Assembly: GCF_003918875.1 (NCBI RefSeq)
Contig: NW_025767046.1
Location: 3,410,001 to 3,474,000, forward strand
Origin: Haliotis rubra
Lineage: Eukaryota
Reading direction: 5' to 3'
Length of the DNA stretch: 64,000 bases
In this document: positions 1 to 64,000 of the stretch, one piece after another
Layout of the letters: each line of letters starts with the position of its first letter
Position numbering within the stretch: position 1 is the stretch's first letter
Made by a program: the position numbers and the translations under genes
The notes under the pieces: model-generated
What the model was told of the DNA's origin: nothing
The model's database searches: none
What the model saw: the letters and a program-made list of their open reading frames with translations, nothing else

Positions 1-516
1 TTTCAATATTCATTCAGTTATTAATATGTACTAGACATCCAGTATCTTTAGAAAAAAGTCTGACTATTCAAATCGCAAAAATTGGTACACTTTGAAACGG
101 TATTCTCGTGGACGTTCTCGAACACCCCAAAACCAGGGGAACCAACTGCAGCGGTCCCTGTCAAACAAAATGCTGACAACCGCGTGTGATATGCTGTGCT
201 GTTGTTGTTTTTAATCGGAAATACTTTACTATGAAGAAAATACCTAAAACTTTGTTATGTGTTGTGTGATATTTGTTTTGGGATATTTTCAATTATTTTG
301 AGTTATACATACGAGTTTATGTCATTACTCGTAGTACATGGGCGAACCTTTCATACATTTGAGACTGTTGACGGTAAATCAAAATCCATCCTTTATTAAA
401 CGTGATTTTGGAAAGAAAGGAGGAAAAGGTAGGCGTAGGACAAAGTGAGAGCATGACAAAGCAAAGAGACATAATGACAGACAAACGAAAGGGAATAAAA
501 GAAAGGAAGGAAATAC

Positions 517-745
517 CTGAGATAGACGACAACATAGGGAAAGCAAGAGCAGCAAATACAAGTGCTTGAAATCAGGAAAATCGCAGTACTTTGCAATGCA
601 AAAGTGGTGTGATATCAGAGATGTCCGTTCGCAATGAACAAAGATGGCTGATTGTTTATCACTGTTGCTAGGTAACCACCCTTCAAAGCCAATCACGTGA
701 GATTTGGGTTAATGGAAAACGTGAACCGGAAAGCTTTTCCGGCAC
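517..745 (-). promoter_or_regulatory. Putative promoter plus first exon, copy 1 of 3
   Basis: Near-palindromic ETS-like CCGGAAAGCTTTTCCGG (726-742), YY1-like AAGATGGC (641-648), ATG at 535, minus-strand donor CAG|GTATTT at 516. Homologous to 5501-5725 and 8835-9055. Confidence 0.45.
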
Positions 746-1158
746 TTTTGGTTCTACTACAATGTCTAGCCTAATATTCCAATGCTGAATTCATTTGTGT
801 ATCGCTTAGCTATATAATAAATGCGTAAAATACATCGACTACACCAAAAAAACCAATAAAACGTTAACAGTATTTTACGTATTCTTATATATATATAATA
901 TATATACAAGGAGTCTGGCCTATGGAAATCAAATACACATCGTTTACATAGGAAAGCACAACATAGGCTTTTCTTTCTGCGAAAATTGCGATAATTTAAT
1001 GTAGACACTACTATATCTTGAAATTATTCTACCCAAACATTCATCAATAGTATTTTAACATTTTCTGCTTTCATGCGTGGTATGTCAATCTTCCTCTTAT
1101 ACAGAAAAACAAACTTGACAAAATTGGAAACATATCCAGCAAAATTTGAGGCTTCAAT

Positions 1159-1387
1159 CTGTGTATGAAATAAGCCAAAACCCCAGCTAGACATCAGGGC
1201 TGGTAACTTCAAAATGTTACCAGTCCAAAATGGATTTAACCAGACCAGACACCAAAATATGACTCAGATGTATATAACGTTATCTAAACATTTCCCAGAC
1301 CATCGGGCTGGCTAGCTGTAAATCTAGACCCTACGTCTGAAATGTAACCCGTCTCGGGCGGTCGGGCGGGCCTTATTTCATACACTG
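1159..1387. mobile_element. MITE with short TIRs (hAT-like)
   Basis: Termini ctgtgtatgaaataag / cttatttcatacactg, flanked on both sides by cttcaat. Confidence 0.6.
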
Positions 1388-1837
1388 CTTCAATTTCGAA
1401 CCTCTTCCTTTTCAGTATGAGTCCAGAGTTAAAAAAAATCTCTGGCCATTCAATCGAACCCATCACACTTTTTAAATGAATGTTGGCTGAATGTTATAAA
1501 TTTCTGCCTTCTGGCCGCCGTTTCAAAATCATGTATTACAAAACAAATACATACACTATTACAGCGTAATGAAATCAATGATATGGCACAAGTGATTATT
1601 TATTATGTACTTTGATTATGATTCATCATTATATTGTGATTAGCTTGACATTTGTGTGTATAGATTTACTTTAAATTATTTGTTGTTATATGCATTGTAC
1701 TGGCTCTTTGAATGGAAGACAAATTTCCCTTGCTAGACAATAAAGTTTATCTTATCTTATTTCATCCATTACTCTTACAGTAATATTGGTCATCACCTGA
1801 AGTGTGTCTGAGGCACAATCAGTGTACATTAAAGCAG

Positions 1838-2005
1838 CAGGGATTGGGAAAGGCAGGGGCCATGGGCCATTTTGCACATTAGAACCAAAAATGGCCTATT
1901 AAAATTTTGAAGTTTACTATTGATACAAGGGCATTGGCCTAAATTCAGAAAATGGCTAATAATCCTGAAAATGGCCCATTGTCAAAGTTCTCTATCCCAA
2001 TTCCT
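1838..2005. mobile_element. Short MITE; second copy inverted at ~5077-5258
   Basis: Termini cagggattggga...tcccaattcctg. The internal ggggccatgggccattttgcacattag block recurs reverse-complemented near 5200-5245. Confidence 0.6.
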
Positions 2006-2460
2006 GAAGCAGTAACCCATTTACAAGAGATACTTACTATTTCTGTACACAAAGCAATTGAAACTTTGAGGACAAAATATAAAACCATTCATACTTTTTA
2101 AGTATCTATGGAGCCATTTCTACAAATGAGTTCGGTGCATGAAATGCATTTTATCTGCAATGATGTACTTTCAATTTACATCAGATTTAGTTTTGTGGGT
2201 TTCAGTTTCAAAATTTCTAATGAAGTTTTTTTCCATTGATTTGAATGGGCAATATCATTAGTTGATTTCAATCCCTATTTATGTGTTAATGTATCTTCAT
2301 TTTATATATGGAGACGTGAATATCTTACATACAAGTAACAACTGTAGATATTTCCCCCCACCTTATATTCAACCACTGGTATATTTCTGTTATCCACTTT
2401 TAACTGATGTGGAGAGAAAGGGAGACTGCATAGGGCTATAAGCATTTGTGAAAATATATA

Positions 2461-3222
2461 TAATGCTTGTTTGAACAGTAACCTATAACTCTATATATAA
2501 ATCTGAAAGATTATCATATACTTGTTCTTCAGATCAGAGTTAATTACAGTTTAATTCTTATCCTCAATCTTTCATGTCTGCTTGATAATGTTCCCAAAAT
2601 GTTACATGTACGTTGTAACTGACAATGTACACACAGTCAGACATAACTGAAGTAAAGGTGATAAACAAAACAAACCCCACTAAATAATATGCTCGTGGGA
2701 TCTTTATTTCACGACAGTGACGTTGTATTTAGTCTTTTCGAGAAAAACTTTTCGAAAGAACGTAACTTGATAGATGAATAGCGATAAAGTATATAAAAGT
2801 GCCAACATTTACCTGGTAGAAAATTAATCCATGGCCACAGGCTGAACTTGATTTATTTTTGTTTCTTATGCTATATTACTATTTAACTTTATATTCACAC
2901 CTCCTAATGCCAACAGTGAAACTAGGGGCAACGATTACTGGAAACGGAAGGCTTCACTTTAATATATCCTCCGAAGATAGAGCAATTCGAATCTAAAATT
3001 ATCTGTCCATGCAAATGAACGTTTTTATCAAATGCCATGAATTCTGTAGTTCCAAATTCCAGAGGTCAGATGTTAACTTACTTAAATGTGGAATCCTAAA
3101 CAGTCATTACCTGTGTACAGTGTACATTTTGTGTACACATATAATTCTTTACAAATTGACCTGGCCAGGGTACTGTAGCAATTTATATAGAGAGTTATAG
3201 GTTACTGTTCAAACAAGCATTA
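2461..3222. mobile_element. Non-autonomous DNA transposon with ~42-bp TIRs
   Basis: taatgcttgtttgaacagtaacctataactct... (2461-2502) is the inverse of ...agagttataggttactgttcaaacaagcatta (3181-3222); TA at both ends. Confidence 0.7.
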
Positions 3223-3920
3223 AAATTCCCGGGACATGGTTATTCTTTCCCGAATCTTTGCACACACAATAACCAGACTGTCAGCTAATGTGCTTTTTGT
3301 AGCCTGAACAGGGATTTTCAGAATCTTTCAACCTTGACACAGAAACAAGTATAACACTGTTTGTAGAGGCTTATTTGTTCAGATCATATCACTACAGTAG
3401 GGAATATTCTTTTGCTAAATCTTGAACACTCTTATCACTGATGTGCCTTTTGTTACCTATTCGGGGATTTTTAGAATTTTTCATTTGATAGGGTACTGTA
3501 GCAAATCCTTCCCAGGACATGGTTGTAGTACTAGCTATTGGCGCGTGTGTGGTTTTTTAAAATGATAATCTAGTAAAACAATCGACATACTTAACGCATT
3601 AACTGGTATACTCATGTCATATAATTGTCAATCTCATCGTGTTTCACTGTCGGGTAGGTTTATTCCTATATTAATATAGTGAATAATATGATACATTGTC
3701 TTCATGTAATGTCGTGGATTATGTATATCATATTATTCACCTGGTGTCATCTAGTTTCGACAGGGCTGGCAGGTTGGATACACTGCACTTGCTTCTTACC
3801 CCTGATGCCTTATGGTGCATAAGACACCTTTCAGGAGTTTTGTAAGGACACCATAAGGACAATTTCAGTGTTATATTCAGTGTGTTTTGTATATAAATCG
3901 GAATGTCAGTTACATCTGAG

Positions 3921-4840
3921 CAGCGTTCGAAATAGCTGCTGGCCCGCTAGCCAAATGCTAGTTGATTGTGAATCGGGCCTGTAACTTATTGTTAAAGCTA
4001 TCTCGACTGGCGAGCTGAAAATCTAAGATAATGTGTTCTTTATTTATGTAGATGGATATGATGAAGTTAACCATTAAGGTGTTAATTTAAAAGTCCGTCC
4101 GCAAGTTTCGTGATATTATTACAATCTCGTTGTCACACGAAGATCGTTATATAAGCATGTTCAGAGCGTTGCGCAGAAGAGGTTGTGACTTATTACAATA
4201 CAAATGCAACGTTTAACTTGATTGTGTTTGTTTGATTTATACTTCTCATCAAAAGTTTAGACTCACTAGTGTAAACATAGCCACTTACTTCAGACAACTG
4301 TTCTAAACTAAATTTTGCAAACTATGCCATACTGTTTAAAGGTACTGTTTACACATGAACTGATGTATTGTAAAACAAATTCGTAACTTTGAAAAGAGTA
4401 TTGTCGAGTTCAATAAATGATAAAAATCAGGGAAAATTGGCGAATTCGTAACAAAACGTTACACCACAACGCAGCTGTTCCCATGCACGATATATGCACA
4501 TGCTTTTCAGCAATTTGATGCATGATTCTCGTGCAATTCATCTGCATAAAGTTTGCAGTATGTTCCTCTAAGTTAGTGGAGAAATCAATCTTCGATGTAA
4601 CCATATATATACGCATAACATATAGTGAGTGTTGTAAGTGAGTCTAAACTTTTGAAGAGAAGTATATATTGTTTCCAAGGGGCGACAATAACTTACTATC
4701 TTCAATTACCAAACATCCCACCAGTTCTGACCGATGTACATTTTGATATTGAGGGCCAGTGAAGTATGATGTCGGCTAGCAATAGTTTTACTTAACTAGC
4801 CCTCCTGGCCAGTGACTTTTCAAAATTAATTCAGACACTG
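3921..4840. mobile_element. hAT-type MITE with 8-bp TSD, carrying a nested Tc1-type MITE
   Basis: Perfect TSD CATCTGAG at 3913-3920 and 4841-4848; CAG...CTG termini. Confidence 0.75.
4240..4664. mobile_element. Tc1/mariner-type MITE; second copy inverted at ~47705-48089
   Basis: TIR tacttctcatcaaaagtttagactcac / gtgagtctaaacttttgaagagaagta with TA flanks; internal sequence matches 47705-48089 in reverse complement. Confidence 0.75.
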
Positions 4841-5500
4841 CATCTGAGTGGCAAAAGATAGTATGCTGAGTTTGCTTTAGAAGTCTTGTAAGTAAGTAAG
4901 TCTTTAGAAAGTATTGCCCTAACGTCTGTCTGTTTCAAAGTCATAGCGTCAGTATATATAAACAATTGAAATGTGTTGTGAAGGAAGTACTACTACATGA
5001 TGTTTCCTGTAATATTTGACAGTAAGTATGAAATGGTTTTACTTACAATTTACAAGTGTCACGAACATCCCATGACCAGGGATTGGGTTAGAAAACTTTG
5101 AAAATGGGCCATTTTCAGGATTATTAGCTATTTTCTGAATTTAGAATGGGCCACTGCCCTTGTATCAATAGTAAACTTCAAAATTTTAATCATTAAATGG
5201 GCCATATTTTATTCTAATGTGCAAAATGGCCCATGGCCCCTGCCGTTCCTAATCCCAGCATGACATTAATAGTTTTACGTGTATGCTTCTAAAAAGCAGT
5301 AAACGCAGCTTGATTACTAACAGACAGTCTCAGGGACCCTAAAATCAGAGCACAGGACCATCCAACTAATACTTTAAACCAACAATTGTTTGTTACATGG
5401 TTCTGAGCTCAAGAAGAAACCCAAGAAACCAACTAAAGACTAAGACAGAAAACACAATGAATGAAATTAAAGCAAGAAAGCAGAAAAAGCAAAGAATTAC

Positions 5501-5725
5501 CTGAGACAGACGAGAACATAGAGAAATTAAGAGAGGGCAGCAACAGAAGTGCTTGAAATCAATAAATCTGCAGTACTTTTCAACGCAAAGGAAGTTTGGT
5601 ATCAGATACGTCTGTTCACAATAAACAAAGATGGCTGATTGAAGCGACTGTTGCTATGCAACCACCTTCACCAGACTTGAGTTACATTGAAAACTAGAAC
5701 GGGAGATCATTTCCGACGCTTCCTG
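5501..5725 (-). promoter_or_regulatory. Putative promoter plus first exon, copy 2 of 3
   Basis: Homologous to 517-745; ATG at 5519, donor CAG|GTAATT at 5500, AAGATGGC at 5628-5635. Confidence 0.45.
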
Positions 5726-6199
5726 CTCATCTAACCTTTTGAGTGACGAGCAAATATAAGTTTCTGTGCAGACGTTCAAAATATTTCAGTTAACTATCAC
5801 TTTGAGGTACAGCAAATTGAAAATGATAGATTCCACCCTGTAACAACGGAAGAATTTTAATATCCACTTTACATGGATTTTTATGTGAGTGTACTGTAAA
5901 GGCTTTCTTTACCACCAGTAAAAACAGAAGCGGTATTGTTCAGACGGCACCTAATTGAATGTCTAACACTCCTTATGATACCATATCTATTGGACAGAAT
6001 GGCAAAGGACTAAATGTCCTAGTGTCTCAGTTAATTAAAAGGTATAGCTAAATCTCTTCAAATAGCAATATATATAAACTGATATGATAGAAAGTGTACA
6101 GCAGAGGTATCGTATTCTAAAATGGAACTGTTTACTGAATCCCTGTTTCAGTAATTAGGGGTTTTAAGAAATTTTACTCTTCTGCAAACACGTTTGTGC

Positions 6200-8340
6200 T
6201 GATGTGCTCCTTACTACCTAGTTAGGGATTTTCAGACCTTTTCTTTCCACCCTTTACACAGACTAAGTTTGATTCTGTTTATACTGGAGTATTTGTTTCG
6301 ATCATATCTGTAATTTAGTGTAAAACTTATTGAAAATATACTTTCACGAGTCTTTGCACACACAGAGAGAAGATTGTCAACCGATATGTCCTTTGCTTTC
6401 CATTTGGGGATGTTTTAATTTTGGTTGGAAGTGGTGTGTTCGATCATATCCATAAAACTTTTGGGAGATATTTGTTCACGACTCTTTGCACAAAGAAAGA
6501 AGACATTGCCAGGTTGACGTTGACGTTGATGTGGTCCAGTCCTTACTACCTAGACAAGGATTTTCAGAATTTTCTTTTTACCGCTTACACAGAACCAAGT
6601 TATACCCTGTTTATAGAGGCGTGTTTGTTCGGAACATACATGCTCCTTACTACCTAGTTAGGGATTTTCAGACCTTTTCTTTTCACCCTTTACACAGAAG
6701 AAGTTTTATTTTGTTGATACTGGAGTATTTGTTTCGATCATATCTGTAAAGCTTGTTGAAAATATTCTTTCACGAATCTTTGCACACATAAAGACCAAAC
6801 TGTCAACGATATGTCCTTTGCTAGCTATTAAGGACTTTTTTAACTTTTCTTTTCGCCCTGACCCGTGAAGATCCGGGGTAGAATAGGTCTTCAGCAACCC
6901 ATGCTTGCCACAAAAGGCGACTATGCTTGCCATAAGAGGCGACTAACGGGATCGGGTGGTCAGGCTCGCTGACTTGGTTGACACATGTCATTGGTTCCCA
7001 ATTGCGCAGATCGATGCTCATGCTATTAATCACTGGATTGTCTTGTCCAGACTCGATTATTTACAGACCGCCGCCATATAGCTGGAATATTGCTGAGTGC
7101 GGCGTAAAACTTAACTCACTCACTGAGTCTTTTCGCCCTTAGAACAAGCAATAAGTTTGACTACGTTTGTAGTGGTATGTTTGTTAGGACCCGAAAATTA
7201 TCAAGAAATATTCTTTCACGAATCTCAGCACACACAATGACCAGACTGTCAACTGATGTGTCTTTTGTTACCTGTTCGACGATTTTTAGCCTTTTTCTGT
7301 TCAACCTTTACACAGAAACAAGTATGACACTGTTTGTAGAGGCTTATTGTTTGGACCATATCTCTAGAACTATTAAGAAATATTCTTTCACGAATCTTAT
7401 CACTGATGTGCCTTTTGTTACATATTTGGGGATTTTTCGAATTGTTCATTTTACCGTTTACACGGAGCCAAGTTTGATTCTTGTTTACAGTGGTGTGTTT
7501 GTTCGGACCCTATCTCTAAAATTATCAAGAAATATTCTGTCACGAATCTATGCACACTCAAAGGCCATGTTATCACTGATGTGCCTTTTGTTACCTATTC
7601 GAGTATTTCTAGAAAATGTCTTTTAACCGTTTACACAGAACCAAGTTTGACTGTGTTTATAGTGGTGTGTTTGTTGGGACCATTTCTGTAAAACAATTAA
7701 TATTCTTTCACGAATCTTTGCACACACTGACCAGACTGTCAACTGATGTGATTATGTTGCCTAATCGAGGATTTTTAGATTATTCTTTTCAACTTTTACA
7801 CAGAAACAGGTATGACCCTGTTTGTAGAGGCTTATTTGTTCGCACCATAACCTATTAAGATATATTCTTTCACGGCTCTTTGCATACTCAAAGACCAAGT
7901 TGTCAACTGATGTGCCTTTTGTCACCTATTCAGGAATGTTTAGAATTTTTCATTTTACTGTTTACACAGAACCAAGTTTGATTCTATTTATAGTGGGCCA
8001 GTGGTGTGTTTGTTCGGACCGTATCTGTGAAACTATTAAGAAATATTCTTTCACGAATTTTGCACACACAATAACCAGACTGTTAACTGATGTGCCATTT
8101 TGTTACCTGGACATAGATTTTCAGAATCTTTTAACCTTTACACAGAGAAAAGTATACCACTGTTTGAAGAGGCTTATTTGCTCGGATCATATCACTTGTA
8201 GGAAATATTCTTTTGCCAGATTTTGCACACTCAAAGACTATTCGGGGATTTTTAGAAAAATTTTTTTACCGTTTACACAGATCAAAACTTGGCTCTGTTT
8301 GTTGTGGTGTGTTTGTTCGAACTATTTCTCCAAAACTTCG
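6200..8340. repeat. Diverged ~165-bp tandem satellite (smaller patch at 3245-3490)
   Basis: aaatattctttcacgaatc recurs at about 7206, 7378, 7530, 7699, 7861, 8041 and 8203; interrupted by a SINE at 6860. Confidence 0.8.
6860..7127 (+). mobile_element. SINE-like family B, full length (no tRNA head)
   Basis: Starts GACCCGTGAAGATCC and ends GCTGGAATATTGCTGAGTGCGGCGTAAAAC-(ACTC)n; 12-bp TSD TCTTTTCGCCCT (6848-6859, 7128-7139). Other copies: 14360-14600(+), 23470-23633(-), 29490-30130(+, split), 34749-34980(-), 37055-37300(-), 41150-41335(+), 56540-56950(-, two), 57270-57570(-), 60513-60685(-), 61457-61694(-), 61953-62180(-), 62710-62944(-), 63190-63413(-). Confidence 0.85.
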
Positions 8341-8834
8341 TGTTGCAGTATTTTGCGTATTTCTGGAGCTTAGATATGTCCTTTTTCTCGTACCAGGTTA
8401 AAAAACATCACTGAAATATAACACCGAGTTTATTATATCGAGATTTCAAAACATGAATGAATGGTGATGTATTGATGTCAAGAAATGGAGAGATTTACGA
8501 TGAATCTAGTCAGATTATATTTTTTCGGCGACACTGCTTACACTTGCTAAAACGAGGCGTGTTGCATCACACAGACATTGTAAATACTCGGATGGTGGTA
8601 AAAACATTGATTTGAATGCTAAGTCAAGTAGTCAAAGGACTTGCTTATTAAAACGGGGGTTTCCAAGACAGACCAAGGGACTATAAAGCAAATTTTGTAA
8701 CTAATATTCTATAGTTGCAAATATGAGTTGCATAGGTCCGGTGAGGCTAAAAGAAAAAAGCTTCGGAGAAAAAGATTAGAGAAGGAACACACAGTGAAAT
8801 TAAGGCAAAGAAAGCAAAAAAAGCAAACAAATAC

Positions 8835-9055
8835 CTGAGACAGACGAGAACATAGGGAAAGCAAGAGAAGAGCAGCAACAAAAAGGCTTGAAATCAAGAA
8901 ATCTGCTGTACTTTTCAAGGCAAAGCGGTGTATCAGATATGTCTGTTCAAACTGAACAAAGATGGCTGATTGAAATCACTGTTGCTAAGCGACCACCTTA
9001 AAAGATTCGGGTTACATTGAAAACTAAAACGGGAAATCTTTTCCGAAGTTTCCAG
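8835..9055 (-). promoter_or_regulatory. Putative promoter plus first exon, copy 3 of 3
   Basis: Homologous to 517-745; ATG at 8853, donor CAG|GTATTT at 8834, AAGATGGC near 8960. Confidence 0.45.
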
Positions 9056-12000
9056 CGTAAACAATGTTAGTCATATTGCCAATCTTGTCTTGGGTCTCGA
9101 CAGGCAGGTTGATAGTTTCTTTTCAGGATATTAAAATGTATTTAGGGAAGCCTTCACTTTCAGGAAAATAACTGCTGTAACAAAATTGTTAGATGGTCCT
9201 TTGATCCGACCTGCCCTAATAGCATAATCATCTTATTGCAGTGACTGACTGAATGAAACATAGTCAGCAGTTAATCTGGATCAAGTTTCCAGATTTCTGA
9301 GATTTATATGTTACTTTTTCCATCTGTGAGGAATTTCCTTTCCAAATATGTTTCATAACATGTTCATGGAATTTTTGGGCGTAGGGATCTGTAGTTTCCA
9401 AGATGTGGCCAAGACATTCTCAAGGAAAAGTCCATCTTTGATATTACACATCAATCAACCAACAGTGACATGACAAGTTCAGTGTGGGAAATTCCAATCA
9501 GTTAGTGAATGAGTTACGTTTTACACTGCTTTTAGTAATATTCAGTGGACTGTCTGGCTCAGACACCATTATTTACAGACTGCCGCCACATAGAATCTAG
9601 CTGGAATGTTGCTGAGTGCATGTGAAACTGAACTCACTCTCTCACTTTAGCAATATTCCAGCAATATCACGCGGGGGATACAGCAACTGAGCTTCACACT
9701 TTGTACCCAAGTGGGGAATTGAACCTGGTCCTCAGCGCCAAGAGCAAACGCTTTAAGCACTAGGCTACCCCAGCCCAAATTTCCAATGTAGGTAGAACAG
9801 GTATATCATGTAGCATGAGAAAAATGTCATAATTGCTTCCTACATTCAGTATAGATATGTATTATCTGTTGCATTATGAATTGAAAATATTTTAGAAAAA
9901 AGCTTTCTTTTCAAGCTTGTTGGGACATTACAGGTGCCCGCCTCTTTGGGCAGATTACCAACATATGACCATTTGATCCCATATGGTAGATGAAGTTGCC
10001 TAATCTATACTAAATTCCTATGGTCAGCTTATACCTTTTGAAGAAATATTAAAATAAAATATGATTGTAGCTATATTGTGTAATTTCTCTTTTAACACCC
10101 CCAGAACTTCTATAGCTCTAATGGGACAAACTATTTCCAAATCAGTCTTATCCTTGAAACAAGTCAATATGAAATACAAACCATAGAAATATAGCGAGTA
10201 CAAGAACATCACGAGATAGAGGTAACTTAAAATGAGATAATATCAATGAAGAACCGCTCTAGAAAATACAGATAGAAGAAGACGTGATTGTAAGAGTTTG
10301 GTTTCCAGTAGATCTAACCTCTCAAATAGATAAATGATACTGTAGGATCAAAATGTGGACGTTACATTGACTGAAGCAGTAAACCACAAACAGAATACAA
10401 ACGAAAATATAACGAAAGAAAGAGATGGACAGCAAGTAACTGAAATACATCTCGGCAGTACGTTGTAGCCCTTATGAGAAAACAGTTCTTTTTGCGTTAT
10501 GATTGGTTTCCGAAAATGAAATGTTTTCCCATGCCTCTGGTTCATGGGTCAATTTCAAAATGCAGTAGGCCTAACTGTGTACACGAGGATAGTTCTTTCA
10601 GTAGAACATGCTGAATAATATAGTCACACTTCCTCACCAAAGATAGAAATTTAACATGGATATTCTTCCCAATAGTAATTTAACGAAAACACTAGACGAA
10701 ATAAGGTAAGGAATCATTGTGTATGGTTGAACAGAGGTATCTGCAAACATTGCTGTCGCTCCGCCGTTCTGAGAGAAAACACTGTGACATATTGTCTTGA
10801 ACACTGAACGACCATTCGGGTATGATTCCTCCAACATACCCTGTCCTGAAAGAAATCCGACCCTGACATTAAATGACTGAAGCCTAAGGATGTCAGGAGT
10901 ATGATTTTATAAATTGTTTCCCTCAAGACGTGATATCGTTAGATATTAGGGGCCCAGTATTAGGCTAATTTCCCATAGGTAAAACAAAAAAAACCTATAT
11001 TTTGTGCCATTTTGGATAGGGATAAGCACGATAACTATTCTTAGTAAGAGTTTCTACGTTTTTCAAACGCCTGATAAACAGGTTTTTTGGCATGATCCCA
11101 TCAATAAGGAAACTTACCTTAGCTTGGTCTTTATCCTCCCTAAAAATGGCGTCGAATGAATGTGCTGAGTCAGGGTGAAGGTCATCAAAGTAAGATAACT
11201 CCAAGCGAAAATGCACACTCCGACGCAGTGATTAATATTACGCCGGTATAAGGTTGTCTGCATGGAACTCTGTATAGGGGAGAGGTCACCATTTAACCAT
11301 TCATTTTGGAAACGATATGTTGGACTAGTGCATCCCAATATAGAAGAACAGATTCGTTCTGTTTATGATAATGAGCCCGTGAAGTGAGTGAGTGAGTATG
11401 GTTTTACGCCGCTTTTAGCAATATTCCAGCAATATCATGGCGGGGGACACGGGAAATGGGCTTCACACATAGTAGCGAGCCCGTGAAGATCTGGTCTGCA
11501 GTTCGGAGGCGGTAGTCTGTTAACAATCGAGTATAGACCCGACAGTGACCGATATCATGGGCACCAGTCGACAGAGTTGGAATACATGGACATACATTAA
11601 CCAAATCACCGAGCCTGACTGCAGCTCCCGTAAGTCGCCTCCTAAGACAAGCGTTGGTTGCTGGAAATCAATTCAGATCTTCACGGGTCAAGAAACTTAA
11701 GCGATAAGGTTACATCTTCTGCTTAATGATTGTACATGTTATTTGCGACCTGTCCGTTGTTGTAGCAACTTCAACTCGATTCTTTTCTTGTCTTGATAGT
11801 AATCGCTGTAAAGAGGTTTTGAGCACTAAGATCTGCTTTTCATGAGATTTCAGTGCTTCGTCAAAACCCTACTCATATAAAACCTACCAGCTGAAATTCT
11901 TCCATTCTATTCTTCATCAACTTTCTTCATGTTTAATGGGGTTCTACTTCTGGTCGATTTTTTCTTGGAATAATTTCTTCCTTCAAGAGTTCCACATGGA

Positions 12001-12407
12001 AAACACTCAAAGTTGGCATTTGAGATCATACGAGGTGTATGTTTTTTGGGGGTGTATGTACAAAAATGACGGCGTTTAGCGGCCATAATGTATTTTTGGG
12101 TTTTGCGATTTAACAGCCTCACGCTAAATGCAAGGAAACACGCTAGCTTTTATCAACGATCCTTTGGTCGACGTTGGGGCCAAACATCTTGTCTAGTGGG
12201 TCTTCTGTTGTGGGTATATGTTTTTCAAGACGCTTTTAGCAATATTCAAGCAATATCACGGCGGGGAACACCACGGATTGTACTCATGTGGGGACTCGAA
12301 CCCGGGTCTCTGGCGTAACGATCGAACGCTTTAACCACTAGGCTACCCCACCGCCCCGAGCGGAATGTGAACCATGTCCACCTACTGGCAGGCCCTCATT
12401 TATGAGA

Positions 12408-12570
12408 GGGGCGATGTGGTAGCCTAGTGGTTAAAGCGTTCGCTCGTCACATCGAAGACCCGGGTTCGATTCCCCACATGGGTACAGTGTGTGAAGCCCA
12501 TTTCTGGTGTCCCCCGCCGTGATATTGCTAGAATATTGCTAAAATCGGCGTAAAATACAATTCACTCACT
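12408..12570 (+). mobile_element. tRNA(Asp-like)-derived SINE family A
   Basis: A box TAGCCTAGTGGTTAAAGC, GTC anticodon-like loop, B box GGTTCGATTCCC, 3' tail shared with family B. About 20 copies, e.g. 9645-9775(-), 12228-12357(-), 14108-14225(+), 19537-19688(+), 23815-23925(-), 28432-28582(-), 30815-30972(-), 37715-37878(-), 39257-39420(+), 43928-44066(-), 44905-45066(+), 50700-50836(+), 51064-51227(+), 61175-61335(+). Confidence 0.88.
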
Positions 12571-13289
12571 ATTATTGCCATAGATATAAGAGCTGACATT
12601 TTAATAAGGGCTCACGGGAAACATAGGCCAGTGTGTTTTATTCGAGGTTTATTTACAGGTACCTATTCTACCTACCACAAATGCCACATTTTGGAGGCAG
12701 ATGCGGCACAGACACCTTGGTTTTGCATGTTTCCTTGGAATGAGAGATGGTAGACGACAGACGTCATCATCTCACATCCTGTCAGGGGAATATTCCATGT
12801 AATCTGGCAAGCTTCTTCATTTTTCAAAAAAGCATTTCATCGATCGCTAATTGCTGCACTTGCGTAATCTCGACTGATTTAACGGAAATCATATAACCAA
12901 AATTACACAAGACTAATCATGCATTTCTTGCCGTAGCACTGGATGAAACAGTCGGTCTTTTGACAGTCAGCGTTGAAATCCCACAAGGTTGACACACATT
13001 CTTGGATTCAGAGCACAGTGTATACAAGAGTAGATATGCAGAAGCAATTTCAATTCATGATTTTGAAGTGTATTTGTCTTGTTGTCTGTTCAATATCTGT
13101 GCACCGAGTTTCTTTCTATCGTGGGATCTTTTGAAACTAAAACATATCATAACATTCAATACAATTTGTTTTACGCCACCTTTAGCAATATTCCGGTAAT
13201 ATCACGATGGAACTGGGCTTCACACATTGTACCCATGTGAGGAATCGAACACGGGTCTTTGGCGTGACGAGCGAACGCTAAATAGCCAG

Positions 13290-13680
13290 TAGGCTGCAAC
13301 GATTCGCCCAGACCTCGATTCGATTCGATTTTCGATATTGGACCCTCGATCCGATCATTTTCGATTCGATTCTTCATACAAGTGAAAACATCAGATTTCA
13401 TTATAATCGCAGTCGGCTTTTTCAGCGTGAACTCCATCGTCACATTGGCGATGTCTACTAACAAACAATTCTCATTGAATAATTAGCCCGGTGTCAACCA
13501 ATCATGTTTCGCCTTATTCCAGTGCTCGAAAGAGTCAACATTACGTTCTGGAAATAATTTAAATAGGTATTCAAATATCGAATCGAAATAGATAAATAGA
13601 AAAATGGCTATCGAAAATCGAAATCAAGGTATGTGATTCGATTTTCGATGAATCGAACCGAATCGTTGCCGCCATATTAG
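13290..13680. mobile_element. hAT-like MITE nested in a family A SINE
   Basis: Termini taggctgcaacgattc...gaatcgttgccgcc; subterminal (TCGAT)n/(ATCGA)n; splits a minus-strand SINE (13168-13705). Confidence 0.6.
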
Positions 13681-16600
13681 TCACTTGTGTACCCCACCGC
13701 CCCATATGAACTTGTAACAGGAAAGAACGGCAATCAAATTATATTGGAGCCAACATGGGCGGGAACATTCAAGATCCGGGTATAGTCGTTTCCGGTATAT
13801 ACCTGTTATATACGTAACAGGAGTGGGGGAAGGTGTTTTACGCCGCTTTTAGCAATATCACAAAAATGGGCCCATGTGTGGGACCGAAACTGGTCCCCCA
13901 CATGGGAACTTCAAGATTCGGGTATTCGTTTCCGGTAGAGAAGACCATTGCGAACAAGCACCGTATATCGGACGTCTCATAAAGGCAGGACAGTAACGAA
14001 GGTCTAAAGCCTAAGGATGGAGTTTAAACAACAAACAACCGCAAAGGCAAGAAGTCACTTCCAAAGCGCAAATATTGCAAATACACCACTGTCAACAACA
14101 AAACTAAGGGGCGTTGGGATAGCCTAGTGGTTAAACGTTCGCTCGTCACGCCGAGAACCCGGGTTCGATTCCCCACATAGGTACAATGTGAAACCCATTT
14201 CTGGTGTTCACCGGCGTGATATTGTGGCGGTCGGGACTCAAACTTCTAATAAACCTTTCAGGCTTGGGTTTAGGAAGAGTCAAAGACTTCTATTCAATGA
14301 ATAAATAGCTTTTTATTCATAGGTATAAATTTACTTCAGCACAATGCTCTATTTTAATAGACCCGTGAAGATCCGGGGTAGAATAGTGATTTTCAATAAC
14401 CCATGCTTGTCGTAAGAGGCGACTAACGGGATCGTGTGTCAGGCTCGCGGACTTGGTTGACACATGCCATCGGTTCCCAATTGCGTAGATCGATGCTCAT
14501 GGTGTTGATCACTGGATTGTCTGGTCCAGACTCGATTATTTACAGACCGCCGCCATATAGCTGGAATATTGCTGAGTGCGGCGTAAAACTAAACTCACTC
14601 TCTTTTAATAAGTAGATCCCTCTCAATGTGCATGGACCAGTGTTAGGCAAGGTGAGGTGAGGTGAGATTGGGTTTAACGTCGTGCTTGAGAATATTTCGC
14701 TCATATGACGACGTGCATGCGTGTGTATGTGTGTATGTCATGTATTACTTTATCATGGGTTCCTACATTGTCGGTACATTGTCATTGAATTTGATTCTCT
14801 CTTTGCTGAGTTGTCAGTTAATTGTAGCTGAAGTGTGAAGACGTTTTGCTCTCCCATTAATCCATTAAATGTTGAAAATGTATTTCTCATAATATTTTCA
14901 TTAGAAAATGAACCTCAAACAAATTTCAAGGCAATCAGAAGTTTTGACCTTGCCTAAAACTGCTGACATTGTGTCAAATAAATTTCAGAAAAGAGGAGGG
15001 TTCTGGGTAACTGCTGATCAGACTTATCAAAATGTTTCATATCAGTCGGAGAAATCATCAATATTAATATCATGTGCAAGGTTTCATGGTAATACTTTTT
15101 GTACTTTCTGATTAACAAGATATTGCATTTATTTCCTTCAGAAACTTCCATTTCATTTCCTTCAAATACTCAAGAGCTGTTTTCTCTTTGACATCATATG
15201 TGCACGTGGTACCTTGTATCATCATTGCCCCATTGATCCTTCAAATACGTATTACCAGCATGGAAAGGTTTATGACAATACATGTACATTGTATCTAACG
15301 AACTTTTTCTGGCCACAGAGTGTAAATTACAGAGAATAATAACATTATTCCTGGTTAATGGATCCAATCAAAGCTACACGTGAAGGCGTTTAAACGTTAG
15401 CAGTCCATCTCATCCCGCCGGGTACCCATTCACTGCTGGGTGAACAGGGGCAATTTTGTACAAAGTCACTTGCCCATGGTGAGACCACGTGTTACATGTG
15501 CTTGGTTGTGGGGCAGGACTGAAGTAATAGGTTTTTAATATGCTGTTAGTAACACTGTGCGGACAGTTGCAGGTTTTCGCGGCCAAAACAACATAGAATA
15601 TATATACTATAAAACAAATATAATATAATAAAACAAACAGAGCTCGACAGTCCTCCATACCATCCAGTATTCGTGTTATTAATGCAACGAATACTTTTGA
15701 ATAGTCATCTTGCATGCGATAACTACTAACTCAGCCGCTTTACCTATGTGGTTAATGGTATGGAATCATAAGCATTCATTTTGTGCATGTAATTATTGTG
15801 TATATTTTGTGGATTTTGTATATATTCATTTTGATGTTTTTGATACAAAAAGAATTTCTTCCGGGATAATAAAGTTATATCTTATCTTCTCTTACTAGCA
15901 TGTCCGAAATGTCTTCGATAAAATTTAAGTCCCTACTCACTGTGAAATATTGAAATCTGTTTAAGTCAACGTAACATTAATATATTAGCTATCCAGACAG
16001 TATTATTCCAACAACCTTGAAGCAGATCTGGGTGCCGTTCCACCAACCGATCTCATCTAAGATCAATCTTAGCAAGTTACGCCAATTATACAGTTTTTCT
16101 ATTCCTTTGTATCCCAGAATATGTACATCAGTGTTATACATTCATTTAATAAAACTAAGTCTAAAATAGACTAATGAAGCTAGAAATTAACCCCCAAAAA
16201 GTAAGCTAGTATGAAATGATAATGTCGTTTCCACGCATTTATTTCGACCTTTCTCTGTCGCACACCATGACATCGAAAGTAAAGGGCATATTTCAATGAT
16301 CTCACAGAATATCGGCCACGAGTTACCCCCGAGTATAGTAAAACTCCTCACAGTGGAACGAAACCGGCAATGTCCGGAGCTACAATATCAATGACTGTAG
16401 AGTAACTTCCCTTGTCCTTCGAGTATGACAAACGTAAACACGACGAACTATCATCTACGATTCCTGCCATACGGAAATTTATTTCGACTGGGATATGTGT
16501 AGCTTTAAAGACACTCGTACCGGGTCATACAAATACTACATGCATATCACCTAGACTTGATTTCGTAGGTTTTACGATCGTGGGACAACTTCTGAAGTGT

Positions 16601-16794
16601 TGACTGACAGAAAAAAATGAACGGACAATGGCGACTTACATGGAGTAGCTCGTAACTTACCTTACTGTAAGTAGGTTGTTATTGTTGATATCGTTATTAC
16701 CTACTTTGTTTTGTACGGGCGGAAGTCTTACCAATGTTTCATTTGTAGTTACAGCAAATATAATATCCCCCTTGGGTATGATCACAGCAAGCTT

Positions 16795-17062
16795 AGGGAC
16801 CGTTCATAATGTAAGGTGTGATGGTGTGTGATGAAGATTTTTATGGAGATGTACAATGTGAATGCGCCCCCCCCCCACACACACACACACACACAATTAT
16901 GTACAAAGTAAATGACCCTCCTGCATGTCATGTACAATATCAACCCCACCCCCACCCCCGAATAAAATGGGTGAAACAAACAAATACACACACACACACA
17001 CACACACACACCTCTCTTAAAATCATCATATCCGCCCCAGCCATATTTTATGAACGGTCCCT
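16795..17062. mobile_element. MITE with TIR AGGGACCGTTCATAA (PIF/Harbinger-like), containing (CA)n
   Basis: agggaccgttcataa / ttatgaacggtccct with TTA/TAA-type flanks. Confidence 0.6.
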
Positions 17063-18096
17063 TAACCTTTCCTTTTCTGAGTCGAGGAACCGAAAACACA
17101 CAAAACTTACAACTTACAACTAATCATAATGACACCAGGTTGAAACTATCTGTGGTCACATTTTGATCTGATTCACTTGTCTAAAATATAGATATTATCA
17201 ATGTGTTTTGTTTTTGCAATGTGTTCCCTTTAAAATTTCCAAATTGTAACAGGAAAGAAATTATGGGTGAACATGGTGAAATGAACAACAAGTCTGCCAG
17301 CTTGCAGAGTGATAATCACTAATAGTCCTAAGAACTAGGACTGTGTATTGGCAAATAAATTGTATTGTAATCTATTGTGATACATGCATTTGTATTGCGA
17401 TATATTAGGAGCTTAGACATGTTAGAATGGTTGACAAATGAACGACATGCAGTGTACATGCAGATCCTATTTTCCACATCCTAAGACCATAAAACATAAT
17501 GATATAGGTAGGATAACGTCAATCTAGAAATCAGGTTTGATAGTTTAGGATTTTTTCTATTTTATACAATTTATAGTATGTAAAGTATAGAATTTGGTCA
17601 AATAATTTATGAATGTAAACGTCAGAGCTCACTAAAAAAAAATGTGTAGACCATACAGATGATGACAAAACTTGTCATAATATTTTACCTAACATACTGT
17701 TTTTCAGAAAAAATATTGCAATATGTATTGTTTAAGAAGCAACTTGTTGCATACCCAGCAGTCCTAATAGGAACACACTAAAATGTTGAAAATTCTACCA
17801 ACCTTTTGGATGCTTTAAAGATTAGTGAAACTGAATTTAAACAACGGAACATCCTCGATTCGAGCTATATGGTGGTTTGTAACTAATCGGGTCTGGACCA
17901 GACAAGCCAGTGATCAACAGCATGAGCATTGATTTACGCAGTTGGGATACGATGACATGTGTCCACAAAGTCAGACATAACATTCAAAAATGAAGATTTG
18001 AACAAAGTTATGAAGTGATCTGAAACCCTTTGAGTTTATGGACATGCTTAAAAGATCATAGTAATTAATTTCCAATAATATTAGTTTCAGTTCAAC

Positions 18097-19359
18097 ATGG
18101 AGAAAGGGATCCCAGTGCCAGACAGATTGTCTCAAGACTTTCATAAAGAGTTACTGGATAATGTTGATGAGTTCTATCACTTATACTCCATTCTCCACAT
18201 CGCAGGCAACAAGACTGATATACTTGAATACATTGCCAAAGAAGGCCCTGGGATGGTCTATAGATTCAACAGGCTGTGTTACTACAAGGAGTCCCATTTC
18301 ATTGAGGATATTCCAGACTATCCCCTCAGCTGGGCTGCAGCAGGAGGTGATGTGGACATCGTAAAGGCATTGATCAAAGCTGGGTTCAACCCTCATATCA
18401 CAAATAAGGAAGAAAACACACAAAAGGATTTCCGGATACCACTTGTGCGAGCAGTAGAAAAAGGTCACCTACCTATCGTGAGATTGCTTGTTGAAGAACA
18501 TGGTTGTGATGTTAACGTCAGTGATGGCTACTTCAAACGGACTGCCCTGCATAGAGCTGCTCAGAATGGTGATTTTACGATGGTTAAATACCTGGTTGAA
18601 CATGAAGCAGACGTGAATGCTGTGGACAGCGTCAATGGAGTGCCCTTGTATCACACGCTTGATGATCACAAAATGGTGAAGTATCTTATTGCCAATGGTG
18701 CCAAAGTTAAAACTTGGGGTCGGCATAACTTGCCTCTGCTATCCTATGCTGCAGATTGCTGTGATGATTTGGATGTCTTTCGGACACTTATAGAAGCAGG
18801 GGCGCACGTTAATCATGGTGGGCCACCCACGACACCTTTCAATAGCGCTGCCGAGCGTGGAAGGCTCGCTTTGATGAAGCTGTTGTATGAATATGGTGCT
18901 GATGCAGACCTACAGGACATGTATGGAATAACTGCACTGCATGTTGTTGGTAAACATACTGACACTGTCTGTGCACGGTACCTTATCATGGACTTAAATG
19001 TTTCTCTAGACAAAACGGATGGGTTTGATCGTACCCCTTTTTCAGTTGGAGTGAAATGTGAGCACCCTCAGTTTCTTCATCTCTTGATGGATGCAGGCTA
19101 CAGACCCACTGGCAAGGATAATGACTACATCCATCATAAGAGTCTAACCACAACAGATTTGTTGCTGCAGGCTGCATTGCATCGTGCACAGGCCATGACA
19201 ACTAGTCCGTGTTCACTTCAGGACAGATGTTGTTTCAAGATTCGAAGGATGGCAGGTAGGGATGTTCAATCCAAAGTGGAACAGTTGAATCTTCCGGTTG
19301 TCATGAAGGACATGATCAAACTGAACCATTTGAAAACTGATTTGATTGATGAAATTTGA
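18097..19359 (+). CDS. Ankyrin repeat and SOCS box-containing protein (ASB-like, 420 aa, CDS in one exon)
   Basis: 420-aa ORF with about 8 ankyrin repeats (PLSWAAAGGDVDIVKALI, PLVRAVEKGHLPIVRLLV, TALHRAAQNGDFTMVKYLVEHEADVN, TPFNSAAERGRLALMKLLYEYGAD) and a C-terminal SOCS box (PCSLQDRCCFKIRR...LNLPVVMKDMI). Acceptor ttagtttcAG at 18081-18090 lies 6 nt before the start context caacATGg. Confidence 0.93.
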   Translation: MEKGIPVPDRLSQDFHKELLDNVDEFYHLYSILHIAGNKTDILEYIAKEGPGMVYRFNRLCYYKESHFIEDIPDYPLSWAAAGGDVDIVKALIKAGFNPHITNKEENTQKDFRIPLVRAVEKGHLPIVRLLVEEHGCDVNVSDGYFKRTALHRAAQNGDFTMVKYLVEHEADVNAVDSVNGVPLYHTLDDHKMVKYLIANGAKVKTWGRHNLPLLSYAADCCDDLDVFRTLIEAGAHVNHGGPPTTPFNSAAERGRLALMKLLYEYGADADLQDMYGITALHVVGKHTDTVCARYLIMDLNVSLDKTDGFDRTPFSVGVKCEHPQFLHLLMDAGYRPTGKDNDYIHHKSLTTTDLLLQAALHRAQAMTTSPCSLQDRCCFKIRRMAGRDVQSKVEQLNLPVVMKDMIKLNHLKTDLIDEI

Positions 19360-22332
19360 TTTTTAGTTTGTCTTGATGATAAACTGGTCCCATGTTGCCG
19401 TTTACTTGATTGAACATGTTGAAAGGGATTGTGTAAAACAACAGCATTGTTGGTTATGTTGGATGTTGGGCTTGCACGAATAAATTTCTTCCCATCTCGT
19501 TAAATCAGCTCTCAGTTCTTCCTACTACTGGAAGGAGGTGGGGTGGCCTAGTGGTTAAAGTGTTCACTGAAGACCCAGGTTTGATTCCCCACATGGGTAC
19601 AATGTGTGAAGCCCATGTCTGGTGTCCCGCCGTGATATTACTGGAATATTGCTAAAAGTGGCGTAAAACTAAACTCGCTCACTCACTCCTACCACTATAC
19701 AAGAATGACCTTTCATCCAACCAATCAGGGCTTTGTTTACCAGTCTGGGATAGTGACTGCCAGAATTTATTTTCTAATAGTACAGCCGTGAAAAGGTTTA
19801 CTCAGGAGTATTCTGAACAATAATTATTCCATCAAAATCATCATGCATCATATTGCCTGCAAGGACCCTTAAAACAAATATAAATAATTAAGGGTCCCAA
19901 TGACCCCCATGTTTGTGAGTCGAGATAAAACCCTGCATAAACATTATAGGTAGAGGGTTAACTGTCTTAGACAAGCATTACAATCATGCGTCCAGAGGGA
20001 TGCACAATATTATTCACTGTACCCACAACGCATCTATGACTTTGATGTTTGGTGGTTTCTTTCAGAGCAGTCACGTGCATCATTTCATCCATCAGTCCAA
20101 CTGATCAATGATAGATTCCACGCTCTAAAGAAATTATCAAAACGTACAGTTCTCTACACTGTTACTTCACAGGACCCTTGTATTGTCTGCAAGAACCCTA
20201 ACAATTAATAATTGACGGTCCCCGGGACCCCCATGTTTTTGAGTTAAGGTAAACCCTGCCAGGGTTTCAAATTTTATGATTAGAATTGATTACTCTGTAA
20301 CATGTATAACTCACAAATCTCACAGCCACATTGTAAATAAGAACAGCTATGAATGCTCTCTGTTCCACTCTTTTTGTATGCTTACTCAAATAGCCGAGGC
20401 AGATGAGTTGTCAGAATGAAATTATTAAACAATAGCAATACATAATTATGATGATGGATGTAGTTTTCTTGTTGTCATGGTGACAGTTGCATTTCTTAAA
20501 AATTGATATGTGATATTGATTGGTTTATGTATTTCTGTGCAGTGACTTTTAACTAGTTCAGAAGATTTCTGGAATTTGATTCCCAATGTGATGTTTTTCA
20601 CCCAGCCTGACTGCAGAGCACACTCTCATTCATTTTACAATGTCATATAATCTATTTAGCATTTTGATGTATTTATTTTGTGTTAATGTTTATATATATA
20701 TTTTCATGTTATATCAGTCGATATGCACCGCTTCAGTCATGTTTTAGAAGAGAGTTTGTAATGCAGAATTGCTAGACAGCTTGTGGACATGGTGGAGAAG
20801 CAGTTACCAAGGTAACTGGTGCCATAGTATATGTAATCAATATGCCTATTGAGGTATCCAATATTAAGTACAAAATATTGTAAGAAACCCAGATTAGTTT
20901 GATTTGTTCATTTGTTCTTGGAATATCTGAATCTTTGAAATTGCAAGTTTGATTGTTATAAAATGATTAGGACCCAGGGACAATAACAATATTCTCGTTC
21001 TGGATATTGATAATAGGATGGAGCAAACGAAACGAAAATGTCTGTTTTGGTTTTTGTTACCATGGTTAGTCCTTAAATATAGTTTTAGTTGATTTATGGG
21101 ACTGACTGACACTAGTGACAGAAACCCTTAACATTAGAACATGTTGAAATTTATAAAATCAACTTTTTCTTTCCTGGAATGAGGGGGCTTAACAAAGGAG
21201 ACTTTTGACACTATTTTGGCCAAACCTTTACAAATAGCTTAGAATAACACAAGATTTTATCTCTGATTTCATCATCGTAGAAACATAATTTCAACCACCT
21301 ATAATTTTTAAGAATTTTTGGCAATGGAAATATTAAAGGCCATGGTCCAGGTTAAATTGTCAGTGAGTCGGTTTTCTGCTATACATTTGATTAACATGAT
21401 AAGGAAAATTCCTCACATTAACGTCACAACCATCTTGATTTTTAATGTTTGTTAGATACATTTCTTTTGTAACAGTGGGAACAGATATGATGTAAATATA
21501 AAGAAGTAATTATTACAATGAGATAAATACACAATGTTGTGGATGTCTGGTACCATTACTAAATACCCTTCTTGGGGTAGGGTGATGGGCTTGTTGCCAT
21601 GGGATACCTTGTTAACTGGGGGTGAGAGTAAACACCTACACTGAGTGAGCGTTGAGCTGTGTTCTTAATGTTCGAACATCAAATAAATGTTTCAGAATTA
21701 CAAAGTATGTAGGACTTTGTCAGCATACAGAGCAGACAGGCCACACTTGTGCTACCAGGAGTGGGATAAATGAAATGTCTTTTAATGTTATTTCTCTCTA
21801 AAGAATTGACCTGTTGAATGAACATTTCACAGAAACCTTAAGCAAATTTTGTTTTCATCATCATGATTGTTGTATTTGTACTTGTGGCCTTGGAGGTCCA
21901 ACTGCCAGAACTGAAAGGGTTTTGTCTGATGCATCCCTGAAAGTTTTGGTACAACTATTATGCAAGTAAATATTGTTAGAAAACAAATATACAGATTTTC
22001 ACAATAATATTAATGATTTGTTTTTATGTCACCCATCCATATGGGTGCCCATTTTTGTAGGACATATTGATAACACTTCAAGTAAAGTTAGTTTTCTTTG
22101 AGACTATTTTCAGTGCTGTTAACAAGGAAATGTTTTGTTTATGTTTATGATTTACCCAAATATTACTATGGTTGCTATATTCTAGATTATTTGTTATTTG
22201 ACTGCACAGTGACTGTGATAATACAATCAGAAATGTTTTTTCCCCCAGTGTGTTAATAAACTAACCTACAGGAAGATCTGTTTTGTGAGATTATTTTCTG
22301 TAGGCAAGTGTATGTTGTTTTGTGTAATGGTA

Positions 22333-22902
22333 TAGTCCGTTTGGCTCAAAAGCAGACCGATGAATTGCAATCTAACTCGAAAACTAATAAACACAACATA
22401 CTCAATGAAACGCTGATCATAATCATACTCAATGAAACGCTGATCATAATCAAAACCTCATACCAACTCTGTGAGGTTTTTGCAGAATTTTTGTCCTAAA
22501 AATAATAAAGTTGTTTAACAAACTATCATTAAAATATTGACACAGTTCACTGTTTGTTACGAGGGAGGAGTGCAGAGAAAGGGACAGCCAGGTGTTCGAC
22601 AAGCACGTTCACAGACAAAGTTATTTATTCATTAACCTGCGCTGTGCCGTCTCCATCCGTTCTCGAACACCTGGCTGTCCCTTTCTCTGCACTCCTCCCT
22701 CGTAACAAATAGTGAACTGTGTCAATATTTTAATGATAGATTGTTAAACAACTTTATTATTTTTAGGACAAAAATTCTGCAAAAACCTCACAGAGTTGGT
22801 ATGATGTTTTGATTATGATCAGCGTTTCATTGAGTATTTTATGTTTATTAGTTTTCGAGTTAGATTGCAATTCATCGGTCCGCTTTTGAGCCAAACAGAC
22901 TA
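22333..22902. mobile_element. Foldback element with ~250-bp inverted arms, copy 1
   Basis: tagtccgtttggctcaaaag...acagccaggtgtt arm and its reverse complement around a short spacer; TA flanks. Confidence 0.85.
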
Positions 22903-24149
22903 TAGAATGTGCTAGTGGTTGAAGTCATGAAGAACAACTCAGTAGATGGCATCAGAAGTGGCATAAACTACCTGAATCTAATTTATTTGGAATATTTGAT
23001 AAGGTAGTTGTACTGGAACCCAATACCGTTTGATATCTAACTTTTAAAAGGAATTTTGAAATGTCAATAAAAAATATACACCTTGAACATGCTGAAAAGT
23101 TCTCATGTCCTTGAAATGAACTGAATGCCAGATAAATTTCCTTGGCCTGTCATAGGCGGATCCAGGCGGTGGGTGAGCACCTCCCCTTTTGTCCAGAAGG
23201 CTTATTACATGTCATTGAAACTCTTGCAAAAAAGCTGTGAAGATGAATTGTGCATCCCCTCTTTCTCAAAAAGCTGTATCCAGCCCTGCCTGTCATCACT
23301 GACCTATGTTCACGAGTTGGACCAAAGATGAAAAAGTCAATGACTGACTTCACTTCAGGACTTCTTCAACAACCACATGAAACAGAAATGTCTGTATCAT
23401 AACCAACATAGTTCTTTGGGTACTGAACCCAAGTCACTCCTTCACATAATCAAAAGGCTCACATGACGAGTGACAATCCAGTGATCAACAGCATGATCAC
23501 TGATCCATGGAAATGTGACACGATGGGATACAGTTGACCCAAGTCAGCGAGCCTGACCACCCAATCCCGTTAGTTGCCTTTTACGATAAGCATGGGTTAC
23601 TGACGACCAATTCTAACCCGGATCTTCACGGGACCTGCTGGAGATTAAGTCCATTTCCTAGGTGATATTGTTGCAATATAATTGAATCCTTATGCTTTGT
23701 AGACCATTTTCAAGTGACTGGTGGCTATGAGATCACTGATATCCTCTATAATGTCTATTCATGCTGATCATGAGAAGAATTAATGGTTAAGTGAATTCCA
23801 AAGCAAAATGATTAAGTGGGTTTAGTTTTACGCCGCTTTTAGCAATATCATGGCGGGGCACACCAGAAATGGGCTCCACACATTGTACCCATGTGGAGAA
23901 TCGAACCCAGGTCTTTGGCATGACATATGCTATATTCTAAGATACTTTGCTAAAAGATCAAAGGCGATCAAAGTACACTTTTTGCATGATGTCCATCTGT
24001 ATTGACGTCACTACGCCATTCTCATCTGCCCCCTCGTTATCAAACATACCCTTGGTAACCGACGTCATGATGCATGTCAGTTGTCATCGCCTCGTACAGT
24101 CTCCTACAGTAATACCAATTTCTTGGTTTGCAGTTGCTTCACTCGGCTA

Positions 24150-24728
24150 ACATCACTGGAACTTAGTTAAGCACCCCTGACATATCTCACGATTGAATGA
24201 GCCCGATCTTAACCCTTTGGAGCATATCTGGGACATGATTGGTCGTCGTGTGCAACAAAGGGATCCTCCTGTACAGAACCTGGCCCAATTGGAAGCTGCT
24301 TTACACGAGGAATGGCGTAGACTGCCCCTTCAGAGGATCAGGAGGCTGACAGGGGTATGAGGAGGAGAGTGCTGGCTGTCATACAGTCACATGGAGGTTA
24401 CACTCGGTATTGACCTTGAATCGTGTAAGACACGCAAAATGACATTTTGAATGTTCACATTCACCAATAAATTCAACATTAAACATTCCAGGGCCATACT
24501 TGTACAGACATGGTTTTGTATGAAAATCAGTGTTTTTTAAAATGAGCAATTATCATCATAAAATCAACATGGATTCCAATCATTTTGTCGTTTTTTATGA
24601 GTCAAAGGATCATACGGGTCAGAAAAACTAATGTTTTTCCATCGTGGTCACCACGAGAAGTTTTATGTACGTGTTGAAAACCTATCATTGCAAAAATACA
24701 GGGGTGCTTAATTAAGTTCTTTGTGTAT
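24150..24728 (+). mobile_element. Internally deleted Tc1 transposon (C-terminal transposase relic)
   Basis: 24200-24413 translates SPDLNPLEHIWDMIGRRVQQRDPPVQNLAQLEAALHEEWRRLP...GGYTRY* with one frameshift; TIR aacttagttaagcacccctg / caggggtgcttaattaagtt. Confidence 0.85.
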
Positions 24729-25771
24729 AAACTTCATGCCATGAACAGTAACATTTAATCACTGTCCGTGTAGTCAGTCACTGTTCCAAGCCAGTTCCTC
24801 ATCATTCCGTTTTTCTTCTGAAGTCTGCACAGCAAAATATCAACATGTTCAGGGTGAAAGTTGGTAAAAATATGAGGAGGCAGTTTGCAGTTTCAGGTAG
24901 CACCAGAACAAGTTATAAATGTTTAAATCAGGCCCTGACGGCTGTTCCTGCATTTGCTGGCATCAACTCTCAACTGGTGGTAAATACAGACTGACCATAA
25001 GAAGTGAAACGAGGAAATAATATTTATGTTGTTTTTCTTCTGGATTGATAACACAGACCCTTGAAACAAATACATTTTATTGTTACATGCCTGAGAGCAA
25101 TAAATAATTTTCATAATTTACAAAAACAGAAGTATAATTGTTTTCTCCTTTGGAAAATGAAACTAATTTCTAAGTGGGTTGTCCAGTTGAACATGGTACA
25201 ATTTGTCGTAGAGTCACAGTTGATATAGGTCCCAAATTCCTGGCTGGGATTCATTTCAGGGCAACCACGAGTGATAAATAAGTGGATAATATTCTTTTCA
25301 AAATTAACTCTGTTAATACTGTACTGTTGTTTATAGGTCAGTAAGAAGTACTATCCCTGAGATCATTGAAAACACACACACACCTGTCTGCCTGCATGCC
25401 CGGCTTCTAGAGGTTCTTGCTGGCAGATAGTTTCTGTTCGAATGGCATGACTGTTGATTTCACATGGTTCTTATCATGCTAGTAGTATACTACTCCCATT
25501 TTCATAGGGATGATCAGATATGTCATTCAGTTTAACTAATCTTGGCATTTTGTGAAATTCAATTTTTGTATCAGTGATTAAAATAACCATATAAAATATC
25601 GAGTGGTATGTTATACAGTCTGCCAGAAGTTTCTTTTGTAATAAGCAGTAGGGTAATCCTAGCACCAGTAGTATTTGGCCAGGTTATTATAAAACTTTGT
25701 GAAATGTTACCCTCTGAAAATCATCGAGATAAACAGGAACTCGTATACAAGCATCATACCAGCAAGCATAT

Positions 25772-27719
25772 CTACACACCTCTACTTTCAATCCACTCCA
25801 CAGGCTCGACCATTCTTACTTCACTGCCCGTATCATCCTTCACCTTGATCATCATGACCTTGGCCCCCACTCCTACTTCTTTTTCTCTGCAGGGCTTTCC
25901 TTTGTTCTCGCATTTCCTTTCTCTGTGCTTTCTTCTTATTCCTCTTCTCGTTGATCTCCTGAGCTTTCTTCTTTTTCTTCTTCTTCTTTTGAGCCTTACT
26001 TGTACAATTATCATTATTTTGTTTCCTTTGTTTATGCTCCTTGGGAGTTTCACCCTCTCTTGCATCACTGTTATCTCCTCTGATGACCTTTCTGTCATGT
26101 GAGTCCTTACTATCTTTGTCCTTGTCCTTAGAAGACAAACTATCCTTCCTGACCATGTCATCCTCAGAAGCTTCTCTATCCTTCCTGGGCATGTCATCCT
26201 CAGAAGCCTCTCTAGCCTTCCTGGGCATGTCTTTGTCTTTTTTTGAAGACTCACTTTCCTTCCAATGTGATGTCCTGACATCACTACATTTCCCAGAATT
26301 CCTACTCCTATCCCTTTTACGTTTTCTGGATCTTTCACAATCAATACTGTCCCTTCTGATATCATGCCTTGTCTCACCTGTATCCCTGGCAGGCCTTTCA
26401 TAGAGAACTTTATTACTTCTGCACACATTATCCATATGTTTTGTCCTGCTTCTGCTCTCACTAGATCCACCTCTACTGCCCCTGTCCACACTACCTATCC
26501 TGTCACCACTTTTCCGTCTCTGCCTCTTTCCACTGTCCATGTGTTTCCTGGACCTTCTGCTCTCGGCATCCATCTCCCCTGAGTCAGTATCACTAACCTT
26601 CTTGTTGTCCCGATAGTGTCTCTGGGCTGACTTCTTAAATGGTTTTATATGAATCATCGGACACTCTGTATGACCTGCTTTGCCCTCCTCCACTCGTCCA
26701 TCTCCTTCCTCTGCTCCACCACCAACAGTTGCCATCTTGGTTTCCTGCCCAGATTTATCATTTTCTGCTTCATCTCTGGACACTTTCTTGCTTTCATTAT
26801 CTGACCTATCGCTACCTTTATCAGCTATTGTATTTTCAGAGTCCATTTTCTCACATGAAGCATGTTCTGTGTGTGGAATGTCGGAGATCTGGGTTTCAAC
26901 AACAGTTGGAAACAAATCTTCACTCTCTCCCTTCTCAGCCTCACCACCTTCTTTCTCAGCTTTCCCACTTTCTCCTTTTGTGTTCATAACCAAATGGTCA
27001 TCTTTCTTACTTTCGTGATGTTCACTTTTTTCCTTCCTCATCTTCTTACCTGTCTCAAGTTCGTCTCCATCAATATCATGTTCACCTCCATGAAGAGGCT
27101 TCTCTGTCACTGTGTCATCTTGGAGCATCTCCATGTCCCTGTCTTCTCTTCTCTGGTTGTCCCCTATCTGTTCCTCACTCCCTGTCCTTGTCTCACCATG
27201 TTTGCTATGTCTGACACTAGTGGACAGTCTTTTTCCATCTTCAGTGTCATAACTCTTCTGTTGCTGGCCACCAAGCTCCCCACTCCCATTGCCTTCAGAT
27301 ATCACCTTCGAGTGCATGCACCCACCATCTGTATCAGTGTCAATACTCATCCTTTCTTTGCTATGCCTGTCAGTGTCACCTTGTCTCTCTCCTCTTCCTG
27401 ACACTGCTCCATAGTCCTCGTTATCCCTTGAATACAAAGCTCAGCTGTCTTGTTCTTTCTGACCATTCCTTTCAAATCCTCACTTTTGCTTGAAATACTG
27501 CTGTCATTATGTTTCTTCCTCCTATCCTGTCTCTCAAGTGACGCTTCACTGCTACTATTACGTTCTTCATTCTTGTTCTGGACAACTTTTCTGCTCTTCT
27601 TCTTTTTCTTGTTCTTCAAATGCTTTTCAGATTTGAAAGTCTGACACATCACACTGCTGCTTCCTCTGTCACTATTCTCACCGGAACTGCTGCTATCACT
27701 ATCGCTATCTGTCTCCTCG
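25772..27719 (-). pseudogene. Frame-disrupted S/D/E/K/R-rich C-terminal extension of NADAR paralog 1
   Basis: Protein-like low-complexity reading continues past the 27720 stop in a second frame (EEYENTDEETDSDSDSSSSGE...KNKKKKKSRK, to about 27440), then in another frame (ORF 25833-27437, 534 aa, no ATG at its start). No good splice acceptor is visible between the segments. Confidence 0.55.
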
Positions 27720-30700
27720 TCAGTATTTTCGTATTCTTCTTATTCTTCTGGATTCCTTCTTCCTGTTTCTCTCACACTTTCTCTCCTTCTCTATCTCCAC
27801 TGACCTCTCACTATCTCTCCTACTGTAACTGTCCTGGCCATCTGTCCTCTGTTTCTTTCTGGCTGGACTTCTACTCCGGCCACAATCACTATCCCTTTCA
27901 CTATCTCTCCTACAGCCAGCTACCCTCGAATCCATCTTCTGTTCCTTAGAAACAGGGCTACTTTGTGTAATCAGACAGCTCTCACTATCCCTCCTGCTGG
28001 AGCTTGCTTGAGAGTCTGTCTTCTGTTTATGTGTGACAGGGCTTTTATGAGTACTGCCACCACTATTATATTCCTTGTCATCTAAATGTCCATCTTGTCT
28101 CATCAGGTTGTCTCTCACCTTGGTGATGATTTGTCCAAGCAGGTTTTGACCCTGCCATGTTCGCTCGTCCCAAGCCCGGGGGTCATTCTTGTGTAAGGCA
28201 ATTCCCCAAGTGGCATCGTAGGGACTGGCCTCCACCATCAGTCGAGGTGCTGTGGCAAACAGCTTTTTCTTTAGGTGGGGATTTTGGGAAAACTGGAAAC
28301 ATAATAGAAATATGTTACTTATGCTTGCCTGAAGAGTTCCTTTGTTTTGTCAGCACATTCTATTCCTTGAAGACTTGGTTTATTATATTTTTTTATTTCA
28401 AAGGAAATTAAAACAATCCTGGCTTCAAGAAGTGAGTGAGTATCGTTTTAGCAATATTCCAGCAATATCACAGCGGTGGACACCAGAAATGGCCTCCACA
28501 CATTGTACCATGGAGGGAATCAAACTCGGGTCTTTGGCTTGTCAAGCAAACACTTAAACCACTAGGCTACCCCACCTCCCCCTGGTTTCTAGACAAATAT
28601 ATGTTATATTCTATTTATCTTCTCTGAAACATTATCTGCTACCATGTGCTCAGTAGACTAAACATGGGTCATTTAGCCATGATAGTCAGTTTTATTCAAT
28701 TCATTCCTAAACACTGTGTTACATATCTTGTCAGTTTGTAAGTGTGTTAGTGTATATCCTACAACATCCTGTCCACATCACAGTTGCCTGTAGTAATCTA
28801 GTGTGCACTTCATTTGTGAGTGAGTGAGTGAGTGAGTGAGTATAGTTTTACGCTACTTTTAGCAATATTCCAGCTAGTGATGTTCCGATGATCGAAAATC
28901 GATCGAAAGAAGGATTAAAAGTGATTATCGATTGTAAAAAATACATTTTCTATTAATCAGAATTTTGTTGCTTTTGTATAACACCCTTGAATGAAGTAAA
29001 CTAACCATCAAATCTGAAAAATATTCACGAACAAACATGCGCTCAACAGCGTAAAGCTATGCACATTGTAAAATTTTAACCACTTTTACTGTTTACAATT
29101 CCAGTGTCTTTCTTGTGTGCATTTCATTGCATGACAGCATTAGTTAGAAAAAAACTGGGGAAAAACCCTTAAAATTGGTGATTACATTAAAAATGTATAT
29201 ATTTCGATTACAATCGATAATCGTTCACCACAATCCTCCAATAATCGATAGTGGATTTGGTTTCCGATTCCCAACGCTAATTCCAGCAATATCATGTTGG
29301 GGACACCTGAAATAGGATTCACACACTGTACCCATGTGGGAAATCGAACCCGGGTATTCAGCATGACGAGGGAATGCTTTAACCACTTGGCTACCCCACC
29401 TCCCCTTTGCTAGTTGTCAACCTACAATATATTATGTCGATGCAGTATTGTTATACATTTATGAATACTGTGATTGAATAATTAATTGCCCTGTAAGAGG
29501 CGACTAACAGGATCAAGTGGTCCGGCTTGCTGGCTTGGTTGACACATGTCATCGGTTCCCAATTGCACAGAACGATGCTCATGCTGTTGATCACTGGCTG
29601 TCTGGTCCAGACTCGGTTATTTACAGACGGCCGCCATATAGCTGGAATATTGCTAATTGTAAACCAAAAGCCACTGTGTTCTTTAATCTGATTGGTTGAA
29701 AAACATGATCAAATGGTATTAGATTCCCGGAAATTCGCTGCGTATTAATACATACAAACATCGCTCACACCATTGTATTGTTACGTCGTCAGCTGTGATG
29801 ACGTCATAAAATCATATTGTGACGTAAAGTCCAAATGACGTCACAAATGAGCAGTTCCAGATGCTACCATGGGAGACAGCCGAAATGGCCGTCTGATGAC
29901 ATTTCACTGCTGTACCCGTACTCGATGTCAATGAATGCAGACACAAAAACGTGTGTGGACCTTCTGGTTTACTTTTGTGTTTACAATGTCGATAAACATC
30001 ATGTGTTGGCTGACGCCGTCTGTTCCAAATGAATTCCCGTGCTTCAAATACTCAATAACACCCGGAAATTGGCCAACACATGATGTTTATCTCCTAAGTG
30101 CGACGTAAAACTAAACTCACTCACTCACTCACACATTAATTGCCACTATAATTTTATATTACAAGATCATCATAGTTAAAATGAACAAAAGGCCATCTGA
30201 TGTATCAGCCTAGGAACTTTTTCATGTATTCACACAAAGAATAACTAATCTTGTTACTAAGAGTAAATACATATATCAATAACTGAAGTTTCCAATCAAT
30301 AACATTCCTAATGCTAAGCTGATCATGAGTTAGTCAGTGGGTATGTTTTGCAAAACTTCTCACAATATTCAATACAATATCACAGGAGAGGGCACCAGCT
30401 TCACGCATTGCACCAATATGGGGAATCAAACATGGGCCTTCAGTGTGACGATTAAACACTTGAACCACTAGGCTACCCTTCCGCCTCAAGTGTATTTTGC
30501 TGCATCTACAGACTGACCTTTGCCATGTTGCCCTTCTCCACGACCTCCTTGCTGTGCTGCATCCATGTGTCAAAGTTGAAGTTCTGGATCTGCTTGCCCA
30601 GACGCTTCTGTTCCTTGGGATCCCGGGAATTCAGTATCTTCTCCTCAATATCCTTGTCTTCAAAAAGAGCTGGAAAATGGAAAGTATGACAACTGCATGT

Positions 30701-33167
30701 AGATTTCATAAGGCTCTGTAGCTTACTGGACCATTTTATTTGCAGTTTTACAGATTATGTTATCTGAAACTTAAACATGTTAAATCTAAAGGTCATGTGT
30801 GCATAAAACGCTTATGAGTGAGTGAGTGAGTTTAGTATTACAGCACTTGTAGCAATATTACAGCATTGCACACCAGACATGGGCTTCACACATTGTGCCC
30901 TTGTGGGGAATTGAACCCGGGTCTTCGGCATGACGAGTGAATGCCTTAACCACTCAGCTACCCAACTGCCCCTAAAAACACTTATGATACTCAATTAGCA
31001 GTTTTATGCATAATATATCAACAAGAGTCATCAGAAGATGACATATCCCCCCAGCCCCCACATATTTGAAAGAACAAATCATCTGACAGTTAGTTTAAAA
31101 GTCCAAATCGTTTCCATGGAAATCATGAGAAATATAAATGCCAAAAATCTGTAAATAGCAAAAGGCACCATTTCAAAATTTGCCTAATATATCTGCGAAG
31201 TTCTGTTGAAAGATACTGAACGCTTTTCGAGTTGTGCACTGGAAATGAAGCCCACCCCTCCCTTTTGGGTCTAAGTCCTAATCGTTTCCCTTGAAACCAG
31301 GTAAAATATACATGCCAAAAATCTGCCAAATAGCAAAAGGCACCACTTTGGCATCTGTCTCACACATCTGCCAAGTTTTGCTGAAAGATATTAAGAAGTT
31401 TTCCAGTTGTGCAAAAGGCACCACTTAAGGTTCTGTTTGATATATCTACCAAGTTTTGTTGAAAAATATTGAATGGTTTTTTAGTTGTGCTCTGGAAACA
31501 AAGCCCACCCCCCCTTTAAGACTAAGTCAAAAACTTTTCCATGGAAACCAAGCAAAATAAAAATGACAAAAATCTGTAAATAGCAAAAGGCACCACCTTA
31601 GGTTCTGTTTGATATTTCTAACAATTGTGAATTGGAGAGTAGTGGTTAGAGCGTCCGCCTGGAGAGCGGAAGGTCGCGGGTTCGATCCCCGACCGCGTCA
31701 TACCAAAAGACGTTAAAATATGGTACTTGTTGGTCCCTGCCTGGCGCTCGGCAGTAATGGGTACAACAAGGACTGGTCGGCTCGGAGTCAGTATAATGTG
31801 TCTGAGTGGGGTATTCATGCTTCACTGCGGCATGGTATCTCAGTGGGCTAGCACTATAAAACCAGCTTAAGTCTGGGTTAGTGCAAGCAGCCGCAATTGC
31901 ACATACACATACACACGCATGCACGTCGTCATATGAGCGAAATATTCTCAAGCACGACGTAAAACCCAATTTCACCTCACCTTCTACTAATTTTTGTTGA
32001 AAAATATTGAACGGTTTTGGAGTTATGCTCTGGAAACAAAATGATTACGGACGGACGGATGGACAGACGAGGCGATGACTATATCCCCCCACATTACATG
32101 CCGGGTGGATAAAAAGCAATTGAAAACTCAGCCTGACCCAAGTAGGTATTTTCAGATAGCAGCTAAACAATTTTTAAATACGCGACTCAGTAAGACTCTC
32201 AGTAGTAGGACTGGGGCATGTCTCTACATCTCTACGTCATGTTTACAAGCCTTAAGTTTACTATAGATGTGGGTTTTCAAGCTTTCAGAGAAATAAAATA
32301 AATCAGCAATTAACGATATTGAGTGATACAGAACAGAAATTATAGTTTTAATACATAACACACATTCTACAATTTTTATCAATTTCATTACTCTTTCATC
32401 CATTCTCAAAGTGTAGGATGCAATAATTTGTGCCAGGTAAAATCCAGGCAGAAAATTACAGAAATTTTGCCTCTGCTGATACACTAAATATTTCATCTTA
32501 ACAAAAACACTTGCTTCACAGATATAACAAAATATGGATTGCAGATTCATTGTGCATTTTATCAGTTTGAAATGGTGAAATTTGAAAAAGCGTTTAAACA
32601 AAATTTATGTCATCATATTCTGTGTTTACACAGCAATAAAATTGAAATGGCCTTTCATTATTTTAATTCTGTGTATAACAAACTTGTTTTCTGAATGTTA
32701 GAAGAAATTAAATTAAATGAGAACGGCAGATTCATAGTGCAGAGCAATTTTTTTTCAGTTGGAAATGGTGAACAATTTACCAGAATTCAATTACATGTAC
32801 TTCATTTAGGTAAGGCTTTTACCAAAAACAATATTATCAGAAGCGGTCGTAAAATGCAAGCACCGGTCGCAAATGTTTGTCAACATCAACCTGTCAACTC
32901 ACCTGCCTTCCTGTACATGTAATACTGCTCTGCACAGTTGAATTCTTTGCCGTCAACTGTGAACTTGACCGGGTGATGTTGACTGAAAGGCGACTGCCAG
33001 CCAAAGAACAGTTCATATTTCTGTGACGGTCTTCCAGGGAACCTATCACCGCGGTGAAAGTTGTGCCTGTAGGGTGATCCTGCTTGAAAGTAACTTTCAC
33101 TTCTGCGTCGTTTGGATGGATCAACCTCGACATATTCACCGTCCCACTTCCGTTTACGACTTGACAT
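27720..33167 (-). CDS. NADAR/YbiA-family N-glycosidase paralog 1 (3 exons, ~329 aa as assembled; disrupted coding-like tail follows)
   Basis: Exons 33167-32903 (265 nt, donor GTGAGT), 30669-30518 (152 nt, acceptor tttccAG, donor GTCAGT) and 28292-27720 splice in frame. Motifs: FFGWQSPFSQHH, FNCAEQYYMYRKA, PKEQKRLGKQIQNF, KFSQNPHL, EASPYDATWGI, WQGQNLLGQII. Confidence 0.9.
28875..29279. mobile_element. hAT-type MITE with 8-bp TSD nested in a family A SINE
   Basis: TSD ATTCCAGC at 28867-28874 and 29280-29287; TAG...CTA termini. Confidence 0.75.
31020..32115 (+). mobile_element. Helentron/HINE (pearl-like) non-autonomous element with internal tandem repeats
   Basis: 5' acaagag; internal repeats containing aaatagcaaaaggcaccac; (GACG)n microsatellite; 3' C-rich/G-rich hairpin followed by an A run. 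Confidence 0.55.
31630..31985 (+). mobile_element. tRNA-derived SINE family C (Meta-domain-like), nested; fragments at 14650-14735(-), 52790-52860(+), 53390-53833(+)
   Basis: A/B boxes (AGTGGTTAGAGC, GGTTCGATCCC), central GTCATACCAAAAGACGTTAAAATATGGTACTTGTTGGTCCCTGCCTGGCGCTCGGCA block, (ACCTC)n tail. Confidence 0.75.
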
Positions 33168-35099
33168 TAGTTTTGATTGCTGTTCTAATTTCGGGCAGTT
33201 ATTTTTCAGTTCGCTTGTTACACCGTAAGAGTCTACATCATGAGTATCACTGACAATGCACGTGCAGAATCTAGAACCCAGAATCCACAGAGCCTAGCGC
33301 CATGTCCTGTTGGGGATGGGAGGTAACTCGGTAGGGATGTTTCCGCGAATTTGTGACGATTGCGAATAATTTTTCCGAGAATAGACCGGGAAGAATAGTT
33401 TCGATTAGGGAGATATAGACAAGGTTGTGTTAACATTAACCCGACAAAACCCAATTTACTTATCTGAAATAGATATTGAGACCCTAAACCTGATCTGACA
33501 TGAATCCAAAGGCAATGCAACCAATCGGTCACACAGACCCTGAAACAAATATACCCAATACAGCCCTTGCAAGTCTAGAATATGCGATATGTTTAGATTA
33601 CCATTTATCATCCAAAACTGTGTTCCACTGGAGATATTGCTAGTGTCCAAGGATGGATCAATGGAATCTCCTTGAGATATCGATTTGACAAGGCCCTGTA
33701 CAATGCCCTGACGTCATCAATTACATGAGATCACAATGCTTTGACAACATCAATTACATGACTCACAAAGCTATGACGTGAAAAACATGATGACATCATA
33801 ATGCTATGACGTCACAAACATGATGACGTCACAATGCTATGAAACCGCTTCACTGCAATTCTAATGGCAATACCATGTTCAAAGATGTACATTTTGCATT
33901 GAAAACTAATGACGATGGGTTTTGATGATAAATAGAATCTCACACTCGCTGATATAAGTAAAAATATCCTCGTCACGCCTAGCGATCGGATATTTGTCAC
34001 TTTATCAACTCGCGTTGACATAACTGATATCGGCAGACACTTGGGTGAGATTTCTTTTATCATCCAAAACTGTGCGTCACGATGTTGATTACATCACAAT
34101 GCTATGATGACATAAGCTGATGACGTCATAATGCTATGGCCTCACTGAGATCACTGCTCCAGAAGGCTAAATGGCAGTTTTGTGTTCAGATAAATTCATT
34201 CTTTTACTGAAAACTGTTGAAGAATGAGTTTGGATGATAATTTAAAAATCTCACCCTCGTGTCTTCTGATATCAAATATATCAACACTCGTTGATTAAAT
34301 TAAAAATATTTGTAACTTTAATCAACTCGTGTTAATATATTTGATATCAGAAGACACTTGGGTGAGATTTTCTATATGCACAGTTTCATGAAGAAATGTC
34401 TTTGTGCACCTTTTTATTATATTTCATGAAAATAATTACGACTGTATTTTTCCGGTAAAATGTATTCATTTAGGAGACTAAATGTTAGTCTACAATGCAA
34501 CGTGCAGTGCTAAGTACGGCTTACCCATATCATCAGAAACGAGGATCGTTTGAAGATTTGTCACGTAACCAACTTCTCAGTATTCTACTTCCGCTTTCTT
34601 AGTTAGGAACAATGTGTGAAGCAGAATTCTGATGCCCCAGTGATAGTGTTGGAATTTTGCTAAAAGTGCCAACAAAAAAAGCAAATATTCTCAATTACAC
34701 ACTTACATTCAGGAAATGTCTAACGAGACTCCTTCAATAGGATACATTGAGTGAGTGAGTTTAGTTTTACGCCGCACTCTGCAATATTCCAGCTATATGG
34801 CGGTAGTCTGTAAATAGTCGAGTCTGGACCAGACAATCCAGTGATCAACAGCATGAGCATCGATCGGCGCAACTGGGAACCGATGACATGTGTCAACCAA
34901 GTCAGCGAGCCTTACCACCCGATCCCGTTAGTCGCCTCTTACGACAAGCATGGGTTGTCTAACCCGGACCTTCACGGGTCAGTAGGATACAACTCGTCTT
35001 GATAATGTGATAATATGTAACAACCGAATCCATCAAGACAGCTAGAGTTCAACATAAATTACCCAACTATAACTGACATATCGCTGTAGGTACTAACAA

Positions 35100-35262
35100 C
35101 GTTATCAAGCAAGTGATACAAAGAGTTGATATCAGCCTACTCTGCTCAAATCACTAATTAGAAGTGCAATGTATATCAACTTTGTCAGTTGCATATACTC
35201 TCTATGCAGCTATATGTATATATTCTCCTTGTTTCAACTCTTTTTATCACTTGCTCGATAAC
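35100..35262. mobile_element. Small MITE with ~30-bp TIR
   Basis: cgttatcaagcaagtgatacaaagagttga / tcaactctttttatcacttgctcgataacg. Confidence 0.6.
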
Positions 35263-36053
35263 GGTGGCACTCATTGCAATAAAGAAGTTGACTATTCATA
35301 GAACTTGGTTTTCCTTCACCTATACAACTTCTAAAATGCCTCACAAAGATTTTTAAAGAGAAAGTTGGTGTTGAAGAACGCTATGTCACATTTATTAAAA
35401 CAACAGCGACAAAACAACAATTAAAACACTATGTAAACTTCATTTTCACATTTATGGAATATGGACAAATGTGTTTTGTACTTTGATAGATATCAGAAAA
35501 TGGACATGCAACTAATAATAAGAGAGGAGGCTTAATGCCCTGCGACCATCTTCATTTTAGTAAATATATCACATGGGTCAGCGAATTTGTTATTTGTTTA
35601 TTGTTTAACGCCACACCCAGCTGTTTTCCAGCTATATGACGGCGGTCTGTAAACAATTTAGTATGGACCATACAATCCAGTGATTGACATCATGATCATC
35701 GATCTGTTTTATTCCAAAACGTGCCTTACCTCATTCCAGTTAAACAGAGCTTAAAAAAAATATATTATTACTCTCAGGTAAGTCATTGTTATATTCTTTA
35801 TTGTAAACTTCACTTGTATGTTGGACATACTTCTTAAAGGATGTTTTAAAATCAGAGAGGTAAAATACCATAGCAGCAGCAACAACAAACGAACTCTACC
35901 GTAGCGCTAAAAAGATTAGAAGAAGAGGAGGGGAGGGTAGAATAAGAGTTATCGTTCTTGTTGGAAGTCGTTCTCGTGTTCAAACGCCACTATGGAATCC
36001 TTCGAGAGGGGCACTAGTCTCGGTTTGGCTTGTGTCGGAAGGACACGAGTTGG

Positions 36054-38761
36054 TCACGAATGATACACGGTATCTTTGTCGACTCGGACAACCATCCCTA
36101 TATATTTGTCTTCTTCATTAAGATATACTCGTCTGTCGGGCCTCTCTGTGTCATACCCACCCCTCTCACTATCCCCTCTGCTGTAATGTCCTCGATTATG
36201 TGTCTCTTGTTTTTCTGTGTCCATGTTTCTTGGTCGGTCCTGTCTGGGAAAAGGCTTGTTTTGGTTTTTTCGTTTCTTTTTCTTCTTTTTCTTCTTTTTC
36301 TTTTGCCTGCCTGTTCCCTCTTGTCCGCTGTTGTCACTGTCCCTTGTCTGTGACAACTGCCCAGGGTCATCTGGACACCCACTGCTGCTCGCCAATTGTC
36401 CGGAACCCCTTCCCTGACGTAAGTTCTGCCAGCTCACTCTTCTTCTGTCCATGTTGTCATTACTGGTACATTGGAACCCATCTGAACTATCCCCTGTAGA
36501 GCTGTAATCTGTCTTTTCCATACTTCCCCCTTCTTCGCCAACCAGAACTCCGTCTTGTCTCATCAGGTTGTCTCTCACCTTGGTGATGATTTGTCCAAGC
36601 AGGTTTTGACCCTGCCATGTCCGCTCGTCCCAAGCCCGGGGGTCATTCTTGTGTAAGGCAATTCCCCAAGTGGCATCGTAGGGACTGGCCTCCACCATCA
36701 GTCGAGGTGCTGTGGCAAACAGCTTTTCCTTCAGGTGGGGATTTTGGGAAAACTGGAAACATGATAGAAATATCTTACATGAACTGAAAAGTAAGAATAT
36801 CATATATATTGTTTGCTGTTTAGGGCCGCATTCGTCAGTTTCCCCGCTTTTACGACGGCGGTCAGTAAATATTCGAGTCTGAATTTAAACGAACGTCAAC
36901 ATTTGAAACTGCCCTACATTGCCACACAGTTAAAAGATATTGGTATGGAACACTACATCTCAAGAGTAGTCAGTTGGGCCGTGCCCATGCCCTCGAAATC
37001 CGAGTACAGGAACCAAGAACGGAAATTCAGTTACAGTGTTACAGTGACCGTGTTTGTTTGTTGTTTTACGCCGCACAGCAGTTCAGCAATTTACCAGCTA
37101 TATGACGGCGGTTAGCAGATAATCGAGTCTGGACCAGACAATCCAGTGACTGATATCATGGGTATCGATCTGCGCAACTGGGATACGATGGCCTGCAGCA
37201 ACCAGATCAGCGAGCCTGACCATCCGATCCTGTTACTCGCCTCTTATAGGCATGGGTTCCTGAAGTCCTGAAGTCCAGTAGTTTAGATTTCCACAGGTCT
37301 ATCACAGGTATCAGATTCCATATTGCAACAATTCTGGTTTGTAGGTGGACATGTAATTTTGTGATGATCTCCCAAATATTACCTGAATATGTAAGACATT
37401 GTCATCTACCGATGCTCTAGTGAGACAATTTAGAATCCAAACCTGGTGTAGTTTTTCCAAATATTGCTTGAATCAATCCATCAGATATTTATTCCTATGC
37501 TTTTGTCCTTCACGGTGGGAACAGAAGGTTGTTTTTTGTTGTAACCTTTCAATAATTCAGGAAGTTTTACGTCCTTGGGTCTTTTGATATTTTAAAACCA
37601 ATGACTAGATTTTTTTTGGAAAATAGAAATGCTGTGTCAGGTGACATTTTCACTGCATCTGTTCACGTGCAGTCAGCATTTCAGTCCTTAATGGATGGTA
37701 AGTGCATCATGAGTTAGTGAGTGAGTATGGTTTTACGTTGATTTTAGCAGTGTTCCGGCAATATCATGGCGGAGGACACCAGACATGGGCTTCACAAATT
37801 GTACCCATGTTGGGAATCGAACACGGGTCTTCAGCGTGACGAGCGGACACTTTAACCATGTGGCTACCCCACCGGCCCATGAGTTAGTGAGTGGGTATGG
37901 TTTTACAAGGCTGTTAGCAACATTCATTTCAATATCATTGAACCATGCACTTGGCTACCCTTCCACCTCAAGTGTATTTTGCCGCATCTACAGACTGACC
38001 TTTGCCATGTTGCCCTTCTCCACGACCTCCTTGCTGTGCTGCATCCACGTGTCAAAGTCGAAGTTCTGGATCTGCTTGCCCAGACGCTTCTGTTCCTTGG
38101 GATCCCAGGAATTCATTATCTTCTCCTGAATATTCTTGTCTTTAAAAAGAGCTGGAAAATGCAAATAAAAATGTCTTGAGTGAGTTAGGGATTTCACTGC
38201 TGGGGGCAGATTACAGACAATTTGGTTTGTTGAGGCAGAAAACGTTTCACGTGAATAAAAGAGGACGTTTTACAGATACGCACATCTAGTACATATCTGC
38301 CCATGTTGAAAATCTTCATGTGGTTTGAACCTTACAACAGACCACATAAATTAACATTATAACATGCAGTTAATTTATATTTCCCATAAAAGGAAAATAC
38401 TTTTAAGTGCCTGTATACAGTTTACGATTGGAAAATTCTACTTGAAACTGCATTTTAGTGTCGCAAATGTTTGTCAACATCAACCTGTCAACCCACCTGC
38501 CTTCCTGTACATGTAATACTGCTCTGCACAGTTGAATTCTTTGCCGTCAACTGTGAACTTGACTGGGTGGTGTTGACTGAAAGGTGACTGCCAGCCAAAG
38601 AACAGTTCATATTTCTGCGACGGTCTTCCAGGGAATCTATCACCGCGGTGAAAGTTGTGTCTGTTGGGTGATCCTGCTTGAAAGTAACTTTCACTTCTGC
38701 GTCGTTTGGATGGATCAACCTCGACATATTTACCGTCCCACTTCCGTTTGCGACTTGACAT
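36054..38761 (-). CDS. NADAR/YbiA-family N-glycosidase paralog 2 (3 exons, ~371 aa)
   Basis: Exons 38761-38497 (265 nt, donor GTGGGT), 38151-38000 (152 nt) and 36752-36054 splice in frame. Nearly identical to paralog 1 up to LMRQDG, then a different tail with a poly-Lys tract. Confidence 0.92.
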
Positions 38762-39543
38762 TACTTTTGATCGCTGTCAGTTCTCGCGAGAATAGACAAG
38801 GAGGAATACTCCACATGTAAATTCCTTTCAGAATTAGATTATCAGAGCCTGTATGTGAAATATCACATGAATGCTAGATGTTAGCGTTTACCTAATCGGT
38901 AGGAATAATGGTTACTAAACAATGCAGGGCTCGCTGACAACGACCCTTCCTAGTATTCTACTTTCGCTTTTGCTTTATCAGTTTCCAAGAAGTCTATAGC
39001 GTCTCCTTTGTTGCGCAACAATATACTCGGCCTATACATACTTGGGCGTACGTACCGTATATCCTCTAATATGATCATGTTCTCTGATAGCTTCTGTAAT
39101 TAAAACGCCTTACCAAATAATATATGATCGAGTTCGAATTAGATCCATATTTTCAACAATGGGCATGTAGGTGGCATTTGCAATATGAATAAAAATGTAT
39201 GTTTTCTCTCTTTGTTTTTTTATTTCAAGCTTCAGACTTACACTTAGTCCATTAAAGGGGCGGTGGGGTAGCCTAATGGTTAAAGCGTTCGCTCGTCACG
39301 CCGAATATCCGGGTTCGATTGCACATATGGGTACAAAGTGTGAAACCCATTCCTGGTGTTCCCCGTCGTGATATTGCTGGAATGTTGCTAAAAGCGGCGC
39401 AAAACTAATTCACCCCCTCACACTTTGTTTCGTATGATTTAGACTTTGGATATAAAAATGAGTATTGCTTCCACCTTGCTTGCTATTCGAGTGGTTTGAG
39501 AAATGCAAGTTCAGCTGGACATAATGAGAAAGTTATCGAAAAT

Positions 39544-39662
39544 ATACTCATGCCAATAATGGTTGTCACCCCCTTCAATTTTTTTAATTGGAGAGAGGGT
39601 GTGTGTGGGTGGGGGTGTGGTTGGGGGGAAAGAGGAGTGACAACCATTATTGGCATGAGTAT
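39544..39662. mobile_element. Small MITE with ~25-bp TIR
   Basis: atactcatgccaataatggttgtcac / gtgacaaccattattggcatgagtat; TA flanks. Confidence 0.65.
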
Positions 39663-40846
39663 ATATAAAGATTTTTTTCTTTGAAATAATTCTTCTTTGC
39701 TGGTACTCCAAGAAACTATTTAGAGCGAGTGTGGTCAATCAGCATTATACTTAGCTTTATCACTGTGAAAAACCAGTGGTTGATAGTGAGAGCAATGCTA
39801 CACAGCAGACACGTGATGGCATGAGGATAATACACAAACAGCTGAGGGGTTGTCTTCAAGTACAAGTATACAAGTACTTCAATAAATCCGTCATAAGGGA
39901 CAGTCATTGTGGCCATCCAATCTACATTTGTTCAATTTGGATATGGATAAGATACAGATAGTAATCTCTGTCGAATACTGTATGATGGCATTACACTTAA
40001 AGCAGAGTTTCATTTTCCCGTTGACCCACAGGTTTTGCTCCAACTGGAGAGTTGCGTCTCTTAGCCGTTAGCGGATCCGCTGATTTTGATCCTTGGTTTG
40101 TACAGCTTACTTCACTCACTTAATAATGACACATTATAAAATGTTAGCAACAGTTTTTTCACGCGACCCATAGAGAGCTCTATGTGCTTTTGCATTCGCC
40201 ATTCTAAGTCCATGTATTCCTTCAATACATGTGAATAGTCCGCTCTGTTGTATACTAAACATTGGACGAATTACGCATGTTTATTGACATTTATTCACGA
40301 CAATACCGTAGTATACAATAACGTAGGGTTTTGGCATGAAGCCATGATTGCTCAATCGGATTAGTCGAGGACCAAAGCCGATTGCAGGTTACGGAAAGGG
40401 GCGAGTGATGACGAATGGCGCTCGGACTGATTCGCTTGGTTGAAGTGTTTGTACAGAGACATGTACGAATTTTTCATGACATGCATACAACATACATGTC
40501 ATTCACATAGTTATACAACACGCCGTCAACATATAAGAATGGTATCACATTCCTGTTATCACAACACCGGTTGTCACTGTACACGGGTCCACAGCAGGCG
40601 TAAAGGGGCGTAACGAGTTCAATACGCCTACAGACTGTAGTTCGTTTCAGCACGAATTCAACATTCAGGCCTCTTTACTGAATAAAAATTGTCTGCCGGT
40701 CCGAATTCAACAATGTTCACTGTGTATATCCATATGAAACTATACACGAATGTCAATCCAATATATTTCACTACAAAATGAGACGTAGGTCACTAAAATC
40801 GAAGCGGTACTTTGGGAGGTAAGGTCTTCGGAAGCTACAATAAATC

Positions 40847-40969
40847 CATCCTCGATAGTCTCCAGGGTATACGTTACGATCACTCTCCACTATGGAGAGT
40901 GATCGTAACGTATACCCTGGATACTATGGAGAGTGATCGTAACGTATACCCTGGAGATTATCGATGATG
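40847..40969. repeat. Hairpin with one arm tandemly duplicated
   Basis: tccagggtatacgttacgatcactctcca followed by two copies of its reverse complement tggagagtgatcgtaacgtataccctgga. Confidence 0.8.
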
Positions 40970-41624
40970 CAATAAATCGTGATTTTTAGATTTCGAGCTA
41001 AAATCCCTGCTCAGAATTTGTACCGCTAACTTACAGAATGTCTTGTTTATTGCATCGTGTAGACGATCGAAACGCACCAAACAATACGATGATGAATCGA
41101 TGGCACCTGAAACTTGGTGTGTTTACCTCATTACACCCTTTCCTTTTATAGAGGTGACTAGCGGGATCAGGTCGTCAGTCTCGCTGACATGGTTGACTCA
41201 TGTCATCGTATCCCAACTGCGTACAGATCGATGTTCATGCTGTTGATCACTTGATGGTCTGGTTAAGACACGATTATTTACAGACCGTCGCCATATAGCT
41301 GGAATATTGCTGAGTGCGGCGTTAAACAACAAAACACCCACCCCCTTTTACATAGTGCTAAGACTCTGTCAGTGACATTATATACATTGATGCCAGTCTT
41401 TTGCGTTAGACTGCATGGGTGCACTAGTGAATCGTTATATTCCACACACATCCGAAACATTTCCCCCCAAATACGACCTGTACAATCCGTTTCACCAAAG
41501 TGTAAAACGTCTGCATTTCTCCTAAATCATTATAACATCTTGATATAACCGAAATACGTTTCAAAGCATCACCTTACTCACTCACTCACACACTACAACA
41601 CATTGAATGATATCAGAATACGAC

Positions 41625-42350
41625 AGACAGACAGACAGATGTTTATTCAGTATTTCAGGCCATATGACCTATAGTACAGTTGTGTTATATTTTTACATTG
41701 CACAGTCACGTGGAAATATAAATATACATACATATATTACCGTCTAATTTCAAAAATCTTTTTAAGGAATATTGAAACAGATAATATGTTATTGATATTT
41801 CTTGAGTTTAACAGGTTTTTTCATTTGTTGTTCATCGTTGTACACAGTTGAGATCATAGGGAGGTATCTGCTTCTAAGAAACTGGTAATGCTCACAAATG
41901 AAAAGAACATGAAACTCATCCTCGACATAGCCTTCATTACAAAAATGACATAAACTATTATTTTTATCATGTACATTTTTCTTTCTAAGATTTTTAACAT
42001 TAAAATTGTGGAGTGATATTCGTAATTTACAGAATGCTCTTCTTAAAGTTCTGTCCTGTAGTTCGGATACATATTTTTCAGGAATAAGTAACGATTTTAT
42101 ATTTGCATAATGACACAGAAATCTTGAGGATGCTATTTGAGAGTGCCAGTTTTGTGAAAATATGCCATTTAATCTCTGCTTAAGGATAAAGGTAAATGAG
42201 ATGGAACAAAGAGACCGGTGCGACCAGTTTCTCCTAAAACAGCTTTGTTAGAGGCATATTTACCAACACCTAAGAAATGTTTAAAATATTAAGCGTGGAC
42301 TTTTCAATGGAATCCTTATATTTAACTCCCCATATTTCGGAGCCATAGAG
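41625..42350 (-). mobile_element. 3' fragment of a non-LTR retrotransposon (L2/CR1/RTEX-like)
   Basis: Minus-strand relic peptides FLGVGKYASNKAVLGETGR, RRAFCKLRISLHN and LCHFCNEGYVEDEFHVLFICEHYQFLR (C-terminal Zn-knuckle), then AATAAA and (TCTG)n. Confidence 0.7.
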
Positions 42351-42489
42351 AAATACGTAAGATGATCATGACATCCAGCGATCTCCAAATTAATGCACAT
42401 ATGATATTGGTTGTCATGGTTATGGGTCGATGTGGTTCGTATTATTATTATCGAGGAAATGGAAACACACACAACGAGATAAATGAACT

Positions 42490-43050
42490 ATGCACATGGA
42501 ACTTAATTAAGTACCCCCTAACATATTTTAAGTTACTGACTTACCTAATGATACTTCTTGAATTGTAACGATGAACTGTATTCCCTTTCAATGCTGTGTA
42601 AGGGTTTTGCTAAATCAATCGTCAAAACACATCTCAGTATGCAGTTGAAGCATACTACCCACGATTGTCTAAAAAAGCACTATTAACTCAATGCAGCTAA
42701 TTGCGTAAAACGCCAAAACTTTTAAATGATTTTACCAGTATCTGTTACAAAGGCACGAAGGAGACAACCAGAAGCAAGAACATGGCAAATTATTGGAATG
42801 CACGACGCCGGGATGTCATGCAGTGCTATTGGGCGACAGTTTGACATTCACAACATCGTCAAAAGACGTTTTCGTGTCGTTTGTAAACTAAAATATTGCA
42901 AATTTTCATGATTTTGTTGTTATTGTTTTGTCCAAAATGTCAACTTTCTGGAAACAATGGCGTGTAAGCTCTCCGGTATACATACTAATGGTAATGGCTG
43001 CTCAGGCAATATGAAAAAATCAGGGGGTGCTTAATTAAGTTCCATGTGTA
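42490..43050 (+). mobile_element. Internally deleted Tc1 transposon (N-terminal HTH relic), same TIR family as 24150
   Basis: TIR cacatggaacttaattaagtacccc / gggggtgcttaattaagttccatgtg; WQIIGMHDAGMSCSAIGRQF is a Tc1-type HTH. Confidence 0.75.
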
Positions 43051-43535
43051 TATGTCATTCATCTTACGACAGGTATTTTCATAACGCAAATAGATCAACC
43101 TCCCTACAAAATTGCACCCTGCCGCTTTTGCGAAAATGCTTGACCGTCTTACGATTTGTTGTCCAACTGAATGTAATAACTTGTTTGGTGCTTTATGGTC
43201 GTTGTGTAACCTATACAGCTGTTGCTTATTGCTGTATGTTTCCCTGCTATCCACAAACAGTTCCATTCATAGTTTTATATTGAGTGAAAACCTGTCGAAC
43301 CTTATTCTGGATTTTTCAGTAAGCGACAGTACAATTATGATGTAAAACACATTAAATGTCTAATGTACCATTTAATGGCAAAAACAAAGAATGAAATATG
43401 TACATAACAAGGAAACACAACCTCATGTAAAATGGCAAACCAACGTAAATGGTGCGGACATCTCTTTCTTCTTTGCAAACTATTATCAGCATTCATAAAT
43501 TATCACACACACAAACAAACTTTTCCCATGAAATC

Positions 43536-45766
43536 TCAGTCCTTCCCTTTCTTTCCATCAACATTCTTCTCTTCGATCTCTGCTCCTTCATCATCAATCT
43601 CCGCTGTTCCTTTGTCCTCCCCATCCTTTCCTTCTCCGTCTTCCTCACCCTGCCTCTTCTCCAGTCTGTCCCTGACAGCAGTCAAGGCGTACCCCAGGAG
43701 GTTCTTCCCCCGCCATGTCTTGGTGTCCCAAGCTTTGGGGTTGCTCCTGCCAAGGCCAATACCCCACAAACGATCCCTGGGGCTACACTCAACCATCAGT
43801 TTGGGGCGTGTGGCCAGAAGCTGCTTCTTCAGGTCCTGGTTCTGTGAGAACTGGAGGAAACAAAACCTGGCCTTTAAATACCTTACGGCATTAATACTTG
43901 TTTCACACAGCAATCTCATCTTTACAGTGGGTGAGTGAATATGGTTTTACGCTGCTTTTAGCAATATTCCAAAGGGGTACACCAGAATAGGCTTCACACA
44001 TTGTATCCATGCGGGGAATCGAACCCGGGCCTTCTACGTGACGAGCAAACGCTTTAAACCTGCCCCTATTTATATAATTGCAACTGCACGACGCCCGTAT
44101 CCAGTAATAATAAGATCGGGCAAGTTATATTTTCTACACGTGCTCCATGTATAGTCAAGGTAAAATAGTCTCAAAGCAATCTGGGAATGCCTTTTATGGA
44201 TACTTGATCAAATATGTGCTCCAATGTCATACGGACATACTGTTCCTACCTGGAAGATTATCAAATCACAGAATTCTAGCATTATGGTTAGTGAAATTAT
44301 ACTTGCCCTACATCCATTCGTCATACATTCAGTTTATATTTGTCAATATGGGACCTTTGTCCCTATTGTGGCCTCACCTTGGCCGCGTTGGCACGTTCAA
44401 CAATCTGTACACAATTTCGTCCCCATACTGCCTTATCGAATTTCCGCACTTTCCGACCAAGGCGCTTCTGTTCCACGGGATTTGGGGTCGACATGATTTT
44501 CTTCTTATACACTTCGTCCTTAAACAACACTGAAAGTAGAAACATTATGGTACTTAAACAGACAGATAGGTTTTGCTGATGAATATTTTCCAAAACAGAT
44601 GCCAAATCAAAGGAAATGGTTATCGTTCGGCAGGCAACAACATGTCTGCTTCATCGCAGCGGGCCTAAGATAACTACATCCGGGGCAAGCGAACAAGTGA
44701 GTGACATGATGAACAACGCCCAAAGCCTTATGGGTAACCACGTCATAGCCTTACCACTCGATTCAGCTTGGAGCTGCATATCTATTCTAACCAAAGTGCA
44801 CGATGGGATACTTGTTCCTCATAATTGTATATGACCTATATAGCTTCCCCGCCGTGATATTGCTGGAATTGTATATGACCTATATAGCTTCTCTTCTAAT
44901 CAACGAGGGTAGCCTAGTGGTTTAAGCGTTCGCTCGTCACGTCGAAGGCCCGGGTTCGATTCCCCACATGGGTATAATGTGTGAAGTCCATTTAATGATT
45001 TATTGTGTCCCCCGCCATGATATTGCTGGAATATTGCTAAAAGCGGCGTAAAACCCAACTCACTCTAATCAACGCGTTATACATGCATATATATTATTAT
45101 TATTATTATCGTTGTTGGGCAAACTCGTCACCAAAGCTGCGTTAAGGGGATTTAGTATTGATCTGTCGTAGTCCTACTAACGAAGCTGTTCATTACATAA
45201 TGCAATCTATGCCAACATACCAGCATTTCTCTTATTTGTTGCTCAATTTATTTCCGGCAAGCCGTTGAACCGGCGTCATGCAAAGACACATCATCAGATA
45301 ATTATTATCATCATTACATGTTGTTATCATTCCACAAATTATGGACGTCACCCGGCCTCTATAAAAGATCCGGGTTCTGTTTTGGGGTACAGAGCGTACG
45401 ACCTGGGATTTATCACTGGCCTGAGTGGGAGATACGGCGCCTAATACTATTAATAGAGTTAATACGGTAAATCGACTCACCCGCCTTCTGGTACATCATG
45501 TACTGTTCAGCACAGTTGAATTTGACACCCTCTATCGTGAATGTGGCTAGGAAGTGTTGACTGAAGGGTGACTTATTGCCGTAGAAAAACTCAAAATTGT
45601 CTTTCCCAGTGATGTGTTTGTGCAGTTGTGAAAGACCGCTCTTGATTGTATTGGTTTTGTTGCCGCTTTCACGTTGTTTCTTCTCGGGGACTGGTGGTAC
45701 ATCGACGGTTTTCCGCTTGAGACTCGTCTTGGCTTCAGATATTTTGACTGATTTGGTGTCTGCCAT
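43536..45766 (-). CDS. NADAR/YbiA-family N-glycosidase paralog 3 (3 exons, ~250 aa)
   Basis: Exons 45766-45481 (286 nt, donor GTGAGT), 44529-44378 (152 nt) and 43850-43536. Motifs: FFYGNKSPFSQH, FNCAEQYMMYQKA, PVEQKRLGRKVRKFD, KFSQNQDL, ECSPRDRLWGIG, WRGKNLLGYAL. Short acidic tail. Confidence 0.92.
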
Positions 45767-46739
45767 GTTGATAACAGCCAGGAGCTATCGACTGCTTACC
45801 TTCGATCTGTCCGCACAGCGGCAAGTTTCTATTTCGGCAAACTTACGACACTTCCGCGTTCCAAAGGGAGGCAACTCTGATCGGAATAACTGATGTGTCC
45901 AGCCATGTTAGATCTCCATGCATGTGTATTAAAGTGGATATGAATGAAGATCGTAGTTAGAAGTGGGGTGGGGGTCTGATATAAGGTCTCCAATTTATAC
46001 AGAAATGAATATAAACAGTTTTAAAATATCTCACAAAACTTCAACAAAGTGTTTTTAGTGAAGGAGGAGAAGACGCACGAGCCCCAACACACATACATAC
46101 AATACACGCACATACTCCATCACATGCCTAGATGTGGGCAAGATTAGAAAATCGTATACCTAAACTGTACTTAATAATATACCTATACTTAAAGCTAACA
46201 TGGAAATGTTATATTCAAGGAATGAACATGCTGATATATTAAGCTTATATATTGAAAGGAACATGGGCTATTTTTCCTCCAGACGGCTATACGCACCTCT
46301 AAGTTTTACTGTCTGTCGTCAACTTTATGAAGAAATCAAATATCGTGATGGATATCTGGTCCAATGGTTTAATCCTATTTCCAGTAAACCCTCGATATAA
46401 TATGTATAAAGCCTTGAGAGTAATGAAGTTCTGTTGTTAAATTTGATTTGATCTATTTGACCATCATTCATTTCTGCAACAGTTCGTAAAACATATTTTA
46501 CGGATCAAAATATTGTGTAAATATTGTGTTTGTTCATAGTAAGAAATGAATTACCATGTTTGAAAGGTAGAATCTGTGGCATAAAATGCAATATTTTTCA
46601 AAGCTAACATGGCAAACACACCCAGTATTTGTGTGCAGAGAGCAGATGTGGATGGGTGATCCTGTGCATGGAGCTCAGGGCACAAGTCAGTTGAAGTTCA
46701 GCAACTTTGGGCGCGGAGAGTCTTCAGAATGGTGACCCG

Positions 46740-47040
46740 TCACCGTGTTCGGCAGCTTGACTCCTGAGCGTTTCTACTCCTGCCCCACAAGGAAGCACAT
46801 GTGATACATGTGGTCTCACCTTCGGCATGTAAGTTTGTTAAAAATTGCCCCTGTTCACCCAGCACTAAAAGGGTACCCGGTGGGACAATTCATGTGACTA
46901 TTAACCTCACAGGCAGCTTGGGTCATTCGGGGTAATAATAGTCAGCGCCGCTGAGCACAGTATTTTATCACTATGAGTATTCACTTTGTGAATGGAGTTT
47001 AGCGCATTATAATTGCATTTATTATTATCATTGTTATTTA
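46740..47040 (+). mobile_element. SINE family D fragment (Nin/Deu-domain-like); also 15410-15520(-) and 60760-60992(+)
   Basis: Core CCCTGTTCACCCAGCA...GGGTACC and 3' AGCGCATTATAA...(TTA)n tail shared among the copies. Confidence 0.55.
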
Positions 47041-48524
47041 TGCTAAAGATTGAAATCTTTCATATTTTACAAAATATAACAGTGTGGAAGTAATTTTGAG
47101 TGTGACTAGTGAGTGCGCTAGGACAATTCATATTTTTCATAAAATACCGCTAGATTTAGGTAATTTCATCTGCACTTGAGAAAAGTCTATTTGAAATGAC
47201 TTGATGTTACGTTACACAGAAAATCAGCAACAATGTGAAAGAAGTATACGTTTTATTTGCATTAAACATTTATTATGACACGTGACGACCAATCCCATGT
47301 GTGTCTGGCCCCTAATGATTTGTTTAACTTGCTACATTGATGAAATTCGGGATCGTTGCTACCAATTTTTAACTTCACAATCATCCTGAAAATTCTTTTA
47401 AAACTTCATTTGATCGTAGACCAACATAATCTTTTCGCATTGGCATCAGCCTCTGCCCCAGTACCATGGGAAGACATTGGGATTCTTGACATAATTACTA
47501 AATGTCATGTTGGTTTTATCCATCATTTGATACAGGTCAAGCAGTGAAATCACTGACCACATGAACAACAGGTGAGACCAGAAACCAATGTCCAGAAGAA
47601 GTTATTTTTTACAATATTTGACATTCATCATTTATATAATTTGCAGCATGAAATTACCACAAACTGAATACTGAGCCTCAGTGCTCTGAAGATCAACTGA
47701 AATATACTTCCCCTCAAACGTTTAGACTCACTGAAAACACTCACTATATGTATAAATATATGGTTACATCGAAGATGCAGATGAATTGCACGAGGATCAT
47801 GCATTACACTGCTGAAAAGCATGTGCAAATATCGTGCATGTGAACAGCTGCGTTTTGGTGTAAAGATTTGTTAAGAATTCGCCAATTTTCACTGATTTTT
47901 ATCATTTATTGAACTCATGACAATGATCTTTTCAACGTTACAAACTTGTTTTACAATACATCAGTTCATGTGTAAACAGTACCTTTAAACAGTATAGAAT
48001 GTTTTTGCAAAATTCAGTTTAGGACTGTTGCCTGACGTTAGTAAGTGGCTATATTTACACTAGTGAGTCTAAACTTTTGATGGTAAGTAAATAATGAAAT
48101 AATTCTTATCATGAATATAATGAGATTGAAATTCTGTGAGCAGTGTTCAAAGACACCATAGCTGGGAACTGTAATACCAGGTTTCAGTTTTCAGTTTAGT
48201 TGGTACCAGATTGGTACCCGGCCGTTGGAGAGATACCAGTTAACAATGGACAGTGTTCATGTGTCACCTCTCTTCCACTCATCTCACTGTCTTAGGGTTC
48301 ACTGAAAACAGTACCCACGACGAACATTATTCGAAGCTTCACGTACATAAGGTATCGTAAGTAGTGGTCGGAATTCCACGTAAACAAAGAATGTTAATTT
48401 ATATTTTCGAATCCAATCAAATTTGATTATAAAACCTGAAGGGTAAAAAAAATGTTTCAATACTTCGACCACGGAACCATTATTTTAGTAAAGAATATCT
48501 GTTCGTGAACTCCAGTGTGTATCA

Positions 48525-50430
48525 TTCCCTATTACATCTGGTTCACTCCCTCCACCATTCTATTACATCTGGTTCACTCCCTCCCCTATTCCATTACATC
48601 TGGTTCACCCCCTCCCATATTCCCCTATTCCATTACATCTGGTTCATTCCATCCCCTATTCTATTACATCTGGTTCACTCCCCCCCCTATTCTATTACAT
48701 CTGGTTCATTCCCTCCCCTATTCTATTACATCTGGTTCATTCCCTCCCCTATTCCATTACATCTGGTTCACTCCCTCCCTCATTCCATTACATCTGGTTC
48801 ACTTCCTCCCTATTCTATTACATCTGGTTCATTCCCTCCCCTATTCTATTACATCTGGTTCATTCCCTCCCTATTCCATTACATCTGGTTCACTCCCTCC
48901 CTCATTCCATTACATCTGGTTCACTCCCTCCCTCATTCTATTACATCTGGTTCACTCCCTTCCCTATTCTATTACATCTGGTTCACTCCCTCCCCTATCC
49001 CATTACATCTGGTTCACTCCCTACCCTATTACATCTGCTTCAGTCCCTACCCTATTCCATTACATCTGGTTCAGTCCCTACCCTATTCCATTACATCTGG
49101 TTCATTCCCTCTCCTATTCTATTACATCTGGTTCACTCCCTCCCCTATCCCATTACATCTGGTTCACTCCCTACCCTATTACATCTGCTTCAGTCCCTAC
49201 CCTATTCCATTACATCTGGTTCACTCCCTCCCCTATTCCATTACATCTGGTTCATTCCCTCTCCTATTCTATTACATCTGGTTCACTCCCTCCCCTATCC
49301 CATTACATCTGGTTCACTCCCTACCCTATTACATCTGCTTCAGTCCCTACCCTATTCCATTACATCTGGTTCACTCCCTCCCCAATTCCATTACATCTGG
49401 TTCATTCCCTCCCCTATTCCATTACATCTGGTTCACTCCCTCCCTCATTCCATTACATCTGGTTCACTCCCTCCCTCATTCTATTACATCTGGTTCACTC
49501 CCTCCCCAATTCTATTACATCTGGTTCACTCCCTCCCCTATCCCATTACATCTGGTTCACTCCCTACCCTATTACATCTGCTTCAGTCCCTACCCTATTC
49601 CATTACATCTGGTTCACTCCCTCCCTCATTCTATTACATCTGGTTCACTCCCTCCCCAATTCTATTACATCTGGTTCACTCCCTCCCCTATCCCATTACA
49701 TCTGGTTCACTCCCTACCCTATTACATCTGCTTCAGTCCCTACCCTATTCCATTACATCTGGTTCACTCCCTCCCCTATTCCATTACATCTGGTTCATTC
49801 CCTCTCCTATTCTATTACATCTGGTTCACTCCCTCCCTATTCTATTACATCTGGTTCATTCCCTCCCCTATTCCATTACATCTGGTTCACTCCCTCCCCT
49901 ATTCAATTACATCTGGTTCACTCCCTCCCTCATTCCATTACATCTGGTTCACTCCCTCCCTCATTCTATTACATCTGGTTCACTCCCTCCCCAATTCTAT
50001 TACATCTGGTTCATTCCCTCCCCTATTCCATTACATCTGGTTCACTCCCTCCCTCATTCCATTACATCTGGTTCACTCCCTCCCTCATTCTATTACATCT
50101 GGTTCACTCCCTCCCCAATTCTATTACATCTGGTTCACTCCCTCCCCTATCCCATTACATCTGGTTCACTCCCTACCCTATTACATCTGCTTCAGTCCCT
50201 ACCCTATTCCATTACATCTGGTTCAGTCCCTACCCTATTCCATTACATCTGGTTCACTCTCTCCCTATTCCATTACTTTCGTATATCCCCCCTCCCCCTA
50301 TTCCATTACATCCGGTTATTAAACCTCCACCGCCCCTCCCCTATTCCACTAAATCAGGTTCCTTTCCTCCCACTATTCTATTACATCCGGTTCCTTTCTA
50401 TTCTATTTCATCTGGTTCCTTTCCTCCTCC
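48525..50430. repeat. ~30-bp minisatellite (CCCTATTCCATTACATCTGGTTCACTCCCT)n with higher-order variants
   Basis: About 60 units directly visible; the degenerate terminal unit overlaps the NADAR4 stop codon. Confidence 0.95.
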
Positions 50431-53400
50431 ATCAGCGTGTCCCTCACATATGTCAATATGTATCCAAGCTGGTTCTTCCCTCTCCAGTTCTTCATGTCCC
50501 AGGCCAGAGGGTCCTCCCTGTCAAGCCCAATACCCCATACAAGGTCTGAGGGGCTCGCTTCAACCATCAGTTTAGGATGTGTTTTAAACAGCTTCTTTTT
50601 CAAATCCGGATTCTGGGAAAACTGAAAAATAAAATAAATGTGGATATATATTCTCAAGCTCATTTAATATATCAATTCGCCTGCATCCTCTTTCCTCTTT
50701 AGGCTCGTGGTTAAAGCGTTCGCTCGTCACGTCGCAGACCCGGGTTCAATTCTCCACTTAGGTACAATGTGTGAAGCCCATTTCTGTCCCCGGTCGTGAT
50801 ACTGCTGGAATATTGATAAAAGCGGCGGAAAACCATACAACTGTTTTTGTCATTGTTGGATCAGCATTCTAGAAGTTGCGGAATCAATAATGAAGCATAC
50901 AACTTTATAAATAACAATAATTTCCTGTTTATTGCAAGATTCTTCTGTAAAGCTTTTCATGTTGCCACTCTTAGTTTAATAACGGTGTAAGAATCTACCC
51001 CCGAAACGTCGGTCTGTGCAATAAACAAACGTTTATGTTATCCATAAAGTTCTACGCTTCATAGGGGCGGTAGGGTAGCCCAGTGGTTAAAGCGTTCGCT
51101 CGTCACGCCGAAGACCCGGGTTCGATTGCCCACATGGATACAATGTGTGAGGCCCAATTCCTGGTGTTCCCCGCCGTGATATTGCTGGAATATTGCTAAA
51201 AGCGGCGTAAAGCTAAACTCACTCACTCTATGTTTTATAATTGAACTGTTACAAGAATATATTAATTTCATATCCAACACACATATACCAGAACCATTAG
51301 AGTATTAACTCCCCGGATAATTTGTTCCGCCCAATGGCCCCACTTCGCGTGATATTTTTCTACCAATACGCTAAACGTCTAAGATCCCAACACCCTTAAA
51401 AACAACAGTTGTGTTCCAAGCGACGTTTAGCAACATTGGATCATTCACGCATTAATGAGGGGCGGTGGGGTAGCCTAGTGGCTAAAGCGGTCGCTCGTCA
51501 CGCCGAAGACCCGGTTTCGATTCCCCACATGGGTACAATGTGTGAAGTCCATTTCTGGTGTCCCCCGCCATGATATTACTGGAATATTGCTAAAAGCGGC
51601 GTAAAACTAAACTCACTCACCTTGGCCCGGTTTGCGCGTTCAACAACCCGCTGACAACACTCTTTCCACACTTTTATGTCAAAATTTTCGATCTTTCTTC
51701 CAAGTCGCTTGTGTTCTGCGGGATTATCCGTTGCCAATACTTTCGCCTCAATGTCTTTGTCATTGAATGTAACTGGAAATTTAGAGTGAAAATTGAAAAA
51801 GGAAAAAATAAAAATATATACATAGATATAATAATATTGATTATGTAAGATAAGCCTGTGGCATTTGTAGAGGGTATCTCAGATAAACACGAAAACATTT
51901 CATATGAAAACAGAAATGTTCTCTACTTTCGGTACTTTCATGCTAATCAAATAATGATGTTGGAAAATACATCCATGCTGAAGTACCACAATGATTGAAT
52001 GGGAGTTCCCTCTCACTAAATCACCCGGCCCCACTCACTCACTCAATCCACTTCCACCAGCAAGCTCGCGCTCTTACACGAACATGATCGGAAACATCCA
52101 CTTACCCATTCACTCACCCACTAAATCACAACCCACTCCACTCCACCACATCCCATCACACTCCGCTCCTCTCCTCTGTATGTATGTATGCATGCATGTG
52201 TGTATGTTTGAATGTATGTATGTATGTATGTATGTATGTTTGTATGTATGTTGTTTGTATGCATGCATGTGTGTATGTTTGTATGTATGTTTGTATGTAT
52301 GTATGTATGTATGTATGTATGTGTGTATGTTCGTATTTATGTATGTATGTATGTTTGTATTTATTTATGTTTGTATGTATGTATGCATGCATGTGTGTAT
52401 GTTTGTATGCATGTTTGTATGTATGTTCGTATTTATNNNNNNNNNNNNNNNNNNNNNNNNNNNNNNNNNNNNNNNNNNNNNNNNNNNNNNNNNNNNNNNN
52501 NNNNNNNNNNNNNNNNNNNNNNNNNNNNNNNNNNNNNNNNNNNNNNNNNNNNNNNNNNNNNNNNNNNNNNNNNNNNNNNNNNNNNNNNNNNNNNNNNNNN
52601 NNNNNNNNNNNNNNNNNNNNNNNNNNNNNNNNNNNNNNNNNNNNNNNNNNNNNNNNNNNNNNNNNNNNNNNNNNNNNNNNNNNNNNNNNNNNNNNNNNNN
52701 NNNNNNNNNNNNNNNNNNNNNNNNNTATGCATGCATGTGTGTATGTTTGCATGCTTGTATGTATGAATTCCACTCCGCTCCACTCCACTCCAGCGCTGAC
52801 TCAGTGATTAGAGCGTCCGCCCGGAGAGCGGAAGGTCGCGGGTTCGATCCCCGGCTCGTACTCACTGAGATATATATCTTATTCAACTTAAAGTGCCAAA
52901 AATCGCTACAATTATCTCGAAATGTCAAACCTGAACAAGCATGAATGACCACTTGACACATTATATCCGTGTAAGGGGAATCGAAGGCGAGACAACAGAA
53001 GTATGTAACTATTTATGACACGCTGAGGCTCATCCCTCGATACGTAAAAGAAGTGTTCTAGGAAGTGTTATGGTTGTATTTTATGCAGACAGGCAATGTC
53101 TGATCAAATAATGATGTTGGAAAATACATCCATGCTGAAGTACCACAATGATTGATGGGAGTTCCCTCTTACTAAAATCACCAGGCCCCACTCACTTACT
53201 CAATCCACTTCCACCAGCAAGCTCGCGCTCTTACACGAACATGATCGGAAACATCCACTTACTCATTCACACACCCACTACATCACAACCCACTCCGCTC
53301 AACCACATCCCATCACTCCGCTCCGCTCCGCACCACTCCACTCCGCTCCTCTCCACCACATCCCGCTCCACGTCTTACCTACCTTACGATCTGGTTCCCA

Positions 53401-56400
53401 GTACGTACCAATCACCCGAACAATGACATGACCGTTCATTGTAAAGCCGGTCCAGTGATGTGGAAAGTCCCTGCCTGGCGCTCGGCATTAATGGGTACAA
53501 TGACTGGTCTGCGCGCGCGCGTGTAATGTGTTTGCTCGGAGTATCAGTATAATGTGTTATGTTTGCTAGGGGGCGTATAACCGGTTTCATGCAGTTCAGA
53601 CATCACTGCGGCATTCAGAAAACTTCGTAACGCTCGGAAATCTGTTTCAGTGCCAAATATTATTTTACATTTATACTCATAAACCCAGTTAATCGAGCAT
53701 AGTGATTTTGTTCCGTTTTGCATTATAAATAGTAACTCATTAAGTAGTCTTTTGGTTAAAATACTACTTGCAATATTTTGCAATACATACGCATGCACGT
53801 CGTCATATGAGCGAAATATTCTCAAGCACGACGNNNNNNNNNNNNNNNNNNNNNNNNNNNNNNNNNNNNNNNNNNNNNNNNNNNNNNNNNNNNNNNNNNN
53901 NNNNNNNNNNNNNNNNNNNNNNNNNNNNNNNNNNNNNNNNNNNNNNNNNNNNNNNNNNNNNNNNNNNNNNNNNNNTTCTGATACATCATGTACTGTTCAC
54001 CACAGTTGAATGTCACACCATCAATCTTGAAATAGGCTTCGTGATGGTGACTGAATGGAGACTTGAAACCGTAGAATAAAAACAATTCGTCTTTTCCGGA
54101 TGATCCTATATATCGTTTGTCTCTATACGTGGGGTTAAACTGGGCGCCGTTTGTTGACGCGTTGCCGCATGTTTCTGTAGGTGTAATCTCCCTTGTCAAC
54201 CTTGGACCCATTGGTTCATTTTCTCTGTTTCCCAGCTGACGTCTTGAATCGCTGTCTCGTCTTCCCATTGGTTCATTTTCCCGTTTCTTATTATCCTGAT
54301 CCTGTTTTTCGTTCAACCACTTTCGCTTAGGGCGTACATCGCCATTCTTCGCTTCCTCTGCTCTGACGCCCCCTTCCGTCTGTCTCTCTGCCACCACTTC
54401 TCCCTCTTCCGCTATACGAGCCATCTTCTTTTTCTTCTTCTTCTTTTTCTTCTTGTTCTCGGAGTCCGCTGTTGCTTCTGCCTCTTTCTCAATTGCCACG
54501 TGTACCTTCGCTTTCGCTTGATGTTTCCGCGGCTGTGCCATCAGTTTATCCCGGACACGAGTCAAGGCATACCCCAAAAGATTTCTTCCTTTCCATGTAC
54601 TCTTGTCCCAAGCTCTGACATCGTCGCTCGCTAGTCCAATACCCCACTTCTTATTACCCGGGGTGGCCTCAACCAAAAGTTGAGGGTGTGTGGCAAACAG
54701 GGATTCATGAAGCTTGGGATTCTGATCGAACTGTAAGAAAAACAACAACTAAAACACAAACCATTTTTAGAATAACCTTAAGTCAAGATGGTCGTGTCAG
54801 CATTAAATATTTCAGAACCTATGACGAAAACGAAATGATGTTTATTTATTAATCTTCAATAAATAAACATCACTTTCCAGATTTGGGGCGTTATTTGATA
54901 TTTGATGACGGACGTTTTTGATGGAGTTTTGGAGTCTGTCCACTCATTCTGCAGGATGTCAGATATGTGGTTTTTTTCAGTATTATAAACTCTCAAAATA
55001 AAATAACTGTCTTGTTCGTGAACAAACAATATATATCATGTACATGTCCTATCATTAAGCCATAATTTGTAAAGAAACCCTTAAAGCCCATACGGTGCCA
55101 ACGCTTTGCTCAGCATCTGTGGTAAGGAATATATATACCTATTCTCATGAATATGCTGTGATTATTGAAAACAAATTTAAGACTCTCCGCTGTTTCCCTA
55201 CGTTTCCTATCTTCCTCCTGCCACGAATGTTCTCTCCGACGTGAAATGATAAAAACCTATTTATCTCAATTTTCCCCGCCTCTGTAGACTTTGATGTATG
55301 TCATGATGTGATATAAAATACTCTATTCCTCCGTACGCATATAAAACCAGGACAGCTTGAATCTCTCTTCATCTATACTTGTATTAAATATTCCAGAAGC
55401 ATAGCGAACCCATCGTAACAGGCCATAGACTATACTCGGGATTAAAGTGGCCTAGGCAAGAATATACCCTGGGTATATTATGGCCTAGGCCAATTTATAC
55501 TCCGGGGTATAAATCGGCCTATACCAATTCATACCTCACAGGACAGATTGTACCCCCAGTATAGCCCAGCTGATATATGCCTGGGTTAAGTTGCCTAGGC
55601 TAGATTACACCCGGGTATATTATGGTCTAGACCAATTCATACCTCACAGGACAGATTGTACCCCCAGTATAGCCCAGCTGAGATATGCCTGGGTTAAGTT
55701 GCCTAGGCTAGATTACACCCGGGTATATTATGGCCTAGACCAAGTTATACCTCACAGGACAGATTGTACGCCTGGGTTAAGTTGCCTAGGCTAGATTACA
55801 CCCGGGTATATTATGGCCTAGACCAAGTTATACTCCAGGTTTAAATTGGCCTATCCAATTCATACCCCAACTCCCACCAGGTCAGCAGATTATACCCCCA
55901 AGACATCAGAGGTGTTTGATTATAAGACTGACTTTTATTACTTCAACCAGGAAAACCACAATCAGTAAAAACAAAAGATCAAAATCACTTTTACACCTGT
56001 CAGTATTGTTCACACATTAAAATAAACTATATTCCCCAAACAACGAAACACAATTGTGAAAAAACCCGCTCAATTAACCTTTCTGTTCATAAAGTGATAG
56101 CATGTATAATGTGCTGAAACTGAATAATGTCCTCACTGCTGTATGTGTAAATGTACCAAGTTAAACACTGATAACATCAAAATGATCATGGTTGTTGATA
56201 TACTGTGTAAATACAGTCAAAGCCTTGTTACAGAAGAGGGGTATATTCTGGCCTGGAGGGGCATAGTCTAGCCAAGGATGTTTTACACACCGGGTATAGT
56301 GTGGCCTATAGGACAGTTTATTCCCCGGGGTATACTCTAACTATACCCGGATTTAATGCGGGCAGGGGCTAATCTGGCCTGTTACACCGGATCTCTTGGT

Positions 56401-58461
56401 GGTTGAGCAGGAGGTGAGAAACACATGAAAAATACGGATGATAATAATAATAATAATAATGTATTTATAAAGCGCCTTATATCCACCATAGAGATGCTCA
56501 GTGGCATGTCGAAGATTGTGCATCATTTTGTTTGGTTTGTAAATAATCGAGTCTGGGCCAGACAATCTCGTCACACCACAAGCAATCTACGCAATTTTGA
56601 CATGCAGCAATTAAGTCGGCGAGCTTGACCACTCCAGTTTTTCGCCTATTACGACCATCCTGGGTTGCTGATGACCAATTCTAACCCGGATCTTCACGTG
56701 TATGTGAGTGAGTGGGTTAGTTTCGTTTTACGCCGCACTCAGCAATATTCCAGCTATATGGAGGCTGTCTGTAAATAATCGAGTCTGGACCAGACAATCC
56801 AGTGATCAACAGCATGACCTTCGATCAACGCAATTGGGAACCGATGACATCGGTCAACCACGTCAGCGAGCCTGACCACCCGATCCAGTTAGTCGCCTCT
56901 TACGACAAGCATGGGTTACTGAAGACCAATTCTAACCCGGACCTTCACGTGTATGTAGTGCATCACCCTACCTTGGCTTCGATGGCGCGTTCAAGAACTG
57001 TTTCCATGCTGTTCTGCCAAGCCTCCTGGTTGAAATTTTGAATACCTTTCCCACTGTCTTTCAGTTTCTCGTGGTCACTGACGGACAGAATCTTTTTAGC
57101 ACTTGCGTCGTCATTGGATAGAACTGAAATTGGGAAAATACGGTGTTTGTTGTTTTAAATAACGAGGCAATATTCAGCTCTGGGACGAGTCCGTGATTGA
57201 GTCGGATCTTTTGAAAGCATGAATCGTATATACAGAGGAACTGGAATTTTGAAAATGTGCTGTTTGTTTGTTGCATGACATAACCTTCAGCAATATTCCA
57301 CCTTTATTATGTAAATTATAGTCCGTAAATAATCGTGTCTCTTCAGCACATGCTTCAGATGTAACTGAAAATCTGAAAACCAGACGTCTGTTGCTTAAGA
57401 TCACACTAAGCAATATTGCAGCTTTATGACAACAGTCTGAGACTTGGCATGAGAATCCAGTGACTGACATCATGAACATCGAACTATGCAACCGGGGTAC
57501 GATGATATGTATCAACCAAGCGAGTCGAGCTGAGCACCCGATCCTGTTAGTCGCCTCTTACGACAAGCTTGGTGTTTCTGTAATCTGCCTCACAGTCCGT
57601 GAACCACATTATTTTACTAAAGCCCCAAATGAAGCAAGTCTAGATTTCCTCATGTTCTGATTTTCCATTCAAACTGGGATTCGTTTTCAATTCAAACTGG
57701 TTTATTTGTTACTATCAAAATTATATATATATATTCAGACTCAAAGCGTTAGTCTAGTGTTGCTGAAGACGGTTTCTAAGATTGCAATATGCCAACCGAA
57801 TCTAATACCCCGATCTATAACGATATTCATAATTATTGAAGGGAGATCTTATATTTTTATTGATTGGAAGATGAGGCTTAGTGACTTAATATGTATAAAG
57901 AGACAACTCTGTTTATGCATAAATCATATTGCACTCTATATCTCGTTATTCTACAAATACTAAGCAATAGACCTTGTGCTGAAACTGCTACTACTACCAC
58001 GACGATTACATCCAATACTACTACATATTTTAATCTAGTTAAACCCCAAACGCGACTACTACTACTACATATTTTCATCTAGCTGACCCCAAACCCCTTA
58101 CTACTACTACTACTACTACGTATTTTAATCTAGCTGACCCCAAACCCCTTACTACTACTACTACTACTACGTATTTTAATCTAGCTGACCCCAAACCCCT
58201 TACTACTTCTACTACTACTACTACTATTGCGTATTTTCATCTAGCTGACCCCAAACCCCTTACTACTACTACGTATTTTTATCTAGCTGACCCCAAACCC
58301 CTTACTACTACTACTACTACTACGTATTTTAATCTAGCTGACCCCAAACCCCTTACTACTACTACTACTACAACGTATTTTAATCTAGCTGACCCCAAAC
58401 CCCTTACTACTACTACTACTACTACTACTACGTATTTTAATCTAGCTGACCCCAAACCCCT

Positions 58462-58500
<39 letters not shown>

Positions 58501-58688
58501 GTATTTTAATCTAGCTGACCCCAAACCCCTTACTACTACAACTACGTATTTTAATCTAGCTGACCCCAAACCCCCTATTACTACTACCACTACGTATTTT
58601 CATCTCGCTGACCCCAAACCCCCTATTACTACTGCTACTACTACTACTACTACGTATTTTCATCTACCTGACCTCAAACCCCCTATAG

Positions 58689-58737
<49 letters not shown>

Positions 58738-59298
58738 CACTACCACTACATATTGTAATCTAGTTAACCCCCAAACCCCTACCTAATACACACTCACACC
58801 TTGGCACTGATGCATATCAATTATAGCCAGGGTAGGCTGTGACATGTATCTGTACAGTTACAGAAGCCGTTCAAGGTACACGCCACATGATGTGACACGT
58901 TAGCAATATAAATAGACGACTTGACACGACGAGCAATGCACACCGCAAACAATACAGTTTTTGTTTCGCGTTCAGTTAAGGCTTTCGATTTCAAAACTAG
59001 TAATGACATGAATCTACACTTGCATATTTTACAAACCAGGTCGTGAATTATATCTTTATGTCATAGCACACACGCAGTGTTATTGTACGTGTGTCTCCCT
59101 GGCGGTTGTTCTGTCGCTTCCAGCAAAGTATAACTTTGTGTATACTGATCACATCGTTAACTCACCAGCCTGTTGGTAGGTAATGTAGTGTTCGGCGGAG
59201 ATGAACAGGTTGCCATCTATTTCGAAATCCGCCTTATATTGAAGGCTAAATGTTGAATCGTTGCCCAAGAAGAAGTGAAAATCGTGTTGATCCTCCAT
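50403..59298 (-). CDS. Tandem two-domain NADAR-NADAR protein, paralog 4 (5 exons, ~471 aa)
   Basis: Exons: 59298-59166 (133 nt, MEDQHDFHFFLGNDSTFSLQY...SAEHYITYQQA; too short for the ORF track); 57123-56972 (152 nt); 54730 to ~53971 (end of domain 1, Lys-rich linker, start of domain 2; donor lost in the N gap); 51772-51621 (152 nt); 50621-50403. All visible junctions are GT-AG and in frame. Confidence 0.85.
51459..51620 (+). mobile_element. SINE family A copy abutting the NADAR4 exon 4 splice donor
   Basis: Full-length copy whose ACTCACTCAC tail ends at 51620, directly next to the exon end at 51621. Confidence 0.9.
52178..52765. repeat. (TATG)n microsatellite spanning an assembly gap
   Basis: Direct inspection; N run 52437-52725. 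Confidence 0.95.
55410..56390. mobile_element. Non-autonomous TIR element with internal ~115-bp tandem repeats
   Basis: Termini gtaacaggcc (55415) / ggcctgttac (56376); repeated gcctgggttaagttgcctaggctagattacacccgggtatattatgg units at 55520-55830. Confidence 0.6.
58060..58790. repeat. Compound minisatellite: constant ~30-bp block plus variable (CTA)n
   Basis: cgtattttaatctagctgaccccaaacccctta recurs about 13 times, separated by CTA tracts of varying length. Confidence 0.92.
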
Positions 59299-59748
59299 GT
59301 TTCAATGTAAGCCAACTTGTTATGCAATGTCAGATAATTCTACTTTCAGTATTGCGTTTCTCCTTAACGGGGCCCTTCTTATCTATGGTAGGTGTCACGT
59401 GACCCCATTTGGCCACGCCCCATTGTATTGTGGCCACAGTTCTAAGTACCCGATACTTTCGGTTCAGGGGAATTCCCAGAAATTGCCACGTTTACAAAAT
59501 TGACCATGTTTTATTGATAACATAACGTTATCTCCAAGTCTATATTTGTCACTGGTAATAATATGTGTTGCTAGTTTTAATTTATTATATTTTTAAACTT
59601 TCATGAAAAGGGGAATTTCAGGGTTGAAAATACCCGGAGAAATCATGCTACTCTCAGCGACAGCGACAGCCTCTGATGTTACTTATTAACCAACTAAGGG
59701 GTGTAACTCTTTTTTTCCAAATGTCAAGTTCAAAAGTGTTTTTGTATA

Positions 59749-60297
59749 TAGTCCGTTTGGCTCAAAAGCGGACCGATGAATTGCAATCTAACTCGAAAAC
59801 TAATAAACATAAAATACTCAATGAAACACTGATCATAATCAAAACCTCAGACCAACTCTGTGAGGTTTTTGCAGAATTTATGTCCTAAAAATAGAAAAGT
59901 TGTTTAACAAACTATCATTAAAATATCGACACAATTCACTATTTGTTACGAGGGAAGAATGCAGAGAAAGGGACAGCCAGGTGTGCGAGAAAGGATGGAG
60001 ACGGCACAGCACAGGTTAATGAATCAATAACTTTGTCGGCACTTGTGCACGTGTTTCTCTAACACCTGGCTGTCCCTTTCTCTGCACTCCTCCCTCGTAA
60101 CAAATGGTGAACTGTGTCAAAATTTTGATGATAGTATGTTAAACAACTTTTTTAATTTTAGAACATAAATTCGGCACACAAATCACAGAGTTGGTCTGAG
60201 GTTTTGATTATGATCAGCGTTTCATAGAGTATTATATGTTTATTAGTTTTCGAGTTAGATTGCAATTCATCGGTCCGCTTTTGAGCCAAACGGACTA
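59749..60297. mobile_element. Foldback element, copy 2 (spacer inverted relative to copy 1)
   Basis: Same arms as 22333-22902; spacer ggatggagacggcacagc is the reverse complement of that in copy 1; TA flanks. Confidence 0.85.
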
Positions 60298-61456
60298 TAG
60301 TATTCATTTGTTCGATAAGGTGTGACTGTGTGGAGGCTTTTTCAGGCACTTTGTAGGAATTAACATTCTTGCCGTAGATCACCTGAATATTGGCAAGTAT
60401 CAAAAGGGCGGATAACATATGCTGTATCGTCCTCACGGTAAAGAAATACAAATTCTTCTGAAAAAGGTTTGGGATCATGAAGGGTATATGTTCACGTCAA
60501 GCGTAGTCGTTAGTGAGTGAGTGAGTTTAGTTTAGTTCAGTAATAGTACAGCTATATGGCGGCGATCTCTAAATAATCGAGTCTGGACCAGACATTCCAG
60601 TGATCAACAGCATGAGCATCGATCTGCACAATTCAGTGAGCCTGACCACCCGATCCCGTTACTGAAGATCAATTCTTCACGGGTATCCATATGGCTGAAA
60701 TAATGCCAATGCGACGTTTGATTATAGCTTACTCACTCACTCATTGAGCGTCAAAAGAAGTGTTAGGACAAATGACATGTGGTTTCACCATAGGCAAGTG
60801 AGTTTGTTTAAAATTGCCTCTGTTCATCCAGCAGAAAATGGGTACCTGGTGGGATAAGTCATGTGACTATTAACCTTCTAGCGCCTCACAACCAGCTTGG
60901 GTTATCCGGGGTAATAATAATCAGATTGTCTGCTCTTTAAGCAACCACAACGGATGGCAAATAGCGCATAACAAATGCACTTATTATTATTATGTCTGTA
61001 AAACTTAACATAAGAAAGCCTCAAACAAAATATTCTGATAGTGAGTACACGTCATTAAGGCCAGGAATAATTTATTAGTGATAAAACTTGACGGGGAAGG
61101 TCGAGTAATATCTGTGGACAATTATTTGTTAATCGTATTGATTCTGTTAATCTTACGGTTAATAGTTCACTTCGGGTTGGTGGGGTAGCCTATTGGTTAA
61201 AGCGTCTGTTCGTCATGCTGAAGACCCGGGTTCGAGTCCCTACATGGGTACAATGTGTGAAGCCCATTTCTGGTGTACACGCCGTGATATTGCTGGAATA
61301 TTGCTAAAAGCGGCGTAAAACTAAACTTACTCACACTTCACATTATTGGTTGTTTGTGTATGACCTATAGTTTTGAGGGCTGTGCAACGAGTGGAGGAAC
61401 GTCTACAGGCTATAAGTATGCTCGAAATTGATGGTGTCTGTGATAATTAGCAGATT

Positions 61457-63955
61457 GAGTGAGTGAGTGGGTTTACTTTTACGCCGCACTCAGCAATATG
61501 GCGGCGGTCTGTAAATAATCGAGTCTGGGCCAGACAATCCAGTGATCAACAGCAAGAGAATCGATCTGCGCAATTGGGAACCGATGACATGTGTCAACCA
61601 AGTCAGCGAGCCTGACCACCCGATCCCGTTAGTCGCCTCTTACGACAAGCATGGGTTACTGAAGGTTCATTTTAACCCGGACCGTCACGGGTCATAAGCA
61701 GATTGAAGACCAGGTATCAATAAACCCAAAATGACGACGATCCACCCTGACTTGTGGTGTCCAAGGTCAGCGACAAAAGTAGGTCCGACTGATCAGAGAC
61801 TCTACGGAATCGGCCCTCAAACGGCCAATCAAATTGCGTCAAAGCTTCATCAGGTTACTGGTGTACGACTTCCGGGTCAGACGATTAGAAATCGTCTACA
61901 TGCTGCTCATCTCCCTGCCCGACGCCCAGGTGATGTGTCGTCCCTTACAATTGTTGTTTGTTGTTTAACACCGCACTCGGCAATTTCCAGTTTTACGACA
62001 GCGGTCTGTAAATAATCGAGACCAGACAATCCAGTGATCAACAGCATGAGCATCGATCTACCCAACTGGGATACGGTGACGTGTCAACCAGGTCAGCGAG
62101 CCTGACCAACCGATCCCGTTAGTCATCTGTTACTACAAGCATGGGTTGCTGGAGACCAATTATAACCCAGATCACGGGTCAATTATAGTTCAAAAGCTTT
62201 ACATTTGAAACATATATCTACACAGGTATAAACGTAAGACCTGTAGGAAATGTGACGGTATAAACTGAGTGGACATTTATTACATATATATGTATATGAT
62301 TTTCGAAGGACGTACAAAATACGGAGACTGACACACTGCTACTTCAAATTATATTATTTAATAGTAAAAAGGCAAAATTGTACATACATATTACACAAAT
62401 GGTACGTTCATCACAGGTGATAATAAATAATTATTTGGCATGGATTCTAAATGTTTTAATCACAAATTAAATCATGCGAAGAATGACAAGAAATCTGATA
62501 TGTTAACAAATCTGTAGTTTACAACACGTGAACGAAATATTGAAAAGAAAATACTTTCGAATAATTGTTATTTCATAACAATAGCAACATACCCTCAACA
62601 AGAGAAAACAGTAGATTTAGTGACCTGTGCTGGACACATCACGTGGTCTACTCGAGAACAATTGACAACCATCTTGTCTCGAATGGGGAATAACTGTATC
62701 TCGGCTTGGAGTGAGTGCATTTAGTTTTACGCCGCACTCAGCAATATTCCAGCTATATCTGTAAATAATCGAGTCTGGGCCAGACAATCCAGTGATCAAC
62801 AGCATGAGAATCGATCTGCGCAATTGGGAACCGATGACATGTGTCAACCAAGTCAGCGAGCCTGACCACCCGATCCCGTTAGTCGCCTCTTACGACAAGC
62901 ATAGGTTACTGAAGACTCATTCTAACCCGGACCGTCACGGGTCATAAGCAGATTGAAGACCAGGTATCAATAAACCCAAAATGACGACGATCCACCCTGC
63001 TTGTGGTGTCCAAGGTCAGCGACAAAAGTAGGTCCGACTGATCAGAGACCTGGCTCTACGGAATCGGCCCTCAAACGGCCAATCAAATTGCGTCAAAGCT
63101 TCATCAGGTCACTGGTGTACGACTTCCGGGTCAGACCATGCTGCTCATCTCCCTGCCCGACGCCCAGGTGTTGTGTCGTCCCTTACAATTGTTGTTTAAC
63201 ACCGCACTCGGCAATTTCCAGTTTTACGACAGCGGTCTGTAAATAATCGAGACCAGACAATCCAGTGATCAACAGCATGAGCATCGATCTACCCAATTGG
63301 GATACGGTGACGTGTGTCAACCAGGTCAGCGAGCCTGACCAACCGATCCCGTTAGTCATCTGTTACGACAAGCATGGGTTGCTGGAGACCAATTATAACC
63401 CAGATCACGGGTCAAAGTGAATAGCTATCCCTTTATAGTTCAAAAGCTTTACATTTGAAAAATATATCTACACAGGTATAAACGTAAGACCTGTAGGAAA
63501 TGTGACGGTATAAACTGAGTGGACATTTATGACATATATATGTATATGATTCAAGGACGTACAAAATACGGAGACTGACACACTGCTACTTCAAATTATA
63601 TTATTTAATAATAAAAGGCAAGAATTGTACATATATATTACACAAATGGTACGTTCATCACAGGTGATAATAAATAATTATTTGGCATGGATTCTAAATG
63701 TTTTAATCACAAATTAAATCATGCGAAGAATGACAAGAAATCTGATATGTTAACAAATCTGTAGTTTACAACACGTGAACGAAATATTGAAAAGAAAATA
63801 CTTTCGAATAATTGTTATTTCATAACAATAGCAACATACCCTCAACAAGAGAAAACAGTAGATTTAGTGACCTGTGCTGGACACATCACGTGGTCTACTC
63901 GAGAACACTTGACAACCGTCTTGTCTCGAATGGGGAATAACTGTATCTCGGCTTG
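61457..63955. repeat. Tandem duplication of a ~1.25-kb unit (SINE B, Tc1 relic, SINE B, AT-rich DNA)
   Basis: 61457-62708 and 62709-63955 are near-identical; each holds a Tc1 HTH relic (TANQIASKLHQVTGVRLPGQTIRNRLHAAHLPARRP in copy 1). Confidence 0.88.
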
Positions 63956-64000
63956 AATCGAACGGCAGACAACTGGATCTGGGTTTATAGTCCCCTGGAC

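Follow-up and report, generated by a model that had tools for sequence, protein, structure and literature searches.

Clustered NADAR genes of the blacklip abalone Haliotis rubra: a lineage-specific tandem expansion with a possible role in erasing base-linked ADP-ribose

What might an abalone do with several NADAR genes set side by side? The physiological role of animal NADARs is explicitly an open question in the ADP-ribosylation field, and it is raised anew by the window analysed here, a 64-kb stretch of Haliotis rubra contig QXJH01000037.1. The window contains a lineage-specific tandem cluster of four transcribed NADAR genes with three exons per domain, which are referred to as A to D. The features are as follows.

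27720..59298, minus strand: cluster of four adjoining spliced NADAR genes
25833..27719, minus strand: charged low-complexity ORFs (27347-27652 and 25833-27437, in two frames), downstream of the gene A stop
27720..33167, minus strand: gene A, RefSeq LOC124285835; exons 33167-32903, 30669-30518 (152 nt) and 28292-27720; the product of the model is identical to RefSeq isoform X3, 329 aa (P0002), and the 329-aa gene is the one called here
36054..38761, minus strand: gene B, RefSeq "N-glycosidase YbiA-like", 371-aa product (isoform X4, P0001, 242 aa); exons 38761-38497, 38151-38000 (152 nt) and 36752-36054
43536..45766, minus strand: gene C, 250 aa, one NADAR domain; exons 45766-45481, 44529-44378 (152 nt) and 43850-43536
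50403..59298, minus strand: gene D, RefSeq LOC124285849, isoforms of 471, 452 and 445 aa; exons 59298-59166, 57123-56972 (152 nt), 54730-53976 (plus gap bases), 51772-51621 (152 nt) and 50621-50403
53834..53975: assembly gap, unfilled, hiding the end of the third exon of D and its splice donor
52437..52725: assembly gap in a (TGTA)n microsatellite, within the third intron of D (between 54730-53976 and 51772-51621)

Pfam matches to exon ORFs in each of the four genes, together with the exon models, confirm the four same-strand genes and five NADAR (PF08719) domains reported in a preliminary description of the window. They also confirm the intron layout given there: all five middle exons are 152 nt long, with a phase-1 intron before them and a phase-0 intron after. 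Against a curated gathering score of 35.1 bits for PF08719, single NADAR exons score 45-76 bits and the full D product 278 bits in two stretches, and thus both exons and full products match the family. The GT-AG splicing described earlier holds for every visible intron of A to D; the sole unseen donor, after the first exon of D's second domain, lies within the gap at 53834-53975. A tblastn search of the 64-kb window found no NADAR piece beyond genes A-D. The ORF lists and called genes show that the locus otherwise contains one charged ORF and one ankyrin/SOCS-box gene, and SINEs are present within the cluster introns. RefSeq models already exist for A, B, and D. A literature search for NADAR with abalone returned no relevant paper, only author-name matches.

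The fold is that of the family. The AF2 model of the gene A domain (residues ~46-206, pLDDT 94.6) matched 8BAU, the ADP-ribose complex of the Phytophthora nicotianae NADAR, at TM 0.80 and YbiA (2B3W) at TM 0.76 in Foldseek, with no other fold at E<1; matches to Swiss-Prot NADARs ranged from TM 0.67 to 0.85. The Phytophthora protein is the best solved relative, at about 29% identity. A, B, and C keep all the residues that contact ADP-ribose or serve catalysis in the solved structure, in its numbering Glu43, Lys50, Lys75, Gly78, Arg/Lys79, an aromatic residue at 84, Trp89, Glu125, Asp130, and Trp133; key residues of NADARs have been probed by mutagenesis (PMC11543638). Lys50 is invariant across 36 aligned homologues; it is the one residue of the D2 set that cannot be read, its codon running into the gap. 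At the position equivalent to 125, Glu is present in all five domains. The canonical motifs earlier ascribed to all five domains are therefore found in A, B, C, and, where readable, D2, but not in D1, where Lys50 is replaced by Gln and Asp130 by Asn. The substrate of A and B could differ, given their Lys in place of Arg79 and the absence of Asp86 and Arg93. Both also have Phe for Tyr84.

Gene D encodes domain D1, a charged linker of ~140 aa with a Lys run, and then D2. RNA contigs from three runs (X1, X2, and X4) join 54730 to 56972 and 57123 to 59166 exactly as predicted. One contig spans both D domains, and the 1453-nt contig of run X1 extends 359 nt past 53976. The RNA junctions for which the preliminary description had called are thus present for D at the exact bases, whereas for C the evidence consists of sampled-word shares: 16-17% of the sampled words of its stretch occur in the RNA runs, which is weak evidence of expression from unaligned reads. 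The gap at 53834-53975 begins at the third base of the D2 Lys50-equivalent codon, which reads AA?, and the frame of D requires 3n+2 exonic bases inside it. Since in RefSeq isoform X1 of D (P0207) the parts encoded in the window are separated by exactly three residues, the exon parts flanking the gap are compatible and in frame. The gap at 52437-52725 hits no exon and has no coding consequence.

The Gln50 and Asn130 of D1 also occur in H. cracherodii, whose identity to D is 71% in D1, 62% in the linker, and 80% in D2. Judging from these residues, D1 is probably catalytically inactive. It is tempting to propose that D1, which lacks the essential phosphate-binding Lys yet has been kept between distant abalones, is most likely a non-catalytic module for D2; its task would be ADP-ribose or nucleic-acid binding, or regulation of D2.

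The NADAR domains of A and B are 94.5% identical, and with a dN/dS of about 0.18 between them the two genes evolve under purifying selection. Outside the domains, A has a bipartite basic motif in its N-terminal part and a tail rich in Arg, Ser, Asp, and Glu; the tail of B, which contains a Lys run, is unrelated to that of A, and C has an acidic tail.

Where does the cluster come from? In the tree, every abalone domain falls in one Haliotis-only clade (SH-aLRT 95), and the expansion is therefore lineage-specific. The preliminary description proposed local duplication of an intron-bearing ancestor and took the shared 152-nt layout as its evidence. The duplication stands, because of the Haliotis-only clade, but the layout cannot serve as its proof: two adjoining scallop NADAR genes have the same intron positions, phases, and 152-nt exon, so that the layout is older than the abalone array and ancestral to gastropods and bivalves. 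Predicted proteins of H. rufescens carry 3 and 8 NADAR domains, among them domains without Glu43/Glu125 or without Lys50; one H. rufescens model is 4851 aa long. Bacterial contamination and recent horizontal transfer are excluded by the spliceosomal introns shared with scallop, the intronic SINEs, and the animal clade.

It is extremely improbable that the copies are redundant or in decay, with no function being maintained. Compared with the transcript allele, D1 does show a raised dN/dS of about 0.5, and its branch is the longest in the tree; the tails are not conserved, and the 3′ part of A has frame changes relative to H. rufescens, near 27740 and 27430, whether genuine or due to indels in the assembly. 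However, every reading frame is open, no splice site is damaged, D is transcribed and spliced exactly as predicted, catalytic residues are intact in four domains, and H. cracherodii has kept the D1 substitutions along with 71% identity. Neutral evolution, which had been named beforehand as a sign against function, is not what A and B display, given the low dN/dS noted above, while the value for D1 is higher. Pseudogenes are excluded by the open frames, the splicing of D, and the low dN/dS; with the conservation added, decay is already largely refuted.

We propose, with a probability of about one half, that A, B, C, and D2 work inside the cell, probably in the nucleus, as glycohydrolases that remove base-linked ADP-ribose, the cluster acting as a repair system. 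The four domains would cut ADP-ribose off the exocyclic amines of guanine, and perhaps of cytosine, in DNA or RNA, a chemistry proposed on the basis of the in vitro activity of bacterial, oomycete, and sponge NADARs. Such cleavage would repair nucleic acids marked by ADP-ribosyltransferases of the pierisin/ScARP/CARP-1 type, whether microbial, dietary, or endogenous in source, and the charged RS-like tails and basic motifs would guide the enzymes to nuclear nucleic acids. The NLS-like basic motifs agree with a nucleic-acid substrate; the RS-like tails and the BESS motif of the paralogue LOC124291567 would agree equally with roles at RNA or at chromatin.

The preliminary description had likewise seen a candidate eraser in this array. 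In its favour are genuine transcribed paralogues and the residues kept in four of the five domains; D1, on the other hand, is degenerate, and the anti-toxin/eraser role is an idea already published, not a new one. Schuller et al. 2023 set NADARs against pierisin and CARP-1 as putative erasers, a link to CARP-1/pierisin marks that is explicitly an assumption as published, and Cihlova et al. 2024 place molluscs among the NADAR-bearing animals. Mikolcevic et al. 2026 (PMC12945103) found that a sponge NADAR acts on G/C-ADPr and proposed a defence role in metazoans, including for the NADARs of marine invertebrates. Immune data exist for a ladybird NADAR, and NADAR activity in vitro is no predictor of protection in vivo. 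NADAR, YbiA-like, and Macro domains are also encoded by an oyster nidovirus, a set that hints at ADP-ribose conflicts in molluscs. CARP-1 homologues are reported mainly from bivalves and not gastropods. On this analysis, an eraser or defence role for the abalone NADARs is plausible.

Comparison with known systems helps to place these proteins. The "NADAR family" proper (PMC12945103), represented by the Amphimedon queenslandica NADAR and Streptomyces SCO5665, consists of stand-alone domains with Glu at the catalytic position, as in abalone. In vitro, the Amphimedon enzyme takes ADP-ribose off both guanine and cytosine, in DNA as well as RNA. The abalone genes differ from these relatives in forming a tandem array, in having their domains split by introns, in their NLS-like motifs and long charged tails, and in the fusion of two domains in one gene. 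The antitoxins associated with DarG1/DarT1 (BC4488 subfamily) share the fold and the predicted hydrolysis of N2-guanine-ADPr, and the Lys75 equivalent required for their antitoxin function is present in abalone. They have, however, Asp in place of the catalytic Glu125 (PMC11543638), an N-terminal beta-alpha extension, and an operon with DarT1. The Asp signature was looked for in the five abalone domains, all of which have Glu. An adjoining cognate transferase, by which DarTG1 is recognised, is missing from the ORF lists and called genes of the locus; this bears out the earlier remark that the window shows no writer enzyme, although the test is weak, since a transferase broken up into short exons might escape it.

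Among reviewed proteins the nearest is C. elegans IRG-1 (O16327), a single-domain animal NADAR with TM 0.85 and 37% identity. Its gene is induced >100-fold by P. aeruginosa that carries exotoxin A, an ADP-ribosylating toxin, and strongly by exotoxin A and by a block of translation via ZIP-2. Among the papers searched, none joins irg-1 with NADAR. One could imagine that abalones, or molluscs at large, have a nuclear nucleobase-ADP-ribose system in which A, B, C, and D2 are erasers and conserved pseudo-NADARs (D1 and those H. rufescens domains that lack Glu43/Glu125 or Lys50) are readers, the whole being the host side of an arms race with microbial toxins or NADAR-carrying viruses and a parallel to the nematode IRG-1 response; we offer this as a doubtful speculation.

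Another nematode protein leads to a different reading, in which the NADARs, whether or not catalytic, are nuclear RNA-processing factors, acting within RNP complexes on RNA ends or intermediates that derive from NAD or ADP-ribose, recruited by their RS-like tails to the splicing or transcription machinery and having no part in toxin defence. [quoted passage not shown] The tail of A has a weak SR-25 match, the H. rufescens A orthologue was auto-named PPIG-like because of its RS-rich tail, and the BESS motif of LOC124291567 would fit as well. Yet SNA-3, with 937 aa, a place in SL1 trans-splicing complexes, and SL1 snRNP and CBC-ARS2 as partners, is reported to be confined to nematodes and to have no homologues elsewhere. 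The abalone domains, which are presumably not its orthologues, group in the tree with single-domain animal and bacterial NADARs having full catalytic sets, and low-complexity tails that are not conserved even between A and B are weak evidence. We regard RNA processing as unlikely.

It is also conceivable that these enzymes serve as antitoxin-like self-protection, erasing off-target marks left on the host by an endogenous CARP-1-type transferase used against viruses or parasites. In eukaryotes, CARP-1 homologues make up a branch that has Bivalvia at its centre and includes other animals, and guanine-N2 DNA ADP-ribosylating activity has been found in six clams. The NADAR genes of the clam Mercenaria and of scallop are also multi-copy or neighbouring. 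In addition, the domain set of the oyster nidovirus would be expected if hosts mark viral RNA. Such a true writer/eraser pair is nevertheless quite unlikely: the 64-kb window has no recognisable ADP-ribosyltransferase among its ORF lists and called genes, the viral evidence comes from a bivalve, and the connection of NADARs to CARP-1 or pierisin is the published assumption already mentioned. To our knowledge, no CARP-1 homologue is known in Haliotis. Very unlikely, in our view, is small-molecule damage control, with N-glycosidases like YbiA and PYRR/RibX acting on ribosyl-amine metabolites such as dietary or microbiome riboflavin intermediates or ADP-ribose-derived adducts. The RefSeq name of B derives from YbiA, the YbiA and PYRR domains share the fold (TM 0.67-0.76; about 0.7-0.76 for E. 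coli YbiA and plant PYRR), and this N-glycosidase activity was the first demonstrated for the family. The sequence match to Phytophthora 8BAU is, however, much stronger than that to YbiA (E 9e-20 vs 1e-9), and an enzyme of metabolite repair would be unusual in having NLS-like motifs as well as long charged tails. The riboflavin or LexA-operon context of YbiA and PYRR is absent at the abalone locus, no riboflavin gene being fused or linked in the window. Animals do not make riboflavin.

If the abalone enzymes do erase base-linked ADP-ribose, they would offer a way to ask whether ADP-ribosylation of nucleic acids takes place in animals. They would also be relevant to how molluscs defend themselves against toxins or viruses, a matter of importance for aquaculture losses. 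Abalones offer a rich natural panel for this: near-identical catalytic paralogues that differ in their tails, a catalytic domain fused with a conserved pseudo-domain, and, in a sister species, giant proteins with multiple NADAR domains. As it stands, the cluster is an annotated gene family expansion with a functional guess derived from the literature.

The 3′ end of gene A deserves a separate remark. A gene of its own, of 493 aa, has been called from the charged ORFs downstream of the gene A stop. In H. rufescens, however, residues 473-1053 of one 1053-aa protein align to these ORFs; this protein is the A/B orthologue and scores 161 bits against PF08719. Because that orthologue runs on through the downstream charged ORF, gene A likely does not end at 27720, and the charged ORFs are probably its continuation.

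In the ORF listing and Pfam scans of the window, NADAR (PF08719) pieces are confined to the minus strand at 27.7–59.3 kb, and tblastn with the assembled products found no further NADAR piece anywhere in the 64 kb. Rebuilt from the sequence, these pieces make four genes:

33167-32903, 30669-30518 and 28292-27720, minus strand: gene A, 329 aa
38761-38497, 38151-38000 and 36752-36054, minus strand: gene B, 371 aa
45766-45481, 44529-44378 and 43850-43536, minus strand: gene C, 250 aa
59298-59166, 57123-56972, 54730-53976 plus hidden bases, 51772-51621 and 50621-50403, minus strand: gene D

Gene D has two NADAR domains, D1 and D2, with a charged linker of ~140 aa between them. Pfam, ORFs and rebuilt exons thus agree with the four same-strand genes and five domains of the preliminary description, and the HMM check it had proposed gives PF08719 matches in the window scans. 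In all five domains the first split is in phase 1, after a Y-x-K-A motif, and the second in phase 0, after the A-K preceding F-S/D-Q-N, with a middle exon of 152 nt in 5/5. Every visible intron of A–D is GT-AG, and for these introns the layout first described holds. RefSeq already lists the genes of the locus, under the names ‘N-glycosidase YbiA-like’ or ‘uncharacterized’, with protein models P0002 for A, P0001 for B, and P0207, P0059 and P0206 for D; molluscs, too, are already listed as NADAR-bearing (Cihlova et al. 2024). What is new here is a documented tandem array with a Haliotis-wide NADAR expansion, a conserved pseudo-NADAR/NADAR fusion (gene D), an ancestral intron layout, and a link of abalone NADAR to the nematode protein IRG-1.

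For the A domain, the match to the ADP-ribose-bound NADAR of Phytophthora nicotianae (PDB 8BAU) has an E of 9e-20, and that to E. coli YbiA one of 1e-9. Its AF2 model (pLDDT 94.6) superposes on 8BAU with a TM of 0.80 and on YbiA with 0.76, and no other fold superposed on it in the structure search. Ten key positions were tabulated using the residue roles of Schuller et al. 2023 (PMC11543638); the chain index of the 8BAU alignment equals the paper's numbering + 2, and this offset was applied. A, B, and C carry Glu43, Lys50, Lys75, Gly78, Arg/Lys79, Phe84, Trp89, Glu125, Asp130, and Trp133. D2 carries every one of the ten except Lys50, whose codon is hidden by an assembly gap, and D1 has Gln50 and Asn130. 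The canonical motifs initially ascribed to all five domains are therefore present in A, B, C, and the readable part of D2, but not in D1. Since Lys50 is invariant in an alignment of 36 relatives, and the equivalent Lys95 of E. coli C7 NADAR is essential for guanine-ADPr hydrolysis (PMC11543638), D1 is predicted to be non-catalytic.

Both Gln50 and Asn130 recur in the H. cracherodii orthologue of D (P0230), which is 71% identical to D in D1, 62% in the linker, and 80% in D2. Between the window and the transcript allele, dN/dS is ~0.5 in D1 (leaving out four differences in its middle exon), ~0.9 in the linker, and ~0.2 in what can be read of D2, all on few changes. Given this ratio, the shared substitutions, and the 71% identity, D1 is relaxed but retained, a profile that fits a pseudo-enzyme domain whose role is in binding or regulation.

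Two assembly gaps lie within gene D:

53834-53975: gap hiding the end of D exon 54730-53976 and its splice donor
52437-52725: gap at a (TGTA)n run, within the intron between D exons 54730-53976 and 51772-51621

The latter is irrelevant to coding. The former starts at the third base of the Lys50-equivalent codon of D2, which the window reads as AA?, and the frame entering it, together with the phase-1 acceptor at 51772, requires that 3n+2 exonic bases be hidden. In RefSeq isoform X1 of D (P0207, 471 aa), the 346 window-encoded residues before the gap are followed by exactly three more and then by the 122 window-encoded residues beyond it, a layout that the paralogues share. Since this spacing is three residues, and a 1453-nt RNA contig extends 359 nt past 53976, the two sides are compatible and in frame.

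Transcription of D is documented by Logan contigs from three RNA runs of one study (X1, X2, and X4), which join 54730 to 56972 and 57123 to 59166 exactly at the predicted exon borders, in answer to the junction check earlier proposed. A single contig of run X1 reaches from D1 through the linker into the first part of D2, then continues beyond the stretch. Outside SINE copies, the D introns have no contig coverage in these runs. For gene C, 16–17% of sampled words are present in the RNA runs, which is weak evidence of expression. Between contigs and window there is ~3% difference; because most of the listed differences, where covered, are also present in a DNA run from the same coded organism, these are allelic or population differences, and RNA editing was rejected as their source. 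At codon 16 of D (59253), the allele seen in both transcripts and DNA of the public runs has Pro where the window has Thr, and this Pro restores the family S-P-F-S motif in D1.

In the NADAR domain tree, all abalone domains form one clade (SH-aLRT 95) comprising the five window domains, two of H. rubra LOC124291567, three and eight of two H. rufescens genes, and P0033 (JGI); scallop, oyster, clam, and amphioxus fall outside. This clade lies within a wider animal group, inside bacterial and eukaryotic NADARs. The expansion is large. In predicted models, LOC124291567 (P0063, on another contig) has 948 aa with two NADAR domains and a BESS motif, H. rufescens LOC124138828 (P0213) has three domains in 1051 aa, and H. 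rufescens LOC124129589 (P0211) reaches up to 4851 aa with eight, six of them spaced ~642 aa apart and all carrying Met at Lys50. Within the clade, D1-type domains group with first, and D2-type with second, domains of other multi-NADAR genes; the fusion of two domains is therefore older than the duplications of these genes. The first domains of the multi-NADAR predicted proteins have Leu43 and Tyr125.

In the scallop Mizuhopecten yessoensis (NEDP02005059.1, locus L002, 1606-14754), two NADAR genes of 249 and 557 aa, arranged head to head ~3 kb apart, share with the abalone genes both intron positions, their phases, and a middle exon of 152 nt. The layout is therefore older than the Haliotis expansion; it is indeed common to all five domains, as was claimed in support of local duplication of one intron-bearing ancestor, but it predates that expansion. 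Transcripts of Crassostrea gigas and relatives (P0041 and P0032) encode a protein-kinase (Nek4-like)/NADAR fusion, a well-supported bivalve subclade.

The NADAR domains of A and B are 94.5% identical, with dN/dS ~0.18. A blocks 33183-32866, 30683-30466, and 28318-28089 match B 38777-38460, 38165-37948, and 36778-36549 at 95–97%, and similarity is limited to these blocks, that is, the NADAR-coding exons with 14–52 nt of flank. The two genes are unrelated in their introns (2.2 kb vs. 0.35 kb and 2.2 kb vs. 1.2 kb), in the DNA upstream, and in their C-terminal tails, which suggests either gene conversion limited to the exons or a complete turnover of the introns.

The annotated stop of A at 27720 is doubtful, since the alignment of its H. 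rufescens orthologue P0084 (XP_046361661.2, 1053 aa; automatically named PPIG-like because of its RS-rich tail) continues through 27580-25836, a stretch that the H. rubra gene calls treat as a gene of its own, of 493 aa. The charged ORFs 3′ of the stop (25833-27760, minus strand) align to P0084 residues 473–1053. Reaching them from A needs two frame changes, near 27740 and 27430; a small intron, an indel in the assembly, or genuine truncation could each account for this.

What might these proteins do? All four NADAR subfamilies are active in vitro on ADP-ribosylated guanine, which they free of ADP-ribose in DNA as well as RNA; some enzymes, one from a sponge included, also do so for cytosine (PMC12945103). 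Such activity does not guarantee protection in cells (Cihlova et al. 2024). An eraser opposing pierisin/CARP-1 (Schuller et al. 2023) and a defence role for metazoan NADARs (PMC12945103) have already been proposed. The best reviewed match to the abalone domain in afdb_swissprot is C. elegans IRG-1 (O16327; TM 0.85, 37% identity). IRG-1 is the classic ZIP-2/exotoxin-A infection reporter; P. aeruginosa with the ADP-ribosylating exotoxin A induces it >100-fold. Our literature search found no paper pairing irg-1 and NADAR. Among viruses, a nidovirus of oysters codes for NADAR, YbiA-like, and Macro domains. CARP-1 homologues come mostly from bivalves, and the ORF listing and called genes of the 64-kb window contain no recognisable ADP-ribosyltransferase, as had been noted at the outset.

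A and B each begin with a bipartite basic motif in which twelve residues separate R-K-R-K from K-R-R-R, C carries K-R-K … K-K-Q-R, and in the D linker there are ten consecutive Lys as well as R-P-K-R-K; these motifs are hints of nuclear localisation. No signal peptide was seen by eye in A, B, C, or D. The best reading, we infer, is that the abalone NADARs are nuclear nucleobase de-ADP-ribosylases, which would remove ADP-ribose from nucleobases and so protect the host. The chief competing reading is a role in RNA processing like that of SNA-3, which the RS-like tails, the BESS motif of LOC124291567, and the architecture of D, which like SNA-3 has a degenerate first NADAR domain, would fit equally well.

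Other features of the window are as follows:

51459-51625, 56510-57052 and 57415-57776: SINE copies; RNA-contig depth over those intronic in D is up to tens of thousands
48531-50317: 31-bp minisatellite, ~58 copies, ~90 nt downstream of the D stop codon
58055-58780: 51-bp tandem array, ~14 copies, in the first intron of D
18097-19359, plus strand: intronless ankyrin-repeat/SOCS-box gene, 420 aa

The ankyrin/SOCS-box gene, ~6.5 kb beyond the charged ORF and on the opposite strand, has no evident link to the NADAR genes. The sequence straight after the donor of D exon 51772-51621 resembles the SINE that recurs across the window.

What the first reader, a model, noticed from the sequence alone, without database searches (positions are those of the whole stretch)
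50403..59298. NADAR-NADAR fusion with a degenerate (pseudoenzyme-like) first domain and an intact second domain
Seen: domain 1 differs from the other four domains at motif positions: YQQA instead of Y(Q/R)KA, EATPGNKKWG instead of E(A/C)SPxDxxWG (Asp to Asn), KDSGK instead of KRLG(R/K), TFSLQY instead of PFS(Q/H)H. Its reading frame, exon sizes and splice sites are nonetheless preserved. Domain 2 keeps all motifs. The middle exon fuses an exon-3-type segment and an exon-1-type segment with no intron between them, implying fusion of two adjacent tandem copies. Inference: domain 1 is a catalytically dead or re-specified reader/decoy coupled to an active eraser.
Basis: partly seen in the sequence, partly recalled or inferred. 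Interest (0 to 1): 0.8.

Follow-up and report, generated by a model that had tools for sequence, protein, structure and literature searches.

The report
Abalone double-NADAR gene, odd first domain
This abalone gene is a real, expressed fusion of two neighbouring copies of an ADP-ribose-removing enzyme (NADAR); its first copy has lost a phosphate-binding lysine that stand-alone NADARs keep but is still conserved, and similar altered copies turn out to be common in multi-NADAR proteins.

Summary
The window is Haliotis rubra. The minus strand at 50403-59298 holds a 5-exon gene identical to RefSeq LOC124285849 isoform X1 (471 aa) at all 468 readable residues.

**Gap and transcript.** The fused middle exon runs 5 nt into the gap at 53834-53975. 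Spliced RNA contigs join exons 2, 3, 4 and probably 5 in one record, leaving 4 unplaced letters at the gap, so the CDS is 1416 nt and in frame. Gap-free orthologues in H. cracherodii and H. rufescens have the same five exons.

**Domain 2.** It is a canonical NADAR.

**Domain 1.**
- It passes Pfam NADAR (124 bits) and folds as NADAR (pLDDT 95; TM 0.81 to 8BAU).
- It keeps both active-site glutamates.
- It replaces the experimentally essential diphosphate lysine (K to Q in all three species) and the Asp of the SPxD loop (N, N, S).
- Its dN/dS is 0.34 (95% CI 0.20-0.51), against 0.17 for domain 2. It is constrained, not decaying.

"Catalytically dead" and "reader/decoy" remain untested, and losing the phosphate contact argues against an ADP-ribose reader.

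**Wider context.** Multi-NADAR proteins with degenerate domains are widespread. There is a second fusion in this same array, plus examples in Patella, a clam, a nematode and protists. This is a new variant of a known kind, of moderate interest.

The parts
59166..59298 (-). Exon 1 (133 nt): start codon and N-terminal third of NADAR domain 1. Holds E36 (59191-59193) and Q43 (59170-59172), which replaces the diphosphate-binding Lys. The donor is G|GTGAGT, phase 1.
   Evidence: identical to RefSeq protein P0054
56972..57123 (-). Exon 2 (152 nt): middle third of domain 1. Holds K70 (57047-57049, the Arg79 equivalent) and W80.
   Evidence: PF08719, 22.7 bits for this exon alone; spliced directly to exon 3 in RNA contigs
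53976..54730 (-). Fused exon 3 (755 nt read, plus 5 nt inside the gap). It carries the C-terminal third of domain 1 (E116 at 54668-54670, N121 at 54653-54655, W124), the linker (residues 164-306, 54098-54526, with a Lys run at 54425-54457) and the N-terminal third of domain 2 (E340 at 53996-53998). The first two bases of the Lys347 codon are 53977-53976.
   Evidence: 69 bits; laid whole and without gaps in RNA contig X4 record 15
53834..53975 (.). Assembly gap. It hides the last 5 nt of exon 3, the exon-3 donor and the start of intron 3. I did not fill it.
   Evidence: bridged by RNA contigs with 4 unplaced letters; gap-free orthologues have a G|GTGAGT donor right after YQKA
52437..52725 (.). 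Assembly gap inside a (TGTA)n microsatellite in intron 3; non-coding.
51621..51772 (-). Exon 4 (152 nt): middle third of domain 2 (R374, W384). Its donor abuts a tRNA-derived SINE at 51459-51625.
   Evidence: 39.7 bits; contig pieces end at 51621
50403..50621 (-). Exon 5 (219 nt including the stop): C-terminal third of domain 2 (E420, D425, W428).
   Evidence: (70.5 bits)

Best explanation
This is a Haliotis-lineage two-domain NADAR protein. It arose when the last exon of one member of a tandem NADAR array became joined in frame to the first exon of the next member.

Domain 2 has every ADP-ribose-contacting residue of the solved oomycete NADAR. I infer that it removes ADP-ribose from guanine/cytosine bases of nucleic acids, as shown for bacterial, oomycete and sponge NADARs.

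The linker is about 143 residues, disordered, Lys-rich (a Lys run and a PKRKW motif) and variably spliced. I infer that it tethers the two domains and gives nuclear or nucleic-acid affinity.

Domain 1 is a well-folded NADAR. It kept both glutamates but rebuilt its first helix (EQYMMxxKA became EHYITYQQA) and lost the diphosphate-binding Lys and the loop Asp. These changes arose before the H. rubra / North-Pacific split and have been kept since. I infer that it can no longer hold ADP-ribose in the canonical way and does not turn over the standard substrate efficiently. It would then serve as a non-canonical accessory module for domain 2, in targeting, regulation or another ligand.

Shown: gene structure, transcript, fold, residue states, selection. 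Inferred: all biochemical activities and the role of domain 1.
For: Gene and transcript:
- The model matches RefSeq isoform X1 at 468 of 468 readable residues.
- One RNA contig spans exons 2, 3 and 4, and its remaining 202 letters fit exon 5.
- The same five exons occur in H. cracherodii and H. rufescens without gaps.

Family and fold:
- PF08719 scores 124 bits for D1 and 162 bits for D2.
- The D1 model has pLDDT 95 and TM 0.81 to 8BAU.
- In the full-length model the linker has pLDDT below 50 and pTM is 0.41, so no confident domain packing.

Residues, mapped through the 8BAU alignment and PMC11543638:
- D2 has E, K, R, W, E, D, W.
- D1 has E, Q, K, W, E, N, W.
- D1 departs at 14 of 49 columns that are at least 85% conserved in 47 NADARs, D2 at 6. 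D1 departs at five columns that are invariant in those 47, and its residues there are the same in H. rubra and H. cracherodii.
- EHYITYQQAV is invariant in all three species.

Selection (NG86):
- D1 0.34 (CI 0.20-0.51) and 0.36; D2 0.17 and 0.19; linker about 0.7.
- The D1 stem branch is 0.61 against 0.17 for D2, followed by slower change.

Lysine requirement:
- K95 mutants lose activity or toxin rescue, and Lys94 is essential for diphosphate binding.
- All 18 non-Lys cases among 186 NADAR domain instances lie in multi-NADAR proteins; none of 117 single-domain representatives lacks it.
Against: - No biochemical data exist for any mollusc NADAR.
- D1 keeps the catalytic Glu, so residual or altered catalysis is possible.
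- D1's dN/dS is twice that of D2. In the close pair cracherodii/rufescens it is 0.55 with a CI reaching 1.44, so recent relaxation cannot be excluded.
- The Asp-equivalent site varies (N/N/S) and the Arg79 equivalent is K in H. rubra but R in the other two.
- There is no evidence that D1 and D2 touch (pTM 0.41; the complex job was not folded).
- The RNA contigs differ from the window by about 3%, so they come from another haplotype or a very close taxon.
Confidence: 0.55

Rival explanations
1. Domain 1 is still an active hydrolase whose pocket has been re-specified. It could act on a ribosylated substrate that lacks the canonical diphosphate contact, or on another base or linkage. The protein would then be a bifunctional eraser.
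For: - Both glutamates and both Trp residues are retained.
- The rebuilt helix EHYITYQQAV is the most conserved block of D1 across three species, as expected for a working site.
- A long stem branch followed by constraint fits neofunctionalisation.
- NADAR subfamilies are known to differ in base specificity (PMC11125620, PMC12945103).
Against: - The lost Lys is essential in every NADAR tested and is never lost in 117 single-domain representatives.
- The loop position varies N/N/S, which is unusual for a tuned catalytic site.
Confidence: 0.25
2. Domain 1 is a functionless passenger. It was trapped in frame ahead of the useful domain 2, so selection only keeps it foldable and free of stops while its active site decays.
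For: - dN/dS of D1 is twice that of D2. In cracherodii versus rufescens it is 0.55 with a CI reaching 1.44.
- Degenerate domains are common in multi-NADAR proteins, and 12 of 26 multi-domain representatives have no intact domain at all, which suggests frequent decay.
- No domain-domain packing is predicted.
Against: - dN/dS of 0.34-0.36 over dS of about 0.55 excludes neutrality (0 of 1000 bootstraps reach 1).
- The altered motif residues are identical across species.
- The model is very confident, which does not fit erosion.
- A useless N-terminal domain could be dropped simply by using a downstream start, yet three species keep it.
Confidence: 0.13
3. This is an artefact: two separate neighbouring genes, or a misassembly across the gaps, wrongly read as one gene.
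For: Two assembly gaps lie inside the locus, and the exon-3 donor is unread.
Against: - Single RNA contigs cross exons 2-3-4 colinearly.
- Two other species have the same fused exon in gap-free assemblies.
- The open frame is continuous through the linker.
Confidence: 0.02

Closest known systems
YbiA-type NADAR hydrolases (PF08719): Phytophthora nicotianae NADAR (PDB 8BAU), E. coli YbiA (2B3W), Streptomyces SCO5665, sponge NADAR
   Same: Both domains have the same fold and family. Domain 2 has all the ADP-ribose contacts: E43, K50, R79, W89, E125, D130, W133.
   Different: Those are single-domain enzymes. Here two domains sit in one chain, and domain 1 has Gln for K50 and Asn for D130. No activity has been measured for any mollusc member.
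Other multi-NADAR proteins in databases (all uncharacterised): H. rufescens LOC124129589 (4240 aa, 7 domains) and LOC124138828, H. rubra LOC124291567, Patella vulgata LOC126817334, Mercenaria, Branchiostoma, Aphelenchoides, Tritrichomonas, dinoflagellates
   Same: They have tandem NADAR domains in one polypeptide, often mixing intact and degenerate domains. A second fused-exon gene lies just upstream in the same array.
   Different: The degenerate types differ. The neighbours have K50 replaced by Met plus loss of R79, or loss of both Glu. The Gln/Asn type with both Glu kept occurs only in this gene's orthologues. Here the degenerate domain comes first; in the neighbouring gene it comes second.
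Enzyme plus degenerate-paralogue tandems: PARP14 macrodomains (eraser plus binders), JAK and GCN2 pseudokinase-kinase pairs, receptor tyrosine phosphatase D1-D2
   Same: An active domain is fused to a conserved paralogous domain with altered catalytic or binding residues. This analogy is from general knowledge, plus PMC10211241 and PMC12867742 as listed.
   Different: It is a different fold. No regulatory or binding role has been shown here, and no inter-domain contact is predicted.
DarT1-NADAR toxin-antitoxin modules
   Same: The NADAR fold and the presumed chemistry (guanine de-ADP-ribosylation).
   Different: Those are bacterial operon partners that use Asp in place of the Glu125-type residue plus a specific Lys115. 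This is a spliced animal gene in a paralogue array, and I did not look for a DarT.

Membership tests
NADAR (Pfam PF08719), domain 2 | Profile match above the gathering score (35.1 bits) | tested here: met
   161.8 bits, E 2e-47
NADAR (Pfam PF08719), domain 1 | Profile match above the gathering score (35.1 bits) | tested here: met
   124.2 bits in H. rubra; 125.6 and 128.6 bits in the orthologues
NADAR, domain 1 | NADAR fold | tested here: met
   AF2 pLDDT 95. Foldseek TM 0.81 to 8BAU and 0.78 to 2B3W; no other hit with E below 0.5
Catalytically competent YbiA-type NADAR | Catalytic Glu (E125 of 8BAU, E167 of SCO5665) and ribose-binding Glu (E43) | tested here: met
   D1 has E116 and E36; D2 has E420 and E340
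Catalytically competent YbiA-type NADAR | Diphosphate-binding Lys (K50 of 8BAU, K95 of E. coli C7, K94 of SCO5665) | tested here: not met
   D1 has Gln43 in all three species. D2 has Lys347 in the RefSeq proteins and orthologues, but the window shows only the first two bases of that codon because of the gap.
Catalytically competent YbiA-type NADAR | Asp of the SPxD loop (D130) and Arg79 | tested here: not met
   D1 has N, N, S at D130 and K, R, R at R79 in rubra, cracherodii and rufescens. D2 has D and R.
Catalytically competent YbiA-type NADAR | Hydrolysis of base-linked ADP-ribose | not testable with these tools
   Needs recombinant protein and ADP-ribosylated oligonucleotides.
Pseudoenzyme (a conserved paralogue lacking a residue required for catalysis) | Loss of an experimentally essential residue together with purifying selection | tested here: met
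   K to Q at the essential Lys. dN/dS 0.34, CI 0.20-0.51.
Pseudoenzyme | Demonstrated lack of activity | not testable with these tools
ADP-ribose reader module | Retention of the ligand-binding contacts without catalysis | tested here: inconclusive
   Five of the seven mapped contacts are kept (four identical, plus Arg79 as Lys in H. rubra). The only direct phosphate-binding Lys is lost. Binding was not measured.

The most novel reading that the evidence does not exclude
Domain 1 is the first non-catalytic NADAR-fold binding module. It would be a pseudo-NADAR that recognises modified or damaged nucleic acid, or a different ribosylated ligand, and steers or gates the tethered active eraser. Degenerate domains in multi-NADAR proteins of molluscs, nematodes and protists would then form a general, undescribed class of such modules.
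Probability: 0.2. Interest if true: 0.75.

Novelty: new variant of a known kind. Interest (0 to 1): 0.5.

Why it matters
NADARs are the most recently recognised family of ADP-ribose erasers, and their role in animals is unknown (PMC11125620).

This gene is a clean natural experiment. An intact and an altered NADAR sit in one chain, are expressed, and have been kept in three abalone species.

The survey also shows that NADAR domains lacking the essential lysine or glutamates occur almost only inside multi-NADAR proteins: 42 of 61 domains there, against 5 of 117 stand-alone proteins. That points to an undescribed class of pseudo-NADAR domains and gives concrete constructs for asking what a NADAR fold does when it cannot bind the diphosphate.

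It does not by itself reveal a new mechanism, and the locus is already annotated in RefSeq as 'uncharacterized'.

Tried and rejected
- **Complex prediction of D1 against D2.** It was not folded because my alignments held microbial rows. The job was counted and gave no information either way.
- **Word-based homologue search with D1 alone.** It returned only two canonical single-domain NADARs, so it said nothing about D1-like relatives. The exhaustive search replaced it.
- **Linker origin.** I tested whether the linker is visibly made of a paralogue's C-terminal tail plus the next copy's N-terminal leader. The best match was KRKW.. to the leader of copy A at E 0.16, and the Lys runs and RRDS motifs are low-complexity. 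This is suggestive only and not used as evidence.
- **Differences in the RNA contigs as a fourth sequence for dN/dS.** The tool lists only part of them, so I computed no rate.
- **cracherodii versus rufescens dN/dS.** There are too few changes, and the CIs are too wide to use.
- **Literature.** I found no paper on abalone or mollusc NADAR genes, tandem NADAR domains or pseudo-NADARs in the held library.
- **Common origin of D1 and the neighbouring degenerate type.** Both have His for the conserved Gln and have lost the Lys. The tree joins them only weakly (53/83), so this is left open.
- **Pseudogene reading of D1.** Rejected by its intact frame, its expression and a dN/dS below 1.
Full report
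**What is there**

The window is Haliotis rubra (G000:C2156:3410001-3474000). On the minus strand a five-exon gene spans 59298-50403:

| Exon | Coordinates | Length |
|---|---|---|
| 1 | 59298-59166 | 133 nt |
| 2 | 57123-56972 | 152 nt |
| 3 | 54730-53976, running into the gap | 755 nt read |
| 4 | 51772-51621 | 152 nt |
| 5 | 50621-50403 | 219 nt including the stop |

Every acceptor is AG, and the three readable donors are GT. The intron after YQQA is phase 1 and the introns after ..AK are phase 0.

Three single-domain NADAR genes further down the same strand share this exon plan. Their exon sets start at 33011/30664/28295, 38605/38146/36755 and 45610/44524/43853.

Exon 3 is one open frame. 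It holds the last third of one NADAR domain, about 143 linker residues and the first third of a second NADAR domain.

My conceptual protein equals RefSeq XP_046578079.1 (LOC124285849 isoform X1, 471 aa, P0054) at all 468 residues that can be read. Only residues 347-349, which cross the gap, are undetermined.

**The gaps**

Gap 52437-52725 lies in a (TGTA)n tract in intron 3.

Gap 53834-53975 starts right after ...TAT CAG AA. By homology with exon 1, five more exon bases and the donor should lie inside it.

I did not fill it. I tested continuity in two ways.

- **RNA contigs of public runs.**
  - X4 record 15 (1228 nt) lies on 51621-51773, then has 4 unplaced letters, then lies on 53976-54730 without gaps, then on 56972-57085.
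  - Its first 202 letters fall beyond the stretch I laid, where exon 5 is.
  - X1 records 1 and 3 show the same joints. Record 3 carries a further 167 letters upstream of exon 2, as expected for exon 1.
  - X1 and X4 have zero depth across the introns, while X9 and X10 cover them. X1 and X4 therefore behave as cDNA.
  - The base at 51773 matches by coincidence the phase-1 G. Exon 3 is thus 755+5 = 760 nt and the CDS 1416 nt (471 codons plus stop), in frame.
- **Orthologues in gap-free assemblies.**
  - H. cracherodii: P0002, 460 aa; L001 exons 10001-10139, 12135-12286, 13075-13804, 14632-14783, 15110-15319.
  - H. rufescens: P0057, 471 aa; L011.
  - Both have the same five exons, with a G|GTGAGT donor right after YQKA.

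The two-genes or misassembly reading is therefore rejected.

The RNA contigs differ from the window at about 3% of positions, so they come from another haplotype or a very close taxon.

**The two domains**

Both pass Pfam NADAR: D1 124 bits, D2 162 bits, cut-off 35.1.

An AlphaFold model of D1, built on a 51-sequence alignment, has pLDDT 95. It matches only NADAR structures: TM 0.81 to 8BAU and 0.78 to YbiA 2B3W.

The full-length model has two confident domains. The linker (164-306) has pLDDT below 50, and pTM is 0.41, so no confident packing of the domains is predicted.

**Active-site mapping**

Schuller et al. 2023 (PMC11543638) list the ADP-ribose contacts of the Phytophthora NADAR as E43, K50, R79, W89, R93, E125, D130 (water-mediated) and W133. 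Counting along the HMMER alignment to 8bau_A with an offset of 2 reproduces all eight residue identities.

| 8BAU residue | D2 | D1 |
|---|---|---|
| E43 | E340 | E36 |
| K50 | K347 (codon split by the gap) | Q43 |
| R79 | R374 | K70 |
| W89 | W384 | W80 |
| E125 | E420 | E116 |
| D130 | D425 | N121 |
| W133 | W428 | W124 |

R93 is not conserved in mollusc NADARs at all.

Mutagenesis shows the following:
- The Lys is essential. K95 of E. coli C7 NADAR was tested, and K95R works in vitro but does not rescue cells. Lys94 of SCO5665 is needed for diphosphate binding.
- The E125-type Glu is the catalytic residue. SCO5665 E167D and E167Q are dead.

D1 has therefore not lost its catalytic Glu. It has lost the phosphate anchor.

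Against 47 other NADARs, D1 departs at 14 of 49 columns that are at least 85% conserved, and D2 at 6. Five of D1's departures are at columns invariant in all 47: Q to H, M to I, M to T, K to Q and D to N. At all five, H. cracherodii carries the same replacement.

Across three species the rebuilt helix EHYITYQQAV is invariant. The loop position reads N, N, S, and the Arg79 equivalent reads K, R, R.

**Selection and history**

Nei-Gojobori dN/dS:

| Comparison | D1 | Linker | D2 | dS |
|---|---|---|---|---|
| rubra vs cracherodii | 0.34 (bootstrap CI 0.20-0.51; 0/1000 reach 1) | 0.68-0.75 | 0.17 (0.09-0.29) | about 0.55 |
| rubra vs rufescens | 0.36 | 0.71 | 0.19 | about 0.6 (D1, D2) |
| cracherodii vs rufescens | 0.55 (0.25-1.44) | 1.16 | 0.40 | 0.03-0.08 |

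The third comparison is underpowered.

In a tree of array domains and other lophotrochozoan NADARs, the Haliotis array copies form a clade (93/96). D1 of the two species pairs at 100/99 on a long stem (0.61, against 0.17 for D2), followed by slower change.

D1 thus changed fast after duplication, before the split of H. rubra from the North-Pacific species. It has been constrained since, about twice as loosely as D2.

**Context that changes the picture**

The array continues upstream of the window.

- A second fused-exon gene lies at C2156:3479246-3483008. Its fused exon is an open frame, with AG at every acceptor and GT at the donors I read.
- There the intact domain comes first. The degenerate one comes second: YQMA, loss of the LGR motif and a 4-residue insertion in the WG loop.
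- H. cracherodii has three domains at that place. H. rufescens RefSeq models chain up to seven (P0058).
- These degenerate domains also show dN/dS of 0.37-0.48, against 0.13-0.25 for canonical neighbours.

An exhaustive HMMER search with D1 found 9886 proteins at E of 1e-3 or better. Among the best 150 cluster representatives, 26 other proteins carry two or more NADAR domains. They come from Patella, Mercenaria, Branchiostoma, Aphelenchoides, Tritrichomonas, dinoflagellates and metagenomic eukaryotes.

Scoring four positions (E43, K50, E125, D130):
- Intact in 112 of 117 single-domain representatives.
- Intact in only 19 of 61 domains inside multi-domain proteins (Fisher 2e-20; the instances are not independent).
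- All 18 non-Lys cases lie in multi-domain proteins.

The Gln type occurs only in this gene's isoforms and orthologues, plus two unrelated instances.

The architecture of a NADAR plus an altered NADAR is therefore recurrent and, as far as I could search, undescribed. This gene is one well-documented example, not a singular oddity.

**Mechanism**

Shown: one expressed gene, two folded NADAR domains, a disordered basic linker, the residue states and purifying selection on D1.

Inferred:
- D2 removes ADP-ribose from G/C bases, by analogy with the oomycete, bacterial and sponge enzymes.
- The Lys run and PKRKW in the linker are conserved in all three species. RefSeq isoforms X2 and X3 trim other parts of the linker. 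These motifs could give nuclear or nucleic-acid affinity.
- D1 cannot hold the diphosphate canonically, so it is a poor hydrolase for the standard substrate and acts as an accessory module.

I rate this reading at 0.55. The rivals are a re-specified active enzyme (0.25), a constrained but functionless passenger (0.13) and an artefact (0.02).

**Verdict**

The locus is already annotated as 'uncharacterized'. What is new is the reading of D1 and the broader link between degenerate NADAR domains and multi-domain proteins. I class it as a new variant of a known kind, with interest 0.5.

Noticed in passing
Upstream of the window: G000:C2156:3479246-3483008 (L002:5246-9008), minus strand: A second fused-exon NADAR-NADAR gene. 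Its first domain is intact (EASPSD, but YQKT for YQKA). Its second is degenerate (YQMA, EDYSY for KRLGR, ECNHED and a 4-residue insertion before the WG). The fused exon is an open frame of 204 aa with good splice sites. H. cracherodii has three domains at the matching place (L001:581-5873), and H. rufescens RefSeq chains seven (P0058, 4240 aa).
   Followed up: partly
L002-L007 (C2156:3474001-3528375): Further NADAR copies. One type has lost both glutamates (E43 to L, E125 to Y; window-extended 76613/74638 and 110941/109065). One copy has an in-frame stop in exon 2 (81864-82016). There is a segmental duplication of three copies at about 101-118 kb.
   Followed up: partly
L009:4704-5486 (G000:C1502:1172704-1173486), and more than 150 other places: More than 150 intronless full-length NADAR ORFs are scattered over the genome. 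The one I examined is a CARD+NADAR ORF lying just after protein-primed DNA polymerase B ORFs, that is, in a Maverick/Polinton-like element. Another (L008:4828-5808) has an unassigned 170-aa N-terminus. I observed these only.
   Followed up: partly
window 51459-51625: A tRNA-derived SINE abuts the exon-4 donor. Its antisense tail reads GTGAGTGAGT. RNA contigs end exon 4 exactly at 51621, so this donor is used. The orthologues have gtgagaatga there, so the first five intron bases may be ancestral.
   Followed up: partly
window 48531-50317: A 31-bp minisatellite (58 copies, 87% matches, strong C over G skew) starts about 85 bp downstream of the stop codon. It may lie in the 3'UTR.
   Followed up: no
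window 58055-58780: A compound minisatellite (51-bp unit containing (ACT)n runs) in intron 1.
   Followed up: no
window 18097-19359 (+): An intronless 420-aa ORF with ankyrin repeats and a C-terminal SOCS box (Pfam E 2e-36 and 4e-8).
   Followed up: no
window 27720-28295 and 36054-36755 (-): The last exons of single-domain copies A and B run on for about 125-165 residues after the NADAR domain. These tails are basic and Ser/Arg-rich (a Lys run in B, RRDSE repeats in A) and resemble the fusion gene's linker in composition.
   Followed up: partly
window 51621-57124 (exons 2-4): The RNA contigs (runs X1, X4) differ from the window at about 3% of exon positions. Many of the listed differences are non-synonymous in D1, the linker and D2. 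This indicates another haplotype or a closely related taxon under the same organism label.
   Followed up: partly
window 54098-54526 (linker): RefSeq isoforms X2 (452 aa) and X3 (445 aa) differ from X1 only by in-frame deletions of 19 and 26 residues inside the linker. The RNA contigs I laid show the undeleted form.
   Followed up: partly
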